From Patescibacteria group bacterium (lineage in GTDB: Bacteria > Patescibacteriota > JAQUNI01): a DNA stretch of 64,000 bases. The stretch spans positions 481,094-545,093 of the forward strand of contig JAQUNI010000001.1 in the NCBI GenBank assembly GCA_028717685.1, written 5' to 3'. Shown piece by piece: positions 1-64,000 of this stretch; within the stretch, counting starts at the first letter, position 1; each line of letters begins with the position of its first letter. The notes below the pieces were generated by a model. It was given only the letters and a program-made list of their open reading frames with translations. It was not told the DNA's origin and did not search any database. A program made the translations under genes and the position numbers.

Positions 1-142
1 TAATGACTTTATTTAAAAAAAGGTTCTTAAAAATTTTTTCATTTTAGATTTTAGTTTTTATTTTTTCATTTTCAATTTTTAATTTATTCAAGGGCTCGTA
101 GCTCAAGTCTTGCCCCACACCATTTTCTACAAATAAGAGGAA

Positions 143-216
143 GGGTATATAGCTCAGTTGGTTAGAGCGCTACGTTGACATCGTAGAGGTCTCTGGTTCA
201 AATCCAGATATACCCA
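143..216 (+). tRNA. tRNA-Val (anticodon GAC)
   Basis: Cloverleaf: acceptor gggtata/tataccc, D-arm agctcagttggttagagc, anticodon stem ctacg/cgtag with loop ttGACat, T-arm tctgg-ttcaaat-ccaga. Confidence 0.85.
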
Positions 217-269
217 CAAAAAATAGGTAATGAGGACTGGGAAAGTATTTAATTTTAATAAATAAAATG

Positions 270-338
270 GTGCGGGGTGAAGTTAGAGCGCTACGTTGAC
301 ATCACAAGAGGTCTCTGGTTCAAGTCTGCACGAGCCCA
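270..338 (+). pseudogene. degenerate partial copy of tRNA-Val(GAC) (anticodon-arm and T-arm region) preceded by 'gtgcggggtgaa' leader
   Basis: Sequence gttagagcgctacgttgacatc...ggtctctggttcaa closely matches the 3' two-thirds of the upstream tRNA but lacks a pairing acceptor/D-arm and T-stem. Confidence 0.5.
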
Positions 339-445
339 CCTACGCTAAAGCTTCGGTGGGTGAACCCACAAAAAAAGCGTAAAACTAAAAGCAAAAAAAA
401 CGTAAAATAAAAAATTTAATTTAGAATTTATTTTGGAAAGGAAAA

Positions 446-1381
446 ATGAACAAATTTATTGTTCAAGTAAAAGATAAAGAGGAACGGTTGGACAAATTTT
501 TAGTGCGCAAGTTTCCACAATATTCGCGCTCCCATTTACAAAAGAATATTAAAAGAGGACGAGTCGCTGTAAACAGAGAGAATGACAAAAAACCTGATTA
601 CAGGCTTAAAGCGGGGGATATTGTTGAAGCTGACATTAAACCTTTAGAAATGGTTAGTTTGGCTCCAGATAAAACTATCCCTTTAGATATTGTTTATGAA
701 AACGATGATCTGTTGGTAATTAATAAGCGAGCCGGAATTGTAGTGCACGCCGGGGTGGGACGAACAAAAAACAATTTAGTTAATGCTCTGATTGCTCACT
801 ATCCTAAAATTAAAAAAGTGGGCGATGCGCCCGACATTCGCCCCGGCATTGTTCACCGGTTAGATAAAGACGCTTCTGGATTGATGGTAATAGCAAAAAA
901 TAATCCCTCTTTCCAATACCTCAAAGGGTTATTTCAGAAAAGAAGAATTGAAAAGATATATCTCTCCCTAGTTTGGGGCAATTTTAAGGAAAAAAGAGGC
1001 AAAATCAATACGCCTCTGGCAAAGAATCCAAACAATCCGGCAAAAATGGTCGTGGTCCAGAACCCTAAAGATTCCTTGCAAAGACGCGCTAAAGCGGCTT
1101 TAACCGAATTTGAGGTGATAGAACAGTTTGACAATACCGCCTATATTAAAGTATATTTAAGAACAGGACGGCGGCATCAAATCCGCGTCCATTTTAAATC
1201 CATTGGTCATCCTTTAGTCAATGATCGTTTTTATGGTTATCGCAAACAGCGGTTCTTGGGTTCAGGTCGTCTTTTTCTCCACGCGAGCGAATTGACTTTT
1301 ACTTCTCCGCAGGGCAAAAAATTATCATTTACCTCTAAATTGCCTAATGATTTACAAGAAATCCTAACGCAGCAGGAATAA
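446..1381 (+). CDS. rluD: 23S rRNA pseudouridine synthase, RluA/RluD family (S4 domain + catalytic HRLDKDASG motif)
   Basis: N-terminal S4-like region (LDKFLV...RSHLQKNIKRGRVAVN), conserved HRLDxxxSG catalytic motif, 311 aa. Confidence 0.85.
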   Translation: MNKFIVQVKDKEERLDKFLVRKFPQYSRSHLQKNIKRGRVAVNRENDKKPDYRLKAGDIVEADIKPLEMVSLAPDKTIPLDIVYENDDLLVINKRAGIVVHAGVGRTKNNLVNALIAHYPKIKKVGDAPDIRPGIVHRLDKDASGLMVIAKNNPSFQYLKGLFQKRRIEKIYLSLVWGNFKEKRGKINTPLAKNPNNPAKMVVVQNPKDSLQRRAKAALTEFEVIEQFDNTAYIKVYLRTGRRHQIRVHFKSIGHPLVNDRFYGYRKQRFLGSGRLFLHASELTFTSPQGKKLSFTSKLPNDLQEILTQQE

Positions 1382-1432
1382 AGAAAGAGGAGGGAGGATA
1401 ATATTCATAAAGCCTCCCGCTATTCCTTATTC

Positions 1433-1930
1433 ATGATTCATAATTCCATGATTCCATTAATAGACGAATTCAAAAAAACTAACATACGCTCGGATGTCCC
1501 AAATTTTCGTCCCGGCTACACTATCCGCGTCCACCAAAAAATCCAGGAAAAAGGAAAGGAAAGAATTCAAATCTTTGAAGGGATGGTTATCGCGCGTAAA
1601 AAAGGAAAAAGCGCGGAAGCCACTTTTACCGTCCGCAAGATCTCTCAAGGAATCGGCGTGGAGAGAATTTTCCCTTTATATTCTCCCCATATTGCCGCAA
1701 TAGAGGTCGTAAAAACCGCAAGGCCCCGTCGGGCAAAATTATATTATCTGCGCCGCCGCGAACGCGAAAAAATGCGACGGGAAGAGAGGGTCAAGAAAAG
1801 AGAAGTGAAAATTGTCAAAACAGCGGATAAGAAAAAAGAAGTACCAGAGAAAAAGCAAGAAACCCCAAAACCCAAAGAAGAAGGAAAACATACAAAAAAA
1901 GAATCTAAACTAAAAAAATCTTCAAAATAA
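1433..1930 (+). CDS. rplS: 50S ribosomal protein L19 with Lys/Glu-rich C-terminal extension
   Basis: Strong similarity to L19 core ([13 protein letters not shown]...FEGMVIARK...FTVRKIS.G.GVERIF...AKLYYLR). Confidence 0.9.
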
Positions 1931-1943
1931 AATTGTCTTCCTA

Positions 1944-2028
1944 GCCCAGGTGGCGGAATTTGGTATACGCACAAGACTGAGGCTCTTGGCCATTTTTTGG
2001 CATCCGGGTTCAAGTCCCGGCCTGGGCA
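1944..2028 (+). tRNA. tRNA-Leu (anticodon GAG), long variable arm
   Basis: Acceptor gcccagg/cctgggc, anticodon stem caaga/tcttg loop ctGAGgc, long variable arm gccattttttggcatc, T-arm cgggttcaagtcccgg. Confidence 0.8.
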
Positions 2029-2077
2029 CAAAAAAAATGAAAAATGAAAAATTCAAAACTTAAAATGTCTTAATCTT

Positions 2078-2410
2078 ATGGCAAATTTTGATGACTTCTT
2101 AAAATTAGATATTCGGGTGGGAAAAATTATTGATGCCGAGGAACTGCCAAATCCAAAACACACTACCCATAAAATCACCATTGATTTCGGGGAGGAAATT
2201 GGCAAAAAAGTCTCTGGCGCTCGTCTCGTTCGCTACACCGAAAAACAGTTAATCGGCAAACTGGTCTTAGGCGTTGTAAATTTACCGCCCAAACAAATCG
2301 GGCAATTAGCTTCTGAAGTGCTAACATTGGGAGCTATGGATGCCCAAAAAGAATGCGTCCTCATCTCTCCTGACAGTAAAGATGCAATTATTGGCAGTAA
2401 AATTTATTAA
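2078..2410 (+). CDS. tRNA-binding domain protein (CsaA/Trbp111-like, EMAP-II-like OB fold)
   Basis: LDIRVGKII.AEELP...KLV.GVVNLPPKQIG pattern typical of CsaA/MetRS C-terminal tRNA-binding domain; 110 aa. Confidence 0.75.
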   Translation: MANFDDFLKLDIRVGKIIDAEELPNPKHTTHKITIDFGEEIGKKVSGARLVRYTEKQLIGKLVLGVVNLPPKQIGQLASEVLTLGAMDAQKECVLISPDSKDAIIGSKIY

Positions 2411-2452
2411 ACCCGCCTAAATTTTTGGGTATGTAGACCAGTCTTCTGTCGG

Positions 2453-2525
2453 GGACGCATAGCTCAGCTGGTAGAGCGCCTCGTTTACACCGAGGAGGTC
2501 ATAGGTCCGAGTCCTATTGCGTCCA
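2453..2525 (+). tRNA. tRNA-Val (anticodon TAC)
   Basis: Acceptor ggacgca/tgcgtcc, D-arm agctcagctggtagagc, anticodon stem cctcg/cgagg loop ttTACac, T-arm atagg-tccgagt-cctat. Confidence 0.85.
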
Positions 2526-2530
2526 CAAAT

Positions 2531-2600
2531 GTGCGGGGTGAAACTAAAGCGTCTTGTCTACACCGAGAATGATTGAGATTGAAATCCTACATTGCCTACA
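2531..2600 (+). pseudogene. degenerate partial copy of tRNA-Val(TAC) preceded by 'gtgcggggtgaa' leader
   Basis: gcgtcttgtctacaccgagaatgattgagattgaaatcctacattgcctaca is about 70% identical to the anticodon/T-arm/acceptor-3' part of the tRNA immediately upstream; same leader as at 270-281. Confidence 0.5.
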
Positions 2601-2675
2601 GAGTAAATTAAAAATGAAAAGTAAAAAATGTAAAATTGAATTTTTAATTTTTCATTTTGAATTTTAAATTGTTTT

Positions 2676-2749
2676 GGGCGTGTAGCTCAGTTGGTTAGAG
2701 CGTCGCTCTGATAAGGCGAAGGTCTGTGGTCCGAATCCACACACGCCCA
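2676..2749 (+). tRNA. tRNA-Ile (anticodon GAT)
   Basis: Acceptor gggcgtg/cacgccc, D-arm agctcagttggttagagc, anticodon loop ctGATaa, T-arm tgtgg-tccgaat-ccaca. Confidence 0.85.
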
Positions 2750-2815
2750 CAAAAGAAGCTAAAAGTAAAAAACTAAAAACTGCTAAGATATTTTATGGAA
2801 AATGTAGAATAAATA

Positions 2816-3130
2816 ATGGTATTTACAGAGAGTAAAAAATTTCAACGCAATAAAGAAGATTTCACGTGCGTAAAATGTGGTTCTCTGGTTCATGGCAATG
2901 GCTATACCAACCATTGTCCCCATTGTCTTTGGAGCAAGCATGTGGATTTCCAACCTGGCGACCGCCAAGAGGGATGCCAAGGCATGATGCAGCCTATAAG
3001 CGTTGAGCTTCGGAAAGGGATATTTATCCTTACCCATCGTTGTCTTAAATGCGGAAAACGGAAAACTAATCGCGCCGCTCACGAAGACAATTTAGAGCTT
3101 ATTCTGCAACTATCTCAAAACACAAACTAA
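2816..3130 (+). CDS. small zinc-ribbon protein, RNHCP-domain-like (CxxC...NHCPHC...CxxC)
   Basis: Two CxxC pairs flanking a TNHCPHC motif; 104 aa; no other recognisable domain. Confidence 0.45.
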   Translation: MVFTESKKFQRNKEDFTCVKCGSLVHGNGYTNHCPHCLWSKHVDFQPGDRQEGCQGMMQPISVELRKGIFILTHRCLKCGKRKTNRAAHEDNLELILQLSQNTN

Positions 3131-3195
3131 TCATTGCGTCACTCTAAATACAAGACCTTAAACCCAGGCTTCAAGGTTTAAACCTGCTAAATAAG

Positions 3196-3251
3196 ACCCC
3201 ATTAGATAACCTCATTCTCTAAACCTATTTAGAAATTTATTTCTAACGGGG
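3196..3251. repeat. palindromic CCCCGTTAGA...TCTAACGGGG repeat family, full copy (about 56 nt)
   Basis: accccattagataacctcattctctaaacctatttagaaatttatttctaacgggg; about 85% identical to the copy at 10649-10705. Confidence 0.7.
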
Positions 3252-3311
3252 TAAATATAATTTTGGTCAAAGCAGGAAATTTATATTATAATAAAAAGGG
3301 AAAAGATAAAG

Positions 3312-4058
3312 ATGCAAGAAAAAATAAATCCACAACCACTCCCAGGAATAAAAGTCCTCTTTCGAGAAACCACGGATTTTTTTCGGGAACATTTTAGCCT
3401 GCTCATTTCCCTTTCTCTAATTTTAATGGGCATTGTGTTGATTTTTAGTTTTATCTTGGGCATCTTCGGCTCCAGCCTCGCTCTCCTTGTAAGCCTAGCG
3501 AAACAAAAAGTCCTTTTTCTGATAATGATAATTATTTTTGCCATCTTGAGCATCTCATTGCTCATTGCCGCATTGATCTTCCAAATTTTAGCCCAAGGAA
3601 CAGTAATCTTGGCAATTATCCAGAAAGATCATCGCCGTGAAACAGATATCAAAAAAATTTGGCATGAAATTTTTTCCCAAGCTAAATCAATAATTTGGGT
3701 GAATATTCTTACTTTTCTGGCGACTTTAGGCGGTTATCTGCTCTTATTTATTCCCGGCCTCATTTTCGGTCTTTGGTTTAGCTTTGGGATATTCGTCCTT
3801 TTGCAAGAAAAACAAGTTGGACGCGCCGCGCTTAAAAGAAGCAGGGCATTGGTCAAGGGATATTTTTGGCCCATTGCCTTCAGAATCTTTATTCTGACCC
3901 TAATTATTGGCGGATCATCTATTTTCTGTTCCCTGATTCCTCTTTTCGGCAATGCATTAGGGATGGCTATCAGCTTGTTTGCCTTGCCTTTTATGTATAT
4001 CTATCTTTACTTAATATACAAAAATCTTCTTGAGCTTAAAAAAGTGAATCAAAATTAA
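3312..4058 (+). CDS. hypothetical polytopic membrane protein
   Basis: 248 aa, about 6 predicted hydrophobic helices; no motif recognised. Confidence 0.4.
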   Translation: MQEKINPQPLPGIKVLFRETTDFFREHFSLLISLSLILMGIVLIFSFILGIFGSSLALLVSLAKQKVLFLIMIIIFAILSISLLIAALIFQILAQGTVILAIIQKDHRRETDIKKIWHEIFSQAKSIIWVNILTFLATLGGYLLLFIPGLIFGLWFSFGIFVLLQEKQVGRAALKRSRALVKGYFWPIAFRIFILTLIIGGSSIFCSLIPLFGNALGMAISLFALPFMYIYLYLIYKNLLELKKVNQN

Positions 4059-4075
4059 TGGTTCGGCCCCGCTCC

Positions 4076-4110
4076 GCCGAAGTCCGCCTTGGGTGGACGG
4101 AGGCGAGCAA
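4076..4110 (+). repeat. structured GC-rich repeat (ccgccgaagtccgcct..ggcggacg.aggcga), copy 1, just 3' of gene 3312-4058
   Basis: ccgccgaagtccgccttgggtggacggaggcgagc; 29/33 match to 12477-12511. Confidence 0.5.
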
Positions 4111-4189
4111 GCTCACCATTAATTCTCGAACTTTCCCGAAATTAAAATAAACATTCAATCATAATTTGCAAAAAAGGAGGTGATAAAAA

Positions 4190-4882
4190 ATGGACACTTT
4201 AGGGTTGTGGGGCGAAAGCATAGTGGACTCTATAAGCAAAGTCTGGGCGAGCTTCATTATTTTTACCCCTAAATTATTTGGCGCGATTCTCGTAATGGTC
4301 TTGGGCGTATTTATCGCGATCGGCATTGCTAAAATCGTCCGCCGCATTATTAACGCTTTTCGTATTACGACTATCCTGCAAAAAACCAATATTGATGAAA
4401 TAGTAGAACGAGCGGGAATAAAATTTGACGTCGGACAACTCGGATACTGGCTAGTGAAATGGTTTCTCGTGATTGCTTTCTTTATGGCGGCTGCGGAAAT
4501 TCTTAATCTGCCGCAAGTGTCGCAATTCCTGGGTAAAATCTTGTTCTATGTTCCCAACGTGATTGTGGCGGTATTGATTATGCTGATCGGCACCATTTTG
4601 GCTAATTTCCTCTACCGTCTGGTGGAAAAAAGCGCTAAGGCTGCCGATTTAACAGTTTCTGCGCGCCTGCTCGCCGAGCTTTCCCGCTGGTCTGTGCTTA
4701 TCTTCAGTTTGATGGCTGCGTTAATCCAACTCAAGATCGCCGCGGATTTAATTCGCACTCTCTTCACGGGATTGATAGCGATGCTCGCAATCGCGGGCGG
4801 GATTGCTTTTGGCTTAGGAGGCAAGGACGAGGCAAAGCGGGTTGTGGAAAAATTGAAAGGTATACGCAATAAAAAATATTAG
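4190..4882 (+). CDS. membrane protein with repeated conserved TM-helix units (MscS-associated 'TM_helix'-like)
   Basis: 230 aa; repeated pattern of hydrophobic helix followed by short charged linker, reminiscent of PF05552-type repeats; inference only. Confidence 0.4.
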   Translation: MDTLGLWGESIVDSISKVWASFIIFTPKLFGAILVMVLGVFIAIGIAKIVRRIINAFRITTILQKTNIDEIVERAGIKFDVGQLGYWLVKWFLVIAFFMAAAEILNLPQVSQFLGKILFYVPNVIVAVLIMLIGTILANFLYRLVEKSAKAADLTVSARLLAELSRWSVLIFSLMAALIQLKIAADLIRTLFTGLIAMLAIAGGIAFGLGGKDEAKRVVEKLKGIRNKKY

Positions 4883-5013
4883 ACTAAAAAATCCCATCCT
4901 CCGTAGCGAATAAGAAAAACCGCGCCATAAGGGGTCTATCTATTATGTCTTTGGTATTCTTTAGCGTGGCGGTCAATAATCAAAATCGTTGCGGAGGATG
5001 GGAAAAACATCCC

Positions 5014-5041
5014 TTGACAGTATTTGGGAGTAAGTTATAAT
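5014..5041 (+). promoter_or_regulatory. sigma70-type promoter (TTGACA - 16 nt - TATAAT) upstream of 23S rRNA
   Basis: Perfect -35 TTGACA at 5014-5019 and perfect -10 TATAAT at 5036-5041, about 335 nt upstream of the 23S 5' end. Confidence 0.75.
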
Positions 5042-5211
5042 GGAAAATAGCTAAAAATTAAATTACTTTAGTTATGTTATATTTCATTTGCTTTATACTT
5101 CAGCGAAGCGGATAAAATCGCATATCTTGTTTTGTTGCCTTGGGGGAACCGCTTCGTCATCAGAGCGGTTTTTTGATTGGTAAAATTTCAAGAGAGAAGC
5201 CGAACTTTTTA

Positions 5212-5241
5212 CCCCATTAGAGAACGAATTTCTCTAACGGG
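5212..5241. repeat. CCCCGTTAGA-family hairpin (short copy) in rRNA leader
   Basis: ccccattagagaacgaatttctctaacggg. Confidence 0.6.
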
Positions 5242-5325
5242 ATTTAACCCACCCTTATTCAAAAAATTTCCTTTTCTCTTGAATGAAGCCGCTTCGTAAA
5301 GGAAAGAACCTTGACAATTGAATAA

Positions 5326-5360
5326 CCCATTTCAGATAAATATGAATTTATCTAATGGGG
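5326..5360. repeat. CCCCGTTAGA-family-like hairpin in rRNA leader
   Basis: cccatttcagataaatatgaatttatctaatgggg. Confidence 0.5.
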
Positions 5361-6420
5361 TCAAAAATGATTAGAAAACAAAGGGCGTATGGCGAATGCC
5401 TTGACTTAAAGAGACGATGAAGGACGTAGCAGGCTGCGATAAGCCTCGGGGAGCTGCCAAGCAAGCTTTGATCCGAGGATTTCCGAATGGGGAAACCCTA
5501 TGTAGAAAACCTACATAATCCGCCCAAATTTTTGGACTGTTAAAAATAAAAAGCTCCTCAAAAGGGGAGCATGTTAAAAAAATTGCTGGCAAAAGTGCTA
5601 AAAAAGGAGAGAGGTTGGAATTAATCTCTTGGGGACATAGGAGCTCCTTAGTCTATTTGGCGCGCGCCTTTAGCTCCACAATTCCAGACTTCACTTTCTC
5701 TCCTTTCGTCATGTTTCTTAGAATCTCCTACGTTCAAGAAACTATCTGTAGCTGTATTGCTACTAATAGTATATAGCAAATTCAAAAAATCATCAACAGT
5801 CTAAAAATTTGGGCGGAAGACAACCCGGGGAACTGAAACATCTTAGTACCCGGAGGAAAAGAAAAAAAATCCGCGCTTTGCGCGGAACATTCCCTGAGTA
5901 GTGGCGAGCGAAAGGGGAAGAGCCTAAACCTGTCGCCGCAACTCACTGTGTTCCCCTCACATCCGTTCGGGGTAAACTTTTCAGTTTACTCCGATGAGCG
6001 AAGCGACGAGGAGAGCCTAGCGAGTTGCGACGGCCGGGGTTATAAGACGAATACGCTATCAGGGCAACCTGGTACAGAGTTTAATAAAATGCGACTTGCC
6101 TAGCAGAAGGCGCCTGGAACGGCCCACCAAAGAAGGTAAAAGTCCTGTACGCGAAAAGCGTTGCATCTCTGACGTATCTCGTTCTTGAGTACTACACCAC
6201 CAGGGAAATGGTGTAGGAAGTCGGGAGTACTACTAAAGTCGCTCCTCACTTTTGTTCGGAGCTCCTTAAATTTAAAATGCAAAATGAAAAATGCAAAATT
6301 AAGGTAGAAAATTTTGCTTCGCAAAATTTTATTAATTTTAAATTTTGAATTTGTAATTTTAAATTGGAACGACGAGCGAAAGCGAGGAGCGATCTCCCAA
6401 GGCTAAATACTCTTTAAGAT

Positions 6421-6457
<37 letters not shown>

Positions 6458-8891
6458 CATCCCGGTGAGGGAGATGAAATAGTATCTGAAACCATACGCT
6501 TACAAAGAGTGGGAGCCACCGTGCCTCACTGCGTTCGGCACGGAATTTCTAATTTCTAATTAACCGAATTTCTAATCAATTTCTAATGCCTTAATGTCTA
6601 ATGTCCAAAAATTTTTGGTCATTGGGTTATTGGTCATTGGGATTTGATTAGAAATTAAAAATTAGAAATTAGTCATTCCGCCACGCCGAGCATAGCGAGG
6701 CGCGGTGGTGACCGCGTGCTTTTTGTAGAACGAACCAACGAGTTAGCTGTGTATTGCTCGTATAAGTCCGTTTTAAGCGGACGTATGCAAAGTGAAAGCG
6801 AGCGTTAATAGCGCGTTTTAATTCATTAGGCAAATAGAATTCTTCTGTTTGCCTTAATAATTAAAGGCAGTACGCACTAGACCCGAAGCCAGACGAGCTA
6901 GCCTTGGTCAGGGTGAACTTTGGGTAACACCAAAGGGAGGCCCGCACCCATTGGTCGTGTAAAGCCATGGGATGAACTGAGGCTAGAGGAGAAATTCCAA
7001 TCGAGTCTGGTGATAGCTGGTTCTCCCCGAAATAGCTTTAGGGCTAGCGTCCTATTTACAAATTTGGAGGTAGAGCACTGGATGGAGCAGGATGGGATTA
7101 CTCCCTACCTGTCCCAACTAAACTCCGAATTCCAAACTTTTACGATAGGGCAGTCAGAACGGCGCGGATAAGCGCGTCGCTCAAAAGGGAAACAGCCCAG
7201 ATTCTTATCTAAGGTCCCTAAGTTCAAGTTAAGTGGTAAAGGAAGTGAGATTACAGAGACAATTAGGAGGTTGGCTTAGAAGCAGCCATCCTTTAAAGAA
7301 AGCGTAACAGCTCACTAATCGATCGTGATCTTGCGCCGAAAATGTAACGGGGCTCAAACTTGACACCGAAGATAGAAACCGTTGCTCCGCAACGGAAGCT
7401 CCAATAATCAAGAATCAAATTCCAAACAAGAACCAATAACCGAAATTCAAATAACCAAACAATCTGGTTTTGAACTTTGGAAATTGGGATTTAAGATTTG
7501 TTTGGAAATTGGGATTTAAGATTTGGAATTTCCGCCGCGGAGCGGCGGTGGTAGGGGAGCATTCTATATCCAGTAAAGCCAGCCTGTAAGGACTGGTGGA
7601 GGATATAGAAGAGAGAATGTTGGTATGAGTAACCTAAAGTCCGGTGCGAAACCGGACCACCGTAAGTCTAAGGTTTCCTGGGCAACGTTAATCAACCCAG
7701 GGTTAGTCGATCCTAAGTCGCAAAAAACGACGATGGAAGAGTAGGTTAATATTCCTACACTACTATTAATTTTGACGGAGGGACGCCACAGGATAGATTT
7801 CGTGTCCTAATGGTTTAGGCATTGCTGATCCGTAGCCGGAAGAAACAGGCAAATCCGTTTCTTCAATTCCAAACGGCGAAGATTATCAAAAGGTTTATTC
7901 CGCAAGGAATAGGTCAATGAAATTGATTCCAGTGGCCAAGAAAAACTCCTAAAATTAGATTAATAGTACTCGTACCGTAAACCAACACAGGTAGACGGGT
8001 AGAGGATACCAAGGTGTTCGGGTGATCCTTAGCTAAGGAATTCGGCAAAACAACTAGGTGTAAGTTCGCAAGATACCTTGCCTCAAAACATTTCGCTTGC
8101 GCTTCGTGTTTCTTAAGAAATCCCAAAAATCAAGCGCCAAGCATCAAACAAATTACAAACAGAAAAATTCCAAGCTTAAAAGGGTTTGGAATTTAGGAAA
8201 TCGAAATTTAAGATTTGTTTGTCTGGCTTCGCCAGATCTCGCGAGAAGCGAGAAAAATTATGATTTGGGATTTTGAGCACGGAGCGCTAGCGGAGTGCGT
8301 ATGGGGTCGCAGTTAAAGATCCAGGACGACTGTTTACCAAAAACACAGGTCCCTGCAAAGCCAATAAGGCAAAGTATAGGGGCTGACGCTTGGCCAGTGT
8401 CGGAACGTTAAGAGCGGGGGTGAAAGCTCTCGCTTTAAGCGCCGATGAACGCCGGCCGTAACTATAACGGTCCTATGGTAGCGAAATCCCTCGTCACTTG
8501 ATTAGTGACCTGCACGAACAGCGGAACGATCCTGGAACTGTCTTAGCTAAGTGCCCGGTGAAATTGCATTTGCCGGTAAAGATGCCGGCTAGCTGTATCA
8601 AGACGAAAAGACCCCGTGGAGCTTTACTATAGCTTGGTATTGATTTGAGGTTTTGGATGCCGAGAATAGGTGGGAGACTTTGAGCGTCAGCTTTCGGGCT
8701 GACGGGAGTCGCAATATGGAATACCACCCTTTCGGAGTCTTAAATCTAACCCCTTACCTAGCAAGGATTTTTGTGGTAAATTAAGAAATTTTAATCGGAT
8801 TTATATTGTGCCTTAATTACTTAAAAATTCTTAATACTTTAGCGAGCCTAAAGGCTCGTATCTTTGCTAGGTGAGGGGGAAAGTGCCTGGT

Positions 8892-8926
<35 letters not shown>

Positions 8927-9079
8927 CAACGGAGGCGCGTATAAGGTTCCCTTGCTCCGGATGGAAACCGGAGTGAAAGTGTAAAGGCATAAGGGAGCCC
9001 TGCTGCGAGGGGTACATCCCGAGCAGTTACGAAAGTAGACCTTAATGATCCGACTCTTACTTGTAGGAGTGGAGAAGCC

Positions 9080-9114
<35 letters not shown>

Positions 9115-9156
9115 GTCGCGCCCAATAGTCCACATAGACGGCGCGGTTCGGCACCT

Positions 9157-9546
9157 CAACAACATCGGGGTGCCATGGCAGTAATGCCATAACAAAAATC
9201 TGACTTATAACGGTGAAGCCCTAATTCTTTTAATATCTTTTGTGGCATAAGTGATATAATAAGTAAAAGAGATAAATATAAAAGAATGGGTAATACCGTG
9301 GGAAGTTTAACTCAATTTCAAGGCCAAAGTTAAGAAAGATTCTGAATGAAAATATCATTCCATCTATGAAATATAAAATTGAGTTATAACCCCGTAGAGA
9401 CTTGTCCCTAAGGAGGGACGGATAGAAGTGGTGAATCAAATAAATTAAATTACGGCTTCTATAATATGTCAGCCCCCTCACTTTTTAAAGGGGAGGGGTG
9501 AAGATATAGTCCGATCCTCTTAGTAATAAGAGAAAATGCCGACAAG
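9157..9546 (+). other. putative ORF-less group I intron in 23S (between GGCACCU and CGAUGUCGGCUC, peptidyl-transferase region, around E. coli position 2500)
   Basis: 390 nt insertion splitting the invariant GGCACCUCGAUGUCGGCUC block; upstream exon ends in U, insertion ends in G; no ORF. Confidence 0.6.
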
Positions 9547-9639
9547 CGATGTCGGCTCGTCGCATCCTGGAGGTGAAGAAGCTTCCAAGGGTTTGACTGT
9601 TCGCCAATTAAAGCGGTACGCGAGCTGGGTTCAAACCGT

Positions 9640-10122
9640 CAACCAAAACCTATTTACTGTTAGATAGGTTTGGCGGCTTCTAGTGGCAACACTAGAATGA
9701 AAAACTGACTCATATCGGTGAAATCCTAGTTGACAATTAACCTGTCGCATACTAGGATAATACCGAGGGAAGTCACGGCCGTACCTCACTATCGTTCGGT
9801 ACGGGCAAATTTTTAATTTTTAATTTTTAATTTTTAATCAATTTTCAATGATTTAATGCTTAAATTTTTAAACTCAATAGAATAGAGAGTTTAAAAATTG
9901 AGTCATTACAAAATTGGAATTTGTTTGAAAATTAGAAATTGAAAATTAGAAATTCCGCCTGAACGCAAGTGAAGTGCGGCTGGTGACCCCGTAGAGACTC
10001 AAGGATAAGAACAATCCTTGGATTTAATCTTTAAAAAAGATTAGATAATACGTCAGTGCTCCAAAAAATTATTTTGGAGTGTGGTATAGTCCATGCCTTG
10101 TGGCAACACGAGGAGAAACATG
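9640..10122 (+). other. putative ORF-less group I intron in 23S at the classical I-CreI-type site (AACGU^CGUGAGACAG, around E. coli 2593)
   Basis: 483 nt insertion splitting GGGTTCAAACCGT | CGTGAGACAGGTTGG; exon ends in U, intron ends in G; no LAGLIDADG/GIY-YIG ORF. Confidence 0.6.
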
Positions 10123-10648
10123 CGTGAGACAGGTTGGTCTCCTATCTGATACAGCCGCATAAAGTCTTGAGGGAGCCCATTTCCAGTACGAGAGGACCGA
10201 AATGGATAGACCTCTGGTGTACCAGTTATCTTACCAAAGGTAAACGCTGGGTAGCTACGTCTAGTTAGGATAAATGCTGAAAGCATATAAGCGTGAAGCC
10301 GTTCCCAAGATTAGGACTTTCCGCCGCAAGGCGGAGGATTTGGTCGGAGAAGACGACCTTGATAGGCTCTAGGTGTAAGTCCTGCAAGGGATTTAGCCGA
10401 GGAGTACTAATAGATCTATTTCAATCATCTTTTGACCCCGTTAGATAAATTTATTTTCAAAAAGCGCATAGACTAAACAAAGTTATAACCCAAAAATTGA
10501 ATTTGAGTTTTAACCTTTTTAGTCTTGCGTTGCACTAGTGTCTTCACAACAAAAATCGGCTTTTAAATTGGCAAGCGTGGTGGTGATGATTGCTGTCTTT
10601 ATTACGATCGTCTTTTTACTGACCCCTCCGGCGATCGGGATGAGGTAA

Positions 10649-10705
10649 ACCCCGTTAGAGAACCTCCTTCTCTAACTCCGTTTAGAAATTTATTTCCAGC
10701 AGGGG
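10649..10705. repeat. CCCCGTTAGA-family full copy in 23S-5S spacer
   Basis: accccgttagagaacctccttctctaactccgtttagaaatttatttccagcagggg. Confidence 0.7.
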
Positions 10706-10949
10706 CTAACGGTCTGCACTGACGATGATATTAAACCACCGCCAACTTTAAGCGGTAATGACCACCGATTAAAATCGGTAACTTTCTCTAACGGGGTAAA
10801 AAACCCCAAAAATCCTGAAAGAATTTTTGGGTGACCCCTGAAGAAAAGCCCCACAAAATTATAGATTTTATGGGGGACCCCTGAAAAACCCCAATCAATC
10901 CCTATAATCAACGGAGATCTGTGAGCTAGAATGAATTAACTAATAGCTC

Positions 10950-11066
10950 TTCGGTGATTCTAGCGGAGGGGTTCCACTTGTTCCCATTTCGAACACAAAA
11001 GTTAAGCCCTCCAGCGCCGATGGTAGTGCCTCCCACGGGAGGCGCAAGAGTAGGTCATTGCCGGAA
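10950..11066 (+). rRNA. rrf: 5S rRNA (boundaries approximate)
   Basis: Conserved 5S core ...CCACTTGTTCCCATTTCGAACACAAAAGTTAAGCCCTCCAGCGCCGATGGTAGT...GAGAGTAGG. Confidence 0.75.
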
Positions 11067-11072
11067 TTATCA

Positions 11073-11105
11073 AAAAAGACCTTGAATAGATTAAGGTCTT
11101 TTTTG
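11073..11105 (+). terminator. rho-independent terminator after 5S rRNA
   Basis: aaaaagacctt-gaatagat-taaggtctttttt: GC-containing stem followed by T-run. Confidence 0.7.
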
Positions 11106-11166
11106 ATTTTTCGGAAACAATAAAAAAGAGTATCCTTAATTCCCTCCGGGATACTCATAAACTTCT

Positions 11167-12087
11167 TCAATGTCTCTTAGATTTTGGTTTCCTTTTTATG
11201 CGTTGGCTGATAAACTCTGAATGATATTTTAATGGTTTCCCATAGCTAATCAAAGCTTCAACTAAATAACCTCCGGTGGTAATACTATTTTTATCACAGC
11301 CATTTTTAAAAGTACCAGGTCGCACTACTTGAATGCCATATTTTTTAAATGACCCCCGTCCATGACGGTGTCCGATTTGTAAAACTAAAACACTTACAGT
11401 CCAACTCCGCCCGTCTATGCTAACTTTTTTGCCATCTTTTAATACCTCTGATTGCAGGAAATCTCCAGCGCTTTTACCATTGGTTAAATGGACCATTATT
11501 ATCGCTGTACCAGCAATAATAACATTGCATTCCAGACTGTTCAGGTAATAAAAATTATGCATCCACTTTTCAAGCATAATCAGAGGATTGACTAGCCCTG
11601 CTTTCTCTACCGCTACCGTGTGATTACCTTTGTTCCCAATATATGTTAAAGGGTACACTGATAAAACATCACAAAGCCTTTTTGCTTGATCTATAGGGGC
11701 AAGGTACCGTAATTGGCTTTCCTGCCCCGGATACAAACCCTCTATTAAATCTCCACTGATAAAAACATATTTACAGCCCTCGTCCTGAGCCGTCCTCAAA
11801 AAATGGCGCAAGCCTGCTTCATCAAAAAATACTGACCCGCAATGCAAATCTGAAGCCGCACCCCATTTTAAGATACACTCTCCTTTTTCTGCTTCGCTAA
11901 TTACCAGAGAAGCACTGTCATCTTGCGCTGGTATATAGTATTTATCACCCCCATCGCTATCCTGCACACGAACTGGATAACCCAAAGCAGACATCTCCAA
12001 GATTTCTGATCCGGTTAGGTCCAACTCCTTGAGACTACAAGGATTATTAAACATTCTTTGCGCAGCCGATTCTATGGACACGGGCAT
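11167..12087 (-). CDS. calcineurin-like metallophosphoesterase
   Basis: Phosphoesterase signature blocks GDLIEG...GNKGNHT...GHRHG spread over 306 aa. Confidence 0.65.
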   Translation of the reverse strand: MPVSIESAAQRMFNNPCSLKELDLTGSEILEMSALGYPVRVQDSDGGDKYYIPAQDDSASLVISEAEKGECILKWGAASDLHCGSVFFDEAGLRHFLRTAQDEGCKYVFISGDLIEGLYPGQESQLRYLAPIDQAKRLCDVLSVYPLTYIGNKGNHTVAVEKAGLVNPLIMLEKWMHNFYYLNSLECNVIIAGTAIIMVHLTNGKSAGDFLQSEVLKDGKKVSIDGRSWTVSVLVLQIGHRHGRGSFKKYGIQVVRPGTFKNGCDKNSITTGGYLVEALISYGKPLKYHSEFISQRIKRKPKSKRH

Positions 12088-12381
12088 CCTCCTTAAAGCT
12101 CATGGAAAGAACATGCTTTAATAACTTTTTACATCTATGCGCCACATATCTCAAAAATAAACTATCCCAGTTAATATGTCAAACCTATTAGCCCCTCACC
12201 TAGAAAAGATAGAAATCGTGTAGGTGAAGGGTTTGACTTTACGACTTTAAAAAATTATGATGAGAGAGGAAGGGTCGCATAGTGGTCTAGTGCGGCGCAC
12301 TCGCCCCGAGATAAACTCGGGGCGCCACGGGTTTATCCCGTGGCGAAAAATTTATATGTTTATTATATAATATAATTCAAT

Positions 12382-12469
12382 GGAGAGGTGGCCGAGTGGC
12401 TTAAGGCGACGGTCTCGAACACCGTTTGGGTCTAAAAGCCCACGTGGGTTCAAATCCCACCCTCTCCGC
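12382..12469 (+). tRNA. tRNA-Ser (anticodon CGA), long variable arm
   Basis: Acceptor ggagagg/cctctcc, D-arm gccgagtggcttaaggc, anticodon stem acggt/accgt loop ctCGAac, long variable arm, T-arm gtggg-ttcaaat-cccac. Confidence 0.85.
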
Positions 12470-12476
12470 CTTCGGT

Positions 12477-12511
12477 CCGCCGAAGTCCGCCTCAGGCGGA
12501 CGAAGGCGACC
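12477..12511 (+). repeat. structured GC-rich repeat, copy 2, just 3' of tRNA-Ser
   Basis: ccgccgaagtccgcctcaggcggacgaaggcgacc; nested inverted repeats. Confidence 0.5.
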
Positions 12512-12565
12512 TTCGCCCGCCCTTAAGAAGCATTTATAAAAACTTAAAAATTAACAACAAGTATT

Positions 12566-12979
12566 ATGAAAATAGGAATAATCGGCTCAATGCAATTTAC
12601 CGAAAAAATGCTTGAGGTAAGAGAAAAACTGCGGGAATTGGGTCATGATGCTTTTCTCACAGATTCACATAAAGCAATGGTGGGTAAGACCGATGACGAG
12701 ATTGAAAAAATCAAGCTTCATCAAAAATACAATATGGACGCCATTCGTAAATTCTGGAAAATGATGCAGGGAGCTGACGCTGTTCTTATTTTGAATCTTG
12801 ATAAGAACGGCATCAAAAATTATATTGGGGGAAATACCTTAATGGAAATCGGTTTTGCCCATGTTCTGAATCAAAGAATCTTTATGTTAAACCCAATTCC
12901 CGAAATGCCATATTGCAAAACTGAAATTGAAGCTGTAAAGCCGATTATTCTTAATGGAGATTTAACAAAAATAAAGTAG
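12566..12979 (+). CDS. nucleoside 2-deoxyribosyltransferase-like / DNPH1 (Rcl)-like small hydrolase fold protein
   Basis: MKIGIIGSM N-terminus and C-terminal ADAVLILNLD....GGNTLMEIGFAHVLNQRIFML matching the NDT-family motif (DxxLA.LDG...GTxFEiGyA..lgKPv). Confidence 0.55.
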   Translation: MKIGIIGSMQFTEKMLEVREKLRELGHDAFLTDSHKAMVGKTDDEIEKIKLHQKYNMDAIRKFWKMMQGADAVLILNLDKNGIKNYIGGNTLMEIGFAHVLNQRIFMLNPIPEMPYCKTEIEAVKPIILNGDLTKIK

Positions 12980-12993
12980 GCAGTGAGGAAATG

Positions 12994-13024
12994 CTGGTTT
13001 AAGTGCGTATAATATTCAAGAATT
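12994..13024 (+). repeat. intergenic element 'X' (gtttaagYgcgtataatattcaagaatt), copy 1
   Basis: ctggtttaagtgcgtataatattcaagaatt; 29/31 identical to 14374-14404. Confidence 0.6.
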
Positions 13025-13109
13025 TGTATTCTTTATAAACACAACGCGTATAACAATGAGTTATGTAAAATTACCAATAAATTTACACTCTAAAATTTAA
13101 CATTATTTT

Positions 13110-13814
13110 ATGTCAGACAAAACTGAAGGGACATTTGTCCCAGAACAAGAAAAAAGGAGGGGTATAGAAGTCCTAAATTTGCCAGAAGTTAGAGTAAGCT
13201 CTGCTTCATTCGCTAGAATTCGTGATAGCCAAGGAAGATACGCGCTTCTTGTAAACAAAAATAGGGCAAAAAAGGGAGACATCTTACTAACTCCGATTGG
13301 TGGCGCAATTGAAACCACTGAAGAAGGTTTACAAACCCTTCAACAACTTCTTGAAATTGAAAAAATTGCGTTTGAAAAAGGAAATGATTTACGCTTCCGT
13401 ATGCCAGGAAAAAAAGCCAATGAATTTAGGGCATGGTTTCTTCAAAGACAACAGAGAGAGACGAACCCAATAAGAGAAGTTGTTGAAGAACTTGTTGATG
13501 AGGCAGAGCTATTAAAAAGAGAAGATCTTGGTGAGCTTCAGTGTGGCTTGGTCGGCTTTGATGCTGAGCTGGAGGAAACAACACGTATAGGGCAAGAAGG
13601 GCAAATGACCCTGCGCTTGTTGGAAATATTTGAGGCAGGATTAAAAGCTGAAATTATAACTAAATTAGAAGAATTATCTAATCAACCAAACGCAGTTATC
13701 TATTTTGTAACCGCCGAAGAAATACAAGCTGGACAAACTAATGATGGAATTAAGATTAGTAAATCATCCAACTCTCTGCTGAATCCAAAAAAAACGATAG
13801 AACCGTTCATATAA
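13110..13814 (+). CDS. hypothetical protein; possible Nudix-fold with degenerate Nudix box
   Basis: YALLVNK...DILLTPIGGAIETTEEGLQTLQQLLEIEKIAF resembles the Nudix box (GX5EX7REUXEEXGU) but RE and one E of EE are replaced; low confidence. Confidence 0.3.
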   Translation: MSDKTEGTFVPEQEKRRGIEVLNLPEVRVSSASFARIRDSQGRYALLVNKNRAKKGDILLTPIGGAIETTEEGLQTLQQLLEIEKIAFEKGNDLRFRMPGKKANEFRAWFLQRQQRETNPIREVVEELVDEAELLKREDLGELQCGLVGFDAELEETTRIGQEGQMTLRLLEIFEAGLKAEIITKLEELSNQPNAVIYFVTAEEIQAGQTNDGIKISKSSNSLLNPKKTIEPFI

Positions 13815-13842
13815 ATTTATTGGCAACATTACATAACAGCAT

Positions 13843-13912
13843 ATATCTGGCTCGCTCCCTGCAGTCAATTGACTCATATTCACTTCAGGTGGACATCAGA
13901 TATACACAAACG
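13843..13912 (+). repeat. conserved about 70 nt intergenic element 'Y', copy A
   Basis: tatatctggctcgctccctgcagtcaattgactcatattcacttcaggtggacatcagatatacacaaacg; related copies at 14916-14988 and 15838-15906. Confidence 0.6.
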
Positions 13913-14012
13913 TTGAATAAAATACCACTTACATTTCAAGGGGTGGAATTCAAATTGATGATAAATTTATAAAATCGCATTAGAAAATTATTAACTACTA
14001 ACGAAAAAACAA

Positions 14013-14351
14013 ATGGAAAACTTGGAACAAGAGAGTGGAGATATTCATACCAAAGAAGTTGAGAGGAACAATATTGATATCGAAGAAATCAAAAGGTTTT
14101 ATGATGTGATAGGCACCAAAATGCGTAATTTCACAAGACCATCCGGAAAACTGAATGTGGAAGCCTATGGAAGATTTATGGATTTTATGGATAAATTGGA
14201 AGAGAAATACGGGAAAGAAGAATTACGAAAATATGCGGCATGGCAGGCGGCAAGCGGCAGCAGTATTTTAGAGGACGAATTTATTGACATCACGGGGCTT
14301 GATCTTCCGGGTGAAGATTCCATAGAGAATTTTTTTGACTCACAAAAATGA
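14013..14351 (+). CDS. hypothetical acidic protein (paralog 1 of tandem pair)
   Basis: 112 aa, MENLEQESG...; about 55% identical to the downstream gene, with duplicated 5' leader. Confidence 0.5.
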   Translation: MENLEQESGDIHTKEVERNNIDIEEIKRFYDVIGTKMRNFTRPSGKLNVEAYGRFMDFMDKLEEKYGKEELRKYAAWQAASGSSILEDEFIDITGLDLPGEDSIENFFDSQK

Positions 14352-14373
14352 GCTGTCCGCCAATTAGGGAACG

Positions 14374-14404
14374 CCAGTTTAAGCGCGTATAATATTCAAG
14401 AATT
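14374..14404 (+). repeat. intergenic element 'X', copy 2
   Basis: ccagtttaagcgcgtataatattcaagaatt. Confidence 0.6.
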
Positions 14405-14513
14405 AAGATTTTTTCAGAAAACAATTCATATAAGAACGAGTTAAACGAAATTTTGCTCAACAAATATTTTTTATTTTTTATTAAAAAATTATTAACTACT
14501 AACGAAAAAACAA

Positions 14514-14852
14514 ATGGAAAACTTGGAACAAGAGAGTGGAAATATCTATACCGAAAAAATTGAGAGGAACAATATTGATATCGAAGAAATCAAAAGGTTT
14601 TATGATATGATAAGAACCAAAATGGAGAATGCCATAAGTCCATCCGGAGAACTGAGCGAGGAAGCCTGGGACAAACTTACGGATTTTATTCAACAATTGA
14701 AAAACAAATACGGGCAAGAAGAATTACAAAAATGCGCGGCATTCCATGCGGCAACCGGCAGTGGTATTCCCGAGGGTAAATTGGTTGATATCACAAGGCT
14801 TGATTTTCCGGGCGGAGATTCCATAGAGGATTTTTTGGACTCGCAAAAATGA
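14514..14852 (+). CDS. hypothetical acidic protein (paralog 2 of tandem pair)
   Basis: 112 aa, same N-terminus (MENLEQESG.I.T...ERNNIDIEEIKRFYD) and C-terminus (DSIE.F.DSQK) as 14013-14351. Confidence 0.5.
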   Translation: MENLEQESGNIYTEKIERNNIDIEEIKRFYDMIRTKMENAISPSGELSEEAWDKLTDFIQQLKNKYGQEELQKCAAFHAATGSGIPEGKLVDITRLDFPGGDSIEDFLDSQK

Positions 14853-14915
14853 ACAGGCTCGGATAATATTTTTCCTATCGGCAAAATAAAACTTTTCATT
14901 ACATCCAGTGACAGT

Positions 14916-14988
14916 ATATATCTGGCTCGCTTATTATAGTCACTCGAATCATATCCACCTAAGGCGGACATCAGATACACGTACACGC
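14916..14988 (+). repeat. intergenic element 'Y', copy B
   Basis: tatatctggctcgcttattatagtcactcgaatcatatccacctaaggcggacatcagatacacgtacacg. Confidence 0.6.
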
Positions 14989-14995
14989 AAATATT

Positions 14996-15808
14996 GTGCG
15001 CAATCAACAACCTAAAATTATGGATCAAAGCATACTTACAGAATGTGGAAAATTTGCAACCGAGTTGGCGAAAAACGCAGGAAGTCTGATCAAAAAACAC
15101 TTTGAGCAAAAATTAAATAAGACCAAAAAGGATAAAGAAGAAAGGAATTTTGTCACAAGAGCAGACCTTGAGTCAGAGGAATTCATCATCAACAGTATCA
15201 AAAAGGAATTTCCTGACCATAATATCTTAGCCGAGGAATCTGGGTCTCTCACGTCTCTATCAGGGTTTATTTGGATAGTTGATCCTCTTGATGGAACAAC
15301 AAACTTTTCAAGAAATTTGCCATTTTTCACGATTTCTATCGCACTCGCAAAAAATGATCGGGTTATTCTAGGCATTGTATATCAACCAATCAATGACGAG
15401 TTGTTTTATGCTGAAAAGGGAAAGGGAGCGTTCCTGAATGCAAAAAGAATTATCGTATCTGAAAATCACTCCTTATCAAAATCAATAGTCTCTCAAAGCT
15501 TTGATTATTCTAATAAAAAGAGAAGAGACAATATCAAAAATATACAGAAAATCTTCTTTTTGATTGAAGGTTTCAGATTGCTTCATTCAACCGCGTTGGA
15601 ACTTTGTTATGTTGCATCGGGACGATATGATGGATATATGATCTCAAGCGCAAACCCATGGGACATTGCGGCTGGGGCATTAATCGTGGAAGAAGCTGGT
15701 GGATCTGTGACTAAATTTGATGGTACACAATGGGAATTGATGCGCCCAAGGATTGTTGCTACGAATGGATTAATTCACAAAGAACTTCTAAAGAAAATAA
15801 ATACCTAG
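14996..15808 (+). CDS. inositol monophosphatase family protein (SuhB/CysQ-like)
   Basis: IMPase motifs IWIVDPLDGTTNF and WDIAAGALIVEEAGG. Confidence 0.8.
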   Translation: MRNQQPKIMDQSILTECGKFATELAKNAGSLIKKHFEQKLNKTKKDKEERNFVTRADLESEEFIINSIKKEFPDHNILAEESGSLTSLSGFIWIVDPLDGTTNFSRNLPFFTISIALAKNDRVILGIVYQPINDELFYAEKGKGAFLNAKRIIVSENHSLSKSIVSQSFDYSNKKRRDNIKNIQKIFFLIEGFRLLHSTALELCYVASGRYDGYMISSANPWDIAAGALIVEEAGGSVTKFDGTQWELMRPRIVATNGLIHKELLKKINT

Positions 15809-15837
15809 CAAGGATTGACTGCGCCCAACAGCGACTA

Positions 15838-15906
15838 TGCGGTTTCGCTCCCTTGCAGTCGCTCCACCCACATTCACTTCAGGCGGACATCGGATATCCG
15901 CGAACG
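15838..15906 (+). repeat. intergenic element 'Y', copy C
   Basis: gcggtttcgctcccttgcagtcgctccacccacattcacttcaggcggacatcggatatccgcgaacg. Confidence 0.55.
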
Positions 15907-15997
15907 TTATTGGCGATCTTTCGGGCTTAAAGAAAGGAGATAAGAAAGATTTGTTATTCATTATTTAAATAACAATGTTAAAAACATCGGAGGGTAT

Positions 15998-17998
15998 ATG
16001 AAAAAAATTCTAATCTTATTCTGCGCTCTAGTGGCTATTTTTTGGGCTATCCCAGTAATTCCAGATGCCAAAGCCGAGGACTTACCGAGCGGGGTTATTC
16101 CTAAACTGCCCAAGACGGCGAATGACCCTATTCTTTCCGAAGGCAAAATTTATCCTTTTTGGGGACCAGTATGCCAAAGATACACTTATTCTGTAATTTA
16201 CAGCGATAAAGAAGGCAGGACGCCGGAATATGTTAAGATTTATTTCAACGGCAAAATGATAGATATGGAAAAAGCGGACGCGAACGATAATAATTACAAA
16301 AAAGGAGTGAAATATATTTACAAGAATGTTCCGAATAAATTTGGTTCTAATTTTTATTATTTTGAGGCTTCAAATGGACTGGGCAAGACGCGCGATTCAA
16401 TTATTGACTCGCCAGATAACGGACCAGTGCTTTTTGATGCTGATTTTAAAGAGAATGAAATTATTTTGATTGATCCTGAAAGTGGAAACCTAAAGTGGCG
16501 CTATCCAATTCAAGAAGAGTGGGTCGGCGGAGTCGCGCTGTCTGATGATGGCAGATACTTGGCGGCGCAAACTTCCAATCATATTTACTTTTTTGACACG
16601 GAAAAAAGTGAGCCTTCTTGGAGCTATCAAAGTCCGACCGGCGGCGCGATAGGCGGAGATGTTAAAGGCGGAGTAGCGATTTCCGCTCGCGGCGATAAAA
16701 TTTTTGCCGCTTTAAACGGTAAGGCGTTGATGTTTGATCAAAACTCTAATCAGCCTATCTGGACCTATAATTTAGGTAATAATGGCGGAGGCGCTTATGG
16801 CGTGGACATTGCTAAAAACGGTGCATACGCGGCAGTGGCAATGGCTGGTTCGGAAGAAGACCTAAATAGCAATGTTTTGATCTTATTTGACGCCAAGGAT
16901 AAAAAGTTATGGCAATATCATTCCGCGGGCAACTGGCATGAGGTTAATTTATCACAAGATGGTTCATATATTGCCGGATCAACAGGTTGTCCGGATCGAA
17001 GGGGTTATCTTTTTACTAAAGACTCGGCTGAACCAATAATCAAGTCTGAACCTTTATCTAAAGAATCGCCAATTGACGAAACGCGAATATCGGCAGATGG
17101 CAGTTTAATCGCTTTCGGGGTTGAGTCAGGTTATGGTGCGATTGTTTTAATGGACGCGCAAAAAAAGGAAATTTTATGGAAATATGAAACTTCCCAGGGA
17201 ACATCTGTACGCGCGTTAGCAATGGCACCTAGTGGAAACTTGATTGGCGCTGGCACTTTTGGCGGCGATATTTTAATTTTTGAAAAAAATTCAAATAAGC
17301 CGATTGAAAAATTAAAAATTAATTCCACAATCGGCGCTTTTGATATAACGGATGATGGATTACTTTTTGCGACTGGTTCGGCTGATAAGAAAATCCGGGT
17401 ATTTGAAAAGGGAGCTGGCAAAGCAAAAGCGGAAATTTCAGCGAATGAATACGTCGGAGAATTAGATATCGCGGCAAATGGAAAATATTTAGCCGCAGGC
17501 ACAAGCGGCGCGGTATATTTTTTTGAAACGATCAGGGATTTGGAAAATAAGGGAGTTTTTGCCTGCAAGGAAATTATAGAACCCAAAGCAGAAGACACTA
17601 CATTGTTCGGTGGACAAAATAGCGGGAATAATTTGGCGGACAGTGCAGATAATCAAGAAAAACCAGTGAAAAAAGAAACGTCTTCTTGGCTTACGCGGGG
17701 CGCGATAATTTTTGGAGGAATATTGATAATTGCGCTTTTTGGCTACATTTTGATTTGCCGCAAACGCGCGCGACCGCCCAAAAAGTTGATTATCATTTTA
17801 ATATCATTTTCAATAATACTGGCTTTGATAGTTGTTTTTTACTTTGGACAATGGAAAAATGTTGAATCTGATAAAAGCTTAGATCAAGGCCAAATTAAAA
17901 AAGAAGGGCAGGAAAATATCTGTGGAAATACTTTGTGCGAGCCCAATTTGGGGGAAACAAAGGAGAATTGCGCCAAAGACTGCTTAGGCGGGGAATAA
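15998..17998 (+). CDS. secreted beta-propeller (PQQ/BamB-like repeat) surface protein with C-terminal TM anchor; paralog A
   Basis: Signal peptide MKKILILFCALVAIFWAIPVIPDAKAED; repeated (Y/F)xFD...P(I/L)W.Y blades; two C-terminal hydrophobic helices; Cys-rich tail. Confidence 0.5.
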   Translation: MKKILILFCALVAIFWAIPVIPDAKAEDLPSGVIPKLPKTANDPILSEGKIYPFWGPVCQRYTYSVIYSDKEGRTPEYVKIYFNGKMIDMEKADANDNNYKKGVKYIYKNVPNKFGSNFYYFEASNGLGKTRDSIIDSPDNGPVLFDADFKENEIILIDPESGNLKWRYPIQEEWVGGVALSDDGRYLAAQTSNHIYFFDTEKSEPSWSYQSPTGGAIGGDVKGGVAISARGDKIFAALNGKALMFDQNSNQPIWTYNLGNNGGGAYGVDIAKNGAYAAVAMAGSEEDLNSNVLILFDAKDKKLWQYHSAGNWHEVNLSQDGSYIAGSTGCPDRRGYLFTKDSAEPIIKSEPLSKESPIDETRISADGSLIAFGVESGYGAIVLMDAQKKEILWKYETSQGTSVRALAMAPSGNLIGAGTFGGDILIFEKNSNKPIEKLKINSTIGAFDITDDGLLFATGSADKKIRVFEKGAGKAKAEISANEYVGELDIAANGKYLAAGTSGAVYFFETIRDLENKGVFACKEIIEPKAEDTTLFGGQNSGNNLADSADNQEKPVKKETSSWLTRGAIIFGGILIIALFGYILICRKRARPPKKLIIILISFSIILALIVVFYFGQWKNVESDKSLDQGQIKKEGQENICGNTLCEPNLGETKENCAKDCLGGE

Positions 17999-18038
17999 AT
18001 AGTCAATTAATTTTAAAAATAAAAACATCGGAGGTTAT

Positions 18039-19964
18039 ATGAAAAAAAATTTAATCTTATTCTGCGCTCTAGTTGCTCTTTTTTGGGCTATCCCAGTAAT
18101 TCCAGACGCCAAAGCCGAGGATAAGCCAGCCGAATTAAATAATCAGCCGGCGGCTCAAATTTTCCCTAAATTGCCGACCACGCCCGATGACCCCCATTTG
18201 GATGACGCCAAGGTTTATCCGATGTGGGGACCGCTTTGCATGCGCTATACTTATTCCGTGGTTTATCAAGACGATAAAAACCGCGCGCCGGAATATATGA
18301 GGATGTATTTTAACGGCAAATGGCTTGACCTTGCAAAAGAAAACAAGAACGATTCTGATTACAAAAAGGGGGTAAAATATGTTTACAAGTTTGTGCCTAA
18401 TAAACTGGGCTCAAATTTCTATTTCTTTGAAGCTTCAAATGGCAAGGGCAAAGCGCGCGACGGGATTATTGATTCACCAGACAATGGGCCGGTTCTGTTT
18501 GAAACTGATTTTTCCCAAAATGAGATTGCCTTGATTGACCCGAAATCTGGCCAAAAATTATGGAGTTATCCCACCCACAAAGAATGGGTAAAAGGAGTAG
18601 CCCTTTCCGACGATGGCAAATATTTAGCGGCGACTACCACCAAACATATTTATTTCTTTGAAACGAGCAAGCAGAATCCGCTTTGGAGTTATCAGTATCA
18701 AGGCAGTTTTGATGTGGAAAACAATGATGTCAAAGGCGGCGTTGACGTTTCCGTCGATGGTTCCAAAATCTTTGCCCTGATTGGCAAATACGCTATTTTG
18801 TTTTCCAAAGATTCAAATCAACCAATCTGGCAGAAGGATGTCAAACAACAAGGCTACAACACGGCTATTTCGGCTGACGGGAAATATATGGCTGCGGGCA
18901 CGGCGGGGGATGAGAAAAATGTTGATACCAATTTATTAATATTATGGAGCGAAAAGAGCGCGACCCCCTTGTGGCAGTACCACGCCGCTGGCAACTTTCA
19001 TGATGTTTCTTTGTCTTTTGACGGCTCATATATTGCCGGAGCAACCGGCTGCCCCGACCGACGCGCCTATATTTTTTCCAAGGATTCAAACGAGCCAGTG
19101 ATGAGAAGCGATATGCTAGCCGAAGATTCTCCGGTCAACCGAGCTAAAATTTCAGCTGACGGGAAATACGTGGCTTACTCGGCTGAATATAACAAAGGTA
19201 TTGCCTTTTTGTTTAAAAATCCAAAATTTGGCGGCTCAAACCAGCCTGTCTGGAAACTTTTACCGCCCAGCCAACGTTCAGGCCGAGCTTTGGCAATGAC
19301 ACCGGATGCTAAAACCATCTTAGAAACAACTTTCGCGGGTGATGTTCTGACTCTTGGCCTTGCTTCAAATCAACCAACTGCTTATTGGAAGTATCCCAAT
19401 CCAATTGCCGCCGCCGATTTAAGCGACGATGGCAGGTTAATCGCTGTCGGCGGAACGGCGGAAAGAGTCTATCTCATTGACGGCGATTCCAAAAAACAAA
19501 CGGCGGAGGTTCAATTTTCAGAATATATCAGCGAAATTGATGTGGCAGGCGACGGCAAATATGTGGCGGCTGGCACTGGCGGCGCTAATTATTTTTTTGA
19601 ATCTTTTAGCCAAAATGAGAATAAAAAGGTTAGTTGCGATAAAGTTATTGAGCCGGAGCCGGAGATGGTCCAGGATCAAACCGATTCCAAGCTTTACGAC
19701 GGCGTTCAAGATGTTGATCAAAACTTGTCCGGCGGCAACGAGGTTAAACAATTTACGCAAAAAAATTGGCTCATTATTGTCTCAACCTTGGCTTGCTTAA
19801 TAATTTTGTTCTCAATAATTTTTGGCAAAACCAGAAAAAAATATTGGCTCATTATTATTATTTTGCTGATTATCGCTTTGGTATTGAGCTTAATTTTTTT
19901 CCGCAAACCTCCAAAATCTGATTTAGAAAAAACCGAACAGGGTACTCAATTAGAAAACCAATGA
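18039..19964 (+). CDS. secreted beta-propeller surface protein, paralog B of 15998-17998
   Basis: Near-identical signal peptide and N-terminal domain (YTYSV.Y.D...PEY...YFNGK...KKGVKY.YK.VPNK.GSNFY.FEASNG), same repeat architecture and C-terminal TM. Confidence 0.5.
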   Translation: MKKNLILFCALVALFWAIPVIPDAKAEDKPAELNNQPAAQIFPKLPTTPDDPHLDDAKVYPMWGPLCMRYTYSVVYQDDKNRAPEYMRMYFNGKWLDLAKENKNDSDYKKGVKYVYKFVPNKLGSNFYFFEASNGKGKARDGIIDSPDNGPVLFETDFSQNEIALIDPKSGQKLWSYPTHKEWVKGVALSDDGKYLAATTTKHIYFFETSKQNPLWSYQYQGSFDVENNDVKGGVDVSVDGSKIFALIGKYAILFSKDSNQPIWQKDVKQQGYNTAISADGKYMAAGTAGDEKNVDTNLLILWSEKSATPLWQYHAAGNFHDVSLSFDGSYIAGATGCPDRRAYIFSKDSNEPVMRSDMLAEDSPVNRAKISADGKYVAYSAEYNKGIAFLFKNPKFGGSNQPVWKLLPPSQRSGRALAMTPDAKTILETTFAGDVLTLGLASNQPTAYWKYPNPIAAADLSDDGRLIAVGGTAERVYLIDGDSKKQTAEVQFSEYISEIDVAGDGKYVAAGTGGANYFFESFSQNENKKVSCDKVIEPEPEMVQDQTDSKLYDGVQDVDQNLSGGNEVKQFTQKNWLIIVSTLACLIILFSIIFGKTRKKYWLIIIILLIIALVLSLIFFRKPPKSDLEKTEQGTQLENQ

Positions 19965-20122
19965 TTGAAATGATGATATAGAGAAATAAATCTAAAATAT
20001 CATGGCGGCACTTGGGGGCAAAAAAATTAGGGCAAGAAGGCCATCAAATATAACAAAGAGGTGAGAAATGGTTAGTTTTGGATTATGAAAAAAAATTAAA
20101 AAAATTTAAATAGCAGAAACGC

Positions 20123-21607
20123 ATGGTCAAAAAATATATTTTAGAGGGGGTTATTTTCTTTTGCGGAGCAATCGGAATGATTTTAGAACTCACTGGATCA
20201 AGAATTTTAGCGCCATATTTTGGAACATCAATTTTAGTCTGGACAAATATAATCGGGCTAATCTTGGGCAGTTTAAGTTTGGGTTATTATTTGGGAGGAA
20301 GAATAGCGGACAAGCAGGCAAATTATAAGATTCTATCAATCATCATTCTAACAGCCGCGGGGTCTGTATTTTTAGCCGCGTTCAGCCATCAATATTTTTT
20401 ATATTCAATTTCAAGCCTAATTCATGATTTGAGGTTGGGTTCATTTATCGCTACCTTAATTTTATTTGCTCCGGCAAGCGTCGCCTTGGGCATGGTTTCA
20501 CCTTATGTGGTGAAACTGAAGATGCAGGATTTAAAAAATACAGGCAAGACCGTGGGGAATCTTTACGCTCTTTCCACGATTGGCAGTATCGCAGGCACAT
20601 TTTTAAGCGGATTTATCCTGATCGCGACACTAGGCAGCACAATAATTTTATTTATTTTGAGCGTTGCTTTAGTTTTAATCAGTTTAATTACCAATATCAG
20701 CTATTACAAAATTAAAACCGGATTGATCCTAATTTTACTAATTAGTATCGGAATATTTAATCAGATTAAACGCGAGAGGGAAAGCAGGGGATTTATTGAC
20801 ATAGACACGCAATATCAGAGAATTCAAATTTTTCAGGGAATTGACGCGAAGAATAACGAACCCGCGAGATATCTTAGAACCGACCCTTTATCAGTCCAAT
20901 CAGCAATGTATTTAAATAGCAATGATCTAGTTTTTGACTATACAAAATTTTATAATTTATTTAAATACTTTAATCCGGAAGCAAAGCAGACTTTAATGAT
21001 CGGAGGCGCGGGGTATTCTTATCCAAAATATTATTTAGAAAATTTCCCAAACCTGACGATGGATGTCGTGGAAATTGATCCAATGATGACTAAACTCGCG
21101 AAAAAATATTTTCGCCTGCAGGACAATCCAAGATTAAAAATTAACCATGAGGACGGAAGAGTATTTTTAAATCGAACCAAGAATAAATATGATGCTGTAT
21201 TGGGGGACGCTTTTAACGCCCACACACCGCCTTTTCAATTAACAACCAAAGAGGCGACGCAAAAAATTTATGATTTGCTGAATCCCGAGGGAGTGGCGAT
21301 AGTTAACCTTATTTCCTCTCTTTCCGGGGGAAAAAGCAAATTTCTAGAAGCGGAATACGCAACCTACAAGGCAGTATTTCCGCAAGTTTATTTATTTCCA
21401 GTAAACGGTCAAAATAATCTTGAACGAACGCAAAACATTATTTTAGTAGCGCTAAAAACAGGAAAAAATCCGCAACTCAATATTCAAAATCCGGAATTTG
21501 ACCAATATTTAAAAAATATTTACTATCTTCCAACAAATCAAAAACCATTACCAATTTTAACAGACGAAAAGGCGCCGGTGGAAAATTACACTTTGAATTT
21601 TTATTAA
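20123..21607 (+). CDS. spermidine/polyamine synthase fused to N-terminal multi-TM domain
   Basis: N-terminal about 200 aa of hydrophobic helices; C-terminal aminopropyltransferase-like block (LMIGGAGYSYP...VVEIDP...DAVLGDAFN). Confidence 0.75.
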   Translation: MVKKYILEGVIFFCGAIGMILELTGSRILAPYFGTSILVWTNIIGLILGSLSLGYYLGGRIADKQANYKILSIIILTAAGSVFLAAFSHQYFLYSISSLIHDLRLGSFIATLILFAPASVALGMVSPYVVKLKMQDLKNTGKTVGNLYALSTIGSIAGTFLSGFILIATLGSTIILFILSVALVLISLITNISYYKIKTGLILILLISIGIFNQIKRERESRGFIDIDTQYQRIQIFQGIDAKNNEPARYLRTDPLSVQSAMYLNSNDLVFDYTKFYNLFKYFNPEAKQTLMIGGAGYSYPKYYLENFPNLTMDVVEIDPMMTKLAKKYFRLQDNPRLKINHEDGRVFLNRTKNKYDAVLGDAFNAHTPPFQLTTKEATQKIYDLLNPEGVAIVNLISSLSGGKSKFLEAEYATYKAVFPQVYLFPVNGQNNLERTQNIILVALKTGKNPQLNIQNPEFDQYLKNIYYLPTNQKPLPILTDEKAPVENYTLNFY

Positions 21608-21758
21608 TCAATTGGAATTCATTGAAAAATAGGCGGTTTAAAAAGCTTTGGGAAATCCATGGCTTTAACTAGCGCATAAACCTTGCATCAAGGGGGTTTT
21701 TAGATTATGATGAAGGTGTTTTTAAAAGGAGGGAATTTTGAAAATTTAATTTATTTTT

Positions 21759-22634
21759 ATGCCTAAAATCACCAAAGCGATTATTACCGCCGCGGGCTAC
21801 GGCACCCGCTTTTTGCCCGCGACAAAGGTCCAGCCAAAAGAAATGCTGCCTATCATTGATAAACCCATTATCCAATATCTCGTTGAAGAAGCGGTAGCGT
21901 CGGGAATTAAAGATGTCATTATTGTCACCCGCGCGGGTTTGCATTCTTTAGAAGATCATTTTGATTCCGCTTTTGAGATTGAACACCAACTAGAAGCTAA
22001 CGGTAAAAAGGATATTTTAGAAAAACTGAAACAGCTGACCCGAATGGCTAATTTTGTTTACATCCGCCAAACCAAAGACCTGCCCTATGGCAATGGTTCG
22101 CCACTTTTAGCCGCTCAACACTTAATTGGCAAAAATGAAGCTTTTGTTTATATGTTCGGCGACGATCTGGTAAAGTCAAAGGTGCCGGCAACAAAACAAC
22201 TCATTCAAACCTTTAACAAAACCAAACCCAAAGCCGTGATCGGCGTGCAAGAAATACCCCAGGAAGAAACCAACCGCTACGGCATTGTTAAATACAAAAA
22301 AGACACTAAAATTAACCAGATCGTGAAGCTGGTGGAAAAACCTGCCGCGAGCGAAGCGCCGTCCAATATGGCTGTGTTCGGCCGCTACATTTTAACCGAT
22401 AAAATCATCAAAATTTTAGAAAATCTCCCTCTAGGGAAAGATAATGAGCTGTGGCTTGCCGACGCTCTTAACAAATTAGCCCAGACTGAAAGAGTAGTAG
22501 CCACGCCTATTAACGGCAAATGGTTAACCACAGGCGATCCTTTACGCTATATGAAAGCTATGGTAGAATTTGCCTTAGAGAGGAAAGATATTGGGCCGGA
22601 TTTTACGGAGTACTTAAAGGGACTCAAATTGTAA
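21759..22634 (+). CDS. galU: UTP--glucose-1-phosphate uridylyltransferase
   Basis: KAIITAAGYGTRFLPATKVQPKEMLPIIDKPIIQY matches GalU N-terminal signature. Confidence 0.85.
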   Translation: MPKITKAIITAAGYGTRFLPATKVQPKEMLPIIDKPIIQYLVEEAVASGIKDVIIVTRAGLHSLEDHFDSAFEIEHQLEANGKKDILEKLKQLTRMANFVYIRQTKDLPYGNGSPLLAAQHLIGKNEAFVYMFGDDLVKSKVPATKQLIQTFNKTKPKAVIGVQEIPQEETNRYGIVKYKKDTKINQIVKLVEKPAASEAPSNMAVFGRYILTDKIIKILENLPLGKDNELWLADALNKLAQTERVVATPINGKWLTTGDPLRYMKAMVEFALERKDIGPDFTEYLKGLKL

Positions 22635-22747
22635 TTCTAACCATAAAACATTGTTCAATTGTTCCATTGCTCAATTGTTGGTTTTTAATAATGGAATAAT
22701 AGAACAATCGAGCAATGATGACTTTAGAAGTGTGAATCGCATCTAAA

Positions 22748-24082
22748 ATGAAAATAAAAAAAATCCTTATTATTCTCTTGGTTCCCGTCCTCCTCGCTAC
22801 GGTCGGTTTTGGCTGTAAAAGATCCTGCGCGCCAGGGCAACCCGGCGGAACCACTAAGAAACAGCCCGTTGAGCTTACTTTTTGGGGAATCTTTACCGAG
22901 AGCGGTCAGATTGAACCTGTGATTAAGGCTTTTGAAGCACAAAATCCCAATATTAAAATCAATTACAAAAATTTCGGCAATGATTACCCTAATTACCGCA
23001 CCGAAATTTTTAACGCCCTTGCTCAAGGCAGGGGACCTGATATTTGGATGGTGCACCATACTTGGATTCAAAGGGATAAAGATTTCCTGACCCCTTGCCC
23101 TCCGGAATTATGCAATGTCCAAAACTTTAAAGAGACAATGGTAAAAGCGGTCGTAGACGACAGCATTATTGACGGTTCTATCTATGCTATGCCTTGGAGT
23201 CTAGACACCTTAGCGCTTTTTTATAACAAAGATTTATTTAACCAGGCGCATATCTTAAACCCTCCGCGAACTTGGGAAGAATTTACAGAGGACGTGAAAA
23301 AACTCACCAAGCAAAATGAAAAGGGGCAAATCATACAAGCGGGGGCGGCTCTCGGCACAGGACAAAATATCAATCGCGCCCCTGATATCCTTGCTCTTCT
23401 GATGATGCAAAATGGCGCTCAAATGACAGACATAAACCGCGGCACAGTAACCTTTAACACCTCTGGCGCTCCCAGCGCGCCCTCCCCAAACGGCAGCCAG
23501 CAGCAGGAAACCTTGCCCGGCGAGGAAGCTTTTCAATTCTATACTGATTTTGCCTCGCCCAAAAAAGAAACCTACACTTGGAACTCTCTGCAACATTATT
23601 CCATTGACGCTTTCGTAGAAGGCTCTTTGGCGATGATGTTTTCTTACTCCTATCATGTGCCCACGATTCAATTAAAAGCGCCTAATCTGGACTTCGGGGT
23701 GGCTTTATTGCCGCAGGTGTCTGGAGGACGCGAGGTAAATTTCGCGAATTACTGGACAAATGTGGTCGCCACAAGGACTCCTTACAAAAAAGAGGCTTGG
23801 TCTTTCTTGGTTTTTGCCGCTCAAAAAGAAATAATGCAGAAGTTTTGCGAAGACAGCCGCCGCCCTCCGAGCCGGCGCGACCTTTACCAAATGTTTGACA
23901 ACGACCCGGAATTGCAACCTTTTACCAACCAAATTTTAACCGCGGAATCCTGGTATCGCTCGGATAACGACAAGACCGATGCAATCTTTGAAGAAATGAT
24001 TGAAGATGTGGTTTTAGGCAAAAAGAATATCCCCGAAGCGATGACGGAAGCCGCGGCAGAGATGCAGACGATGATGAAGTGA
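22748..24082 (+). CDS. ABC transporter extracellular solute-binding protein (family 1, sugar-type), lipoprotein signal
   Basis: Lipobox-like LATVGFGC; SBP_bac_1-like N-terminal block ELTFWG...I..F...NPNIKI; 444 aa; no adjacent permease/ATPase. Confidence 0.7.
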   Translation: MKIKKILIILLVPVLLATVGFGCKRSCAPGQPGGTTKKQPVELTFWGIFTESGQIEPVIKAFEAQNPNIKINYKNFGNDYPNYRTEIFNALAQGRGPDIWMVHHTWIQRDKDFLTPCPPELCNVQNFKETMVKAVVDDSIIDGSIYAMPWSLDTLALFYNKDLFNQAHILNPPRTWEEFTEDVKKLTKQNEKGQIIQAGAALGTGQNINRAPDILALLMMQNGAQMTDINRGTVTFNTSGAPSAPSPNGSQQQETLPGEEAFQFYTDFASPKKETYTWNSLQHYSIDAFVEGSLAMMFSYSYHVPTIQLKAPNLDFGVALLPQVSGGREVNFANYWTNVVATRTPYKKEAWSFLVFAAQKEIMQKFCEDSRRPPSRRDLYQMFDNDPELQPFTNQILTAESWYRSDNDKTDAIFEEMIEDVVLGKKNIPEAMTEAAAEMQTMMK

Positions 24083-24236
24083 AATTTCTAATTGACCTAA
24101 TTGTTCTAAGTATTCTAAATAATGACCAAATCCTAATAACTAATGACCAAAAATTTCAGAAACCAGTTTAGAAATTTCTTATTAGGTATTGGAATTTATT
24201 TAGGTCAATTAGAATAATTAGAAATTCACAGAGAAC

Positions 24237-24632
24237 ATGTTCAAATTCAAATTATTCTCCACTATAATCCTTGCCCTACTCGGAATATCTTTAGTCTTAA
24301 ACCTAGCCCACGCGGCTTTAGTGCCTTGCGGCGGCACGGGTCAACCGGAGTGCAATCTTTGCCATTTTTTTGTCTTAATCCAAACTATCTTTAAATATCT
24401 GCTGGGATTTCTGGGAATCGTGGCGCTGCTCATCTTTGTCATCATCGGCTTTATGTTTTTATTCGGTTCCACCAATGAAGGTCTGCTCACTACCGGCAAA
24501 AAGGCTCTGACCTCCGCGATAATCGGTCTTGTCCTGGTGCTCGTCGCTTGGCTTATAATCAACACTGTGGGCTACGCCATAGGTTGGGCGCAAAAAGGCA
24601 GCTGGTGGACATTTAATTGCGTATCAGAATAA
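24237..24632 (+). CDS. VirB2/TrbC-like two-TM pilin-family protein (member 1 of array)
   Basis: Signal peptide, 4-Cys loop (PCGGTGQPEC.LC), two hydrophobic helices separated by FGSTNEGLLTTGKKAL loop. Confidence 0.45.
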   Translation: MFKFKLFSTIILALLGISLVLNLAHAALVPCGGTGQPECNLCHFFVLIQTIFKYLLGFLGIVALLIFVIIGFMFLFGSTNEGLLTTGKKALTSAIIGLVLVLVAWLIINTVGYAIGWAQKGSWWTFNCVSE

Positions 24633-24633
24633 A

Positions 24634-24664
24634 CCCTATTAGAAAACTTTGCTTCTAACGGGGT
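24634..24664. repeat. CCCCGTTAGA-family short hairpin after pilin gene 1
   Basis: ccctattagaaaactttgcttctaacggggt. Confidence 0.6.
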
Positions 24665-24687
24665 AAAAACATTTTTATAATTTCAAA

Positions 24688-24738
24688 GGATGTCACTCGC
24701 GAGCCACGTCGTTCGCGAACGACGTGGCGAGTGATATC
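24688..24738. promoter_or_regulatory. 51 nt near-perfect palindrome with GTCGTTCGCGAACGAC core, 9 nt upstream of the giant pilin-adhesin ATG
   Basis: ggatgtcactcgcgagccacgtcgttcgcgaacgacgtggcgagtgatatcc; shares core and flanks (aaaggatgtc...atcctaaaa) with the palindrome at 41548-41571 upstream of dnaA. Confidence 0.55.
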
Positions 24739-24746
24739 CTAAAAAA

Positions 24747-27700
24747 ATGAACACAAAATCTATTTTCAAACTTCTATTTCTTTGTTCTGTAATCTTTATA
24801 CTCGGATTTTCTATCGCACATTCTGCTTTAGCGACTGAACCGATTAATGTTAGTTTGGAAAACCCTATCGGAACAGACACGGTCACAGGGCTCATTAATA
24901 AAATCACGGGCTGGGTTTTAGGCATCGCGGGTTCCATTATGATGATTGTTTTGATTTTCGCGGGTTTTCGCTATTTAACCGCCGGAGCTAATGAAGACAG
25001 AGCCAAAAGCGCCAAAAAAATGCTGACGTGGGCGATTATTGGCATCGCGATAATCGTCGGCGCGGCTGCGATTACCAACGCGGTAATGGACGCGCTGGGC
25101 GTACCTGAAACTACTACCGGCGGGGGAGGGGGTACGGCAAACGTGGCGGCAGCTTTGGACACAATAGAATTGGCTCCGGAGGGCGATCTCAATGGAGATG
25201 GAGAAATCAACGCCGGAGATACGATAAATGTTGTTGCTAATTTAACTAATAATAGTGATCAAGATATTACTCTGAATAATGTCCGCCTCATTGCGGTTGC
25301 GGCTGGCTCTGCAACGGGAATGAATAATCTTGAGCAAGGGGACAAAAAAAAAGTAGCGGGGGCAAGCACATTGATCGCTGACGAACAAGAAATTCTTAAA
25401 TGCGGCTACAGGGAATACTGGATTATTAGAGAATTTGGCCCGATTACCGTTAAAGCGCGGGAAACCGTCGGCTTGCACTCGGAATGGACAGTTCTCAATA
25501 TTCCGGATAATATTTTAATCCAATTAGAAACATCAGACGCAACCCAGCAACAAGCCTGTGAACTTTTAGGCAGGGTGCCGATAGATGGAGGCGAGAGCGG
25601 AACTAGCGGCTTATTAAGTTATGTAAGCCACACGGTGAAGAGAAGCAGTATCGAAAATGAGAGCGCGGAGCCTAAAGTCGCGCCCGGGGCAGAAGTCACA
25701 ATGGAGGTCTGCCTGAAGAATACAGGCGGCGAAGAAATCGATGACGCGAATGTAAATCTTTCCCCGCAAGAGGATGGGGTTAGTGTCTTAAATAACCCGC
25801 GTAGGTACGCGGGGGTAGATCCCGAGGAAGTAGCATGCAAAGACTACGACTTTTCAATCGCGGCAGATTATAAACCAACATCAATCAATTTTAAAATCCA
25901 AGACGCAACGTCAGATGACAAAGTCAGCGAATCTAATATTAAGGTGGATTTAGGCACGGGAGGAGAAGGAGGAATAGAGGAAGGCACATGCAACAGCAGC
26001 AGCGGTTGTGTGACTTTCCAGGAATACACCATTCAGGATAGCTCTATTGGCGGATCAAGGCCAAACGCTAAGGTTGTTCCCGGAGCGACTGTTATGATGC
26101 GTGTTTATTTAGAAAATCAAACCAGCACAGACTTTGGGGACACTATACAGGCAACTCTCACCACCAGCGATAGTGGCGTTACTGTCACGAATAATCCGGG
26201 GAAATATAGCGGAATGCATATTAACAAACACGAATATTACGGATACACATTTTCCATTCCGGGAAGTTACACTAAAAATTCCATAAATTTTACGATCCAA
26301 GGAAGCAAAGTAACCTCAACAAATTTTACTGTGCCGATAGACACAAGTTTTAAACAGAATTTAACCGCCCTCTACTTCGGATCCGGAATAGGCAACACAC
26401 TAGTGGTTAAGGGTACCATCCTGCATCCCACTTTTTCCATTAAGAATACCGGCGCGATGGCTCTTGCCGCGAATCAAGATTTTAATGTTGAATTATACGC
26501 CTGCTATAGCAAAGACGCAGATGCCTGCGCTGGATTAACCAGCAAGCCAGAATATAAATTCTATTCTGGCAGTGCGAAAGAGATGTCCGGCGGGTGGACA
26601 AGCATACCGTCAGGAGGATACGTGGCGGTGAAATATCCCTTAGATTTCGAAGTCAAAGAACAGAAAAATCTTTATCTCGGCATTAAAATAGACACGGGCA
26701 ACAGCATTAATGAAAGCAACGAGAATGATAATACGGGCGGACCATACGAAGTTCAGATCGCTAGCTGGAACGCGGAGGTCAAAGAATTGACTTTAGACGA
26801 TGATCCGACCCAAGGGACTAAAATTACTTATCTCGATCCTCCAGCAAATACCAAAATAGTTTATCGCGGTTCATTTAAAATCACGAACACAGGAACGGGC
26901 AACACTAATCTGGGTTCAACGGATTTTTATTACAAAATTGACCTTATTGACGGACCTTGCGCGGAATCCACTCCAGGATTATATAATAGCCAGGAGCAAC
27001 AATTAACGGGCTATCTTCTTCCCGGCAACTCTGTGACTAAAAATTTAGAAATTGATACGAGGCAGAATTATCCGTTCACTTGGCAGACTGGAAAATCTTA
27101 CAGAGTAAGGATTATATTGAAGGATCACAGTACACTTGAACAAATACCCAATAAAGTGGTTTGCGCCGCGCCTTTCACCTACGGCGGGGAGCCTACCCTT
27201 ACTTATAACGCCAAGGTTCTAAACGCGAGCCTTACCACAACGGGGGTCACTAACTATCTCTATGTGTATGGCAAGGTAAAAAATGACAGCACAAAAAAAG
27301 CGGATGTTAGCTACGGCTGGAGCATTAATAAAAATAGCAGCGGCGCGACGGATAACTTTGGCTGTTTACAAAATGCTTCTACTTATAATTCAGGCGAAAC
27401 TATGAACGCGGGATCAATGCCCGCGGACAGTGAAGTTACAATAACCAGCGGACACATCGACAAGCCTGCTGAAAATGGATATTACCAAACAGTAGTTACG
27501 GCAAATGTTCCCGGGGATACAGATGCAACAGATAATAAAAAATGCTCTACTCCTCTTAAAATAGAAAGTGGCGGAACAAAACCGCCACCTATAGAGCCTG
27601 CTATATCTTACGACCTGGAAGCAAGTAAGGCGGTATTGAGTTATGATCCTGCCGCTAACCGATTTAAAACCACTATCTGCGTCAAAAATCACAGCACTAA

Positions 27701-28466
27701 AAATGGTGAAGCTTATAGCGGTTTTATAGGATATTACTCATGGTCTTTAAGAAGAGATGGCATCGAATCTGTGGAGGCTTCAATGAGCGGTTTCACGGCC
27801 GGATCAGGCGAAGAACAATGTTTTGATGCTAACCCATACCGAACAGAGCTTGGCGAGTATCGGTTTTCTTTAATTACCAGCGTGGGCAACCAAAATATAG
27901 ATGTTAAGCCCGGCAATGATTCAATATGGTCCAATACAGTAACAATTTCCGAAACTCCCCCCGTACTGCCCCCATCCGCTCCAGCTGACTACAAGACAGA
28001 AATCTCTACTTACGGTATGACCGCTAATCCGCCGGATAATCCCGGGACTTATAATTACCGCATTACCTACGAAAACAAAAGCACCCAAGATGGTCAACCG
28101 ATCAGGGCAAATGTGAGTTGGGGCGTTAAGATGTTGCGCAACGACTCTTTGCCAACGGGCTGCCCGGCAAGCGGCGGATCTACGGTATTCTCATATAATA
28201 CAGTCATCGATGCTCAGAACGGCATTTTCGTGGATATGTATGGCGATAGTTATAAACCGAGCCAAGAAGGATATTACCATTTAGAGGCTTGGGCTGGGGT
28301 TAGCGGTTACGAAGACAGTAAAAGTTATAAATGCACTAGCACGGTGCATCACGTTCCCGCCACTTCCGCAAGTTTAGACCTCTCCAGCGCCAATGCCTTT
28401 GCGCTGCCGCTTTTAGACGAGCAAATCAAAAATTTCTGGCAAAAATTGCAGGAGGTGATAGAATAA
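24747..28466 (+). CDS. giant surface protein: N-terminal VirB2/TrbC-like pilin module fused to about 1100 aa Thr/Gly/Asn-rich extracellular domain with CARDB/Ig-like repeats (putative adhesin)
   Basis: Residues about 45-115 (ITGWVLGIAGSIMMIVLIFAGFRYLTAGANEDRAKSAKKMLTWAIIGIAIIVGAAAITNAV) match the two-TM pilin unit of the downstream paralogs; downstream repeats like KV.PGA.V.M.V.L.N.G. Confidence 0.55.
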   Translation: MNTKSIFKLLFLCSVIFILGFSIAHSALATEPINVSLENPIGTDTVTGLINKITGWVLGIAGSIMMIVLIFAGFRYLTAGANEDRAKSAKKMLTWAIIGIAIIVGAAAITNAVMDALGVPETTTGGGGGTANVAAALDTIELAPEGDLNGDGEINAGDTINVVANLTNNSDQDITLNNVRLIAVAAGSATGMNNLEQGDKKKVAGASTLIADEQEILKCGYREYWIIREFGPITVKARETVGLHSEWTVLNIPDNILIQLETSDATQQQACELLGRVPIDGGESGTSGLLSYVSHTVKRSSIENESAEPKVAPGAEVTMEVCLKNTGGEEIDDANVNLSPQEDGVSVLNNPRRYAGVDPEEVACKDYDFSIAADYKPTSINFKIQDATSDDKVSESNIKVDLGTGGEGGIEEGTCNSSSGCVTFQEYTIQDSSIGGSRPNAKVVPGATVMMRVYLENQTSTDFGDTIQATLTTSDSGVTVTNNPGKYSGMHINKHEYYGYTFSIPGSYTKNSINFTIQGSKVTSTNFTVPIDTSFKQNLTALYFGSGIGNTLVVKGTILHPTFSIKNTGAMALAANQDFNVELYACYSKDADACAGLTSKPEYKFYSGSAKEMSGGWTSIPSGGYVAVKYPLDFEVKEQKNLYLGIKIDTGNSINESNENDNTGGPYEVQIASWNAEVKELTLDDDPTQGTKITYLDPPANTKIVYRGSFKITNTGTGNTNLGSTDFYYKIDLIDGPCAESTPGLYNSQEQQLTGYLLPGNSVTKNLEIDTRQNYPFTWQTGKSYRVRIILKDHSTLEQIPNKVVCAAPFTYGGEPTLTYNAKVLNASLTTTGVTNYLYVYGKVKNDSTKKADVSYGWSINKNSSGATDNFGCLQNASTYNSGETMNAGSMPADSEVTITSGHIDKPAENGYYQTVVTANVPGDTDATDNKKCSTPLKIESGGTKPPPIEPAISYDLEASKAVLSYDPAANRFKTTICVKNHSTKNGEAYSGFIGYYSWSLRRDGIESVEASMSGFTAGSGEEQCFDANPYRTELGEYRFSLITSVGNQNIDVKPGNDSIWSNTVTISETPPVLPPSAPADYKTEISTYGMTANPPDNPGTYNYRITYENKSTQDGQPIRANVSWGVKMLRNDSLPTGCPASGGSTVFSYNTVIDAQNGIFVDMYGDSYKPSQEGYYHLEAWAGVSGYEDSKSYKCTSTVHHVPATSASLDLSSANAFALPLLDEQIKNFWQKLQEVIE

Positions 28467-28536
28467 AATCACAACGCGAGCGATAGGGCGCCGCGAGCGG
28501 CTAAAAAACACAAGATCAAAATCAAATAAAAAACCA

Positions 28537-29070
28537 ATGAAAAAATCCAAATATCCGCAAATTTTCTGCTTGAGCATCTTCCTGCTCCTCTTTGGTTTTT
28601 CTGTTTTCACCGCAACGGCGCAAGATGAACCTACTGGATTACAACGCCCTGACGCCGCGGCGGCTGGACTGCCCGCGGGTGACTTCAAGGCTTTGATTAA
28701 CGGCATTGTAAAATGGGTGCTTTGGATCGCAGCGCCAGCTTGTTTAGTCGCTCTTGTTTACGGCGGGATGCGTTATGCCTTTGCCGGAGGAAGTGAAGAG
28801 AAGGCTGAAAATGCGAAGAAGATAATGAAATACGCAGTCATTGGCGTCGCGATCATCATCGCGGCTTACGCTATTGTCGGCTTAATCACCGCGCTTATTT
28901 CCGGCGAAGTGCCGGCAACGCCAGAAGTCAACGGAAGTAATGCCACTCCGAAACGATTTGCTGGCGGTTGCCCAAGTCTGGGACAAGGGGCTCGCTGTGT
29001 CAATGCTGACAATGTACAAAGTCTATGTAATTGTGAGACCACTGATCCTAATAGCTGTTACTGTCCTTGA
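28537..29070 (+). CDS. pilin-family protein with C-terminal 8-Cys knot-like tail
   Basis: Signal peptide; WVLWIAAPACLVALVYGGMRYAFAGGSEEKAENAKKIMKYAVIGVAIIIAAYAIVGL two-TM unit; C-terminal CPSLGQGARCVNADNVQSLCNCETTDPNSCYCP. Confidence 0.5.
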   Translation: MKKSKYPQIFCLSIFLLLFGFSVFTATAQDEPTGLQRPDAAAAGLPAGDFKALINGIVKWVLWIAAPACLVALVYGGMRYAFAGGSEEKAENAKKIMKYAVIGVAIIIAAYAIVGLITALISGEVPATPEVNGSNATPKRFAGGCPSLGQGARCVNADNVQSLCNCETTDPNSCYCP

Positions 29071-29129
29071 TAACATTTTTATATTTCTCCACAAAATAAA
29101 ATCAATAAAATTGAAGGGAGGTGAAATAA

Positions 29130-29537
29130 ATGAAGTTAAATTACAAAAAAATTGTTCCCATACTAAGTCTTTTCACTATAATTAGTTTGTTTGGTCTTTA
29201 TAGTTTCACAGCAATAGCAGCAGATCCAACAGACACATGGAAAGAACAAAAGATCCCCGTAACAGGCCCAGAAATGTCCACTGACGCGCCCAAGAATATG
29301 GTTACCATAGCCCTGAACTGGTTCTATATCATTGCCGCCGTTCTTTGTGTGGCTGTTATTATTTGGGCAGGAATTACCTATGCGACCGCAGGTGGCGACG
29401 AGGAAAAGGTGGGGAAAGCAAAAAATCGTCTTATTTACGGCATCATTGGGGTAGCCTTGATTATCGGCGCTTACGCGATTACCCAACTGATTAAAAGTGC
29501 GATGTCTGGTACAGCACCAGCAGCGCCAACATTGTAA
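29130..29537 (+). CDS. pilin-family protein (two-TM unit YATAGGDEEKVGKAKNRLIYG)
   Basis: Signal peptide + WFYIIAAVLCVAVIIWAGITYATAGGDEEKVGKAKNRLIYGIIGVALIIGAYAITQL. Confidence 0.55.
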   Translation: MKLNYKKIVPILSLFTIISLFGLYSFTAIAADPTDTWKEQKIPVTGPEMSTDAPKNMVTIALNWFYIIAAVLCVAVIIWAGITYATAGGDEEKVGKAKNRLIYGIIGVALIIGAYAITQLIKSAMSGTAPAAPTL

Positions 29538-29575
29538 TAACCAAGACAAATAACTAAATATAATCAAAAAAGGAG

Positions 29576-30010
29576 GTGAGAACAATGTACAAACGCAAAC
29601 TGAAAAATCTGTTAATGTTATGCATTATTGCCTTAGTTTTAACAGGCCCGAGTTTGGTTTCCATAGCCCAAGCAGCAGACACAGAGGGTACTATCCCCAC
29701 TCAAATCCCTTCTGCTGGCTTTCAAGCAAAACCTAGCGATGCAGAAGTACAGGCAGCCCCTGGTAAACTACTGACCACAGGACTAAGTTGGTTCTATGCT
29801 ATTGCCGCAATACTTTGTGTGGCTGTTATTATTTGGGCAGGAATTACCTATGCGACCGCAGGTGGCGACGAGGAAAAGGTGGGGAAAGCAAAAAATCGTC
29901 TTATTTACGGCATCATTGGGGTAGCCTTGATTATCGGCGCTTACGCGATTACCCAACTGATTAAGAGTGCGATGTCTGGCAACGCACCAACAGCACCGAC
30001 ATTGCAGTAA
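29576..30010 (+). CDS. pilin-family protein, near-identical core to 29130-29537
   Basis: Shares a 167 nt stretch with one mismatch with the preceding gene; same two-TM unit. Confidence 0.55.
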   Translation: MRTMYKRKLKNLLMLCIIALVLTGPSLVSIAQAADTEGTIPTQIPSAGFQAKPSDAEVQAAPGKLLTTGLSWFYAIAAILCVAVIIWAGITYATAGGDEEKVGKAKNRLIYGIIGVALIIGAYAITQLIKSAMSGNAPTAPTLQ

Positions 30011-30035
30011 AAAGAACTAAAATAAACAAAAACAG

Positions 30036-30066
30036 ACTATCCGTTAACGGGTCTGTTTTTGTTTTG
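30036..30066 (+). terminator. hairpin + T-run after pilin gene
   Basis: cagactatccgttaacgggtctgtttttgtttt. Confidence 0.5.
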
Positions 30067-30133
30067 CGCAGTTTAGAAATTTCAATTATAATAAAGGCAA
30101 GGTAATAATTCTACCCAAATAAAAAACAAAATT

Positions 30134-30598
30134 ATGTCTAAAATTATCAAAAGCGCATTTTTTCTAATTCTCCTAACCGCGCCTTTGTTCTTTGCTCAAG
30201 GCGCCGGAGAAGAACCTGAATATTATTGCACCAAAAAACAAGACAATGGCGAATTGAAAAAATGCACCTCCAATGCGCAATGCGTGGGTTTGGGCACCTG
30301 CGTCAAAGTGTATCATGGCGGTTTTCAGCCAGCATACAATCCCGATACCCCTAAAGCATGGATTACAGCAGGTTTAAACTGGTTCTTAGCCCTCGCCGCG
30401 ATTCTCTGTGTTGCCGTTTTGGTTTGGGCTGGTATTACTTATGCCACAGCCGGCGGAGATGAAGACAAAGTAGAAAAAGCCAAGAAGAGAATGATTTATG
30501 GAGTAATTGGGGTTGCTTTTATTATTGGCGCTTTTGCAATTACCCAGCTCATCAAAACTGGCCTAGAAGGGAATCTGCCTACTAGCCCCGCTTTGTAA
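30134..30598 (+). CDS. pilin-family protein with N-terminal 6-Cys module
   Basis: EYYCTKKQDNGELKKCTSNAQCVGLGTCVKVY then WFLALAAILCVAVLVWAGITYATAGGDEDKVEKAKKRMIYGVIGVAFIIGAFAITQL. Confidence 0.55.
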   Translation: MSKIIKSAFFLILLTAPLFFAQGAGEEPEYYCTKKQDNGELKKCTSNAQCVGLGTCVKVYHGGFQPAYNPDTPKAWITAGLNWFLALAAILCVAVLVWAGITYATAGGDEDKVEKAKKRMIYGVIGVAFIIGAFAITQLIKTGLEGNLPTSPAL

Positions 30599-30630
30599 TA
30601 ACAAAACTGGCAATAAAAATATCAAAACTT

Positions 30631-30927
30631 ATGTTGGAATTGCCCTCCATTGATACCTACAACCTTTCCGCCCAAGTCTCCCGATTTGCCAATGAGAGCT
30701 TGATTACTTACCTTATTGGTCTCCCGATTATCTTTGGCATTTTGCTTTTGATTTACGGCATTTTTAAATTTGTATTTGCCGGTTCTTGCAAGCCGGATAA
30801 GGACGATGCGAGAAGATTGCTTTGGGTTTCTATAATCATCATTATCGTAGCAATCTTGGCTTACGCGATTTATTTTTGGATCTACGGCGCCGCGAACTCC
30901 GCTACTTTGCCTAATGCCGTAGAATAG
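30631..30927 (+). CDS. short pilin-family-like two-TM protein (member 7)
   Basis: Two hydrophobic helices with FAGSCKPDKDDARRLL loop; no signal peptide cleavage site obvious. Confidence 0.35.
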   Translation: MLELPSIDTYNLSAQVSRFANESLITYLIGLPIIFGILLLIYGIFKFVFAGSCKPDKDDARRLLWVSIIIIIVAILAYAIYFWIYGAANSATLPNAVE

Positions 30928-30937
30928 CATTCCCTAT

Positions 30938-30972
30938 GGTAGAGACGTTGCAATGCAACGTCTCTACTTTTT
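30938..30972 (+). terminator. rho-independent terminator closing the pilin array
   Basis: gtagagacgttgcaatgcaacgtctctac followed by ttttttt. Confidence 0.75.
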
Positions 30973-31074
30973 TTATCTTTGACAAAAAAGAGGAAATCAT
31001 TGACAATGTAGAAAGAAACGCTACTCCCACCCCCTCCACCTCCCCCTCTGGCAGGGGGAGAGGAACTCTTTTTT

Positions 31075-31158
31075 GCTCCCGTGGCGGAATTGGCATACGC
31101 GTAGCGCTTAGAACGCTATCCCTGAAAAGGGTTGCAGGTTCAAATCCTGCCGGGAGCA
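31075..31158 (+). tRNA. tRNA-Leu (anticodon TAG), long variable arm
   Basis: Acceptor gctcccg/cgggagc, anticodon stem tagcg/cgcta loop ctTAGaa, variable arm tccctgaaaagggtt, T-arm gcagg-ttcaaat-cctgc. Confidence 0.85.
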
Positions 31159-31320
31159 CACTTTTACGGTGTAATAGTTAAAAGTTCAAGGTGCAAAATT
31201 CAAAGTTGCAGTTTAAAGTTCAAAATTGAAAAACTTACAACTTTGAATTCAACTTTTCACTTTGAACTTTGAACTATTAACTAAGTTGCAGATCCTTCCC
31301 CCGGCACAAAAACACCTCCG

Positions 31321-32616
31321 TCATTGCTTCGCCCCTGCGGTGGTCACGATGACGACAGCGACTATTATCCAAAACAGCACCGACAAATCATTTTTAAAAT
31401 AAGGCGTGTCCACAAGACCGTGCACCAGCAACGCTATCATTGCCGCTAAGGCGTATTCCACTATGGGATCATCTTTCTTTTGCCAGCCTTGTTTGAAGAA
31501 GATAATAATGAGCCAGATAAAACTTGCTAAACCCAAAATACCCATCTCAATCCATAGAGCGAGATACAGATTGTGCGGTTTGACTACCAACCATTCCAAA
31601 GGCGGAAAAGCAACTCGCGGCACATATTCGCGGTAGGAGGCTTCAAAATTCCCCAATCCCACACCCCAAAAAGGGTGTTCTTTTATAATAAGAAGCGAAG
31701 TCTGCCAAATTTCCGCGCGAGTAGAAGAGGAGGTGCGAGTGCTAAAATCCAAAAGCCGTCCGAATTTGGGCGACTCGGATTCGCTAATGCTTACCAAAAT
31801 TACAAGCAGGGCAAAAATCAAGAGATATTTTAATCTTTTTATCGGGATTTTAATTCTAGACCAAAGGAAAACGAGAGCGCCGAACAATCCCAGCCAACCG
31901 CCATAAGATTTAGTGAAATAGAGAGCGAGAAGAACTGCAATAAATAATAGGTAATAGGTAATCAGTAAAAATTTGGAGCGCACTTTTTTCCAAAAAGTGA
32001 AAGATAGAACCAAAATAGGTGCCACATACATCGCGACATAATTTGCCGGAACAAAAAACGAGTTCAACCGACCATCCGAATCAAGACCTACCCGAAAAAT
32101 ATACTCGTAAAGCCCATAAATCGCAATGTAAGAAGCGGAAAGAAATAATGTGAGAACAACTGCCTTAATCTCTTTTTTTCTTCTTACAAGATCTAAAAAT
32201 AGAATTAAGACCAAAAGGGGATTAAGAAACCAACCCTTTAAAACCCCCAAACTCAATCTTTTATCCGGGGAAATGACGGTCGCGAGAATTGCTGCCCCGA
32301 AAAACAAAGCTAGGGGGATAAAAAAAGGACGGATGACGCGATAAACTCGCCTTATTTTTTTAATTAAATTTTTAGAAAAAATCGCTTTGAACAGCCAAAC
32401 TAGAAAAACAAAATAAATGGATAGTTCTAAAAAAGTGGTAGGAATGAAAAAAATCTCTCTCCGGATTAAATAAGTAGGAAGCAGAAACAAAATCAAATAC
32501 AAACCCCAGCGGGTTTTAAATAAAGATATTATTAGGATAAATAGCAGAAAGAGTGTGAAGTATAGCATAAATTTTGGAATTAGGAATAATGAATTGGGAA
32601 TAAGGAATAGCATCAT
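31321..32616 (-). CDS. O-antigen ligase/polymerase-like polytopic membrane protein
   Basis: About 11 TM helices; Wzy_C-like block LALYFTKSYGGWLGLFGALV. Confidence 0.5.
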   Translation of the reverse strand: MMLFLIPNSLFLIPKFMLYFTLFLLFILIISLFKTRWGLYLILFLLPTYLIRREIFFIPTTFLELSIYFVFLVWLFKAIFSKNLIKKIRRVYRVIRPFFIPLALFFGAAILATVISPDKRLSLGVLKGWFLNPLLVLILFLDLVRRKKEIKAVVLTLFLSASYIAIYGLYEYIFRVGLDSDGRLNSFFVPANYVAMYVAPILVLSFTFWKKVRSKFLLITYYLLFIAVLLALYFTKSYGGWLGLFGALVFLWSRIKIPIKRLKYLLIFALLVILVSISESESPKFGRLLDFSTRTSSSTRAEIWQTSLLIIKEHPFWGVGLGNFEASYREYVPRVAFPPLEWLVVKPHNLYLALWIEMGILGLASFIWLIIIFFKQGWQKKDDPIVEYALAAMIALLVHGLVDTPYFKNDLSVLFWIIVAVVIVTTAGAKQ

Positions 32617-32665
32617 ATCTATTTTTTCACTCCTGATTCCTGCTTCCGAATTCCAAATTCATTCC

Positions 32666-34066
32666 TTATTTATCATTGACGCATGAAACTGATGTAAATT
32701 CTTGACTCTTTCCTTTGTCAGGACTTTTAGTCCTTATCACCAACGCCAGAAATATCCAAATCACTTCCATAAAATGCGGATACAAAAGACTATTGGTAAA
32801 TTGGGAGTGAACGAGCATTCCGGACAACGCGCCAAGCATTCCTAAGCCCAAAGCCGCGGCGACTTTATTATCGCTCTTCTCGCGCCACGCTTTGAAACTT
32901 ACCCAAAACATAGCGCCCAAAAGCCATAAATAAGCTAAAAAACCAAAGATCCCAGTCGTTACCAAAATGGTCAAAAAAGAGGAATCGCTGCCAAAATCGG
33001 AATGGCTCGCTTCGGATCCAATCTTACCATATTCCGATTGGACATATTTAAAGGTGTTAAAACCCACGCCCAAAAAAAGATGGTCACGGGCGATCTCCCA
33101 AGTCGCGAGCCAAGAAGCAATCCTCGCTTGCGCGGTCACGTCAATCTCGGTTGCCCCGGCTAATCTTGTTTGCAAACGATCCGAAACCCCAACTAAAATT
33201 AAAAGAGCCGCGAGACCTCCTAACAGCAGCTTTTTGGACTTTAAAATGCCTAAAACCAAGAGCGTCGCCAAAAAAGCCAAAAAGGCGCTGCGTGAATAAG
33301 TAAGAATCAGGGCGCCAAACAAAACCAATCCTAAAATCGCCAAGAATAATCTGTATTTGCGATTTTGGGAGTACAAGAAAAAGCTTAAGACAAAACTCAA
33401 AATAAAAACAAAAAAACCGCCCATAAAATTCGGGTCAAACCAAGTGGAGAGCAGGCGCTTGATATGGGGATCCCACCCCGCTTTTGCCGCCATAGCGGAA
33501 AAATCAGGGACAAAAATATATTGCAAAAAGCCCAAAATAGCCAAAATAAAGGAACAAACGAAAATCCAGGCGATATATTTTTTAATCTCTTTCGCGCCCT
33601 TCGCCACATCCAAGACGATATAAAACAACAAAGCATATTCCAAAAACCGCAGGTAGTAAAAACTGGAAACTAAAGCCTCTCCCCAAGCAAGATTACGTAT
33701 GCCCCAAATTAAAGAAATTAAAGCTATACCCAAGAAAATAAAGAGAGGCGCGTTGAGGGGCGTGGATTGAATTTTGAAATCGCGCTTGACCAATTTTCCA
33801 AAAATCCAGCAAAGAATCATTACCGGAATAATCATATCGTTGGGCAGAAAAAAACTCTCCGTGCTAGGCAAAGGAATGCGCACTAATTGACCTAAAACTA
33901 AAGAAAAAATCACCAAGACTAAACCGAATTTGAAATCCAGGAAAATTAAAAAGCCCAAAAGCAAACCGAGGCAGGCTAAAAAGCCCAAAAGGGGATTGTA
34001 AGCCAACAGGAAAGAAACGACTCCAACGCATAAAAGAATGGCTATAACTTTAGCAGGTTTAAACAT
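32666..34066 (-). CDS. O-antigen ligase family membrane protein (Wzy_C motif)
   Basis: LTYSRSAFLAFLATLLVLGIL (T.SR.a.l motif) within polytopic membrane protein of 466 aa. Confidence 0.6.
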   Translation of the reverse strand: MFKPAKVIAILLCVGVVSFLLAYNPLLGFLACLGLLLGFLIFLDFKFGLVLVIFSLVLGQLVRIPLPSTESFFLPNDMIIPVMILCWIFGKLVKRDFKIQSTPLNAPLFIFLGIALISLIWGIRNLAWGEALVSSFYYLRFLEYALLFYIVLDVAKGAKEIKKYIAWIFVCSFILAILGFLQYIFVPDFSAMAAKAGWDPHIKRLLSTWFDPNFMGGFFVFILSFVLSFFLYSQNRKYRLFLAILGLVLFGALILTYSRSAFLAFLATLLVLGILKSKKLLLGGLAALLILVGVSDRLQTRLAGATEIDVTAQARIASWLATWEIARDHLFLGVGFNTFKYVQSEYGKIGSEASHSDFGSDSSFLTILVTTGIFGFLAYLWLLGAMFWVSFKAWREKSDNKVAAALGLGMLGALSGMLVHSQFTNSLLYPHFMEVIWIFLALVIRTKSPDKGKSQEFTSVSCVNDK

Positions 34067-34200
34067 GAAAAATGTCTAATTATCCTAAATAACAATAGTT
34101 AACTTTCAAATTTTTATAACTTATAACTTGAAACGTGTAACCCAAGACTTGAGTTACACGTTATAGGTTACAAGTTTAATGTACGAGGTCAATTAGGAAT

Positions 34201-35286
34201 TTATATCCGTTCTAATATTTTTAGAATCTCCCTTGCTGTTTGCTCCCAACTAAACTTTTTTACTCTCTCCCGCCCTAATCTAGCTAATCTAACCCTTAAT
34301 TCCTGATTGGTCAATATCCGCTCCAGCGCCTCGGCAATCTCCGCTACATTTCTGGGATTAACCAATAAAGCCGCTCCTCCTGCCACTTCAGGCAGAGAAG
34401 AAAGGTTGCTTGTGATTACAGGAGCGCCGCAAGCCATTGCTTCCAAAGGAGGCAAACCAAAACCTTCATATAAAGAAGGAAAGACAAAAACAGCGGCTAA
34501 ATGGTAAAGGGCAATGAGGTCTTTTCTCTCAATATAGCCCAAAAAATGCACATACCGCTCAAGATTTAATTGCCGGACCCTCTGGAAAATTCCCTCATAG
34601 TACCAACCCTTTTTACCCGCGATTACTAAGCCATATTCTTCTTTTAAGGGGAATCTCTGGTAAGCCTCTAATAAACGAATGAGATTTTTTCTGGGCTCCA
34701 AGGTGCCCGCGAAAAGAATAAATTCTGAAGGCAAATTATATTTCTGTCTCACTTCCGCCAAAAAAGAAGGGGATTTTTGTTGATATTGATCCGCGGCTAA
34801 ATAAACCACATTTATTTTAGAAGAGGGAAGGGAAAACAATCTTCGCAGGTCTCTTTTGGTAGCATTAGAAATCGCAATTACCCTCTCACTCTTGGCAAGC
34901 GCTCTTTTTAAGAAACATCTCTCCAAAAAAACCGCCTTGGGATTATGCTTTTGAGGGAACAAAAAGGTAACTAAATCAGGAGTAAACACAACCGAGTTTT
35001 TAACCCCTAAAGCGGGAAGAATGTAACTAACTAGCGCTAAATAAACATCGGGTTTTAAAATCAATTCTAGATCCAGCCAAACAAAAAGGTGCCATAGAAT
35101 GCCCGGCAATCGCACTCTTCTTATCTTGAAATTGGCGCCAAAGCGGCAAGGAAATTTTTCTCTGGAATATAAAAAATATTGATTCCGAGAATCAATTTTC
35201 GCTAAATGCTTAATTATTTGATAACTATATTCTCCCTTACCCGTCCGCGCGCCCGCAATCGCACGGGCATCTATGGCGATACGCAT
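34201..35286 (-). CDS. glycosyltransferase family 4 (GT-B, group 1)
   Basis: C-terminal [28 protein letters not shown] (E-x7-E motif region). Confidence 0.85.
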
Positions 35287-35559
35287 ACTGTGAAAAATTA
35301 GTAAACCTTAAATTACTAAATGCATCGTCTGTTAGCGAGGGATGTTCCCTCCCCTTACCAAGGGGAGACGGGGAGGGGTCTAATTTATATCTAGATGTTT
35401 ATAGCTAGATGACCATTCTCCCTCCCCCTCCATCTCCCCCTCGGGCAGGGGGAGTGTAATCAGGCTTCTCGCTAATGGACAGAATAAATTTCGTAATTTA
35501 AGGGTAGTAAACGGTAAAAATTACTAATTAACTAATTACTAGTTACTGATTACCAATTA

Positions 35560-36468
35560 CTAACTATCATTTACCCTTTTATAACGCGCAAAACCTTTAA
35601 ACTTTCCTCGCACCCGCTGCCAATACTCCCGCTCGATAAGAGCAAGCAGACTATAAATGAAAATCTGCCAAGCCTGATAAGAGAAAAAGGCGATAAAGGT
35701 AAAAATATTTTGAAAAGCAATATTTTTTAAACCGAAATAAACCTCATTAGCTCTTAAGTTCTTCATTGCTTCAAGGGGAGCAAGGCGCCCCCCTGGGGAA
35801 TAGGAATGAACAACAAAAGCCTGACCATTGTAAAAGACTTTCCCCCCTCTATGCTTAATACGAAGGCATAAATCCGGCTCTTCCAGATTGGGACCGGGCA
35901 AAAAGTTTTTCTCAAACCCTCCCACCTCTTGAAAATAAGAGTTTCGCACTGCAAGGTTGCCAGCGCCGCCCCAATCGCAAAATCCTTGGGTAGCAAGGGA
36001 GAGACGCGCGTCCACGCGACCATTAAAATAAATCGTGCCGCCTGCTCTTTTACGACATAACAAATAAAACGGATAAAAAGGCAAATTTAAAATTATATCA
36101 GAAAATGCGCCCTGTTTGCTTTGCAAACGTTTCTCCACAATTCTACCCGCAACAACCACTATCTCTCTATTCTTGAAAGGTTTCGCGATCTCCGCGAGCC
36201 AATGAGGAGAGGGGGCACAGTCGTCATCTAAAAAAGCTAATACTTCCCCCCGAGCTATCCTCGCTCCCGCGTTTTTAGCCCTTCCAGGACCAATACTACC
36301 GCGGGTCGCAATCACTTTAACTCCTTGAAACTTATTTGGCGCCCCGGTGCGACTGTCATTAACAACAATAATCTCCTTAGGCTTCAAGGTCTGCTTTTTT
36401 AAACCCTCTAAGCACAGATTAAGTTCGCGCGCCCTGCCGCAAGTAGGAATAATAACCGAGATTTGCAT
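35560..36468 (-). CDS. glycosyltransferase family 2
   Basis: ISVIIPTCGR...VVNDSR...FLDDD (DxD) GT2 signature. Confidence 0.8.
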   Translation of the reverse strand: MQISVIIPTCGRARELNLCLEGLKKQTLKPKEIIVVNDSRTGAPNKFQGVKVIATRGSIGPGRAKNAGARIARGEVLAFLDDDCAPSPHWLAEIAKPFKNREIVVVAGRIVEKRLQSKQGAFSDIILNLPFYPFYLLCRKRAGGTIYFNGRVDARLSLATQGFCDWGGAGNLAVRNSYFQEVGGFEKNFLPGPNLEEPDLCLRIKHRGGKVFYNGQAFVVHSYSPGGRLAPLEAMKNLRANEVYFGLKNIAFQNIFTFIAFFSYQAWQIFIYSLLALIEREYWQRVRGKFKGFARYKRVNDS

Positions 36469-37922
36469 TATTTTTTAATACTCAAAGATTCTTTGAGGAT
36501 ATCTTTAGGCAAGCCGCCAAGCAGATACAGCACCGCCAGATAGAGCGTTGCGCCGCAGACAAACCTGACTACAAAATTCCAAGAGGGAAACAGGATGAAA
36601 AACAAAAAAAGCACCGCGCCTGCTACTATGCTTCGCCCTAAAATTCCTTTTCTCCAGGGTAAATGATATGATTTTCTGATAATATAAAAACTCCAAATCA
36701 AAATTAAAAGTTCCACTAAAACCGTAGTCACCGCCGCCCCGATGTAAGAAAAAGAGGGGATTAGGATTAAATCCAGAAAGACTGCAAAAATAGCGCCTGT
36801 TAAATATCCCCAAATCATCTTCTTTTGCTGATCCAACGCCACAATAAGGTGAGACGGCAAAGCGGCAAGAAAAATAATCCCAACGGCAATACTTAAAATC
36901 TGAAGCACTCTTATGGAAGGATCAAAGTCAGGACCAGAGATAATATGGATCATTTGAGGCGCGAAGAAAAAGATACAGATGGCAAGGGGCACCGTGCCCA
37001 CAATCAAAAAATCAAAGCTTTTCTGGAAAATGCGCTGGAAACGCGCGGGGTCGCTGTCCCGATGCAAAGAAAACTGCGGCAAAACCAAACTGCAAAACAG
37101 AATCGGAAAGGCGATCAAAAGCTCCAAAATTTTGTAAGCCGCGCCGTAAATTCCCACATCCGCCTCGGGTTTCAAAAGGGATAGAATAATCGTGTCGAAC
37201 TTAAAATAAATCAAGTTAAAAACCATGGAAAGAGCGAGAGGCCAAGAACGGTGAAAAATATATTTCCAAACCTTGGAATCAGCCTCAAAGCGGATTTTAG
37301 CATAGGGCAGGGTAAATAAATAAACCAAAAGCGACTGTACAAGATTGCCCCAAGCCACCGCCCAGACAATACTCAATAACCCCTTTGCTTTCCAAACTGA
37401 CCACAAAACCAGCCCCAGAGTCAGGAGACGCCCTAAAATCTCCGCCAAAACCAGCTTTGAAGTTTTTAATTCACGAAAAAACAAACCGTCAAAAACATGG
37501 CGGAAAGAAAGGAGGAAAAAAGCAAAACAATCTACGGCGATGGCTTGCTTCACAAGCGCGGGGTAAGGCATTAAGAAACCCACCAAAGCTCCTAAACCTA
37601 AAATAGCCGCCGAAGTAAATATTCTCAAAGAGAAGGCGTTGGATAAAAACTTATTTAAGTTTAAATTTTTCTTGCCAATTTCATTGGTAACAACCAAAGA
37701 AATACCCATACCGGCAATGGTGGAAAAAAAGCCAGAAAAAGCCATTACGGTCGTATATTGGCCAAATCCCGCCCTGCCAAGGTAGCGCGCTGTTGCTGCG
37801 ATTACTCCAAAACCAATAAAAGCCGAGAGCACCCTGCCCACGGATTGCACCAAAGTATTGTAAGCGATTTTGCGTGTTAGAGACATATTGGGAAAAACTC
37901 TTCTAGTTGACGTAACGTCCAA
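36468..37922 (-). CDS. polysaccharide biosynthesis flippase (Wzx / MOP superfamily)
   Basis: 484 aa, about 14 TM helices, N-terminal ...YNTLVQSVGRVLSAFIGFGVIAATARYLG typical of Wzx/RfbX. Confidence 0.7.
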   Translation of the reverse strand: MDVTSTRRVFPNMSLTRKIAYNTLVQSVGRVLSAFIGFGVIAATARYLGRAGFGQYTTVMAFSGFFSTIAGMGISLVVTNEIGKKNLNLNKFLSNAFSLRIFTSAAILGLGALVGFLMPYPALVKQAIAVDCFAFFLLSFRHVFDGLFFRELKTSKLVLAEILGRLLTLGLVLWSVWKAKGLLSIVWAVAWGNLVQSLLVYLFTLPYAKIRFEADSKVWKYIFHRSWPLALSMVFNLIYFKFDTIILSLLKPEADVGIYGAAYKILELLIAFPILFCSLVLPQFSLHRDSDPARFQRIFQKSFDFLIVGTVPLAICIFFFAPQMIHIISGPDFDPSIRVLQILSIAVGIIFLAALPSHLIVALDQQKKMIWGYLTGAIFAVFLDLILIPSFSYIGAAVTTVLVELLILIWSFYIIRKSYHLPWRKGILGRSIVAGAVLFLFFILFPSWNFVVRFVCGATLYLAVLYLLGGLPKDILKESLSIKK

Positions 37923-38048
37923 ATATTACTATATTCTAGCCAAAAAAACAATAGGACAGGATAATTAAGGCATACTAAAAAGACCCCCTACGGAGCCAAA
38001 AGAATAGTCTGCCCTACACGATGCGATAATTTCATCATCTATGTTAAA

Positions 38049-38588
38049 TTATCCTTCCGCTGCCGCCGCTCCGGCAGGCAAAACCTCTCTCTTTTTCTGC
38101 CAAATTTTAAAACCTTTCTTTATCGGCAGTACGTTATCCCGCACGATTACTGCCTCTTTTTTCAGAGCGACTACCTGATCCTTATGAATGATGAGCTGTC
38201 CTTTAAGCATATTGGCAAGCAAACCTGTTTTAACATAATATTTGACCACTTGACCGTCAAGATCATCAAACTCAAAATCCCTGATTTCGCCCAGAATATC
38301 GCCGCTCTCCGTCACGGCTTGATTTTTTAAGATTGCGAATTTCTCCCGGTCTAACGCTGAAACATGAGCATCTTTCTCAATCGGCGCGATGGAATTGGGA
38401 AAAGCCGCAATTTTATTATCCGCGATATTTTTAATATTAGAGAACAAGATATAACTCTCTTTATTGATCTTGAAAGCATATATTCTTCCTGTTTCCCTGA
38501 CAATAAAAAAGCCCTTAACTATTCCTTCAAAGGGTCCCGCAGAGTCTTCAATCTTTCGGTTCAAAATTTTTTGGGCGGATAAAAGCAT
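38049..38588 (-). CDS. PRC-barrel domain protein (YlmC/YmxH-like, two barrels)
   Basis: Repeated G.V.D...D...G.I pattern of PRC barrels; conserved position next to jag/yidC. Confidence 0.45.
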   Translation of the reverse strand: MLLSAQKILNRKIEDSAGPFEGIVKGFFIVRETGRIYAFKINKESYILFSNIKNIADNKIAAFPNSIAPIEKDAHVSALDREKFAILKNQAVTESGDILGEIRDFEFDDLDGQVVKYYVKTGLLANMLKGQLIIHKDQVVALKKEAVIVRDNVLPIKKGFKIWQKKREVLPAGAAAAEG

Positions 38589-38758
38589 AGTGAAAAAATT
38601 AACCTAATTATTCTAATTAACCTAATTGACCTAAATAAATCAGGAATACCCAAATCCCAATGAACAAAATTAATTATCAAGTAAGAATTATTGGGTGATT
38701 CAAGATTTGTTCATTGTTTAGAATAATTAGAGCAATTAGAATAATTAGAAATTTTCAT

Positions 38759-39271
38759 TTACTCTTCTTTCGGCTTGATTATCACGCGCCTTTCTTCCAG
38801 TTCGCCTTCGCTTTCCGTGACTACCTCATCGCTATCCGCCAAGAAAAGATGAATAATTCTGCGCTCATAAGCAGGCATTGCTTCCAAAATAAGGGGCTTT
38901 TTAGTTTTAGCCACTCGCTCCGCGGAATCCTGGGCTAATTTTTGAAGGTAAACCATCCGATTCTCCCTATATTTATTCACATCTAAGATGAAATTGACAA
39001 TTTGATTAACCTTGCGCCTCACCGCCAATCTCAATAAGTGCTGCAACGCGTTTAAATTAGAACCTCGCTGTCCGATTAAAAGATTGGGGTTCTCTTTATT
39101 CTCAATATTAACCCAGATTATATCCTCGTTGTCCTGATCCACAATTTTCGCCCTCACTTTGCCGGAGAGGGACATCTTTTCCAGCAACCCCTCTGTAAGC
39201 CCGCAAATCACTTCAATAATTTCGGAGTTATTCACTTTCGAATGAGAACTTTCTAATACTTCTTTTTGCAT
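38759..39271 (-). CDS. jag: Jag/KhpB R3H-domain RNA-binding protein
   Basis: KH-like + R3H block (IGQRGSNLNALQHLLRLAV...ERRIIHLFL); syntenic downstream of yidC. Confidence 0.8.
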   Translation of the reverse strand: MQKEVLESSHSKVNNSEIIEVICGLTEGLLEKMSLSGKVRAKIVDQDNEDIIWVNIENKENPNLLIGQRGSNLNALQHLLRLAVRRKVNQIVNFILDVNKYRENRMVYLQKLAQDSAERVAKTKKPLILEAMPAYERRIIHLFLADSDEVVTESEGELEERRVIIKPKEE

Positions 39272-39417
39272 ATTTTTGGCGTTAATCTTGATAAATCCCG
39301 CAAAATTTTAATTCGCTCTATAGACCTTTTGTAAGACAACCTTTTCTGCTGCAATTAGCGGATTGCATAACGAAAAATTATCTCGCAAAAGGTCTTATTT
39401 AAAAAGCAAGAAATATC

Positions 39418-40167
39418 TTAAGAAACAGGGAATGATTCTTTGTCTTTATCTGAATCCTTTCTCATCACCAACCACTGTTGGGCAATGGAAAACAAAGTCG
39501 TCGCTACCCAATAAAGGGAAAGACCCGCGGGAAAACTTAAGGCAATAAAAATAGTTAAGACGGGCATAATATAAACCATCTGGTTGGTCATATTGGCGGC
39601 AATAGCGCTAAAATCATTACCGCTCGCCCGCGGCGCGGGCTTCTTTTTTTTCATCAGCATCCTGGACTGCCAGAATTGGGTCACGCCTGCCAAAATCGCC
39701 AAATAAACGTTCCTTGCTCCTAAATCTAAAAAATTTAAAAAGTAGGGATCTAACTTACCCGGATTATGGACAAAAGAGTATAAGAGCTTAAGCACCTCCG
39801 GATTATTGAGACCATCCCTTAAAACTTGATAAATCGCAATTAGGAATGGAAATTGAATCAAAATGGGCAGGCAAGAAGAAAGGGGATTAATTTTATTCTT
39901 GCGGTAAAATTCCATAGTCGCCCGACTCATTCCTTCCTTGTCGTTTTGATACTGCTTCTTGATTTTCTCAAGCTCCGGCTGTAAATCCTGCAAGGCTTTT
40001 TGCGATTTAACGGATTTCGCGGACAAAGGATAAAGGATGAATCTCAAAACAATGGTCAGGACAATAATCGCGATGCCCAAATCATGGCCTGGAATAATAT
40101 TATAAAAAAATACCAGCAGATTGAAAAGGGGTTGATAGAGAAGAGTACGAAACAAATCGCCGAGCAT
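39418..40167 (-). CDS. yidC: membrane protein insertase YidC/Oxa1 (short form)
   Basis: GIAIIVLTIVLRFILYPLS...EFYRKNKINPLSSCLPILIQFPFLIAIY matches the 60 kDa inner-membrane insertase core. Confidence 0.85.
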   Translation of the reverse strand: MLGDLFRTLLYQPLFNLLVFFYNIIPGHDLGIAIIVLTIVLRFILYPLSAKSVKSQKALQDLQPELEKIKKQYQNDKEGMSRATMEFYRKNKINPLSSCLPILIQFPFLIAIYQVLRDGLNNPEVLKLLYSFVHNPGKLDPYFLNFLDLGARNVYLAILAGVTQFWQSRMLMKKKKPAPRASGNDFSAIAANMTNQMVYIMPVLTIFIALSFPAGLSLYWVATTLFSIAQQWLVMRKDSDKDKESFPVS

Positions 40168-40200
40168 AATTTGGAATTATAAATTATGAATAGATAAGAG

Positions 40201-40443
40201 TTATCGCACAGGGTCGTAACCACCCTTGCTCCATGGATGACAACGGATAACCCTTTTCAGAGCAAGCCACGACCCGCGCAAAACGCCGAATCTTTGAATA
40301 GATTCGTGACCATATTCAGAACAAGTAGGGGTAAAACGGCAAAAGCCATAAGGATGGCGAAAGGCTGGAAAACCATGATCCGGAGAGAGGGTGATTTGAT
40401 ATAAGCGAATGAGCTTTAGAAGAAGAAAACGCATAAATTTCAT
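40201..40443 (-). CDS. yidD: membrane protein insertion efficiency factor YidD
   Basis: YQITLSP...[11 protein letters not shown]...[11 protein letters not shown] signature, 80 aa. Confidence 0.85.
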
Positions 40444-40489
40444 TGTTCTATTGTTTCATTGCTTCATTGTTAAAGCAATAGTTTGGCTT

Positions 40490-40834
40490 TTAAGCCTGAA
40501 AAGTCCGGCTCTTGCAGAGTAAATTTTTTATATCTTCTTGAATTTTCTGGAAGTTTTTGCCAACTATAGCTGGCTGCGCAATGATGACCACATCATATCC
40601 ACCCTGTAAGTGATTTAAAAAAAACTTAACCGCCTCGCTCATTCTTCTCTTAATTAAATTGCGGCCGGTTGCTTTTTTAATCAATTTTTTAGAAATCACA
40701 AAGCCAAATCTCGCCACACCCCGATCATTTCTGACTATTTTAGCGATGAATAATTCAGATCTTAAACCCCAACCTTGCCTGAAAACATAATTAAAGTCTT
40801 TTTTATCCGTCAAACGATGTTCTTTAGGCAACAT
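40490..40834 (-). CDS. rnpA: ribonuclease P protein component
   Basis: L.K..RL....F..V......R......IARFGF.ISKK..KKA..RN..KRR, basic 114 aa, between rpmH and yidD. Confidence 0.85.
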   Translation of the reverse strand: MLPKEHRLTDKKDFNYVFRQGWGLRSELFIAKIVRNDRGVARFGFVISKKLIKKATGRNLIKRRMSEAVKFFLNHLQGGYDVVIIAQPAIVGKNFQKIQEDIKNLLCKSRTFQA

Positions 40835-40845
40835 ACGATTTATCT

Positions 40846-40980
40846 CTATTTGCTCAATCTTTTTCTGCCCTTACGGCGTCTGCGAGCCAATAAATTGCGG
40901 CCGGCGCCAGTTTGCATTCTTTTCCGAAACCCATGGACTCTCTTTCTTCTTTTTCTTTTAGGCTGATAAGTTCTTTTCAT
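40846..40980 (-). CDS. rpmH: 50S ribosomal protein L34
   Basis: [44 protein letters not shown] (44 aa); ORF-track start upstream is too long. Confidence 0.85.
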
Positions 40981-41242
40981 AAGAAAAAATAAATCCAGCG
41001 CATTTCGGCGGGGCGTTAATTGCCTAATCACCGAAAAGATCGCAGCTTTCTGACGCCACCGAACAGACAGCGGAGCATTCAAAAAGGTGCTGGATAAAAA
41101 ATATTAATTATTAAATCCTCTTTCAAAAGTGTAACTGATATTACCCCCAAAGTCAAACTAATGTATTTTAACTTATTCAGCTAACTTTATCCCGCCAGAG
41201 AAAGCCCCGACGAAGTCGGTAGTGGAAAAAATATAGACGCTG

Positions 41243-41272
41243 ACCCTGTTAGAAATAAATTTCTAACAGGGT
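41243..41272. repeat. CCCCGTTAGA-family short hairpin upstream of dnaA
   Basis: accctgttagaaataaatttctaacagggt. Confidence 0.6.
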
Positions 41273-41299
41273 CTAATGGGGTTTACTAATTCACTCTAA

Positions 41300-41585
41300 T
41301 TTATTGCTTCCCCAAATATTCCACAGTTTATGCACACTTTATTAACATTCTAACATAACCCTGCTTGATAACGAGATGATTTTTTCAGATTAATGCCAAC
41401 ACAAACCCATTTTTCAATGATTAATCTTTCTGTTATCAAGATTTTCAATTTACTTGTGGATAAATATATTGTATTATTATATAATTAGAGTCTTAGGGGG
41501 GTTGCGCGTCTTTCACAAATAGAGCCCTTCGCGAAGGGCTCTATAAAGGATGTCGTTCGCGAACGACATCCTAAAATAAAAACAT
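41300..41585 (+). promoter_or_regulatory. dnaA upstream region with DnaA-box-like sites and two perfect palindromes
   Basis: TGTGGATAA at about 41453; TTATGCACA at about 41329; perfect palindromes agagcccttcgcgaagggctct (41521-41542) and ggatgtcgttcgcgaacgacatcc (41548-41571) 15 nt before the ATG. Confidence 0.5.
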
Positions 41586-43010
41586 ATGGATAATCAACAA
41601 ATTTGGCAGAATGTTCTCGGCGAATTAGAACTCTCCATCAGTAAAGCAAATTTTACTACATGGTTTACCAATACCGCCCTTGTTTCTTACAAGGATCGCC
41701 AAGCGCTCATCAGCGTCCCTAACCTCTTTACCAAAGAATGGCTGGAAAATAAATATCAAAAACCAATCTTGCACGCCCTAATAAACGCCGTTGGCGAACG
41801 CATTGAAGGAGTGAAATATGAAGTGAGGAGCCTCAAGGCACAAAACCCGCCCTTGCGGGAAAAGATGTCTCCAACAAAAGAGACATTTTTGGAAGATTTT
41901 AGTCCCGATGGATTTTCAGTACAAAAGGATCTTCCAGATAATGAGAATGGGGCATCTGCTCCTTTCAAACAAAACAGCGCCGCCCAGACCACAAATCTAA
42001 ATCCCCGTTATACTTTTAATAACTTTATTGTCGGATCAAATAACGAATTGGCCCGTGCCGCCTGTCATGCCGTCGCCTGCAACCCTGGCGAGACTTACAA
42101 CCCTTTATTTATTTACGGCGGCGTGGGTTTAGGGAAAACTCACCTTCTCCAAGCAGTGGGCAACGAAATCACGAAAAAATTCCACGACAAAAAAATAAAA
42201 TATATTGCCAGTGAAAGATTTACCAATGAACTCGTGCGGTCCATTGAAAAACACGATGTGGACTATTTTAAAGAACGATACCGCAATATTGATGTGATGA
42301 TTATAGATGACATTCAATTTATTGCCGGCAAAGAAAAAACCCAAGAGGAGTTCTTCCATATCTTCAATGCCCTCTATGGAGAAAATAAACAAATTGTCAT
42401 TTCCTCTGACCGTTCACCCAAAGCCATCCCCGCCCTGGAGGAACGTCTCTCTTCACGCTTTGAAGGAGGGATGATCGCCGATATCACCCCGCCAGACTTG
42501 GAAACCCGCATTGCCATTCTTAGAAATAAAGCTGAGAAAATGGGAATCACACCCTGTGATGAAGTATTAAATTACATTGCCATCAACGTTCAACGCAATG
42601 TGCGCGAATTGGAAGGGGCACTAAACCGAATTATTGCCCACTATCAGCTCCATCATCTGGAACTAACCCTGGAAAACGCGCAAAAAATTCTTAAAAATGT
42701 GATTAATACCCCAAGGTCCCATCTTATTTCAGCCAAAGAGATTATTGATTCGGTCATTCAATTTTACAACCTCGACGTTAAAGACTTATTAAGCGAATCC
42801 AGAAGAAAAGAGATCTCTTATCCGCGGCAGATATTAATGTATCTTTTAAGATCCGAGGCTAAAATTTCCTACCCTTCCATCGGGCAAGAATTGGGAGGAC
42901 GCGATCATACTACCGTGATCCATGCTTATAAAAAAATTAACGGGGAACTTGCTGAAAACGAAGAGTTGCGCCAAGAGATTGAGCTTATTAAACAAAGACT
43001 TTATAATTGA
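41586..43010 (+). CDS. dnaA: chromosomal replication initiator protein DnaA
   Basis: AAA+ Walker A GGVGLGKTHL, Walker B IDDIQF, C-terminal DNA-binding HTH (ELGGRDHTTVIHAY). Confidence 0.95.
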   Translation: MDNQQIWQNVLGELELSISKANFTTWFTNTALVSYKDRQALISVPNLFTKEWLENKYQKPILHALINAVGERIEGVKYEVRSLKAQNPPLREKMSPTKETFLEDFSPDGFSVQKDLPDNENGASAPFKQNSAAQTTNLNPRYTFNNFIVGSNNELARAACHAVACNPGETYNPLFIYGGVGLGKTHLLQAVGNEITKKFHDKKIKYIASERFTNELVRSIEKHDVDYFKERYRNIDVMIIDDIQFIAGKEKTQEEFFHIFNALYGENKQIVISSDRSPKAIPALEERLSSRFEGGMIADITPPDLETRIAILRNKAEKMGITPCDEVLNYIAINVQRNVRELEGALNRIIAHYQLHHLELTLENAQKILKNVINTPRSHLISAKEIIDSVIQFYNLDVKDLLSESRRKEISYPRQILMYLLRSEAKISYPSIGQELGGRDHTTVIHAYKKINGELAENEELRQEIELIKQRLYN

Positions 43011-43496
43011 CATTTCGCAAGAAGCAAATTTTAGAAATATCTGTACTTTATAAGCAGGCCTGCCGAAATTTTACAAAATGAAATCCAAGCTGATAAGTCT
43101 GGCTTCGCCAGACTCCAGCCCGAATGATCTTGGCGACCAGACAATTCAGATATTAAGGAAACATTCAGTCTATTCAAAGTCAGAAAACCTGAATAACTAA
43201 ATGATAAAATGGGGATAACATATTGAATAAGAGGTGTAAAGAGTGGTGAAAAACTAACCATTTATCCACAATTTTATTTACACAGAAAACCAACTACTAC
43301 CTTTTTGCAATATTCATCCACATATTATTCTTTCGCTGTTCGCTATTTATCCTCCGCCCGAAAAATGTCTTTCTACTGAACTGTTAGCTTATTTTCAAAA
43401 GAGTGTTACTTGCGGTTTGAATGTTATCAACAATATAATAATAACAATAATAATTAATTAAATATTATTAAATATTATTGTTATTAAATTTAATTC
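43011..43496 (+). other. putative oriC (dnaA-dnaN intergenic): DnaA boxes + AT-rich unwinding element
   Basis: Perfect TTATCCACA at 43263-43271; TCATCCACA about 43314; AT-rich run ataataataacaataataattaattaaatattattaaatattattgttattaaatttaa at 43430-43495. Confidence 0.6.
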
Positions 43497-44636
43497 ATGA
43501 AAATACTTTGCACACAGGAAAATTTAAATAAGGGGCTAACCGCAGTTAGTAAGCTGGCAATCCCCAATATTAATCTGCCGATTTTGAGCAATATTCTTCT
43601 GGAAACTAAAAATGGTCGTTTAAGATTGGCAAGCACTAATTTGGAAACGGGGATTAACTATTTTGTGCGGGGAAAGGTGGTGTCGCAAGGCAGTATTACT
43701 GTTGCCTCCTCTTTAATTACTAATTATATTAATTCACTCCCCGTGAATAAAGTAACTTTAAAGGTGGAAAATGATAATTTAAATATAAAAACCGCGTCCG
43801 ATAAAGCGGTAATGCGCGGTTTGCCAGCCTCGGATTTCCCTTTCCAGTATGCTTTAGTTAGTAAAATGAAAAAGGGGATAATGTTTTCCGTTAAAGAAAG
43901 GGATTTGCGATTCGGCCTTCTGGAGGTTAGTTTCGCGACGACGCAAGACGAGCTCCGTCCGGAAATTGCGGGTGTCTTTTTTAATTTTGGGAAGCAGGAT
44001 TTGACCTTGGTGGCAACCGACAGTTATCGTTTGGCAGAGAAATGTATAAAGTTTGAGCAGATGAATAAAGAAGCCGCGAAGGCTATTATTCCCTTGAAGG
44101 CGATTCAGGAGCTCGTTCATATTTTGGAAGACAGCGAAGAGATAGTGAAAATCTTTTTTGTGGAGAACCAGGTCCTTTTCCAATTTAGAGAAATTGATTT
44201 TACCGCCCGTTTGGTTGAAGGTCAGTATCCTGATTACAAACAAATCATTCCTCAAAGGTTGCTCTGCAAAGCGAAGGTGAAGACGCGCGATTTCGCCCAG
44301 GCAGTAAGGCGAGCGAGTTTTTTTACCGCCCGGGAAACCAATGATATCAGAGTTAAGCTGGACCCTAAAAGTAACGAGATTTTGATTTCAGCGGAGAGCG
44401 CTGGAATAGGCACTAATGAGTCTAGGGTAGAAGCCGAGGTGCGGGGCGAGCCTCAGGAGATTGTTTATAATCATCGTTACTTTTTAGAGGGTTTAAATAA
44501 TTTGCCTTCCGAAGAAACCATTTTTGAGACTAATGGGCCTGATGAGCCTGGAATTTTGAGGCCTGTTGATCCCGACGGCATGCCTGCCGGGCAGGCAGGT
44601 TCTTTTCTTTATCTAATTATGCCTATTCGGAATTGA
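43497..44636 (+). CDS. dnaN: DNA polymerase III beta sliding clamp
   Basis: Three-domain clamp architecture, 379 aa, syntenic after dnaA. Confidence 0.9.
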   Translation: MKILCTQENLNKGLTAVSKLAIPNINLPILSNILLETKNGRLRLASTNLETGINYFVRGKVVSQGSITVASSLITNYINSLPVNKVTLKVENDNLNIKTASDKAVMRGLPASDFPFQYALVSKMKKGIMFSVKERDLRFGLLEVSFATTQDELRPEIAGVFFNFGKQDLTLVATDSYRLAEKCIKFEQMNKEAAKAIIPLKAIQELVHILEDSEEIVKIFFVENQVLFQFREIDFTARLVEGQYPDYKQIIPQRLLCKAKVKTRDFAQAVRRASFFTARETNDIRVKLDPKSNEILISAESAGIGTNESRVEAEVRGEPQEIVYNHRYFLEGLNNLPSEETIFETNGPDEPGILRPVDPDGMPAGQAGSFLYLIMPIRN

Positions 44637-44710
44637 ATTCCGGAAATTAAGAAGCAGGAATTCCCGCAAGATCAGTGTTCCTGATTCCTGATTATTTCTG
44701 ATTCTATTTT

Positions 44711-45856
44711 ATGCGCCTGAACCATCTAAAGTTAGTTAATTTTCGCAATTATGACAGTTTAGACATAGGGACAAAAAAGAGGGTGATTATTTTAGTTGGC
44801 GACAACGCACAGGGCAAGACTAATTTTTTGGAGGCGGTTTACCTTTTGGCAATTACTAAATCTTTTCGTTTGAGAAGCGACGCGGATTTGGTTGGCGAGA
44901 AAGATGATTTTGTTCGGATTGAAGCAGAGGTTGTAAGTCAAAACCGAGATTCTAAAATAGAGGTTGTTCTTAAAAAACAGGAGAATCGGGGTAATATTCA
45001 GAAAATAATTAAGCTTAATGGTCAGATGGCGCCTGTGCGCGCGATTTTGGGCGCTTTTTCGGCAGTTTTATTTTGTCCGGAGGATATCAATTTAATTAAA
45101 GCGGTGCCTGGCGCCCGCCGCCGTTTTTTAGATATCGTGGCCTGTAAAGTAAATTCTACCTATTGCGAGACATTGATGGGATACAATAAAATTCTGAAGA
45201 ATCGCAATCAAGTTTTGTTGCGGATCAACAGAGGAATTGGAAATCATGAAGAGCTGATTTTTTGGAATAATGAACTTACGCAAAAAGGAAGTTTCATTAT
45301 TAAATTCCGCCAGAATATGGCGCAAAGGCTGGCCTCTTTAACTAAGATTTATTACAACAAAATTGCCAAAAGAGTTGAGACCGCATCGCTGCCAGAGTTG
45401 AGTCTGCATTATCTGCCCTCATTTCATATTCCGCCTAAACTAGACGAGGAGGCAATTAGTTTGAGATTCCGTGGCGAACTTTTAAAGAGGGAGGAGGTGG
45501 AAATCGCGCGTCAGCAGACTTTATCCGGTCCGCATCGGGATGATTTCACTTTTATTTTAGGTCGGAAGAATATTGTTTTCGGGGGTTCGCGGGGCGAATT
45601 TCGGAGCGCCATTTTGTCTCTTAAGCTGTCGGAATTGGATTTTTTAAAAGAAAATTTGGGGGAACGGCCAGTTTTGCTTCTAGATGATGTATTTTCTGAA
45701 TTGGACCGGGAGCGGAAAAGAAGGATAGCGGCATTAGTGAAAAATCAACAGGTTTTTATCGCGACTACCGACCTCAAAGAAATCCCTCCTGAACTCAAGA
45801 AAGAAGCTTTAATCTTAAAAGTAGAAATGGGGCGGATAAAGACCGCAGTTATGTAA
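44711..45856 (+). CDS. recF: DNA replication and repair protein RecF
   Basis: N-terminal Walker A (LVGDNAQGKTNFLEAV), C-terminal LLLDDV Walker B/signature. Confidence 0.9.
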   Translation: MRLNHLKLVNFRNYDSLDIGTKKRVIILVGDNAQGKTNFLEAVYLLAITKSFRLRSDADLVGEKDDFVRIEAEVVSQNRDSKIEVVLKKQENRGNIQKIIKLNGQMAPVRAILGAFSAVLFCPEDINLIKAVPGARRRFLDIVACKVNSTYCETLMGYNKILKNRNQVLLRINRGIGNHEELIFWNNELTQKGSFIIKFRQNMAQRLASLTKIYYNKIAKRVETASLPELSLHYLPSFHIPPKLDEEAISLRFRGELLKREEVEIARQQTLSGPHRDDFTFILGRKNIVFGGSRGEFRSAILSLKLSELDFLKENLGERPVLLLDDVFSELDRERKRRIAALVKNQQVFIATTDLKEIPPELKKEALILKVEMGRIKTAVM

Positions 45857-45938
45857 CTTATAACTTGTAACTTGTAACGCAAGAACAATGTAACTTGAGT
45901 TATAAGTTATAAGTTATAGGTTACAAGTTATAAGAAAT

Positions 45939-46241
45939 ATGTTTATTCCTTTAAAATCTGTTTTGCCTCAGATTACCAACAGGGTGGGCATCAGTGTGGC
46001 AATAAAAGAAGACCAGATTCCATTGGCCTATAAAAAGGTTGTGGAAGAGATTCTTAATCAAAAAGCCGCGAGCGCTTCGCGGGTTTTATTTTTGCACCAT
46101 AAAATTTTGACCATAGAGGTGCCTTCTTCAGCATGGGCTTGCCAATTGCAATTCTCCCAAGCGGAAATTGTGGAGCAACTCAACACATTATGCGGCAGAG
46201 AAGTAGTGGAGAGGATTATATTCAGGGTAACTGGTAATTAG
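45939..46241 (+). CDS. DUF721/DciA-like small protein (recF-adjacent)
   Basis: 100 aa; position after recF as in the Gram-positive dnaA-dnaN-recF-DUF721 arrangement; weak motif similarity. Confidence 0.55.
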   Translation: MFIPLKSVLPQITNRVGISVAIKEDQIPLAYKKVVEEILNQKAASASRVLFLHHKILTIEVPSSAWACQLQFSQAEIVEQLNTLCGREVVERIIFRVTGN

Positions 46242-46346
46242 TGTTTAAGTAATCAGTAATCGGTAACTAGTAATCAGTAATTTTTGCCATTTAACCACGC
46301 ACCTGCCTTTCACTTTTTAAAAAAGGTGTGGGATAGTGCGGGGTTT

Positions 46347-49265
46347 TTATTTTATTTCCACAACCACCCTCGCGCTTTGAGTAGTTTCGTTTTCGTGGGA
46401 GACCAGAATGGTATAGATTTCGTACTGGCCGGGCAAGGGTTTTCTTTCCCAAATTAAATCATATTCCTCCCCGTCGGGCGTCGCGGGTTCAAAACTGGAC
46501 CCGATAAGGAAAGCTCTTTTGTCCCGGGTGAGGTCGCGGGCGTAAAAATTAATTTTTCGGATGCCATTTGGATGTGAGGCAACTGCCTTCAATTTATAGG
46601 GAAAATTTTCGTCTTGCAAAGTAAGCTGTCCGGCGGGTTGGCTTATATAGATAATTTGTTCGTTTTTAAGATTAATGGTCACGGAATCCTGCGCGGTGTT
46701 CCCCATCTTGTCGTAAGCAATGACTTTAATGGTATGGAAACCGGGTTCATCATAACTTACATAATGTGTTTTAAAAGGGGGATTGCCGTTTTTAACATCA
46801 AAGAGTTTATTATCAAGATAGAATTCTACCTTGTCAAAGGTTAAAGGCGCTTCGCCATCGGCTTCAATGTTGATGTTGCTATCTTCAATTAAGTCATTGT
46901 CGGCTGGCGAGGTAATATTGATGGCGGGTTGATTTTTTTCTTCATGGTAATCGCAAGTTTCCGTGGGCACCTTTCCCGTCTCAATTTTTTCCCGCGCTAT
47001 CCATTCTTGGATGGGTTTTTCCCAACGTTCATACATAGGATCGTTCTCGGGATGCTCTGGAACGGGACCGCGAGGATTATCCTTGTCCGCATAGTAAAGA
47101 ATCGTATGAATCTCGCGGAATGTTTTTTCAACCACTTGTTCGGGGCGGCAACAGGTTTCATGCAGGATTTGATTATTTACTTCACAGACCCGCGCCGTGG
47201 TTTCATTATATTTGCCGTGCAATATCATTTTGTCCAGCTGATATTTCGTATAAGGGGTAAATTTTTCGGTAGAAGCGCCCTCTAGAGCCTTTTTCATAAA
47301 AGCCTGCCAGATGGGGGCGGCAACTTGAGAACCGTCAGCGCGGCGCATCTCACTATTGTCATTATTGCCCACCCAGACGCCCGCTGCTAACGATGGGGTG
47401 TAACCGACTGTCCAGGCATCGCGATAATCTTGGGTTGTGCCAGTCTTAGCGGCAACCGGTATTCCTCCTAAATTCAGATAATTATGGGTTCCAAAGATCA
47501 TCGCGCGGGCATTATTATCAGAAAGAATACTGTTAATTTCTCTCGCAACTTGCTCGGGGATGACCCTTTTTCCTTCTCCTTGCTGCCATTCTTCCAAGAT
47601 TTGGCCATCTTTATCTTCTATTTTCATAATTACCGTTTTTTCCTGACGGATGCCATCATTGGCAAAAACGCCGTAGGCAGGCACAAAATCGATTAATTTT
47701 ACTTCACCGCCGCCTAAAACCAGAGAAAGTCCGAATCGCGACCGTTCCCCCAGGGTGGTGATGCCCATTTGATTAGCAAGGTCAATAGTTTCATCAATGC
47801 CCGCTAAGTAAAGCGTTTTTACTGCTGGGATATTAAGGGAATTAGCGAGTGCTGTGCGCATAGTGACTGATCCGTGTTCTTTACCATCGTAATTTTGAGG
47901 GATATATTCTTTGCCTCCCTGGAGGCCAAAGTTAGTGGTGAGATCGAAAAGCAAGGTATCAGGGGTGTAGCCCTTTTGAAAGGCGCGGGCATAAGCAAAT
48001 GGTTTAAAAGAGGAACCTGGCTGGCGGGGTCGGAGCGTAACATTCACATTGCCGTCATTTTGGAGGTCAAAATAGTCGCGCGAACCGACCATTACTAAAA
48101 TTTGTCCCGTCTTCGGGTCAGAAGCAAGCAGGGCGGCATTGCGGGCATTAAATTTTTGGGGATAATCACCGCTCATCTCGTAGACTAACTCTTCGGCTAT
48201 TTTTTGTTTGTCATAATCCAAGGTCGTGTACACCTTCAAGCCTCCTCTTTCAATAAAGTCTTCGCCATATTTATCCGCGAGGATTTCTTTAATATATAAT
48301 ACAAAATGGGGGGCGATTATCCCTTCTCTGTTTTCCGCGTAGCTCAATTCTTCTTGTTTCGCGCTATTCGCTTCCTCGGGCGTGATATAACCCAAAGTAG
48401 CCATACGGTTTAAAATATATTCCCTACGGGCAGCCAAAGCCTCTGGGTGGGAGCCAAAAGGAGAGTAGTAAGTTGTGGCGCGGGGAAGAGAAGCGAGGGT
48501 GGCAGCTTCCCCCAAGGTTAATTCCGAGGCTTTTTTATTAAAGAAGGTTTGGCTTGCCGCTTCTATGCCGTAGGCATTAGAACCATAAGGAATTTCATTC
48601 AGATACATCTCTAAAATTTGATCTTTGGAGAACCGCCTTTCCAACTCCAGAGACAGGATTAACTCTTTGAATTTGCGGGAGAAGGTCCGTTCAGGGGTTA
48701 AAATAGAGTTCTTAATAAATTGTTGAGTAATAGTTGAGCCGCCTTGGCGTACGCCGCCGCCCTTCACATCAGACCAGGCTGCCCTTAAGATGGAGCGGAA
48801 ATCAATGCCCCTATGGTTATAGAAATCGTCGTCTTCAGCGGTAAGGGTGGCTTTGATTAAATAATTAGAAATTTGAGCGAAGGGAACTATAGTGCGCTTT
48901 TCCTCGCCGTGGATTTCGTATAAAAGATGCTCGCCGGTGCGGTCATAGATTTTAGTGCTTTCCGTCATCTGGCGTTCTGCAAGTTTTTGGGGATCAGGCA
49001 GGTCTTTGGCAAAATAAGCAAAAACCGAGATAGCGCTGACAACTAAACCAAAAATTCCCAATAAAAATAAGGCGAGAATGATTTTCACTGTTTTTTTCAG
49101 CCGCTTTCTTTTTCTTGTTTTTAGTTCTTCGCGGGTAATTACTAAATCTCCCCGCTTGTAGCGCGCGTAACCCGTTTTTTTGCGCTTAGGCAAAGATTTT
49201 TGTTGCTTTTGCGGATTTTTTAACATAGATAGCTTAATTCTACGAGATTTTGGGAGAAGTGTCAA
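46347..49265 (-). CDS. class A penicillin-binding protein (PBP1A: transglycosylase + transpeptidase) with C-terminal Ig-like extension
   Basis: GT51 motifs (EDDDFYNHRGID, RQGGSTITQQ), TP motif (RQPGSSFKPF), N-terminal TM anchor; 972 aa. Confidence 0.9.
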   Translation of the reverse strand: MTLLPKSRRIKLSMLKNPQKQQKSLPKRKKTGYARYKRGDLVITREELKTRKRKRLKKTVKIILALFLLGIFGLVVSAISVFAYFAKDLPDPQKLAERQMTESTKIYDRTGEHLLYEIHGEEKRTIVPFAQISNYLIKATLTAEDDDFYNHRGIDFRSILRAAWSDVKGGGVRQGGSTITQQFIKNSILTPERTFSRKFKELILSLELERRFSKDQILEMYLNEIPYGSNAYGIEAASQTFFNKKASELTLGEAATLASLPRATTYYSPFGSHPEALAARREYILNRMATLGYITPEEANSAKQEELSYAENREGIIAPHFVLYIKEILADKYGEDFIERGGLKVYTTLDYDKQKIAEELVYEMSGDYPQKFNARNAALLASDPKTGQILVMVGSRDYFDLQNDGNVNVTLRPRQPGSSFKPFAYARAFQKGYTPDTLLFDLTTNFGLQGGKEYIPQNYDGKEHGSVTMRTALANSLNIPAVKTLYLAGIDETIDLANQMGITTLGERSRFGLSLVLGGGEVKLIDFVPAYGVFANDGIRQEKTVIMKIEDKDGQILEEWQQGEGKRVIPEQVAREINSILSDNNARAMIFGTHNYLNLGGIPVAAKTGTTQDYRDAWTVGYTPSLAAGVWVGNNDNSEMRRADGSQVAAPIWQAFMKKALEGASTEKFTPYTKYQLDKMILHGKYNETTARVCEVNNQILHETCCRPEQVVEKTFREIHTILYYADKDNPRGPVPEHPENDPMYERWEKPIQEWIAREKIETGKVPTETCDYHEEKNQPAINITSPADNDLIEDSNINIEADGEAPLTFDKVEFYLDNKLFDVKNGNPPFKTHYVSYDEPGFHTIKVIAYDKMGNTAQDSVTINLKNEQIIYISQPAGQLTLQDENFPYKLKAVASHPNGIRKINFYARDLTRDKRAFLIGSSFEPATPDGEEYDLIWERKPLPGQYEIYTILVSHENETTQSARVVVEIK

Positions 49266-49366
49266 AAGGGAATCGGGAATCAGGAATCAGGAATTTGGAA
49301 TTTGGGATTTTTTGACTGTTTTAAGGAAAAAAGTTATAATTAGAACATATTAATCAATTTTTTATT

Positions 49367-49597
49367 ATGAATCAAGATAAATTAAAAGAGATAATTAATT
49401 CTATAAATGAAAGGCTCGCTTTGCATGGCGGTAGTGTGGATTTGGTAGATTTTGACGGGAAAAAAAAGATAGTGAAGCTAAGACTACAAGGCGCTTGTGG
49501 TCATTGTCCAATGGCGCAATTAACTAGCGAGAATTTTATTAAAAAAGAACTTTTAGCTAAGATGCCGGACTTGAAAGAGATCATGATGGTTGGGTAG
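49367..49597 (+). CDS. NifU-like (Nfu C-terminal domain) Fe-S scaffold/carrier protein
   Basis: GACGHCPMAQ CxxC motif in Nfu-type context, 76 aa. Confidence 0.7.
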   Translation: MNQDKLKEIINSINERLALHGGSVDLVDFDGKKKIVKLRLQGACGHCPMAQLTSENFIKKELLAKMPDLKEIMMVG

Positions 49598-49771
49598 TAA
49601 TTTTTGATTTGTAATTTTTAACTAATTTTTATTGAATTAAAGAATTATTGGAAAATGAAATCATTCAAAATTAAGTAGTTAAAAATTAGTTAAAAAACAA
49701 AAATTAAAAATTTGCAATTCATCATAGGCTAAATAGGCTAATCCGCCCAAGAAGGCGGAAAATTAAGATTT

Positions 49772-50977
49772 ATGTCTAGAGTTATTGTAGATAAGCAAAA
49801 AATAGATGAACTCTTAACCCGCGGCGTGGCAGAAGTAATAGATAAAGAAAATTTGGCGAAAAAACTTTTGGCTGGAAAAAAGTTAAGAGTAAAATTAGGG
49901 ATTGACCCTACAAGTCCGAATATTCATTTGGGTCGCACGATTCCGCTTTTGAAATTGCGCGATTTTCAAGATTTAGGGCATCAGGTGGTTTTGATCATCG
50001 GCGATTTTACAGGTTTAATTGGAGATACAAGCGATAAAACTAGCGAAAGACCGATGTTATCCCATAGCGAGATTGAAAAAAATATGCAGACATATTTGGA
50101 GCAAGCGGGTAAAATTTTAGACACCAAGGCTTTTGAATTTCGCCATAACTCGGAATGGCTCAAAAAATTAAATTATTTAGAAATAGGGGAGCAGGCTGAT
50201 CTTTTTTCGATTTCTGAATTTATTACTCGGGAAAATATCAAAAAAAGGCTTAATGAAGGGAAGCGCGTTTCTTTACGCGAAGTGCTTTATCCGTTGATGC
50301 AGGGTTATGATTCCGTGGCTATAAAAGCAGATGTAGAATTAGGCGGAACCGACCAGCGCTTTAATCTCTTAGCAGGCAGAAAATTGCAAGAGCATTTTAG
50401 CCAAAAACCGCAGGATATTTTAATGAATAATTTGATTGCGGGCTTAGATGGGCGCAAGATGAGTTCATCTTGGGGCAATGTAATTAATGTCGGGGATACG
50501 CCCGAAGAAATGTTTGGCAAAATAATGAGTATGGCTGATGATTTAATTATTCCTTATTTTATCCACTGCACGCGGACGCCTTCAGAAGAAGTTGAAGAAG
50601 CCCAAAAAGCGCTTAAAGAAGGCAAAAATCCCAAAGAAATTAAGGAAAAGTTGGCTTACGAGATTACTCGGATGTACTGGGGCGAGGACGGGGCTAAAAA
50701 AGGCAAGGATAACTTTGATCTTGTTTTTTGCCAGAATAAAATTCCGGAAGATATTCCCGAGGTTAGTTTTCAAGAAAAGGAACTGGATATTTTGGATTTA
50801 TTAGTAAGGGCTAAACTCTGCAAAAGTAAAAGCGAGGCGCGGGATATGGTGGAGCAGGGAGCAGTGAAGATTGACCAAGAAATTATTCGCGATTGGAAGA
50901 TAATAATTTCTGGGTTGAACAATAAAGTTGTTCAGGTGGGGAAGAGGAAATTTTGCCGCATCAAGAATAATAAATGA
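49772..50977 (+). CDS. tyrS: tyrosine--tRNA ligase with C-terminal S4-like domain
   Basis: Class I HIGH-region (PTSPNIHLGR), KMSSS motif, GDFTGLIGDTSDK block typical of TyrRS. Confidence 0.9.
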   Translation: MSRVIVDKQKIDELLTRGVAEVIDKENLAKKLLAGKKLRVKLGIDPTSPNIHLGRTIPLLKLRDFQDLGHQVVLIIGDFTGLIGDTSDKTSERPMLSHSEIEKNMQTYLEQAGKILDTKAFEFRHNSEWLKKLNYLEIGEQADLFSISEFITRENIKKRLNEGKRVSLREVLYPLMQGYDSVAIKADVELGGTDQRFNLLAGRKLQEHFSQKPQDILMNNLIAGLDGRKMSSSWGNVINVGDTPEEMFGKIMSMADDLIIPYFIHCTRTPSEEVEEAQKALKEGKNPKEIKEKLAYEITRMYWGEDGAKKGKDNFDLVFCQNKIPEDIPEVSFQEKELDILDLLVRAKLCKSKSEARDMVEQGAVKIDQEIIRDWKIIISGLNNKVVQVGKRKFCRIKNNK

Positions 50978-51015
50978 AACCTTAAAATATAAATTCTCTG
51001 ATAAAATAATATAAA

Positions 51016-51049
51016 AATCCGCGATTTTTATTGCGGATTGATGTTTTTT
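51016..51049. terminator. bidirectional hairpin terminator between convergent tyrS and ROK-kinase genes
   Basis: aatccgcgatttttattgcggatt followed by gatgtttttt. Confidence 0.65.
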
Positions 51050-51076
51050 AAGATTCAGTATTAAATTTTTTGATTT

Positions 51077-51961
51077 CTAACGATCTAACAGCGCCGCTCC
51101 GATCATTCCTGCTTCGCGGCCAAGCTTGGCTTTGACGATTTTTACGCATTCACCTAAACCTTTTAAGGTGAATTTTTTTGTATTGTGAATAGCAAGATCA
51201 GCAAAATTCGCAACTTCAGACAAGCCGCCGCCGAGGACAATTATTTCGGGCTCTAAGATATTGATAATATTGGCAAGGCCTACGGCTAAATAGTTGCTTG
51301 CTTGCCTAAATATGGATTGAGCTGGCTCCAGACCGCTTTTTGCTTCTTCTTCTATGGCATAGGCATCCCGCCTAAACCCGGTGCGGTTTTCATATTCCTG
51401 GATGATGGCTGTAGCCGAAGCATACGCCTCCAGGCATCCTTTTTGGCCACAGGAGCATTTTCGTCCGTTATAATCAATAATCATATGACCAAACTCTGTC
51501 GCGGACGTGCAGACGCCGTGGTAGAGTTTGCCGTCAATGACAAGACCCCCGCCGATACCTGTGCCCAAGGTGAGTCCGGCGGCTTTTTTCTTCCCATACG
51601 CAGCGCCGTAAGTAACCTCGGCTAAGATAAAGGCATTAGTATCATTATCCAAAAAGACCTGTACTTTAAATTCTTTTTGCAGAAGACGAGCAAAATCAAT
51701 ATGCTCCAGAGCCTTTAAATTAGGCGATAAAAGATTGATTTTTTGATTAATGTCAATAATGCCGGCTTGGGCAAGGCCGATTTTTTTTACTCCAGGGACA
51801 ATAATTTTTTTAATATTTTCTTGGACAGCTTGAATCAATTCTTCTTCTTTATGGGGCGAAGAGATGGTTGTTTGCTTTAAAATTTTAAACCCCTCTTTGT
51901 TGATTTCAAGTAGACCGAAATTGGTTTTGGTGCCGCCTAGATCAATACCCACAGAAAGCAT
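51077..51961 (-). CDS. ROK-family sugar kinase (glucokinase-like)
   Basis: N-terminal GIDLGGTKT; ROK Cys/His zinc motif region (CSCGQKGCLE). Confidence 0.8.
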   Translation of the reverse strand: MLSVGIDLGGTKTNFGLLEINKEGFKILKQTTISSPHKEEELIQAVQENIKKIIVPGVKKIGLAQAGIIDINQKINLLSPNLKALEHIDFARLLQKEFKVQVFLDNDTNAFILAEVTYGAAYGKKKAAGLTLGTGIGGGLVIDGKLYHGVCTSATEFGHMIIDYNGRKCSCGQKGCLEAYASATAIIQEYENRTGFRRDAYAIEEEAKSGLEPAQSIFRQASNYLAVGLANIINILEPEIIVLGGGLSEVANFADLAIHNTKKFTLKGLGECVKIVKAKLGREAGMIGAALLDR

Positions 51962-51965
51962 AATT

Positions 51966-54230
51966 TTATGTCCAAATTTGTTCTTTATTGTTTAGATATT
52001 TTTTTAGAGTGAGCCGCGCCAAAAGGTATGAAATTGTAGATTCCGCGCCTTGATTGAGATTGACTGAAGATTCTCTTAAACCATCGTGACAGCCGCCCGT
52101 GCTTTCGTCGTAAACCATCCGATTTAAAAGATTTTTGCCCAGAAACCAATAAAACGCGTTGATCGCTTGATTCAGATATTTTTTTTGTTTGGTAATCTTA
52201 TAACATAGAGTAAGGGCTTGAACCATTTCCGCAGCCTCTTCGGGCTGTTGGTCAAAATACGCCCTTTTGCCGCTAAGCGTATACCAACCTCTTTGACCAA
52301 TAGGAGAAAAGATTTCATTTTCAAAGGTAATAGAGCACAAAAAGTCCAAAGTTTTTTCCGCAACTTGCAAGTAATTTTGTTTTTTGGTCGCTAAATAGGC
52401 ATAAAGCAAGGCTGCGGGCAGTTTCCCGTTGGAATATGAGACTTTGCGCTCAAACCATTGCCACGAAGGGTTAGAATTCTTGCGATAAAGCGCGACAAGA
52501 GAGTTGGCTTTACGCTGTATATATTTGATGTTTTGCAGAGATGGGGCGATTTTGTGGAATTTGCAGATTCCGATTAGGGCACAGGCAATAGCGCGGGAAT
52601 ATTTCAATTTTTTAGTTGGAGGGATTGCTTTTTGGAATAAGGCTTTGGCTTTGTTTCTAATCGTTTGGGGTAAAGATTTTGTCGCAGTAATCGTCCCTAA
52701 GGCCCAGACTGCGCGGCCGTGCGCGTCTTCAGACCAATGTTTTAGGTCAATCTCTTGATTATGATTGACGAAATTGAAAAATCTACCATCATTTTTTTGC
52801 ACGTGTTGAATGAAATTTAAATATATTTTGAGCAAAGGGAGAACATTTTTTTTTCTAAAAAGCCTGTAATGATAGCAGAGAGCAATGAGGCCGCGCGCCA
52901 CATCATCCGTTGAGTATCCTGAATTTGGATCTGGCGTCGCGTGTTGCGCGAATTGGATAATACCGAAATTATCACTTAACTTTTTAAAATGCTTTAGGCT
53001 CACTTGCGGCAGTTTTTTTAGAGACTTTTGCTCAAGGCTCGAATATTGCTGAAAGATTTTGGTATAGGAGAGAGCGACATTGGGCCAGGTCATCATTCGG
53101 CTGGAGGAATAAGCCTCTTTTTCTATTTTTGTTTTTAGATCGGGATTATTCAATATCTTAAGGATGGCTTTTGCAAAGGATTGGGGATTTTTAAAATCAA
53201 CGAGAATGCCTTGGTTTTCATTTTGAATTACATCGCGCGCATGCAGGAAGGGGGTGGAGATGACAGCGCGACCGCAACCTAAAGCATAGGCTAAGGTGCC
53301 GCTTGTGATTTGATAGGGATTCAGATTAGAGGCAACATAGACATCGGTCGCTTGAAGATATTGGATAATCTCCTGCAGGGTTAAATATTTATTGTAGAAT
53401 TTAACATTATGCTGCAGTTTTAATTTTTGCACATTTTTTTCCAGAGAATTCCTGTACTCTTCGCCTTTTAAACTTCTGACCACAGGATGGGTTTCACCAA
53501 TAATTAAGTAAAGAAGATTGGGAAATTTTTCCACCACTTTAGGGAGGGCTGCGATAACATACTCATACCCTTTATCTTCACTGACTAACCCGAAGGAAGA
53601 AAGAACGATTCTGTCTTGATAACCAAGCTTGATTTTTGGCTTCAAATTCGGCACAAAGGGGACACTGGGAATTCCGTGCGGGATTATTTCAATAGCGGAT
53701 TTTATATTATAATCATTCCTTAATATTTTTATCGCGCGAGGAGTCATCACGATAAGACAGCGGGCATAGCGCGCAATAGACTGAACAATATTTTTCAAAT
53801 GGTCATCAGGATGGGGCAGCAGAGAATGAAGGGTAACCACTATGGGTTTTTGCAAGGTTTCTAGAAAAGGCACGAGGTAGCTTCCCCATTCGCCGCCGAA
53901 AATGCCGAACTCATGCTGAATGCATACTAATTTTACCTCTTTCAGGGAATTGATCTTTTTTGCAATGTCAATATACTCTTGAATATTGGATTCATTAATT
54001 TCAAAGATTACCTTCTTTTGATAATTATATATGTTTATTGCCCCTCTATTTAATGCCAGAACTTTTGTTTTTAAGCTTGGCATTTTGTTGGCAATGGCAT
54101 TTGCCAAATCGTGCGTAAAAGTCGCAATACCGCATTCGCGTGGCGGAAATGTGCCTACATACAAAATCCAAGATGGCTCTTCTTTAGTAATCATAGACAG
54201 TATTTTATCACGAAGCGATGATCCAGTCAA
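51966..54230 (-). CDS. bifunctional-looking protein: N-terminal GT4 glycosyltransferase fused to C-terminal six-hairpin glycosidase-like domain
   Basis: N-terminal about 400 aa GT-B fold blocks (ILYVGTFPPRECGIATFTHDL...E.G.P); C-terminal about 330 aa Trp/Tyr-rich alpha/alpha-toroid-like; domain assignment of C-terminus is inference. Confidence 0.5.
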   Translation of the reverse strand: MTGSSLRDKILSMITKEEPSWILYVGTFPPRECGIATFTHDLANAIANKMPSLKTKVLALNRGAINIYNYQKKVIFEINESNIQEYIDIAKKINSLKEVKLVCIQHEFGIFGGEWGSYLVPFLETLQKPIVVTLHSLLPHPDDHLKNIVQSIARYARCLIVMTPRAIKILRNDYNIKSAIEIIPHGIPSVPFVPNLKPKIKLGYQDRIVLSSFGLVSEDKGYEYVIAALPKVVEKFPNLLYLIIGETHPVVRSLKGEEYRNSLEKNVQKLKLQHNVKFYNKYLTLQEIIQYLQATDVYVASNLNPYQITSGTLAYALGCGRAVISTPFLHARDVIQNENQGILVDFKNPQSFAKAILKILNNPDLKTKIEKEAYSSSRMMTWPNVALSYTKIFQQYSSLEQKSLKKLPQVSLKHFKKLSDNFGIIQFAQHATPDPNSGYSTDDVARGLIALCYHYRLFRKKNVLPLLKIYLNFIQHVQKNDGRFFNFVNHNQEIDLKHWSEDAHGRAVWALGTITATKSLPQTIRNKAKALFQKAIPPTKKLKYSRAIACALIGICKFHKIAPSLQNIKYIQRKANSLVALYRKNSNPSWQWFERKVSYSNGKLPAALLYAYLATKKQNYLQVAEKTLDFLCSITFENEIFSPIGQRGWYTLSGKRAYFDQQPEEAAEMVQALTLCYKITKQKKYLNQAINAFYWFLGKNLLNRMVYDESTGGCHDGLRESSVNLNQGAESTISYLLARLTLKKYLNNKEQIWT

Positions 54231-54333
54231 CTTACATTAATTTTTAAGGGACCCCGCTCTTCGAATCTGAAGGCTCGTCAGAGTCTGAACGACCTGAACG
54301 ACCTAAGTTTTTTAAAATTTAGGCGGGAAAGCT

Positions 54334-55359
54334 TCAGGCATTGCGTAATAATTTCACCAAAAGTTCATCTAAATTTAAAGAAACAGCAGCAATGACCTGA
54401 TCGGCGGCGCCATAATAAATATACAGTCGACCGTCAAAAAGAGCAGTATCAGTCGGGAAAATGATGTTAGCCACATTGCCAGATTTTTCATAATCCGCCT
54501 CTGGCGAAAATAAAGGATAATCCAGCCTGCCGATTACTTTTAGCGGGTTCTGTTTATTAAGTAATGCCGCTGTAGCATGATAAATTTTGCCGTAGCTGGA
54601 ATCTTCCACGGCGTGATAAATTAAAAGCCAGCCAGCATCAGTTTCCAGGGGCGGCGCGCCGCCGCCAATATTGCGGGATTCAAAAGCATATTTCGGTTCT
54701 AAAATAACATATTCCCCCAGTTTTTTCAGATAATGCTCCCAATATTTTTTATCCATTAATTGTTCAAAGCGATCAAAAAAAATAACTTGCATACCCGGCA
54801 GAATGCGGTGGATTAACGCAAATTTTCCGTTGATTTTTTTAGGGAAAAGAAGGGCATCTTTTTCCCAGAGGATAACATCAGGGCCTACCTTGTCTTTATA
54901 ATATGATTCAAAGAAAAAGTATTTTTCTTTAAGATTATAGCTGGATTTTCGGAAAAGATCCTCGGCTTTATCATAGGTTAATTGGCACGAAATAATACCC
55001 CTCTTTTTCCATTCTTTTAAATCTTTGCTTTCCGCGTAAGCAATCCTAGCATTTTTTCCGTCAAATGCTGTGTAGGTTAGATAATAGGTGCCTTCAATAT
55101 AGGCGATGCGGGGATCCTCAATGCCTTGTTTTTCATAATCATATTCTGGACGCAAGATAGGTTCCGCCGCCCTTTCTACCACTTTTAACGGACCCTCCAG
55201 AACACAATAGCCGATTGAAGAATAGTTGTCTTTCTGGACTGCCCGATAAAACATCTTTAGAATCTTTCCCGCCTGGACTACAGCAGGGTTTGAAACAGCC
55301 TCAGTTTCATGTTTTTGTTCGGAGGGCTTTAAAATTACGCCTTCTCTCTTAATGTTCAT
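54334..55359 (-). CDS. GH130-family glycoside phosphorylase-like protein (DUF377)
   Basis: SNPAVVQ...IEDPRIAYIEGTYYLTYTAFDG...ARIAYAESKDLKEWKKRG pattern of GH130 beta-propeller. Confidence 0.6.
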   Translation of the reverse strand: MNIKREGVILKPSEQKHETEAVSNPAVVQAGKILKMFYRAVQKDNYSSIGYCVLEGPLKVVERAAEPILRPEYDYEKQGIEDPRIAYIEGTYYLTYTAFDGKNARIAYAESKDLKEWKKRGIISCQLTYDKAEDLFRKSSYNLKEKYFFFESYYKDKVGPDVILWEKDALLFPKKINGKFALIHRILPGMQVIFFDRFEQLMDKKYWEHYLKKLGEYVILEPKYAFESRNIGGGAPPLETDAGWLLIYHAVEDSSYGKIYHATAALLNKQNPLKVIGRLDYPLFSPEADYEKSGNVANIIFPTDTALFDGRLYIYYGAADQVIAAVSLNLDELLVKLLRNA

Positions 55360-55432
55360 TGTTTTTAGAATCAGTTAATTGATTTTTTTGAAATAGCCCC
55401 CAAAATTTTTTATTGGAATTTTTGGGGTTTAC

Positions 55433-56890
55433 TCAATCATCAATCATTTCAGGCTGTTCGTGCAGAGGTGTGATGTCTAGTTGCCTGTAAACCCATCGCG
55501 CGACATTATGCCCCCATTCATTGAGTTTATTGGTTCTTAAATCCAGCACGCCACGCAGAGCTAAAACGCGGAATAATCTCTGATTGGGCGTGAGTTTAGA
55601 ATTAAGGATAGGCACGCCATCGGCAATTAGAAATTCGTCTTTGGTTTTTAGATGTTTGTAATGATAGCCTTCTCGTTTAAAGATGAATTTTCCGTTTTGA
55701 TACTTATAAATCCCGGCTGCTATTTCCTTTTTGTTTTCCGCCCATTTATAAAGGAGGTTATGCAGGATCATCTGGCTGCCAATTTTCGGTCGGCGGATAT
55801 TGCGATTGACCTTGTTAATATCAATGCGGTAATTAGCCTTTAAAAATTCCAGGACGTGGAATCCCAAAAGAGGTGGTTCTCCATTGGCAATTTGGACCAT
55901 AGGAAGGCAGGGAAAAGAGCCTAGAAGGCGAGGATTACATTCCACGACATAAAGCTTCTCGGTTTCTTTTTCAAGGAGCATATCCAATCCAAAGATTCCT
56001 TTGTAACGCAGGCCAGAGAGATGAGAACCGATTTTTTCCGCGATTATATTGGCTTGTCTCTGGACCTTTTCATTAAATACTGCCTGCGTCCAGTCGTGTC
56101 CAGAGAATAAACCCGAACCTTTTTTGAGATTCCAGAGTTCAGGTATGTCTAGGAGTTGAAATTGGAGTCCAGTTGAAATAATTCCTTCTCTGGTTACACA
56201 ACCGGTTAGGCTAGGGGATGGACCGTGGATAAATTTCGTAATCACAACTTCGGGCGGGGTTTCATATTCCTGCACGCGGCTGTGGTTAATGAAATTATTA
56301 TAGTCCTCTTTATTATTAATAAAAAAAGTTCCTTTCCCGCCGCCGCGATCAGGAAGCTGGATTACAAAATGCGGCCCATATTTTTTATTAAGCGCGTCAA
56401 AATCTATTTTTGAAAGATTATCGGTTTCACCAGGGATTAAGTCAATGTCGCATTTTTTTAAGATATCTCGGAAATAAACTTTGTTTTCCAAACTTTTTTT
56501 GCCAAATTCCGGTGAATTGTTAAGTATGGTCCAGCCATGTTTTTTGGATTCCGCCATAATCTTGTCAGTAGTTTTGTAAAAGAGCAGGGCTGGCTTCTCC
56601 GGCAGTTTTTTTAAATACTTTTGGGTACGGCGGTTCAAAATAATAGAAGTAGCGTTACGGTTGCATTTCAGATGTTTTGTCGGTCTGCCTCGTTCCAAGG
56701 AATAAACAGAAATGTCTTTTTCAATCGCTGGCGTGTCTAAGCTATATCTTAGGCAGACTATCTTGTAGTTTGGGACGATGTCTTCCAAACCAGTACGATT
56801 AAAAGCAGTTACGCCGACACCAACAATCGGTTTTTTGATGGTCTGAAATACTGCTTTCAAGTCTTGGAGGTTGGTAACACGAATGGCCAT
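55433..56890 (-). CDS. ATP-grasp superfamily ligase (second ATP-grasp of the cluster)
   Basis: DRGGGKG glycine-rich loop and C-terminal ...GLDMLLEKETEKLYVVECNPR ATP-grasp Mg/ATP motif. Confidence 0.5.
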   Translation of the reverse strand: MAIRVTNLQDLKAVFQTIKKPIVGVGVTAFNRTGLEDIVPNYKIVCLRYSLDTPAIEKDISVYSLERGRPTKHLKCNRNATSIILNRRTQKYLKKLPEKPALLFYKTTDKIMAESKKHGWTILNNSPEFGKKSLENKVYFRDILKKCDIDLIPGETDNLSKIDFDALNKKYGPHFVIQLPDRGGGKGTFFINNKEDYNNFINHSRVQEYETPPEVVITKFIHGPSPSLTGCVTREGIISTGLQFQLLDIPELWNLKKGSGLFSGHDWTQAVFNEKVQRQANIIAEKIGSHLSGLRYKGIFGLDMLLEKETEKLYVVECNPRLLGSFPCLPMVQIANGEPPLLGFHVLEFLKANYRIDINKVNRNIRRPKIGSQMILHNLLYKWAENKKEIAAGIYKYQNGKFIFKREGYHYKHLKTKDEFLIADGVPILNSKLTPNQRLFRVLALRGVLDLRTNKLNEWGHNVARWVYRQLDITPLHEQPEMIDD

Positions 56891-56895
56891 ATTTT

Positions 56896-58194
56896 TTATT
56901 TAATAAATTTACTTTGTATGATTTTTATTAACTCCTTTTTAAAAATATCAAAAGCGGAGATTAAACCAATATTTTTATAATTGATAAAATGTTGTTTTAA
57001 AAATGTGAATTCCACTAAATCGAATTTACCTTGGCTAAGGCGATCAAGCAAAATAAAGGTTTGCTTTAAATCAAGATTCTCTTGTTTTATTAAGGCATTG
57101 ATTTCTTTTAAACCAAAAAAATAAAGACTGTCATGGTAATTGGCGCCTTTAACTGCGCTTGACCGCAAGCCTCTCTTGGCGCGCAGGGTTAAGTCCCATG
57201 CCAGGTCGTTATTGATATTCAATTTAGTTAAAGTGATAAACGTTTGATAAAAAGATTTCTTTCGGGCTAGTAAAATAGTTTTAAGGCGCAGATGGGGAAT
57301 AAGGCTTTCACGACGGCTGCGTGCTTGAGGCGTTAAGAACTTTTGCAGTTCTTGATAAGCCAGTTCGCCTATTTTTACAGCAATGCCCTCTTCTTTCCTA
57401 ACGCTCGCGCTAGAGTTGTGGCGGGCGAAAAAAGCAGGATATTTCCGGGCGTTAGTAGAGATTAAAGCGTGGCCCAGGACTTCATGGGCTAGGCTGCGGA
57501 TGATCCTGGCGGGTGAACGCAAGGTACAAATCCCGACTTTAATATTTTTTCTGCTCGTGATAATTCCCTGGAGACGGCTATCTATCGCCGAGATTTTTGC
57601 CCTGTGTTTTAAACCTAGTTTAGAAAGGATTTTTTGCGCGAAATAGACAGTTTCATAGGCCTCAATAATTTCTTGTTTATTACGGGGGAATGACAATTTA
57701 GCAGGGAGTCCTGAATGCTTTATTTTTTTAAATTCATAATATTCTCTGCTCGCTAGTGAAAAGCCTTTCTTTTGGCTCAAAGAATTAAGAATAATCGCCT
57801 TCTCGGCATCAAAGATGCGGCGTTGGTAAATCTGACCTAGGGCTGACTTGTCACTCTCTACCTCCCGCCGGAAAGCGTTTAATTTTTTAACTAGGGCAGC
57901 TGCTTTATCAAAAGTGAGGGGAGAGCTTTTTTTGTAGTGAAATGCGGGATTATAGATTTTGTTTTCATAAAGCGCGCGAAAGAATTTTTTTTGTTCACTC
58001 AATTCATTGGTAATCGCGTGGAGGGAATAGGTTTTAGTGAATTTTTGGGCTAGAGATTTTAGTCTTTGGTGGTATTCCCTGTCTTTTTGACGACTGTATT
58101 GGTTCGCGGTAATAATTTGAGGAATTTTCCCCTTGTTGATCTTAATATATTCTTTCACCCATCGCAGATAAGATTTAGAGTCAAAGTGGGTCAT
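56896..58194 (-). CDS. DUF1704-like (QEGLA-motif family) protein with HExxH zinc-peptidase-like motif
   Basis: LAHEVLGHAL (HExxH) followed about 25 aa later by EEGIAVKIGE (QEGLA-type motif); about 430 aa as in this family. Confidence 0.55.
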   Translation of the reverse strand: MTHFDSKSYLRWVKEYIKINKGKIPQIITANQYSRQKDREYHQRLKSLAQKFTKTYSLHAITNELSEQKKFFRALYENKIYNPAFHYKKSSPLTFDKAAALVKKLNAFRREVESDKSALGQIYQRRIFDAEKAIILNSLSQKKGFSLASREYYEFKKIKHSGLPAKLSFPRNKQEIIEAYETVYFAQKILSKLGLKHRAKISAIDSRLQGIITSRKNIKVGICTLRSPARIIRSLAHEVLGHALISTNARKYPAFFARHNSSASVRKEEGIAVKIGELAYQELQKFLTPQARSRRESLIPHLRLKTILLARKKSFYQTFITLTKLNINNDLAWDLTLRAKRGLRSSAVKGANYHDSLYFFGLKEINALIKQENLDLKQTFILLDRLSQGKFDLVEFTFLKQHFINYKNIGLISAFDIFKKELIKIIQSKFIK

Positions 58195-58234
58195 TGATTT
58201 TAAGTGAATTTTAACTGCGTATAGCTCCTCTAAC

Positions 58235-59650
58235 TTAATGCGTTTTAGCTATTTTATGCGGATCAACCAAAAATCTTTTTAAATCTTTGCGGCCAATAAT
58301 CATTGGATATTTTAAATGCCTTCGTTTGACAATGGAAACAGCGGTTTTTACTTTCATGCCCGCCAGCACAAAGGTTAAAGGAACCATTACGCGATAGGTA
58401 GTGCCATGGGCGGAATGGATAATAATTGTGTTTACTATTTCTTTGTAATTGCTCAACACCTCTTCCTCAACCTCCTGGGCTATTATTTTTGCCTGCTCGG
58501 GCGAAAGGGGAGTATTAAAATGGTATTTTCCAATCGCTTCCAGGGCGTTGTCAAAACCTAAAATACGGGCAAGCTCGGTGCTAATTGAACTATAGCCCGC
58601 TCCCGTATCAATTTTAGCTTGGATTTGATATTGTTCTCCATTTTTGGTAAAAAGAATAATTGGTTCGCTGGAACCCACGATATATTTACCGCCTTTTTCA
58701 TCTCTTTTGGCTTCTTCTATATCACCACCAAAGAGTTCTTGCGCGATGCGGATGCCTTTTTCTGCGGTTTTAATTTTTAAGCCCCGCACCCTTTCCAATC
58801 TTTCTTTCAAAGGGGAGAGATTGGCGATTTGGATAGAAAGACCGGGCCTAGCATTTACTTCAAGGAGCACCGGGCCTCGATCGCGATCCAGAACTATATC
58901 TGCCCCTAGATACCCTAATCCTGAAGCAATCTGCGCTTCTACAGCGAGCTTTAAGATTTGTTTCCAGTGGGGAATTTTGATGTTTGAGAGCGCGCGATTG
59001 GTGCCAGGGATATTTTTTAACACTTGGTCATCTTGGATTGCGGTTGTGGTCATGCCCGTGGCAATATCAATACCCACCCCAATACCCCCAAGATGAAGAT
59101 TGGCTTTGCCTTCGGAACGCCGCGTGGGCAGGCGAAGCATTGCCATTAAAGGCATTTTATTGTAGATGATAATGCGGACATCAGGCGTGCCGCGGTAGCA
59201 TAAGCGGCGGAATTTTTTAGTTTTTTTGAGTCTTTCCTCAAAGAAGGCGATATCCGGATCGCCAGAAATAGAATAACGTCCGTCCAAAATATCTTGAATA
59301 TGAGCTTTAAAATCGGCAATTGTGGCTTCTCCCCCCGATGATTTAATCCAGTTGCTGTTTTTTTTGCGGCCATAGATTACCATAATTCCACCTCCCCCTA
59401 AACCCATATTGGGTTTTAACACAAAACTGGAGGGAAGAGTCTCCCAAGAGAAATGGTCTAGATCAGTGCGGTTCGCGATGACGCCGTATAATTTTGGTAC
59501 GGGAATGCCCACCTTCTGCAGAATATGTTTGGTTTTTAGTTTGTTATTCGCGAGCCGAATCGCGCGGCGGTTGTTACTCGGACGAATATAGTCAAAATTG
59601 CGGGCATTCATACCTAAGATACTTTGAGCAGTTTTAAGATATTGAAACAT
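58235..59650 (-). CDS. RimK-like (alpha-L-glutamate ligase-related) ATP-grasp fused to C-terminal retropepsin-like 'ATP-dependent zinc protease' domain
   Basis: Central ATP-grasp blocks (KPNMGLGGGGIMV, GADIVLDRDRGPVLLEVNARPG); C-terminal DTGA aspartyl-protease motif (KIDTGAGYSSI). Confidence 0.6.
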   Translation of the reverse strand: MFQYLKTAQSILGMNARNFDYIRPSNNRRAIRLANNKLKTKHILQKVGIPVPKLYGVIANRTDLDHFSWETLPSSFVLKPNMGLGGGGIMVIYGRKKNSNWIKSSGGEATIADFKAHIQDILDGRYSISGDPDIAFFEERLKKTKKFRRLCYRGTPDVRIIIYNKMPLMAMLRLPTRRSEGKANLHLGGIGVGIDIATGMTTTAIQDDQVLKNIPGTNRALSNIKIPHWKQILKLAVEAQIASGLGYLGADIVLDRDRGPVLLEVNARPGLSIQIANLSPLKERLERVRGLKIKTAEKGIRIAQELFGGDIEEAKRDEKGGKYIVGSSEPIILFTKNGEQYQIQAKIDTGAGYSSISTELARILGFDNALEAIGKYHFNTPLSPEQAKIIAQEVEEEVLSNYKEIVNTIIIHSAHGTTYRVMVPLTFVLAGMKVKTAVSIVKRRHLKYPMIIGRKDLKRFLVDPHKIAKTH

Positions 59651-59787
59651 AGGTAAAATTTTAAATTTTCAAGCACCAATTTTCAATGAAATCAAAAAGC
59701 ACCAAATTCCAAACAAAACATTTTTTGTTTGGTTGAAAATTGGAATTTGGAACTTCATTGCAATTTGAAAATTGAAAATTAGAAATT

Positions 59788-61365
59788 TTATTTTCCTTCT
59801 TCTTTTTTCTTTTGTATTATTGCCTTTATAACTTTCCGAAAGCGGAAGTATTCCGAGACGCGCAGCCCTGTCCATCGTCCTAAAGCAAGATTCAAGACGA
59901 TGGTTAAAAAGATAAGCTCGGGATAAGCAATAATGAGCGTGCGCAAGGTTTGCCAAGTGACAATAAAATAACAAATAATGGAGAGAATTAAAGTTTCCAG
60001 AGTTAATTTAATCGCCGTGCGTGCGCCTTTATCCACTTGGACGTTTACAAACTGCTCTACTAATATAATCATAATTAACATCGGAAAGATGGAAACGGCG
60101 ATGAGGCCGGTGCGACCGTGATAAGCGCCTTCAGCAAGCATCGCCAGAATCGCGATACTGACTAAAGTCAAAACAATCGCAATACGGGGCAGATGGAGCA
60201 TTTTAATTTTCTGCAGTATGAGACGCATTAGGGTGCCAAAGATGAGAATTAAAAGGAAGATCGCCAGTCCGTATTTTAAACCCGTAGCCACAAAGGAGAG
60301 AGCTACCACAGAAGGGATATAAATACCAAAGGCTTTAATCCCTAAAATCTGACGGGCAAAGGCAATGATGGTGGCGACCAAAGGGAGCATCAGGATAAGC
60401 AGAATCGTATTGGTAGGTACGCCCTTGTTAATCATAAAGTTCACCGCATAGGAAGCAAAGTTCCAAGGCGCGAGTTTATTCAATGTTCTTTGGCTATGGA
60501 CACCCACAGTTTTAAATTCGATTCCCTGTGTGCGTAAGGCAGGGATAATATTTTGGGGAGTGCGCGCTTCGATGATAAAGGTTAATGCCTCCTTGTGGGT
60601 TAAAAGCACCACTTCCGGCTTTAAAATATCAAAAGTGCTCTGTGCTACTCGGGAAGCGATGCCAAAACCTTTGTCCGTAATTGCCACAATCGTTTTATTA
60701 TTAAAACTTAAGTCTTCAATCTTTTCAGTTTGTTGGCCAAGCTTAGCGAGCGCCTCTAGTCCCGCCAAGGAAGAAGTCCAGCTGATAATGATATTAGATT
60801 TTTTCAAGTCGGCGGAGGATTCCGCGAGTTTGCGGGTTAATTTTTCCAAGCCCGTGTATTCCGCCTCGCTAGGTTCATATTGGATTGGAATAATTAAAAT
60901 TCCTTTTTGCGCCGCGTATTGGGTCAGAGATTTAAGTTCTGGATCGTCTAAGGTCTTGTCCGTGATCATTACCAGGAGATCATTATAGACAGTGACAAAG
61001 ATTTCATCTTCGGATTCCAGCTCGCCAGCGGTCATTTTTAGTTTAATGCGATAGTTGCCTGGTTCATTATAGATATGGATTACATCCACGCCTTCTTCCT
61101 TTTCACCATCGCCAAAATTCCATTCATAGTTTACTTCTAAATCCTCCGGAATTACCGTTGATCCCGACGCGTCAAAAAGCACCTTTCTTTGGGTCGCCAC
61201 ATTTTGATCCTTGCCGGCATTGGCTTTGATTTGGGGTGCAATCTGGATAGGTAGGATTTGATTTTGGTTTTGCAGGGGCGCGGTCTCTTGCGCCAGAGCA
61301 GCATTGGCGATTAAGGAGACTGCCGTGACGGTCAAGAATATAGCGAAAGATAAATTTTTGGTCAT
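59788..61365 (-). CDS. secreted/periplasmic-domain + 7TM membrane protein (7TM-inactive-transglutaminase-like architecture)
   Basis: Signal peptide, about 300 aa soluble domain, then 7 hydrophobic helices at C-terminus; co-occurrence with RimK-like ATP-grasp/DUF1704 is the basis for the family guess. Confidence 0.4.
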   Translation of the reverse strand: MTKNLSFAIFLTVTAVSLIANAALAQETAPLQNQNQILPIQIAPQIKANAGKDQNVATQRKVLFDASGSTVIPEDLEVNYEWNFGDGEKEEGVDVIHIYNEPGNYRIKLKMTAGELESEDEIFVTVYNDLLVMITDKTLDDPELKSLTQYAAQKGILIIPIQYEPSEAEYTGLEKLTRKLAESSADLKKSNIIISWTSSLAGLEALAKLGQQTEKIEDLSFNNKTIVAITDKGFGIASRVAQSTFDILKPEVVLLTHKEALTFIIEARTPQNIIPALRTQGIEFKTVGVHSQRTLNKLAPWNFASYAVNFMINKGVPTNTILLILMLPLVATIIAFARQILGIKAFGIYIPSVVALSFVATGLKYGLAIFLLILIFGTLMRLILQKIKMLHLPRIAIVLTLVSIAILAMLAEGAYHGRTGLIAVSIFPMLIMIILVEQFVNVQVDKGARTAIKLTLETLILSIICYFIVTWQTLRTLIIAYPELIFLTIVLNLALGRWTGLRVSEYFRFRKVIKAIIQKKKEEGK

Positions 61366-61554
61366 AAAGTTTGACTAAATTTAATTTGTGTTTTCTAAAC
61401 AATTGTATTTTAACTTAAATTGAGGCAAGAGGCAAGACAGGAATCGGGAATCAGGAAGCAGGAATTATGAATTGGGAATAAGGAGGAAAAAAATAAAAAA
61501 GCGCTATTAGATTATAGCACTTATATTTATTTCTGGATTCTAGTTTCTGGCTTT

Positions 61555-62025
61555 TCACCTCACCGAATTTGCGGCGCAGACGGCGCAGGCGAGAGCGTCA
61601 GCCGCGTCATCTGGTTTTGGGATTTCCTTTAGATTAAGCAGTATTTTTACCATTTTTTGGACCTGCTCTTTGCCGGCACGCCCATAACAAGCAACCGCTT
61701 GTTTTACTTGCAAGGGAGTGGCGTCAAAAACCGGAATCTTGTTCTGTTCCGCGCAAAGCAAAATAACGCCTCTTGCGTGCCCCACTATGATTGCGGTTTT
61801 TGTATTTTTAAAGAAGAAAACCTGCTCGCAAGCCAAAAGATCGGGTTTGCTTTTTTTAATTATTTTGTTTATTTCCTTGTAAATCGTGGCAAGCCGCATA
61901 GGCAGATCTTGCTTGGCTGGCGTAGAGATTATGCCATATTTAATTAAAGTCAATCTATTTTTGTCTTTTCCTATTAAACCATATCCAGTAGTCGCAGTGC
62001 CGGGGTCAATGCCGAGGATAATCAT
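61555..62025 (-). CDS. ruvC: crossover junction endodeoxyribonuclease RuvC
   Basis: MIILGIDPGTATTGYG... RNase H-fold catalytic D; 156 aa. Confidence 0.9.
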   Translation of the reverse strand: MIILGIDPGTATTGYGLIGKDKNRLTLIKYGIISTPAKQDLPMRLATIYKEINKIIKKSKPDLLACEQVFFFKNTKTAIIVGHARGVILLCAEQNKIPVFDATPLQVKQAVACYGRAGKEQVQKMVKILLNLKEIPKPDDAADALACAVCAANSVR

Positions 62026-62108
62026 ATTTTAGTAATCAGTAATTGGTAATCGGTAATTAGTAATTTTTATCGGCCGCAGGTCGATTTGTACTAATTACTA
62101 GTTACTGA

Positions 62109-62825
62109 TTACGGATTACTTTTTAGATTTGTGTAAATCTCCTGCACATCATCGTGCTCTTCTAAAGCATTCAGTAATTTTTCCACCCTGGAAACATCAA
62201 TGGCAACAGTATTTTTAGGCGCGAATCCGAGCTCCGCGGATTCAATTTTTATTTGCAGGGCGTCTAGTTTTTCTTTGACTTTTTGAAGGTCTTGGGGCGC
62301 GGTATAAATTAAGGTCTCGTTATTTTCAATTTTGATATCTTCAGCGCCGGCTTCAATTACCGCGAGTTCCTGTTCCTCGGATAATTTGCATGCTCCTAAA
62401 TCAATAATGCCGCAAGGCGTAAATTGCCAAGAAAGAGAACCGCTTTCTCCAAATTTGCCGCCGTTTTTAGTGAGGATATTTTTAATCTCGGAAAGGGTGC
62501 GGTTTTTGTTATCGGTGGCGGTTTTAATGATAATCGCCAAGCCCTCGGGTCCCACAGCCCCATAGGTTGCCTCCTCAATTTGACCTTCTGCTCCCTCGCC
62601 CGTCCCGCGCTTTACTGCTTTTTCAACTGTTACTTGCGGCATATTCGCTTGTTTGGCTTTTTCTAAAGCAAGGCGCAGTTTAAAATTCATCATTGGATCG
62701 CCGCCGCCGCCCTCTTTGGCCGCGATCGCGATCATACGGCCGATTTTAGTAAAAATTTTGCCTCGTTTTTGATCCGCGGCTCCCTTTTGGTGTTTAATTG
62801 TGGCCCATTTAGAATGACCGGACAT
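62109..62825 (-). CDS. YebC/PmpR-family probable transcriptional regulator
   Basis: MSGHSKWATIKHQKGAADQKRGKIF signature; true start at MSGHSKW (ORF-track start too far upstream). Confidence 0.85.
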   Translation of the reverse strand: MSGHSKWATIKHQKGAADQKRGKIFTKIGRMIAIAAKEGGGGDPMMNFKLRLALEKAKQANMPQVTVEKAVKRGTGEGAEGQIEEATYGAVGPEGLAIIIKTATDNKNRTLSEIKNILTKNGGKFGESGSLSWQFTPCGIIDLGACKLSEEQELAVIEAGAEDIKIENNETLIYTAPQDLQKVKEKLDALQIKIESAELGFAPKNTVAIDVSRVEKLLNALEEHDDVQEIYTNLKSNP

Positions 62826-62960
62826 ATAGTTAGAATCTAGAATCTGGAATTTGGAATCTAGAATCAAGAATAATGTGATATAAGTATTGTAGCGGAAAGA
62901 GGGGAGAATTTCAATCTTTAATTTGGGCAAGAAAAAAACCACAAGATGTGCTTGTGGTAT

Positions 62961-63482
62961 TTAATTATACGACATTAAGTAAGGAATTTCTGTAACCCCG
63001 CTGCCATCAGTGAGTGGTAGAATAATGGTAACTAAATTTTGTGCCTGGAAAAGCGTCCTCGTTTCACGTTTTAGTTTGGTAATTTTGAAGCCCTGACGCA
63101 AAGCAATTTTTTCTTTACGGTCTATTTTCGGATTGGCATCAAAAATCAAAGTTATTAACGTGGGCAAGAGCAGATTCACAGTTTTTGCTAATCTTTGCAA
63201 TTTAGAGTTTTTTTCTACTTTGAACTGGAAATCTGCGTCGCTAAGAGCACTTTTATCAATGTTGGTTAGAATTTCCTCAATGATGGTTTGTTTTCTGTCA
63301 ATCAAAGTAAAGAGCTTTTTCTGCTCGTCATTCATCTCTCCCACTTCTTCCTCAAGTTTGGGGTTCTGGGGGTATCTTGGTTCAATGTAGTCTTGGGGTT
63401 CAATTTTTTGAAATTTCGTCCAAAGCCGTAGTTTCTTAAATAACAATTCCAGGTTTAACTCTCCGTTCGTTTGTTCTGACAT
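62961..63482 (-). CDS. hypothetical protein
   Basis: 173 aa ORF with RBS-like ggaggt upstream; no motif recognised. Confidence 0.35.
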   Translation of the reverse strand: MSEQTNGELNLELLFKKLRLWTKFQKIEPQDYIEPRYPQNPKLEEEVGEMNDEQKKLFTLIDRKQTIIEEILTNIDKSALSDADFQFKVEKNSKLQRLAKTVNLLLPTLITLIFDANPKIDRKEKIALRQGFKITKLKRETRTLFQAQNLVTIILPLTDGSGVTEIPYLMSYN

Positions 63483-63519
63483 TTTGTACCTCCAGCTGGT
63501 GTTTTTTTGCGTTTAATGT

Positions 63520-64000
63520 TCAAGCGGATTTAATAAAGGAGCAATTTTCATTTTTACAGTATTTTTTGATTTTTGTCAAATAAAAAATGAAGAAAAATAA
63601 GAAGACAGGGGAGTAATAAAAATACATATTGGGTCCGGTTTGGGGCAAAATTTTTTGCTGATTTGGCTGAGTTTGATTTTCTGGGGTTTTTGGTCTTGTG
63701 ATTTTTGCGGCTAAAATTTGCGGAAACCCATTATCCTTACCAGGAGTCGGATTATCTGTCCATTGCCAATGATCCACATTTTGACGGCTGTAAGATTGTC
63801 CTTCTTTAGCTTTGCTATATTTAATTTCATCAACTGCCTGACCTAAAGGGTTTAGAAGCCGCACACAATCGCCATTGTTGTTTAAAGATATTTTAGTTTC
63901 TTTGTAGTAAAGGACGAGATAAGAATTGGCTTTAATTTTAGTGTTTTCGGGAAAGGTGTGCGGCTTGGAGCCCGCGCTTTCGCAATCATCAATCTGCCAA
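63520..64000 (-). CDS. partial (5'-truncated by window edge) lamin-tail-domain surface protein ending in LPQTG sortase sorting signal
   Basis: Reading frame open to window end; LTD-like block (SYLVLYYKE...NNNGDCVRLLNPLGQAVDEIKY); C-terminus LPQTG + hydrophobic stretch + basic tail. Confidence 0.55.
   Translation of the reverse strand, partial: WQIDDCESAGSKPHTFPENTKIKANSYLVLYYKETKISLNNNGDCVRLLNPLGQAVDEIKYSKAKEGQSYSRQNVDHWQWTDNPTPGKDNGFPQILAAKITRPKTPENQTQPNQQKILPQTGPNMYFYYSPVFLFFFIFYLTKIKKYCKNENCSFIKSA

Follow-up and report, generated by a model that had tools for sequence, protein, structure and literature searches.

Two tRNA-Val genes of the window (the whole 64-kb stretch that was analyzed, from a genome of approximately 0.72 Mb) are each followed by a degenerate tRNA fragment behind a shared 12-nt leader, which raises the question of where these fragments come from. 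The genes, tRNA-Val(GAC) at 143-216 (locus 1) and tRNA-Val(TAC) at 2453-2525 (locus 2), were called by both ARAGORN and Rfam with 74.4 and 70.2 bits, respectively. The leader GTGCGGGGTGAA was present in exactly two copies in the 64 kb, both on the plus strand (270-281 and 2531-2542), the second beginning 5 nt past the tRNA end, as described in the initial annotation. With up to two mismatches, 8 matches were found compared to 2.65 expected, and none of the other six was near a tRNA.

The fragments had been taken for partial copies of the neighboring tRNAs. Comparison with about 15 related loci from relatives in Candidatus Doudnabacteria identified them instead as the 3' parts of older resident genes, the 5' parts of which are located upstream of the intact tRNAs at 92-107 and 2427-2441 (Table 1). 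Most probably, both loci represent a gene within a gene, in which a short insert carrying a tRNA with the same anticodon interrupted the D-loop of an older resident tRNA-Val.

Table 1. Features of the two nested tRNA-Val loci, in coordinates of the window
Feature	Position	Strand	Sequence or basis
Locus 1: resident (outer) tRNA-Val(GAC), 5' piece	92..107	+	acceptor 5' strand GGGCTCG, TA, D-stem GCTC, AAG
Locus 1: inverted repeat, left arm of insert	108..126	+	TCTTGCCCCACACCATTTT
Locus 1: spacer between left arm and inner tRNA	127..142	+	read from sequence
Locus 1: inner tRNA-Val(GAC) (cargo), GGGTATA type, functional-looking	143..216	+	ARAGORN, Rfam
Locus 1: spacer between inner tRNA and right arm	217..263	+	read from sequence
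Locus 1: inverted repeat, right arm of insert	264..281	+	AAAATGGTGCGGGGTGAA; 12-nt leader is its 270-281
Locus 1: resident tRNA-Val(GAC), 3' piece, D-loop to discriminator base	282..338	+	chimeric; anticodon and T stems broken
Locus 1: native downstream hairpin region of resident tRNA	339..369	+	CCTACGCTAAAGCTTCGGTGGGTGAACCCAC
Locus 2: resident (outer) tRNA-Val(TAC), 5' piece, GGGCAAT type, decayed	2427..2441	+	gggtatgtagaccag
Locus 2: left-arm remnant tcttctgtcgg	2442..2452	+	alignment; about 11 nt deleted relative to L001 tcttacccccacacctttcgg
Locus 2: inner tRNA-Val(TAC) (cargo), GGACGCA type	2453..2525	+	ARAGORN, Rfam
Locus 2: right arm (leader) of insert, partner now gone	2531..2542	+	orthologous arm in L001, GGTGTGGGGGTAA
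Locus 2: resident tRNA-Val(TAC), 3' piece	2543..2600	+	anticodon arm tcttg/tctacac/cgaga recognizable; 3' end aaatcctacattgcctaca

Structure of the tRNA-Val loci

At locus 1, the upstream piece 92-107 matches nt 1-14 of the intact tRNA-Val(GAC) of L001, L011, and L004 identically and pairs with 331-337. The complementarity between gggctcg and cgagccc (331-337) had been noticed before and was confirmed, with the position of the former corrected from 91-97 to 92-98. The proposal of a disrupted tRNA with its halves on either side of tRNA-Val(GAC) also held, as L001 (5821-5895), L011, and L004-7 possess that tRNA intact at this site (GGGCTCGTAGCTCAGTTGGTTAGAGCG...CTGCACGAGCCCA, reading GGGCTCG...CGAGCCCA), followed by the same downstream hairpin. 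The window thus has a filled site where L001 and L011 have an empty one. The DNA at 339-445, which starts with the hairpin region, is 94% identical to that after the intact L001 tRNA. The insert of 174 nt, 74 nt of them tRNA, cuts the resident gene in the D-loop.

When 92-107 was joined to 282-338, the identity to the intact L001 tRNA was 87%, the differences being the loss of 2 D-loop nt, cgtag replaced by cacaag, and tgcag replaced by tctgg; the latter comprises three substitutions and is an exact match to the inner tRNA. The 3' piece equals the adjacent tRNA from GGTTAGAGCG to GGTTCAA, except for the change of cgtag to cacaag, and then switches, with the T-stem 3' strand and the acceptor strand differing from the adjacent tRNA. 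It is chimeric, inner-tRNA-like at 282-322 and resident-like at 323-338, and in its sequence resembles what a gene-conversion or co-conversion tract would leave. The 3' ends of the fragment and of the adjacent tRNA are different (gtctgcacgagccca versus atccagatataccca). The inner tRNA is 91% identical to the tRNA-Val(GAC) of L061 and has its acceptor and T arm in common with that gene, which is nested as well. The L001 arm homologous to the left arm of locus 1 is TCTTACCCCCACACC, and for the spacer 127-142 no similarity was found elsewhere.

At locus 2, the insert amounts to 101 nt, of which 73 nt are tRNA, and the cut is likewise in the D-loop of the resident. The fragment had been described as an approximately 70% copy of the 3' two-thirds of the adjacent tRNA. 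The joined outer pieces (2427-2441 and 2543-2600) reached about 60% identity to this inner tRNA, compared to 73% to the intact tRNA-Val(TAC) that L004 and L011 carry at this syntenic position. In L004-6 and L011, the intact gene (GGGCAATTAGCTCAG...AAATCCTACATTGCCCA) directly follows the same tRNA-binding-protein gene. The inner tRNA is 99% identical to that of L001, and the 3' ends of the fragment and the adjacent tRNA differ here, too (cctacattgcctaca versus cctattgcgtcca).

State of the outer genes

Neither ARAGORN nor Rfam called a tRNA in 217-400 and 2526-2675, Rfam even at E ≤ 10. No valid tRNA was obtained by ARAGORN from the joined pieces of locus 1, for which a relaxed threshold gave only a spurious Cys(aca), and no tRNA from those of locus 2, where hardly any stem is intact. 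Between the window and L001, the identity of the locus-2 outer pieces was 64%, compared to 99% for the inner tRNA, 94 to 96% for the flanking spacers, and approximately 84 to 92% for most aligned blocks across the region. Both outer genes are dead in the window, with stems broken, no call by ARAGORN or Rfam, and divergence at locus 2 exceeding that of the flanks.

Inverted repeats bounding the inserts

The insert of locus 1 is bounded by a terminal inverted repeat with 14-nt arms (113-126 and 264-277) that are 93% complementary. G-U pairs lengthen the arms to 108-126 and 264-282, and the predicted fold pairs 109-116 with 274-282. The 12-nt leader corresponds to the outermost part of the right arm of the insert. 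In the inverted-repeat search, the leader of window locus 2 had no partner; a perfect 13-bp arm pair, TTACCCCCACACC/GGTGTGGGGGTAA, was observed at the orthologous locus 2 of L001. The exact leader was absent at the first seven related loci; the L001 arm GGTGTGGGGGTAA is homologous to it. Within the window, the leader is identical in 12 of 12 positions between the two loci, despite the otherwise neutral decay of locus 2 and the different cargos. The arm occurs in the 64 kb in only two copies, both in tRNA-Val genes.

Both inserts are small (174 and 101 nt) and contain no open reading frame of ≥40 amino acids. No target-site duplication was seen, the Ile insertion of L004 being exact at 35|36 and window locus 1 lacking 2 nt, and scans for the left-junction motif gave no additional copies outside the L001 contig. 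Arms and cargo do not constitute one fixed element, because the arms vary among the genomes and one cargo tRNA type is accompanied by different arms in the window and L061. Stand-alone hairpins with the same arm motif are present in a relative (L004, 4420-4455). The 23S rRNA of the window contains several inserts with inverted-repeat boundaries, and the Rfam search gave a group-I-like signal in it at 9397-9533.

Nested tRNA genes in related genomes

Six further nested cases, involving Val, Ile, and Lys genes, were observed among the relatives, with insertions in the D-loop, D-stem, or anticodon loop or arm. In L003 and L063, Val-TAC lies within Val with the break after nt 35 and the arms CCCCGTTAGAT/ATCTAACGGGG. 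Ile-GAT within Ile was found in L004-7, where the break is exact at 35|36 (1-36 and 37-75 in L004), and Lys-CTT within Lys in L004, L005, and L007, with the break in the D-stem. A Val 5' half ending after nt 35 precedes Val-GAC in L006, and in L061 a Val-GAC of the GGGTATA type, the cargo type of the window, is nested in another Val with different arms. Host and cargo had the same anticodon in all five pairs in which both were readable.

Four acceptor types of tRNA-Val(GAC) (GGGCTCG, GGACGCG, GGGTATA, and GGGCGCA) occupied one syntenic site in close relatives with 80 to 91% RluD identity. One locus appears to have been overwritten twice. The tRNA-Ile gene of L001 and L003 was the only place with a GIY-YIG open reading frame (PF01541, E = 7e-16), and the window has none.

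Alternative explanations

The arrangement could have arisen by local duplication and rearrangement without an insertion element, with deletions and gene conversion in tandem tRNA-Val copies leaving one of them intact between a 5' and a 3' stump. We consider this improbable, even though the D-arm and anticodon arm of the inner and outer genes of locus 1 are identical, a conversion patch is present, and tRNA loci are rearrangement breakpoints in these genomes (L006 versus L004). The two stumps complement each other to one tRNA and have a common break point, nucleotide-exact in the Ile gene of L004, and in the acceptor stem they agree with one another but differ from the inner copy. The pattern recurs at seven or more loci, the inverted repeat that bounds the insert is unrelated to the tRNA sequence, and the inner tRNA type of locus 1 also occurs in the distant relative L061. 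The filled allele in the window and the empty allele in L001 likewise argue against duplication at locus 1.

Removal of the insert as RNA, with the outer halves joined or stem-held and both tRNAs functional as in an intron-containing or split tRNA, is very unlikely for the window. The outer genes here are unable to form a cloverleaf, and at locus 2 the left arm is deleted and the outer pieces are diverging much more rapidly than their flanks. The arms do bring the outer halves together in the predicted fold; however, in the fold of 88-342 the helix runs without interruption through both junctions, its only irregularities being single-nucleotide bulges or mismatches in place of two 3-nt bulges around a 4-bp helix. 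Introns are known at position 35/36 of Patescibacteria tRNA genes (PMC13011429), and the arm motif of L003 also builds the 23S leader/trailer stem of the window. On the other hand, Rfam gave no Intron_gpI match in 1-3000 at E ≤ 10, inserts of 101 to 174 nt that also hold a tRNA leave too little room for a ribozyme, and position 35 is A, whereas the group I 5' splice site needs U. The same-anticodon rule is predicted by compensation and not by splicing. The L004-7 insertions, which are exact, stand closer to this explanation: after exact removal of the insert, the joined outer tRNA-Ile and tRNA-Lys were valid tRNAs according to ARAGORN. RNA-level removal may be conceivable in these Ile and Lys cases because the joined outer tRNAs would be valid.

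The initial annotation had regarded the fragments as an attL/attR scar of a tRNA-targeting integrative element, that is, 3' duplicates from integration or excision, or decoys. tRNA genes are classic integration sites (cf. Williams 2002). The position of the fragments 3' of intact tRNAs and the central sequence they have in common would fit such a scar, which is nevertheless highly implausible here. Integrases leave a second copy of the 3' end of the functional tRNA, in direct orientation, at the far end of an island, and no 5' fragment. Here, matching 5' fragments are located upstream at both loci, the acceptor strands of the fragments are unlike those of the adjacent tRNAs and like those of the intact tRNAs of relatives, and the boundaries are an inverted and not a direct repeat. 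The inserted DNA is just 101 to 174 nt with a whole tRNA inside and no integrase gene, and the island expected between tRNA and fragment was found at these sites in none of the relatives examined.

A chimera assembled at a repeated tRNA sequence can practically be dismissed, for although the source is a metagenome-assembled genome and contigs of the independent assembly L062 (Logan SRR22315508) end inside the inner-tRNA regions, so that assemblers break there, L062 is 100% identical over 230-2501 of the window, including the junctions 230-338 and 2427-2501, locus 2 is common to L001 with divergence, the nested Ile gene is present in four assemblies (L004-7) from different samples, and the arms and spacers are unique sequence and not tRNA repeat.

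Proposed origin of the nested genes

According to the replacement of one gene by another that we favor, the valine tRNA genes sit in split older genes because a short, tRNA-carrying cassette bounded by an inverted repeat was inserted there. In order, the parts of each insert are the left arm of the repeat, a spacer, a whole tRNA-Val of the same anticodon, a second spacer, and the right arm, and the residents are of the GGGCTCG type with anticodon GAC at locus 1 and of the GGGCAAT type with anticodon TAC at locus 2. The function would now be provided by the inner tRNA, presumably transcribed from the resident promoter and released by RNase P and 3'-end processing, while the outer halves and arms, which are decaying, would have no present function. 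Such an insert would be tolerated and could not be lost, because it destroyed an essential gene and brought a substitute along.

No transposase, integrase, or endonuclease gene was found in or next to the inserts, and for that reason the mobility of the cassette is something we infer. Spread would have been a DNA-level process, through recombination or homing-like gene conversion among alleles and paralogues, or through a putative trans-acting enzyme. Tentatively, bacteria of the Candidate Phyla Radiation (CPR) could harbor a class of selfish element made up of self-compensating mobile tRNA cassettes. Such an element would enter the loops of a resident tRNA gene of the same anticodon, and it would become indispensable because it destroys that gene and supplies its own tRNA. 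In later rounds, cassettes may have been overwritten themselves, and the driver could be homing or conflict with tRNA-targeting nucleases. In a bolder version, recent insertions such as those in the Ile and Lys genes of L004 might be excised from the RNA, in which case they would represent a new type of bacterial tRNA intron with a tRNA as cargo.

Bacterial tRNA genes are usually seen as stable targets that mobile elements carefully restore. Here, they appear to be serially overwritten, with at least one locus that seems to record two successive replacements. If mobile, the cassettes would drive a rapid turnover of acceptor-stem types between close relatives, and they would be a selfish element made essential by replacing an essential RNA gene, not by adding a toxin. 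We found no published description of this nested tRNA replacement pattern in the literature. The nested arrangement may be viewed as a bacterial counterpart to the models for the origin of archaeal split and intron-bearing tRNAs. When genomes of this group are annotated, nested replacement should be considered wherever tRNA fragments are met or tRNAs seem to be "missing" or extra.

Comparison with known systems

Integrative elements that target tRNA genes, with attB in the anticodon loop, T-loop, or 3' end, likewise insert in a tRNA gene, leave fragments, and compensate the damage. They are integrase-bearing, kilobases long, and restore only the displaced 3' part via a direct repeat. In contrast, the inserts of the window bring a whole new tRNA, keep both old halves, have inverted-repeat boundaries, measure 101 to 174 nt, and lack an enzyme gene.

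The disrupted tRNAs of archaea include non-canonical bulge-helix-bulge introns, the split tRNAs of Nanoarchaeum, and the Caldiarchaeum model of disruption by mobile elements (PMC3293823, PMC4390854). Separated halves, adjoining complementary sequences, sites in the D-loop and anticodon loop, and a proposed mobile element are common to both systems. The window differs in that the host is a bacterium, a bulge-helix-bulge is not predicted, the outer halves are pseudogenes, and a tRNA of the same anticodon is inside.

Group I introns at position 35/36 of tRNA genes have been described in Patescibacteria (Nakagawa et al. 2026, PMC13011429), the same phylum, and this unusual site is also where the nested inserts of L003, L004, and L006 are located. 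Unlike these introns, the inserts have no Rfam core match, are too short (<~200 nt), have A at position 35, and carry a cargo tRNA, and those of the window are positioned in the D-loop.

Small mobile palindromic elements comprise REP/BIME, the Rickettsia palindromic elements, mitochondrial GC clusters, and double-hairpin elements (e.g., PMC4478555, PMC2800124). Together with the RNase III-excised intervening sequences of bacterial 23S rRNA, they share with the inserts a short, ORF-free structure with inverted repeats or hairpins and a location in structured RNA genes and intergenic DNA. To our knowledge, none of these elements carries a gene that replaces the interrupted one.

Replacement driven by a homing endonuclease without an intron is exemplified by SegB of phage T4 and its tRNA gene region (PMC13096335). 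Unlike in SegB-type homing, the cassettes carry no endonuclease gene, and an enzyme could be encoded elsewhere in the genome. The likeness lies in the preferential inheritance of a tRNA region, in a conversion tract like the chimeric 3' piece of locus 1, and in presence/absence polymorphism among close relatives. Of these homing features, filled and empty alleles at locus 1 and the inner-type patch in the 3' piece were observed here.

The tRNA-Val loci and their setting

The window consists of AT-rich bacterial DNA with bacterial-type 23S and 5S rRNA genes and six tRNA genes (ARAGORN and Rfam). Both programs called the two tRNA-Val genes of the initial annotation, with anticodon GAC at locus 1 and TAC at locus 2. 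The features of both loci, their neighbors, and comparable loci in relatives are listed in the table. Among named genomes, the closest match to the synthase (82% identity) comes from Candidatus Doudnabacteria (contig L001), and an RluD scan of genome contigs returned only the L001 contig again and distant bacteria.

Features of the two tRNA-Val loci and nested tRNA genes in relatives (window coordinates unless a contig is named; L numbers denote related database loci and contigs)
Feature	Position	Description
RluA-family pseudouridine synthase (RluD)	446-1381	Neighbor of the tRNA-Val loci
Ribosomal protein L19	1433-1930	Neighbor of the tRNA-Val loci
Small tRNA-binding-domain protein	2078-2410	Neighbor of the tRNA-Val loci
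Locus 1, 5' stump	92-107
Locus 1, insert	108-281	174 nt
Locus 1, left arm	108-126	Intact
Locus 1, upstream spacer		16 nt
Locus 1, cargo	143-216	tRNA-Val(GAC), GGGTATA acceptor
Locus 1, downstream spacer		47 nt
Locus 1, right arm	264-281	Leader copy at 270-281
Locus 1, 3' stump	282-338
Locus 2, 5' stump	2427-2441	gggtatgtagaccag, directly upstream of intact tRNA-Val(TAC)
Locus 2, insert	2442-2542	101 nt
Locus 2, left arm		About 11 nt deleted; remnant tcttctgtcgg
Locus 2, upstream spacer		Nothing besides the arm remnant
Locus 2, cargo	2453-2525	tRNA-Val(TAC), GGACGCA acceptor
Locus 2, downstream spacer		5 nt
Locus 2, right arm	2531-2542	Identical to the leader
Val-TAC (GCGCGCT type) in Val (GGGACGCA type)	L003 2215-2400; L063	Split after nt 35; arms CCCCGTTAGAT / ATCTAACGGGG
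Ile-GAT in Ile-GAT	L004-7	Split exactly 35|36; 17-nt arms
Lys-CTT in Lys-CTT	L004, L005, L007	Split in D-stem; arms GCCCGCCAGTGCC / GGCTTTGGCAGGC
Lys-in-Lys and Ile-in-Ile, coordinates	L004 4646-4878 and 7850-8098	Also in L005-L007
Val-GAC after 5' half of Val	L006 2085-2141	Host half ends after nt 35; left arm only, TTCGCCCTGTTAAAT
Val-GAC (GGGTATA type, as the window cargo) in a different Val (GGGCGCA type)	L061 60-330	Split in anticodon arm; arms CACTTTT / AAAAGTG

The fragments are halves of older resident genes

The fragments following the two tRNAs had been described as degenerate partial copies of the working genes. ARAGORN and Rfam called no tRNA in the stretches after either tRNA-Val even at E <= 10, and the possibility of unusual tRNAs fell with the Rfam scan of 1-3000 at that threshold, in which neither a tRNA nor another credible family covered the fragments or the leader. 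Their origin as duplicates was not borne out. In L001, an intact tRNA-Val(GAC), GGGCTCGTAGCTCAGTTGGTTAGAGCGCTACGTTGACATCGTAGAGGTCTGCAGTTCAAGTCTGCACGAGCCCA, stands in front of the synthase gene; this resident type is also intact in L011 and L004-7, and its 3' part in L059. The joined locus-1 stumps are 87% identical to the L001 gene, with differences confined to three places (two D-loop bases lost, cgtag to cacaag, and tgcag to tctgg). The 5' stump of locus 2 was missed initially, as was the inverted repeat around the locus-1 insert. An intact GGGCAATTAGCTCAGTGGTAGAGCGTCTCGTTTACACCGAGAAGGTCGTAGGTCCAAATCCTACATTGCCCA lies directly 3' of the tRNA-binding-protein gene in L004-6 and L011, and the joined locus-2 stumps are 73% identical to it and only 60% to the adjacent intact tRNA. 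From these syntenic loci, the stumps can be identified as what is left, 5' and 3', of older resident tRNA-Val genes that were interrupted in the D loop. The remark that the locus-1 tRNA is bracketed by two halves of a disrupted tRNA was therefore right, relatives carrying the outer gene intact at the syntenic site; the underlying complementarity of gggctcg to cgagccc (331-337) also holds, with gggctcg at 92-98, one base from the position first reported.

The hairpin region at 339-369 also lies 3' of the intact tRNA-Val(GAC) of L001. Its hairpin, CCACCTACGCTAAAGCTTCGGTGG (338-361; L001 5894-5925 and 8738-8765), follows the resident tRNA-Val(GAC) and in L001 also tRNA-Ile, and so constitutes a trailer module used repeatedly at tRNA genes.

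Decay and recombination of the outer genes

The outer genes of both window loci are dead. Locus 1 has lost pairing in its anticodon stem (through the 3' strand) and in its T stem (through the 5' strand), almost every stem of the locus-2 outer gene is lost, and ARAGORN found no valid tRNA in the joined outer pieces of either locus. Identity between the window and L001 was 99% for the locus-2 inner tRNA, 94 to 96% for the flanking spacers, about 84 to 92% for most aligned blocks across the region, and 64%, with indels, for the locus-2 outer pieces. This is the pattern of a pseudogene whose decay began before the two lineages separated. The insertion at locus 1 is more recent; its site is still empty in L001, and the independent assembly L062 is identical to the window over 230-2501.

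The three substitutions that break the locus-1 outer T stem (tgcag to tctgg) are the exact sequence of the inner tRNA, which itself has an anticodon arm of the resident type, and thus the 3' stump is a chimera. The closest relative of this inner tRNA, in L061, has the same acceptor and T arm and a different anticodon arm. Such a chimera would be expected from gene conversion between the nested copies and equally from co-conversion of flanks in a homing-like event.

The inserts are bounded by inverted repeats

The sequence that follows the locus-1 5' stump, TCTTGCCCCACACCATTTT (108-126), forms an inverted repeat with AAAATGGTGCGGGGTGAAG (264-282); a repeat tool delimited the arms at 113-126 and 264-277 with 93% complementarity, extended outward by G-U pairs. 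The minimum-energy fold of 88-342 joins the two stumps, and likewise the two arms, by base pairing (z = -2.6 versus shuffles). L001 carries the same locus-2 insert in the same place with a perfect 13-bp arm pair, TTACCCCCACACC / GGTGTGGGGGTAA, which identifies the 12-nt leader as the outer end of the right repeat arm of the cassette. The leader, GTGCGGGGTGAA, had been reported at both loci, and its two copies there, exactly identical despite the different cargos, are the only exact ones in the 64 kb, near matches being unrelated; its exact sequence was unmatched in the first seven related loci compared. Neither insert contains an open reading frame (ORF) of at least 40 aa. A promoter and terminator scan of 1-2800 gave nothing informative on the arms, and a role of the arm as a -35 box was dropped for want of a consistent -10 element.

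A scan of metagenome contigs with the left-junction motif returned only the L001 contig and about 13 chance matches. One of these lies in L048 (654-687), an unrelated metagenome contig of 52% GC, whose hairpin GGTGTGGGGGtgaatcaagtcttGCCCCCACACC fits both the arm and junction motifs, probably by coincidence. Viral contigs gave no match to the junction motif or to either cargo tRNA, and the 29 matches of the 15-mer TTCACCCCGTTAGAT in them, none near a tRNA, did not exceed chance expectation; a phage origin of the cargos is thus without support. Hairpins CACCCCGTTAGAT...ATCTAACGGGGT occur in two viral contig groups (L070, L073, L081, L067, and L069), away from any tRNA.

Arm families and other palindromes

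The arms differ among genomes, yet are common to different loci of one genome: both window loci have arms of the form TCTT.CCCC.../...GGGGTGAA, and two inserts of L004 begin with CCCGCCCGC. Stand-alone hairpins of the window-type motif, CTTACCCCCCACACC...GGTGTGGGGGCTTA, occur in L004. The motif that forms the arms around the nested tRNA-Val of L003 and L063 also forms the 23S leader/trailer stem of the window (5350-5378 / 10418-10446; ATCTAAYGGGGTCAA / TTGACCCCGTTAGAT), and it recurs in REP-like hairpins at 3196-3255, 5208-5240, 10646-10800, and 24632-24668. This sharing makes the arms members of palindromic families common in these genomes. They may be either ends recognized by an enzyme or hairpins whose loops receive inserted DNA.

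At 12266-12344, a 42-nt double-hairpin element, GCCCCGAGATAAACTCGGGGC GCCACGGGTTTATCCCGTGGC, comes after a tRNA-like 5' fragment (12266-12302). L004 (3931-4001) has this element in reverse complement within the T-loop of a 3' fragment of tRNA-Arg, so that it resembles a small palindromic mobile element landing in tRNA sequence. GC-rich palindromes lie directly 3' of tRNA-Ser (12470-12530), and long AT-rich ones between tRNA genes (e.g., 2605-2629 with 2640-2664) and after tRNA-Leu (31172-31279). An 86-aa GIY-YIG ORF (PF01541, E = 7e-16; L001 8359-8680 and L003 2505-2810), bounded by a 20-bp inverted repeat, is flanked on one side by a complete tRNA-Ile and on the other by a copy of the first 11 nt of that gene type; the duplicated 11 nt match the own tRNA-Ile type of each genome, and the site is empty in close relatives (window 2676 and L063). 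In the region 5369-10446, the Rfam match to 23S rRNA stops at 9237, and the gene extends to about 10420, given the sarcin-ricin loop AGTACGAGAGGACCG at 10185-10199. The stretch 9237-10100 is inserted sequence, in which a large palindrome (9808-9954) and a subthreshold group-I-like signal of 39.6 bits (9397-9533) lie. Other inverted-repeat pairs of the 23S gene lie at 5519-5817, 6239-6392, and 7378-7549 (29 to 253 nt between arms), with a palindrome at 6567-6656.

Nested tRNA genes recur in relatives

Host and cargo share the anticodon in all five pairs in which both are readable, which is far from chance given some 40 tRNA species and points to selection, with only compensated insertions surviving, or to a homology-dependent mechanism. 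The Ile halves of L004-7 correspond to nt 1-36 (95% identity) and 37-75 (100% identity) of the L001 gene, and with the L004 inserts exactly excised, both tRNA-Ile and tRNA-Lys would again be valid genes. In L061, the outer tRNA, which is dead, has an additional GC-rich hairpin inserted in its T-loop. No nested-tRNA fragments were found in the more distant L008, L010, L011, and L060, nor in the other tRNA-bearing loci of the RluD scan (two Zambryskibacteria, one Saccharibacteria, and one Metamycoplasma).

Since the outer tRNA of L003 has the acceptor type of the window locus-2 cargo, locus 2 seems to have been overwritten twice, the remains of the first layer having been cleaned away in L003. 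Between direct repeats CACCCGCCT at L001 8037-8110, a tRNA 5' half (TTAGCTTGAGTTGGTAGAGCATTTGCTTTA) followed by TTCACCC resembles the L003 outer tRNA with its left arm and suggests that a further layer of insertion has left traces upstream of locus 2 in L001. At the syntenic site upstream of rluD (window, L001, L002/L003, L008, L010, and L061), tRNA-Val(GAC) has very different acceptor stems (GGGCTCG, GGACGCG, GGGTATA, GGACGAT, GGGCGGT, and GGGCACT), with CCA encoded in some copies only, a variety that argues for repeated gene replacement rather than gradual change.

Origin of the nested genes and comparison with known systems

The best-supported explanation is that resident tRNA genes were insertionally replaced by tRNA-carrying cassettes with inverted-repeat boundaries. 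The structure and history of the nested loci are well supported; how the cassettes spread we infer. Removal of the insert at the RNA level, as an intron or split tRNA, may apply in L004-7, where the outer Ile and Lys genes are nearly intact; at the window loci, the disrupted outer stems, the loss of an arm, and the rapid decay contradict it, and neither a bulge-helix-bulge motif nor a group I signal is present. Tandem duplication followed by deletions cannot explain the complementary stumps sharing a break point at many loci. The integrase scar (attL/attR) proposed initially is wrong and fails on each defining feature examined: the loci have 5' stumps and differing 3' ends, their boundary repeats are inverted and not direct, and there is no island. 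Assembly error is excluded, the same arrangement appearing in independent assemblies.

Among known elements, a group I intron was rejected (no signal, inserts too short, and wrong splice-site base), and a resemblance to integron attC sites, the IS200/IS605 target tetranucleotide, or Xer/dif is unlikely, the junctions having no consistent core or target in common. Nesting of one tRNA gene within another in bacteria did not come up in a literature search. Insertional replacement by cassettes unites an inverted-repeat boundary, a complete same-anticodon tRNA cargo, and a destroyed host tRNA, which none of the closest known systems does. These are the disrupted tRNA genes of archaea, with disruption by a mobile element proposed in Caldiarchaeum (PMC3293823), the group I introns at position 35/36 of Patescibacteria tRNAs (PMC13011429), the small palindromic mobile elements of bacteria and organelles, and the intron-less homing of phage tRNA regions. 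The tRNA-targeting integrative elements belong to these systems too; they compensate for their insertion, but in another way.

Follow-up and report, generated by a model that had tools for sequence, protein, structure and literature searches.

Bacterial MITEs such as the Correia elements (CREE) of Neisseria are non-coding, have terminal inverted repeats and a fixed-length target-site duplication, and occur as many dispersed copies with presence/absence polymorphism among relatives and with nested insertions; their arms form a hairpin on transcription, and Correia hairpins are RNase III substrates. The CCCCRTTAGA family of palindromic repeats, analyzed here in the genome of a Doudnabacteria-like member of the Patescibacteria, resembles MITEs in content, ends, duplication, dispersal, presence/absence polymorphism, nesting and hairpin formation. 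However, its whole copies that inserted independently measure 29-31 nt, far less than the 70-300 bp of MITEs (PMC3733652); the family displays the same ends across many phyla and orientation-specific insertion, and a parent insertion sequence with these ends was not found. REP/BIME repeats, whose GTAG- and CGTC-tagged types go with RAYT transposases (PMC3733652), are also palindromes of 20-40 nt, mostly extragenic and sometimes within genes, with a clustered or nested arrangement and a hairpin form that is probably relevant. The present family differs in having no GTAG/CGTC tag, in its 4-bp target duplication, which is a non-REP feature, and in conserving the base of the stem rather than the apex; the RAYT genes examined carry another flanking palindrome, and a REP family is as a rule limited to one species or genus, whereas this one spans phyla.

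The Rickettsia palindromic elements (RPE) were reportedly described by Ogata et al. in 2000 as selfish repeats lying in frame within functional protein-coding genes. Also summarised in PMC3733652, they share with the present family a palindromic selfish character, in-frame positions within genes, positions near RNA genes and the lack of a known transposase, but they are ~100-150 bp long and confined to Rickettsia, as against 29 nt upward, a clear 4-bp duplication and many phyla here. IS200/IS605 elements and their miniature derivatives (PATEs) are alike in hairpin-dependent, orientation-specific insertion by a short T-rich tetra- or pentanucleotide and in needing no long inverted terminal repeats; unlike the present family, they make no target duplication, have unlike left and right ends, and are accompanied by Y1 transposase or TnpB genes, none of which were seen here. 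The piggyBac/IS1380 elements appear alike in the 4-bp T/A-rich duplication and in ends starting CCC, a tentative likeness of end motifs (piggyBac duplicates TTAA, rarely TAAA, TCAA or CTAA, with end motifs CCCTT, CCCTC or CCCAT; PMC10813416), but TTAA is never the duplication in the CCCCRTTAGA family and such a transposase was not found.

Repeats of the window

The window, the whole stretch of 64,000 nt that was analyzed, contains nine exact matches to CCCCRTTAGA on both strands, confined to 3197-41281, against 0.15 +/- 0.36 in shuffled sequences, none of which (0/100) reached nine. The proposal of a first-pass annotation that these are a REP/MITE-like palindromic repeat family is thus borne out, and a small dispersed palindromic family of the MITE/REP kind is supported. 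Each element has two arms of 13 nt, of which the outer 10 nt are conserved (CCCCGTTAGA / TCTAACGGGG) and the inner 3 nt variable yet complementary, so that the stem extends to 13 bp with covariation in the last 3 bp (position 11 is A:T in 64, G:C in 34 and T:A in 19). The minimal element is 29 nt with a 3-nt loop, and the enclosed sequence, often composed of further nested copies, reaches ~240 nt.

Table 1. Coordinates and predicted folding of the repeats and associated features of the window
Feature	Coordinates	Strand	Description	Folding (kcal/mol)	Folding z
Copy a	3197-3251		55-nt element, left third of long subfamily; exact arms	-14.7	-3.05
Copy b	5208-5246		31-nt element 5212-5242 (CCCCATTAGAGAACGAATTTCTCTAACGGGA); TTTA at 5208-5211 and 5243-5246	-13.5	-4.8
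Hairpin X	5326-5360	+	directly 5' of 23S gene; left arm degenerate (CCCATTTCAGATAAAT), right arm intact (ATTTATCTAATGGGG, 5346-5360)	-13.2	-2.85
23S processing helix, 5' strand	5342-5377	+	includes hairpin X right arm and first 23S rRNA bases
23S processing helix, 3' strand	10419-10455	+	includes left arm CCCCGTTAGATAAAT (10436-10450), just past 23S 3' end
Copy e	10646-10800		147-nt composite element 10650-10796; TAAA at 10646-10649 and 10797-10800; 23S-5S spacer	-44.5	-4.1
Copy f	24630-24667		30-nt element 24634-24663; TAAA both sides	-12.1	-4.2
Non-member terminator	30036-30066	+	intrinsic-terminator-like hairpin and T-run, after pilin-like gene		-1.7
Copy g	41186-41285		92-nt element 41190-41281, long subfamily in reverse orientation; TTTA both sides; degenerate left arm TCCCGCCAGAGAAAG, nested hairpin 41244-41271, right arm 41272-41281	-35.9	-4.9

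The motif lies at the places first annotated, but four entries of that list are corrected. Segments 10649-10705 and 10783-10810 (a half), listed as separate copies, are the two ends of the single element of copy e; 41243-41272 holds a hairpin that is nested within copy g; neither 5326-5360 nor 10436-10455 is a copy in the simple sense, the two contributing instead a right arm (5351-5360) and a left arm (10436-10445) that pair across the 23S gene; and 30036-30066, taken for a minimal version, is rejected as a family member, with the arms absent (CCGTTAACGG only), a terminator-like score at 30039-30052 and a fold z score of only -1.7.

Copy a, between an RNHCP-domain gene and a UPF0259-like gene, can be aligned with the long family, and its reported similarity to the left 56 nt of copy e holds at ~83-85%. 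It is an old copy: its flanks, AAGA and TAAA, show no duplication, and the relative L149 (88% identical) has a 65-nt version of it, whereas L152 and L153 (73%) have none. Copy b lies in the 23S leader, downstream of a predicted promoter-like site at 5014-5041, and corresponds to a 35-nt gap, exactly the element and one TTTA, in L149, L152 and L153, where the flanks are otherwise conserved (alignment A1). Copy e is absent from L149, where its flanks are ~95% identical (alignment A3). By these alignments both are precise, lineage-specific insertions that arrived after the split from the 88%-identical relative; others are older. The left TAAA of copy f holds the stop codon of a T4SS-pilin-like gene (24237-24632). 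Copy g occupies the rnpA|dnaA (origin) intergenic region between the genes for the RNase P protein and DnaA. The cumulative GC-skew minimum of the window is at ~42-44 kb.

Of the roles first proposed, that of terminator is not sustained: no window copy has a T-run, copy f included, and none scored terminator-like. A processing role survives for one arm pair only. The 23S gene starts at 5369 and ends at about 10431 (LSU model positions 2449-2925 align with 9240-10431), and the two strands of Table 1 that flank it give a dimer minimum free energy of -41.8 kcal/mol as compared to -18.8 +/- 2.9 for 200 shuffles. Two old arms (5346-5360 and 10436-10450) form the outer 15 bp of this helix; the hairpin X right arm is kept in the relatives L149-L153, and the 3' strand region is conserved base for base in L149. 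The 23S 5' and 3' flanks are paired over ~35 bp, as in the rRNA processing stems that are RNase III substrates around 23S, but the likeness is limited to this pair, the other copies being without a long-range partner.

Target duplication and distribution

Among the matches listed, an identical 4-nt direct repeat stands on both flanks of 60 of 129 elements, as compared to 9.8 (maximum 18) with shuffled flanks, and about half of the copies have no exact duplication; only one of the duplicated set extends to 5 nt. All 60 duplications fit Y-N-N-R (background 24%). The targets are mostly TTTA, TTCA or TTGA in G|TTTA|C-like sites, with G at -5 and C at +5 also enriched, whereas a control family of scrambled-arm palindromes in viral contigs had 4-nt direct flanks in 0 of 17. 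The same element may carry different duplications (TTGA in L109 and TTCA in L115; TTTA in L086 and TTCA in L113), and therefore the duplication is made from the target. These data show that insertion of an element duplicates a 4-bp Y-N-N-R target, and that the elements have a fixed orientation with respect to this asymmetric target: 16 pairs are concordant and 3 discordant, with agreement by cluster of 8/8, 4/4 and 2/2.

The family, initially thought genome-specific, is shown to be common to many uncultivated phyla of bacteria and to some phages. The exact hairpin CCCCRTTAGA-N8-38-TCTAAYGGGG occurs, among the matches listed from a public-genome scan, in at least 120 species-representative genomes, mainly from five groups: ~33 Patescibacteria, 24 Omnitrophota, 19 Planctomycetota, 10 Nitrospirota and 10 of Desulfobacterota type as counted from record titles, the taxonomic labels being those of metagenome bins; the only two archaeal ones, L073 and L084, may result from mis-binning. 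About 10% of matches look like chance, e.g. those of Bacteroidales (L005, L096) and Akkermansia (L030). Exact hairpins are also found in 26 viral contigs. With the same arms, subfamilies of 31, 40, 50 and ~147 nt are common to several phyla: the 31-nt subfamily of copy b is found in Omnitrophota (L021, L044, L058), copy e has full-length homology to elements in metagenome-assembled genomes of Planctomycetia (L047), Doudnabacteria (L010) and Omnitrophota (L044), and copy g is homologous to the L010 element.

All window copies are intergenic or in rRNA spacers, as first annotated, but elsewhere about a quarter of the copies among the matches listed sit in frame within coding sequences. A predominance of coding copies had been proposed as grounds for refuting the family; this criterion does not apply because coding insertions are part of the family's behavior. 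Within ORFs (L+4) mod 3 = 0 in 30 of the 31 copies listed, L being the element length, and the encoded 11-19-residue inserts follow the arms, as PVR..SNG or PLE..LTG. Three copies (L119, L054, L091) interrupt prepilin leader codons in frame, with M..KGF upstream and GFTLIEL downstream, and an NAD+ synthase has an 11-residue insert, LAPLENISLTG, that is not in its 94%-identical orthologues.

Movement of the elements and alternative explanations

An autonomous copy, with arms 0.6-5 kb apart around a transposase, was found neither in 148 loci nor in the window; a transposase domain was not found in the 50 main window ORFs scanned against Pfam, nor a recurrent protein family beside the copies. The elements would be moved in trans by a transposase encoded outside the window. 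The leading candidate, put forward tentatively, is a DDE-type enzyme making 4-bp staggered cuts, and by analogy the CCC termini and T/A-rich 4-bp duplication would suit one of the IS1380/piggyBac kind. The substrate is probably a folded form, hairpin or cruciform, because a duplex of 29 bp lacks the length to join both ends and the inner stem covaries. However, palindromic duplications (TTAA, TATA) are absent altogether, and copies without duplication are biased to YTNR on the left and YNAR on the right (16 vs 1); together with orientation-specific insertion these features are unusual for DDE transposition. The fixed orientation and the lack of palindromic flanks would suit a rival reading, that of REP-type elements mobilized by a tyrosine transposase of the Y1/HUH class (RAYT or IS200/IS605-like), in which single-stranded hairpins insert 3' of a TTNA-like tetranucleotide and the opposite match belongs to the element or its recognition. 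That reading, rather unlikely but not negligible, accords with the REP-like size, 29 nt including a covarying stem of 13 bp, with an asymmetric tetranucleotide reminiscent of IS200/IS605 targets (TTAC and TTGAT, for example), with YNNR kept on both sides even where duplication is lacking, with the failure to find a TIR-bounded autonomous element in the same loci and window, and with the great abundance of RAYT-like genes in Patescibacteria (1261 homologues); both the biology of REP/RAYT systems and the occurrence of REPs within genes have been described (PMC3733652). It is opposed by identical elements having different, internally matching tetranucleotides, as expected of a duplicated target but not of an end carried along, by the missing GTAG or CGTC tag, and by the failure to find any Y1 homologue within the window. 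A direct test gave no support to a link with RAYT genes: the RAYT family present beside two copies, examined at 80 loci, carries a different flanking palindrome (apex AGGCG-N-CGCCT) with 4-nt direct flanks in 0 of 94, and in 319 kb a CCCCRTTAGA arm is met just once.

That the repeats are instead genome-specific RNA hairpins which evolved in place and function in termination or processing is very unlikely and already contradicted by precise presence/absence with a duplicated tetranucleotide (alignments A1 and A3), even though the window copies are all intergenic and fold well, two arms do build the 23S helix and stem covariation would also suit RNA function; insertions within genes, the recurrence of the same sequences in many phyla and phages, the missing T-runs and terminator-like scores, and both orientations, in the origin region and rRNA spacers, all speak against it. 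That the palindromes arose by chance, or are an artefact of assembly or library, is an exceedingly improbable reading. It might be entertained on our own estimate that 596 Gb would hold ~70-140 random matches to the 20-position pattern, and one scrambled control gave 42 viral matches, due to a single conserved phage hairpin; but another gave 2 as compared to 26, flank duplication, like the YNNR motif, is specific to the CCCCRTTAGA family, selection is in frame, and the same copy is present in independent JGI/NCBI (L149) and ENA (L150) assemblies, so that this too is contradicted. Integron attC-like recombination sites are scarcely conceivable: GTTAGA and TCTAAC match what we take to be the attC boxes R' (GTTRRRY) and R'' (RYYYAAC), and the host range is presumably like that of environmental integrons, but the order is reversed (GTTAGA-loop-TCTAAC, not R''...R') and the insertion boundaries lie at flank|CCCC, not G|TT, which contradict the reading, while cassette arrays are absent and an integrase was not found nearby.

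The CCCCRTTAGA family, read as of the MITE/REP/RPE kind, is very probably a very small (29-150 nt) non-coding mobile palindromic DNA element that makes a 4-bp duplication and has spread across phyla. L mod 3 = 2 in 71 of 126 elements among the matches listed, with a modal length of 29, and two of three frames are open on either strand; it is owing to these open frames, and to common lengths that give multiples of three once 4 is added, that copies within genes are tolerated.

Copies in the window and anatomy of the element

The motif CCCCRTTAGA is present nine times on the two strands of the window against 0.15 expected, so that the palindromic repeat family recognized there by the first-pass annotation is real; with up to two mismatches allowed the count drops to chance level, and the family signal in the window therefore depends on near-exact arms (CCCCRTTAGA on the left, TCTAAYGGGG on the right). 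Pairing of left and right arms and reading of the sequence define seven family sites, with 2-3 copies in several other loci. The sites at 10649-10705 and 10783-10810, recorded earlier as separate, are genuine family sequence, but they are the two ends of a single copy, e; the supposed minimal version at 30036-30066 has no arms and is an ordinary terminator. The window copies are small in number and of mixed orientation relative to the replication or transcription strand.

Family sites in the window (element, arms plus enclosed sequence)
Site	Position	Further positions	Features
a	3197-3251		
b	5212-5242		rRNA operon leader, downstream of a perfect sigma-70-like site (5014-5041)
X	5326-5360	right arm 5346-5360	left arm degenerate
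Y	10436-10445	pairing stretch 10436-10450	left arm alone
e	10650-10796		23S-5S spacer
f	24634-24663		placed on a stop codon
g	41190-41281	nested hairpin 41244-41271	origin region

Each arm consists of 10 conserved and 3 covarying nucleotides; the stem continues 3 bp past the conserved ten and then ends, and it is these last positions that covary (position 11: A:T 64, G:C 34, T:A 19). The modal element of 29 nt is thus a 13-bp stem closed by a 3-nt loop. Element lengths range from 28 to 262 nt, those with L mod 3 = 2 being over-represented (71/126), and the element has no coding capacity of its own. The covariance models of Rfam 15 match no copy at the gathering threshold or at permissive E-values, and copy e, an element of 147 nt, has no match in the plasmid and phage reference collections. 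The cyanobacterial HIP1 context was considered and set aside, GCGATCGC being present just once in the window.

The window carries tRNA genes, the ribosomal protein L19 gene, 23S and 5S rRNA genes, a row of T4SS-pilin-like genes and the rnpA|dnaA-dnaN-recF region, which sits at the GC-skew minimum; its nearest named relative is a Candidatus Doudnabacteria MAG of 88% identity. Several other repeats are found in it. A second, unrelated hairpin repeat lies in tandem at 10797-10890, with units AAACCCCA..(loop)..TGGGGGACCCC(T/G)GAA whose minus-strand copies score terminator-like; it is also present in the 88%-identical relative (L149, ~19100-19180), where there is one unit fewer, and in two 73% relatives (L152/L153) upstream of a UPF0259-like gene. 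Intergenic heptanucleotide tandem repeats (GGAATCA / GTAATCA and variants) occur at 32569-32608, 35531-35575, 46244-46288, 49255-49322, 61440-61479 and 62027-62071. Between 24237 and 30598 six genes in a row have a T4SS-pilin (TrbC/VirB2-like) domain, one of them of 1239 residues (24747-28466) and preceded, 30 nt downstream of copy f, by a long near-perfect G+C-rich palindrome (TCACTCGCGAGCCACGTCGTTCG/CGAACGACGTGGCGAGTGA, 24695-24735); a 237-nt block is present three times, at 29304-29540 and 29774-30010 (91% identity) and at 30365-30601 (66%). A SMODS-associated NUDIX gene (13110-13814) and two paralogues of 112 residues each (14013-14351, 14514-14852) are surrounded by duplicated modules at 12981-15908 (repeats of 92, 102, 300 and 58 nt, spaced ~1-1.4 kb); the arrangement resembles a cassette duplicated in tandem, perhaps with a role in defence.

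Insertion, target site and host range

Evidence that the hairpins are inserted DNA comes from their flanks. Identical tetranucleotides stand directly left and right of 60 of the 129 distinct hairpins, compared to 9.8 for shuffled flank pairs (maximum 18), and the match reaches 5 nt in only one. All 60 duplications read Y-N-N-R, against a background of 24%; with the bases enriched next to them, G (-5) and C (+5), the target resembles G|TTTA|C. Where an exact duplication is missing, Y-N-N-R is nonetheless present on both sides, with a left YTNR and right YNAR favored 16:1 over the reverse. The same element can be flanked by different, internally matching duplications, as at loci L109 (TTGA) and L115 (TTCA) or L086 (TTTA) and L113 (TTCA); thus the tetranucleotide originates in the target. 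Palindromic duplications (TTAA, TATA) are absent from 60-86 cases. When copies are turned to a Y-T-N-R duplication, related asymmetric interiors agree in 16 pairs and disagree in 3 (8/8, 4/4 and 2/2 within clusters), showing that insertion is oriented relative to an asymmetric target. Empty sites are found in relatives of the window: three relatives lack copy b and one TTTA, together 35 nt, although their flanking sequence can be aligned with the window base for base (alignment A1), and the 88% relative lacks copy e in a spacer that is otherwise ~95% identical (alignment A3).

The first-pass annotation had considered the family genome-specific. A scan for CCCCRTTAGA-N8-38-TCTAAYGGGG in one genome per species (GTDB representatives) instead detects the same hairpin in at least 120 loci from several phyla. 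Among the matches listed, and approximately since phyla were taken from record titles, 33 are from Patescibacteria, 24 from Omnitrophota, 19 from Planctomycetota, and 10 each from Nitrospirota/Thermodesulfovibrionia and Desulfobacterota-type lineages, together with singletons from Cloacimonadota, Ignavibacteria and others and two archaeal bins. Many matches come from groundwater metagenomes (the NC_groundwater, Hainich and SO_2017 datasets). By our own estimate ~70-140 matches to the hairpin pattern would arise by chance in the whole genome collection, so that the locus count alone is no proof and the features of the matches carry the case. Likewise, two scrambled-arm controls gave 2 and 42 matches in viral contigs; the 42 are one conserved phage hairpin, and raw counts in this redundant collection are consequently weak, whereas the flank statistic is robust. 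None of 17 matches to a scrambled-arm palindrome in viral contigs has 4-nt direct flanks. Subfamilies defined by their interiors (31-nt, 40-nt, 50-nt and a ~147-nt composite) are common to several phyla: the 31-nt type includes window copy b and Omnitrophota copies, and the composite aligns over its full length between the window and Planctomycetia, Doudnabacteria and Omnitrophota MAGs. In the literature the 10-mers turned up only in primers and in unrelated matches, searches for MITEs in the host phyla gave nothing specific, and no description of the family was found in the searchable literature.

Two further settings were observed. At several Omnitrophota and Cloacimonadota loci (L117 3240-3269 and 4799-4828, L069 12-47, L034, L036, L086, L111) the hairpin lies inside another short repeat (ACGCAGAT.. 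/ ..ATCTGTG..) that is present on both sides of the element. In some phage copies (L132, L123/L125/L131/L140) the flanks are inverted rather than direct (e.g. AAAAAC|CCCC...GGGG|GTTTTC), which extends the stem; these are placed after structural genes, e.g. those of the capsid and tail tube, and may serve as terminators.

Relation to known elements and candidate enzymes

The family behaves like a MITE, resembles a REP and lives like an RPE, yet it misses one defining feature of each. With MITEs it shares terminal inverted repeats, a fixed 4-bp duplication, small size, dispersal and presence/absence polymorphism, but no insertion sequence that could be its parent, alike in ends and in duplication length, was found in the window or in 148 loci. 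These were searched for arm pairs 0.6-5 kb apart enclosing a transposase gene, and also by way of long-range arm pairs with matching flanks, solo arms and clusters of neighboring proteins, and yielded no autonomous element; no transposase was found in the window, and no protein recurs next to the copies beyond generic histidine kinases, GTPases, ABC ATPases and pilins. The likeness to Rickettsia RPE is in-frame insertion into functional protein-coding genes, and the family is set apart from these by description, in size and hosts. The orientation-specific Y-T-N-R flank recalls IS200/IS605 miniatures; however, the latter insert 3' of a tetra- or pentanucleotide without duplication and have unlike ends, while the family has an exact, variable duplication and symmetric ends. 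Integron attC sites were rejected, the R''(RYYYAAC)...R'(GTTRRRY) order being reversed and the boundaries lying outside CCCC/GGGG and not at G|TT.

REPs are close in size and hairpin form, and a RAYT, the REP-associated Y1 (IS200-like) tyrosine transposase, was a candidate mobilizer. Of the 120 loci listed, 4 have a Y1 gene in the vicinity of a copy, and two of these genes (L033, 6253-7012; L071, 1501-2226) are flanked by TTAGAGG-containing palindromes, ACTTAGAGG...CCTCTAAGT; RAYT-like Y1 genes form a very large family in Patescibacteria by homologue search. In 80 metagenome loci (L199-L278) a perfect palindrome stands on either side of each RAYT-like gene, at about -45 and at +10 to +30; its apex is conserved, AGGCG-N-CGCCT or more generally AGG(C/T)G-N-C(G/A)CCT, and its lower stem varies. 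Such units are classic REPtrons, i.e. RAYT genes flanked by REPs, as described by Di Nocera et al. (PMC3733652). None of 94 REPtron hairpins has 4-nt direct flanks, and across the 319 kb of these loci the CCCCRTTAGA arm is found just once. This RAYT-like clade thus has its own REP, without a link to CCCCGTTAGA, and is not the mobilizer. REP/RAYT systems make no target duplication, unlike the family with its 4 bp; REPs carry a GTAG/CGTC tag where the family has Y-N-N-R, mostly TTTA/TAAA; and no RAYT gene in the 80 loci of this one clade is flanked by family repeats. The four Y1 proteins have no tblastn match in the window. A different Y1 gene, in L036, is flanked by 26-nt inverted repeats with GGGGACAC, the GGGGWSAS motif of 'TIRYT' elements.

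DDE transposases make staggered cuts in duplex target DNA. The fixed 4-bp duplication points, by analogy, to cutting of this kind, and the CCC-starting ends with a T/A-rich 4-bp duplication bear a resemblance to piggyBac/IS1380 (PMC10813416). Since the two ends of a 29-bp duplex are unable to meet, and given the stem covariation, the sequences suggest that the transposition substrate would be the folded form. As a tentative proposal, in which we place rather less than even confidence, the family would be a class of ultra-small mobile DNA not described before, perhaps the smallest known with a target-site duplication (29 nt), that moves as a folded hairpin or cruciform by an enzyme so far unlinked to it, crosses phylum and perhaps domain borders partly via phages, and is tuned in length (29 + 4 = 33) and open frames for life inside protein-coding genes and rRNA operons.

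Copies in the rRNA operon and within genes

The copies had been proposed to act as terminators or processing sites. No family hairpin in the window has the T-run that follows the G+C-rich stem of an intrinsic terminator, and none was scored terminator-like there, only the unrelated hairpin 30039-30052 being so scored. The processing proposal holds in part. In the rRNA operon copies b and e are passengers that arrived recently. The right arm of X pairs with the left arm of Y across the 23S gene, lengthening helix 1 and a TCAAAA/TTTTGA stem to a predicted helix of ~35 bp (-41.8 vs -18.8 +/- 2.9 kcal/mol). Both flanks are kept in the 88% relative and the 5' flank in the two 73% relatives, and the modeled pairing has the properties expected of a 23S processing helix. 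To judge from their sequence, the X and Y arms may be ancient insertions co-opted for processing, or mere look-alikes of the family.

The 23S gene itself (5369 to ~10431) has no adjacent 16S gene and, at ~5.06 kb, exceeds the bacterial model by ~2.1 kb. Its insertions include a group-I-intron-like segment (9397-9533) and long A/T-rich hairpin-like inserts (~6221-6400, ~9764-9993) that match plant miRNA-precursor models on both strands and include 7-nt periodic runs (6268-6365, 9800-9954) similar to the intergenic heptanucleotide repeats; the 23S gene of a relative (L150) has LAGLIDADG ORFs.

Genes are disfavored but tolerated as insertion sites: ~71% of copies are intergenic or at a gene edge, vs 20% of random points. 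Among copies more than 60 nt inside long ORFs the frame is preserved in 30 of 31, and the encoded peptides, P[VI]R..SNG or PL[ED]..LTG, are the two open frames of the arms. Three copies fall within the codons of the prepilin cleavage site (GGN TTT ACN = G TTTA C), with M..KGF in the upstream and GFTLIEL in the downstream frame and an element plus duplication of 33, 39 or 57 nt. In an NAD+ synthase (L063) the 29 + 4 nt encode LAPLENISLTG in the interdomain linker, and orthologues of 94% identity lack exactly these 11 residues, the sequence on either side being identical. For this comparison NAD+ synthase orthologues were used instead of the GTPase of L037, whose alignment is with other translational GTPases, i.e. 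paralogues. NAD+ synthases of other Nitrospirota MAGs (P0147/P0150) are also 11 residues longer in the same linker with a different sequence (..SYSPLKLRGGRGSYE..), which may reflect a different small element that inserted independently at this position.

Repeats of this kind can be expected to break assemblies, mislead gene callers through extended leaders and split ORFs, and mimic terminators in annotation pipelines. The small size of the minimal element strictly limits the geometry open to a transposition mechanism, and identification of the enzyme could bring to light an integration chemistry specific to hairpins. If the proposal is correct, one 13-bp-stem hairpin has colonized the small CPR genomes, Omnitrophota, Planctomycetota, Nitrospirota and sulfate-reducer lineages together with their phages. 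The family would then mark DNA exchange among groups that occur together and are mostly uncultivated, contribute small in-frame peptide inserts to housekeeping proteins and pilins, and supply ready-made helices for RNA processing.

Follow-up and report, generated by a model that had tools for sequence, protein, structure and literature searches.

A probable integron-like array of gene cassettes next to a tRNA-Ser gene in a Patescibacteria chromosome

Downstream of a tRNA-Ser(cga) gene in a Patescibacteria group bacterium, five genes on the same strand are separated by copies of two repeated elements, X and Y, in the order gene-X-gene-Y-gene-X-gene-Y-gene-Y. This raises the question of what these elements are, which were left unexplained in a preliminary description of the locus, and whether the genes belong together functionally. 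In the window, i.e., the whole stretch of 64 kb that was analysed out of a 722-kb genome, the segment between about 12.47 and 15.9 kb is probably a chromosomal array of mobile gene cassettes, integron-like and dif-module-like, and not an operon (Table 1).

The preliminary description had listed the tRNA gene, the genes, two X and three Y copies in alternating order, and all of these were found in place: X at 12981-13072 and 14361-14452 (74% identity) and Y at about 13836-13914, 14911-14989 and 15845-15908 (69-79% identity). BLAST detected no further X or Y copies in the whole window, and 13047 and 14427 are the sole positions with a complete X core pattern. The identical 5' leader ascribed to the two paralogs is real, 14480-14516 matching 13979-14015 at 97%, with a start about 2 nt off the one given. 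The lack of an integrase was likewise borne out, as no integrase or other recombinase was found among the roughly 38 of 67 listed window ORFs of at least 100 aa that were scanned, a set that covers all non-overlapping ORFs close to an integrase in size. A second copy of the tRNA 3' end was not found anywhere in the window. The leader remnant behind the tRNA gene is homologous to the leaders of gene137 cassettes in the contigs L026 and L031, a recognisable TTRRRY-RAAAT cassette start was not seen there, and the GC-rich hairpin of this region has an 88% copy at 4073-4106.

Table 1. Features of the tRNA-Ser-adjacent region (window positions).
Feature	Position	Strand	Remarks
tRNA-Ser(cga)	12382-12470	+	ARAGORN, Rfam; upstream anchor of the array, kept in L001
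GC-rich hairpin region and remnant of gene137 cassette leader (CGCCCGCC...CATTTATAAAAA)	12471..12565	+	from sequence
gene137	12566..12979	+	137 aa, NDT/DNPH1-like; own attC-like site replaced by X1
X1	12981..13071	+	homology to L001 begins exactly at 13061; junction 13060|13061; arms compared with pdif oligonucleotides (PMC7399989)
X1 left-arm repeat GTGCGTATAAT	13003-13013	+	
X1 box ATTCAAG	13014-13020	+	
X1 dif-like core, C arm AACGCGTATAA	13043-13053	+	
X1 dif-like core, 7-nt spacer CAATGAG	13054-13060	+	
X1 dif-like core, D arm TTATGTAAAAT	13061-13071	+	
Sa_NUDIX cassette	13061..13912	+	ORF 13110-13814 (gene234, 234 aa); 26-nt complementary ends 13060-13085/13812-13837 (inverted repeat I2, 88%); own-end match 7/7 plus 12/13
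Y1, putative attC-like site	13812..13923	+	
Y1 outer stem	13812-13824	+	then ACATT loop
Y1 R'' ACATAAC	13831-13837	+	
Y1 L'' ATATATCTG	13841-13849	+	then centre
Y1 L' CAGATATAC	13897-13905	+	then spacer ACAAAC
Y1 3' end G|TTGAATAAAAT	13912|13913	+	junction
paralog-1 cassette	13913..14440	+	ORF 14013-14351, 112 aa; 5' end TTGAATAAAATACCAC common to YobF_C cassette of L001
X2	14361..14451	+	dif-like core
X2 C arm AATTCATATAA	14423-14433	+	
X2 spacer GAACGAG	14434-14440	+	
X2 D arm TTAAACGAAAT	14441-14451	+	
paralog-2 cassette	14441..14987	+	ORF 14514-14852, 112 aa
Y2, putative decayed attC-like site	14900..14987	+	R''-like CAGTGAC; L boxes pair 7/9; 3' end without GTT
IMPase-family cassette	14988..15906	+	ORF 15020-15808
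Y3	15818..15917	+	R'' GCCCAAC; L boxes pair 6/9
Y3 junction CGAACG|TTATTGGCG	15906|15907	+	runs into 666-aa beta-propeller gene

The relative L001 (about 90% nucleotide identity) has another set of genes between the shared tRNA-Ser gene and the shared downstream 666-aa gene, namely GIY-YIG, TIR-like, YobF_C, 113 aa, 70 aa, Sa_NUDIX, 217 aa, 264 aa and two paralogs, compared to gene137, Sa_NUDIX, two paralogs and IMPase in the window, and X/Y copies lie at every junction in both. The island behaviour that had been suspected for this locus is therefore real, and the island is variable. The homology between both genomes breaks exactly at N|TT junctions: the common Sa_NUDIX block, which is 93% identical, is bounded by window positions 13061 and 13914, the TT of GAG|TTATGT and of ACG|TT, and its neighbours differ on both sides. 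The IMPase cassette is absent from L001 and one hybrid Y stands in its place, which suggests that Y copies recombined homologously or underwent gene conversion, and does not look like a clean G|TT event.

Judged from its sequence, Y has the anatomy of an integron attC site, i.e., an RYYYAAC box, an inner box (L''), a centre, a complementary inner box (L') and G|TTRRRY. Strict X and Y patterns were matched in only one other MAG, and the wider family comprises six contigs found through their cargo genes. Among 17 cassettes from these six contigs, the 5' end of each cassette is complementary to the downstream box of that same cassette: between R box and own 5' end, 6.12 of 7 positions match, compared to 4.62 of 7 for other cassettes, and the next 13 nt match at 8.65 compared to 3.77 positions (permutation p<1e-5 for each). 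The L''/L' boxes, with 14 distinct L'' sequences, pair at 7.72 of 9 compared to 5.70 of 9 positions (p<1e-5). For 12 junctions, paired cells amount to 84.1%; shuffled sets give 61.4% (0/500) and slid ones 26-39%. The covariation score is 0.600 versus 0.184, and double changes occur in 26 of 33 pairs with few G-U. The own end also brings a gain in DNA folding (-15.7 versus -9.3 kcal/mol for the Sa_NUDIX cassette of the window, -20.0 versus -11.3 and -33.1 versus -27.2 kcal/mol for the 217-aa and TIR-like cassettes of L001). Y alone folds weakly as single-stranded DNA (z 0 to -1.3), and the Y centres, whose sequence is conserved, do not have the form of simple hairpins. Within the window the sites are imperfect, their L boxes pairing at 6-8 of 9 positions, and own-end pairing was not seen for paralog-2, IMPase and the 666-aa gene.

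X, in turn, appears to contain a dif/pdif-like core of the usual double-stranded kind, with a C arm, a spacer of 7 nt and a D arm; a further C-arm repeat lies in front of this core, so that X would resemble attI. Published pdif sites are matched by the D arms TTATGTAAAAT and TTATGCGAAAT and by the C arms (A)TTCGTATA(A/G) and TGCGCATAA. Moreover, XerA/IntI-like recombinase genes adjoin the arrays in three of the five other contigs. In L023, the gene for a 271-aa tyrosine recombinase and a Sa_NUDIX cassette point away from each other, an X homolog occupies the space between the two, and the cassette gene is followed by a perfect Y; in L026, a 269-aa recombinase gene is divergent from a gene137 cassette; in L031, a recombinase fragment and an attI-like junction are followed by three cassettes, the last being gene137. 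The L023 protein scores above the cutoff for NCBIfam XerA/"integron integrase" with IntI4 as best PDB match (6e-46), the best match of the L026 protein is XerA (4a8e, 6e-38), and both are 43% identical. The associated recombinases, which are XerA-like, score below the TIGR02249 cutoff and are shorter than IntI4 by about 43 residues that match its positions 183-240 and form the integron-specific insertion. Because this insertion is missing, the array is regarded as an integron-like, dif-module-like variant and not a canonical integron.

X and Y thus look like Xer/integron-type recombination sites delimiting cassettes. Each unit would start with an 11-bp Xer "D-arm"-like sequence (TTRRRY-RAAAT) and end with a recombination site. 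Y would be built from a pair of core sites in inverted orientation, [NACATC-RYYYAA]C-3 nt-[L''] ... centre ... [L']-6 nt-G|[TTRRRY-RAAAT]. In a circular or single-stranded cassette, the own 5' end would pair with the region ending at R'' and L'' with L', both pairings together rebuilding a duplex "core site" with an unpaired spacer, which is the folding logic of integron attC sites and of the CTXphi hairpin attP. A tyrosine recombinase of the Xer/IntI family cutting at the border of spacer and D arm (N|TT) would then excise, insert and shuffle cassettes. The anatomy of the sites, their covariation within cassettes, the N|TT breakpoints between two genomes, the recurrence of the architecture in five further contigs and the recombinase genes beside the arrays in three of these are direct observations, whereas the acting enzyme, the form of its substrate (folded single-stranded or duplex DNA) and the present state of the array in this genome are matters of inference. 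The window array is probably a relic or a trans-acted cluster, comparable to CALINs (attC clusters without integron integrase), because no recombinase was found among the window ORFs scanned and the sites are partly decayed.

Similarities to integron arrays and CALINs include same-strand, mostly single-gene cassettes without promoter enrichment, an imperfect palindrome after each cassette with RYYYAAC ... GTTRRRY outer boxes, complementary inner boxes and an unpaired spacer, site centres of variable length (46 to about 400 nt), an inferred crossover at G|TT, first cassette bases complementing the own inverse-core box, site structure more conserved than sequence and, ahead of the first cassette in relatives, an attI-like site together with a tyrosine recombinase gene in divergent orientation. 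In contrast to integrons, the recombinases are XerA-like, the pairing runs 6-15 bp past the R box across a conserved 2x2 mismatch, the spacers measure 3-4 and 6-7 nt, extrahelical bases are not evident and a YCCCAWAT motif is conserved in the centres. The phylum Patescibacteria is absent from the published list of integron-bearing phyla (PMC8618304). CTXphi-type IMEX integration by XerCD offers a further parallel, as dif-like half sites in inverted orientation, with about 50-150 nt between the two, can fold to give a core site that mimics a duplex; there too, extrahelical bases are absent and the enzyme is of Xer type without I2 domain (Escudero, 2016). However, the sites described here bound many small gene cassettes in arrays and not a phage genome, and no phage genes accompany them. 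Strict X and Y patterns had no matches in viral collections; half-site patterns of a looser kind matched there only by chance, unpaired and within coding sequence.

The same sites might be used in a purely double-stranded Xer recombination, as proposed for the XerC/XerD-dependent dif modules on Acinetobacter Rep_3/OrfX plasmids. Genes would then be "D modules" and Y centres tiny "C modules" between alternately oriented dif-like sites, moved or inverted by the housekeeping Xer without a folded single-stranded intermediate. The X core is indeed complete, its arms are almost identical to pdif, a reading of Y as successive D/C and C/D sites is possible, the alternating orientation brackets genes by D arms, and diverse accessory genes differ between close relatives; moreover, an 84-aa gene lies inside a Y centre of L011, as a C module would, and XerA-like recombinases without the IntI insertion and the lack of extrahelical bases fit as well. 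Nevertheless, this mechanism is regarded as unlikely. Arms read by a protein should be conserved, whereas free variation, with covariation inside each cassette, is seen in the inner arms (L boxes) and at the RRRY positions of the R boxes, and the long cassette-specific complementarity of the ends reaches 6-15 bp past any 11-bp arm, which is what a base-pairing requirement predicts. Furthermore, X has a spacer of 7 nt and Y has two of unequal length (3-4 and 6-7 nt), compared to 6 bp in pdif, and dif modules have been reported only on the Acinetobacter plasmids (PMC13141974), whereas these arrays are chromosomal, occur in Patescibacteria and are in part adjoined by a dedicated recombinase gene.

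Homology between genomes ending exactly at N|TT, arms matching dif/pdif sites and tyrosine recombinase genes adjoining the first cassette in three contigs also make it very improbable that X and Y are expression signals (promoters, terminators or 5'-3' stems for RNase III release of ORFs from a long transcript) spread by duplication with the genes. Such a role would account for TATAAT within X, for the intergenic position and gene-like orientation of X and Y, for complementary sequences bracketing each ORF like rRNA processing stems and for the repeats with terminator hairpin flanking the Sa_NUDIX homolog of L004; however, promoter-like or terminator-like sites are not enriched in the arrays, X and Y have no Rfam match and G-U is rare among the covarying pairs, which is unusual for RNA helices. 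It is hardly credible that X and Y are functionless repeats left behind when a hypervariable stretch beside a tRNA underwent local tandem duplication and homologous recombination, as the tandem duplication of paralogs and leaders, the homologous exchange suggested by the hybrid Y and the restriction of strict X/Y to this lineage might indicate. Unrelated genes in five other contigs, from other Patescibacteria- and DPANN-labelled MAGs, are surrounded by this architecture too, with a primary sequence that differs and changes that compensate each other; leftover repeats would not covary, and the covariation therefore largely refutes a by-product.

The cargo of the integron-like array consists of mixed accessory genes. 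As noted earlier, gene137 has a nucleoside 2'-deoxyribosyltransferase/DNPH1-like fold with the catalytic glutamate motif (E94 in NTLMEIGFAH, invariant), and the last gene is of the IMPase family (Pfam PF00459, 1.4e-72). For gene234 the assignment to Nudix stood, as it matches Sa_NUDIX over the full domain (Pfam PF18167, 3.5e-24), and the PADLOC CBASS-effector and DRT Nudix models also match, in line with the suggested defence-type resemblance; its description as degenerate and inactive-looking did not, as the proposed "RE to QL" box had been placed on the wrong stretch and the true REVVEEL motif (R122, E123, E126, E127; REx2EE) is intact and invariant across the family. Unlike the Sa_NUDIX effectors of CBASS/DRT, gene234 stands alone: a CD-NTase/SMODS, TM or RT partner was found neither in the window nor in eight homolog contexts. 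The two paralogs are acidic orphans with 63% amino acid identity. The relative's cassettes encode TIR-like (a weak TIR_2 match), YobF_C, GIY-YIG and other genes. Defence-type cargo was reported for chromosomal integrons (bioRxiv 10.1101/2024.07.02.601686), and the Patescibacteria arrays similarly include such genes. The idea of a single nucleotide-centred module had to be abandoned, since the genes are separately bounded cassettes found in other combinations elsewhere.

As a summary, no earlier report of such arrays in CPR/Patescibacteria was found in the literature, and the tRNA-Ser-adjacent island would represent an array of exchangeable gene cassettes carried by an ultra-small (CPR) bacterium.

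All features listed in the preliminary description for the locus behind tRNA-Ser(cga) are present: every ORF was found, all of them on the plus strand, the conserved elements X (n = 2) and Y (n = 3) lie between the island genes, the leaders of the two 112-aa paralogs are alike (37 nt common to both at 97% identity) and no integrase was found among the window ORFs scanned. The source MAG (PHW01_ locus tags, contig of 722 kb) carries the locus on the chromosome between rRNA and tRNA genes; an intron-bearing 23S rRNA, the 5S rRNA and the tRNA-Ser(cga) precede the island in this order and dnaA-dnaN-recF is located approximately 28 kb away from it. The GC content at 13-16 kb is 0.36-0.38 compared to ~0.41 window-wide. 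X and Y have no further copies anywhere in the 64 kb, and a search with nhmmer profiles, one for each half of Y, detected no additional Y in the window or in the contigs L004, L009 and L012. By its sequence, the island is a putative cassette array bounded by Xer/integron-type sites.

Positions of the island features and of neighboring features in the window
Feature	Position	Strand	Remark
tRNA-Ile	2676
Copy of GC-rich hairpin	4073-4106		88% identical, ~8 kb upstream
23S rRNA match	5369-9237		3869 nt vs 2925-nt model
5S rRNA	10950-11066		1.7 kb downstream of 23S end
Metallophosphoesterase-like ORF, 306 aa	11167-12087	minus	between 5S rRNA and tRNA-Ser
Block holding the three-hairpin element	12192-12470		~87% identical in L001
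Promoter-like TTGACT-17-TATGAT	12233		upstream of three-hairpin element
Three-hairpin element, GC-rich (n = 3)	12262-12352		just 5' of tRNA-Ser
tRNA-Ser(cga)	12382-12470		upstream of island
GC-rich hairpin	12476-12509		directly after tRNA-Ser
137-aa ORF (gene137)	12566-12979	plus
X, first copy	12981-13072		74% identity between the copies
Sa_NUDIX cassette, 5' end	13060-13085
Sa_NUDIX block common to window and L001	13061-13914		93%
234-aa ORF (gene234, Sa_NUDIX)	13110-13814	plus
Sa_NUDIX cassette, 3' end	13812-13837
Y1	near 13836-13914
112-aa ORF (paralog 1)	14013-14351	plus
X, second copy	14361-14452		74% identity between the copies
112-aa ORF (paralog 2)	14514-14852	plus
Y2	near 14911-14989
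IMPase-family gene	15020-15808	plus
Y3	near 15845-15908
Beta-propeller protein, 666 aa	15998-17998		after array
Beta-propeller protein, 641 aa	18039-19964		after array
NTP-transferase gene	21759		end of variable region
T4SS-pilin small ORF	24237-24632
T4SS-pilin small ORF	28537-29070
T4SS-pilin small ORF	30134-30598

The proposed island behavior was borne out by the closest relative, a Doudnabacteria MAG (contigs L001/L002) with ~90% nucleotide identity, in which the gene set between the shared flanks differs. Both arrays are flanked by the tRNA-Ser and by the gene for the 666-aa beta-propeller protein. In between, L001 encodes in this order a GIY-YIG-like protein (78 aa), a TIR-like protein (289 aa), a YobF_C protein (307 aa), proteins of 113 aa and 70 aa, Sa_NUDIX, proteins of 217 aa and 264 aa and the two paralogs, and it has neither gene137 nor the IMPase gene in the array. 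An X-like or Y-like element is found at every L001 junction. The Sa_NUDIX block is common to both loci while both its neighbors differ, and its limits are the TT of GAG|TTATGT and the TT of ACG|TT. Moreover, a hybrid Y of L001 suggests homologous exchange between Y copies.

Placing the junctions side by side revealed the plan of Y. The stop codon is followed by 6-13 cassette-specific nucleotides, NACATC, the outer box RYYYAAC (R''), a 3-nt spacer and the 9-nt inner box L'' (often TATATCTG). The center, with a length of 10 to >300 nt and a conserved YCCCAWAT motif, leads to the complementary 9-nt L', a spacer of 6 nt that closes with RAAC, the outer box G|TTRRRY (R') and RAAAT; next come the nucleotides complementary to the cassette-specific stretch, then the leader and the ATG. 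The spacers measure 3-4 nt and 6-7 nt. R'' does not pair with the adjacent R' but with the TTRRRY at the 5' end of its own cassette, and this match continues for up to 15 bases more, past a conserved 2x2 mismatch (GAAAT opposite ACATC). In integron cassettes the 5' end likewise complements the cassette's own R'', as the attC site is divided by a crossover at G|TT. Outer boxes are present in Y1 (ACATAAC...GTTGAAT), in Y3 (GCCCAAC...GTTATTG) and in L001 and other contigs (GCCTAAC...GTTAGGC and similar); Y2 has no GTT, so that the outer boxes are not complete there. The two ends of the Sa_NUDIX cassette are 88% complementary. When the 3' site of a cassette is joined to its own 5' end, the DNA folding energy is far lower than in any mismatched combination, for example -15.7 compared to -9.3 kcal/mol for the Sa_NUDIX cassette of the window and -20.0 compared to -11.3 kcal/mol for the cassette of the 217-aa protein. 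X or Y folded alone as single-stranded DNA gave z-scores near 0, which by itself would speak against attC; the picture changes when the 5' end of the same cassette is included. The L stems are perfect or nearly so and contain no bulges; the Y stems show no extrahelical bases, the sole conserved irregularity being the 2x2 mismatch outside the R box. An Rfam scan of X and Y gave no match at gathering or permissive thresholds. Taken together, Y appears to behave like attC or the CTXphi hairpin attP, and would consist of two inverted dif-like cores, the pairing of which would rebuild a duplex site.

This pairing recurs beyond the window. Following Sa_NUDIX and gene137 homologs led to the contigs L011, L020, L023, L026 and L031, which have the same site plan with unrelated genes. 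Their L''/L' pairs, such as GGCTATGCG/CGCATAGCC, GAATAACTG/CAGTTATTC and CATTAACAG/CTGTTAATG, are quite different in sequence and keep the complementarity. For 17 cassettes from 6 contigs, the R box matches its own cassette end at 6.12 of 7 positions compared to 4.62 for other cassettes, and the next 13 nt match at 8.65 compared to 3.77 positions (permutation p<1e-5 for both); the L''/L' pairing reaches 7.72 of 9 for own and 5.70 for other partners (permutation p<1e-5; 14 distinct L'' sequences). In 12 in-register junctions, with the structure derived from the same sequences as tested and the center replaced by a GAAA linker, 84.1% of the cells are paired compared to 61.4% after shuffling (0/500) and 26-39% with a slid partner, the covariation score is 0.600 vs. 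0.184, and both sides are changed in 26/33 pairs with few G-U pairs. Helix 2 is 92.6% paired, and 6/9 of its pairs are double-changed. The source of the structure and the linker are caveats; nevertheless, the slid and shuffled controls are far from the observed values.

Strict X and Y patterns, searched in viral, genome and metagenome collections, matched only the same Doudnabacteria MAG; looser half-site patterns gave only chance matches in coding sequence in the viral collection, with the halves never paired. In L004, another Patescibacteria contig, the Sa_NUDIX homolog lies between the copies of a different direct repeat of ~60 nt (57-120 and 917-975) with a terminator-like hairpin, ending in GTTAGAGTTT; this repeat may represent a cassette junction that has diverged. 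In L011, an 84-aa MtN3_slv/PQ-loop (SWEET-like) ORF lies between L'' and L' of two Y-type sites (2161-2415 and 5958-6212), and a third center (10922-11190) holds a different small ORF; therefore, site centers can carry genes too.

The 3' part of X has a different construction, a double-stranded dif-like core in which a left and a right arm of 11 bp each enclose the 7-nt spacer NAAYGAG. The core of X1 is AACGCGTATAA-CAATGAG-TTATGTAAAAT and that of an L001 copy AATGCGCATAA-CAACGAG-TTGTAGAAAAT. For Acinetobacter, the pdif oligonucleotides ACTTCGTATAA-TCGCCA-TTATGTTAAAT and ATTTCGCATAA-GGCGTA-TTATGCGAAAT were reported (PMC7399989), and the Sa_NUDIX cassette of L001 begins with exactly the right arm of the latter. 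The spacer measures 7 nt in 6/6 X copies, the left arm is repeated ~40 nt upstream, and several X sites occur in one array. A scan for sigma-70 promoters and terminators showed no enrichment. X appears to behave like attI or dif.

Recombinase genes are found beside arrays of other contigs. In L023, an X homolog (aligned over ~70 nt) lies between a divergent gene for a 271-aa tyrosine recombinase and a Sa_NUDIX cassette, which shows perfect own-end pairing (31 nt, 90%) and a perfect Y. In L026, a gene for a 269-aa recombinase is divergent from the gene137 cassette at the contig end, and in L031 a recombinase fragment and an attI-like junction are followed by three cassettes, of which gene137 is the last, up to the contig end. 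The L023 and L026 recombinases share 43% identity. The L023 enzyme scores 240 bits with the NCBIfam XerA model "tyrosine recombinase/integron integrase" (cutoff 220) and 225 bits, below the cutoff of 265, with the integron-integrase model TIGR02249. Its closest solved structure is Vibrio IntI4 (6e-46) with Pyrococcus XerA as close second, and for the L026 enzyme it is XerA (6e-38) with IntI4 as third. The alignment to IntI4 passes over residues 183-240, with 15 residues there instead, and therefore the integron-specific insertion is absent from these recombinases. As a separate observation, 193-nt inverted repeats in L023 (91-283 and 2164-2356, 98% complementary) enclose the recombinase gene, X, the Sa_NUDIX cassette and Y, a unit which may represent a mobile or invertible "mini-integron".

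Several known systems have to be weighed for this arrangement. A classical tRNA island was rejected, since neither an integrase among the scanned ORFs nor a repeat of the tRNA 3' end was found in the window, where the 3' 24-mer of the tRNA-Ser occurs a single time even with up to 3 mismatches. Adjacency to tRNA genes is recurrent but not universal: in L012 a Sa_NUDIX gene directly follows tRNA-Ser(gga), the L031 array comes after a tRNA-Gly, and in L027 gene137 has tRNA-Ser(cga) nearby. With integrons and CALINs (clusters of attC sites without an integron integrase) the sites share the R''/R' boxes, the complementary L boxes, the G|TT logic and a structure conserved over sequence, and the relatives with a divergent recombinase gene beside the array also show the platform layout of integrons. 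However, they lack an IntI with the integron-specific domain and extrahelical bases. The Acinetobacter dif modules resemble the arrays in their arms and in the alternating C/D and D/C orientation. Read as such modules, Y would be a D/C site, a center and a C/D site, the genes would be D modules bracketed by D arms, and the Y centers would be small C modules, as with the gene in the L011 center. However, the 6-bp spacer of the 28-bp pdif and the Rep_3/OrfX plasmid context are not found, the locus here being chromosomal. Because some defining features of each are missing, the array is assigned neither to the canonical integrons nor to the dif-module system, and is regarded as a new variant related to both. 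Regarding the substrate, we favor folded DNA, since the variable parts of the arms covary rather than being conserved and the pairing exceeds any protein-binding arm.

Compared to the sites beside recombinase genes, those of the window are further decayed, as the L boxes pair at 6-8/9 compared to 9/9 positions, the GTT of Y2 is lost and three cassettes are without end pairing. Because the ORFs scanned in the window include no recombinase gene and the sites are decayed, the window array is probably best seen as a CALIN-like cluster, either acted upon in trans or a fossil.

For the cargo proteins, two of the earlier views change. Gene234, supposed to have a degenerate Nudix box, is a full-length Sa_NUDIX protein (PF18167; E 3.5e-24, 86.3 bits vs. 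cutoff 25), which also matches the PADLOC models for the CBASS 2TM-effector and the DRT Nudix. Across 19 homologs (to 30% identity), the residues G64, G65, R122, E123, E126, E127, L128 and E131 do not vary, and therefore the REx2EE Nudix motif is intact; the supposed box had been aligned to the wrong stretch. A cyclase or other partner gene of Sa_NUDIX was found neither in the window nor in eight homolog contexts, and a CBASS operon was rejected, as no CD-NTase (SMODS) gene was found near gene234 or its homologs. The genes do not form a nucleotide-centered module either; they are independent cassettes, and guilt-by-association among gene137, Sa_NUDIX and the paralogs is therefore unwarranted. 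Gene137, described as NDT/DNPH1-like, reaches 15.8 bits with PF05014, under the cutoff of 28.8. Its homologs share 80-94% identity across >100 clusters labeled Patescibacteria, DPANN archaea and Marinimicrobia, which is an unusual degree of conservation for a putative protein of this size; some taxonomic labels (e.g., Pacearchaeota) may be binning errors. A gene137 homolog is a cassette next to a recombinase gene in L026 and L031, and in L034 it is packed within a housekeeping operon (mnmA-gene137-...-alaS). The paralogs are acidic orphans with 4 close homologs in a word-indexed search and 73 distant relatives of ~100 aa, some being tandem fusions, in an exhaustive profile search; neither the paralogs nor these relatives belong to a Pfam family. 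The predicted structure of the 112-aa paralog is too poor for use (pLDDT 51), and one match, a cadherin-repeat protein of 3500 aa, is probably spurious. The IMPase gene matches PF00459 above the cutoff (244.9 bits, E 1.4e-72).

Further observations concern the surroundings. The beta-propeller proteins after the array are secreted or anchored tandem paralogs; L001 has a single such gene, followed by a Y 3' half at 15974-16022 (L001 segment 13889-16022), and the array may therefore reach beyond the limits initially assigned to it. The variable region extends to the NTP-transferase gene. Three T4SS-pilin (TrbC/VirB2-like) ORFs surround a 1239-aa ORF. Upstream, the 306-aa ORF has weak matches to Metallophos_2 and to a DNA pol II small-subunit-like protein and is missing in L001, in which the 5S rRNA runs straight into the pre-tRNA element; its presence/absence is a second indel adjoining the array. 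The three-hairpin element (RNA MFE -48.9 kcal/mol, z -6.0) has no Rfam family and no ARAGORN call, and could be transcribed together with the tRNA as a small RNA or processing element. The hairpin directly after the tRNA-Ser (TCCGCCGAAGTCCGCCTCAGGCGGAC...) resembles the 3' part of Y centers (CTTCAGGCGGAC) and may belong to a small dispersed repeat with a relationship to these sites. In L031, a 28-nt duplicate of the tRNA-Gly 3' end (2945-2972 and 3136-3163, 86%), 191 nt beyond the tRNA and directly ahead of the recombinase fragment and the cassettes, looks like a scar left by the integration of an element at this tRNA. The 23S rRNA match is longer than the model and therefore contains insertions or introns; L002 encodes LAGLIDADG endonucleases in this region. 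No 16S rRNA lies between tRNA-Ile and 23S, the space being filled by protein genes, including an RNHCP domain protein and membrane proteins.

Patescibacteria are not on the published list of integron-bearing phyla (PMC8618304), and dif modules were described as unique to Acinetobacter (PMC13141974). Full-text literature searches yielded no description of cassette arrays of such kind in CPR, and for integrons or attC in CPR/Patescibacteria they yielded resistome surveys only. From the comparison of six metagenomic contigs and the window, on which the whole analysis is based, we tentatively propose, with somewhat more doubt than confidence, that Patescibacteria and possibly DPANN archaea have a cassette-exchange system which was not described before and which would be a living intermediate between Xer/dif recombination and integrons. 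This system would use hairpin attC-like sites made of dif-like arms together with double-stranded attI/dif-like sites, and a XerA/IntI-related enzyme without the I2 domain, for which extrahelical bases would not be needed.

Escudero et al. (2016; PMC4792948) asked how the I2 domain and attC sites could have arisen, a "chicken-and-egg" co-evolution. If true, a cassette system that combines dif-like arms and hairpin sites with an IntI-like enzyme lacking I2 would bear directly on this question and, if confirmed, would be a natural test case for the origin of integrons from Xer/dif systems. The signature NACATC-RYYYAAC ... G|TTRRRY-RAAAT would then allow mining of their mobile gene pool. CPR/Patescibacteria have tiny genomes, and to our knowledge the routes by which they gain accessory and defense genes are poorly understood. 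If confirmed, the system would provide a gene-flux mechanism for these lineages, in which gene137 is 80-94% identical between bacterial and archaeal MAGs.
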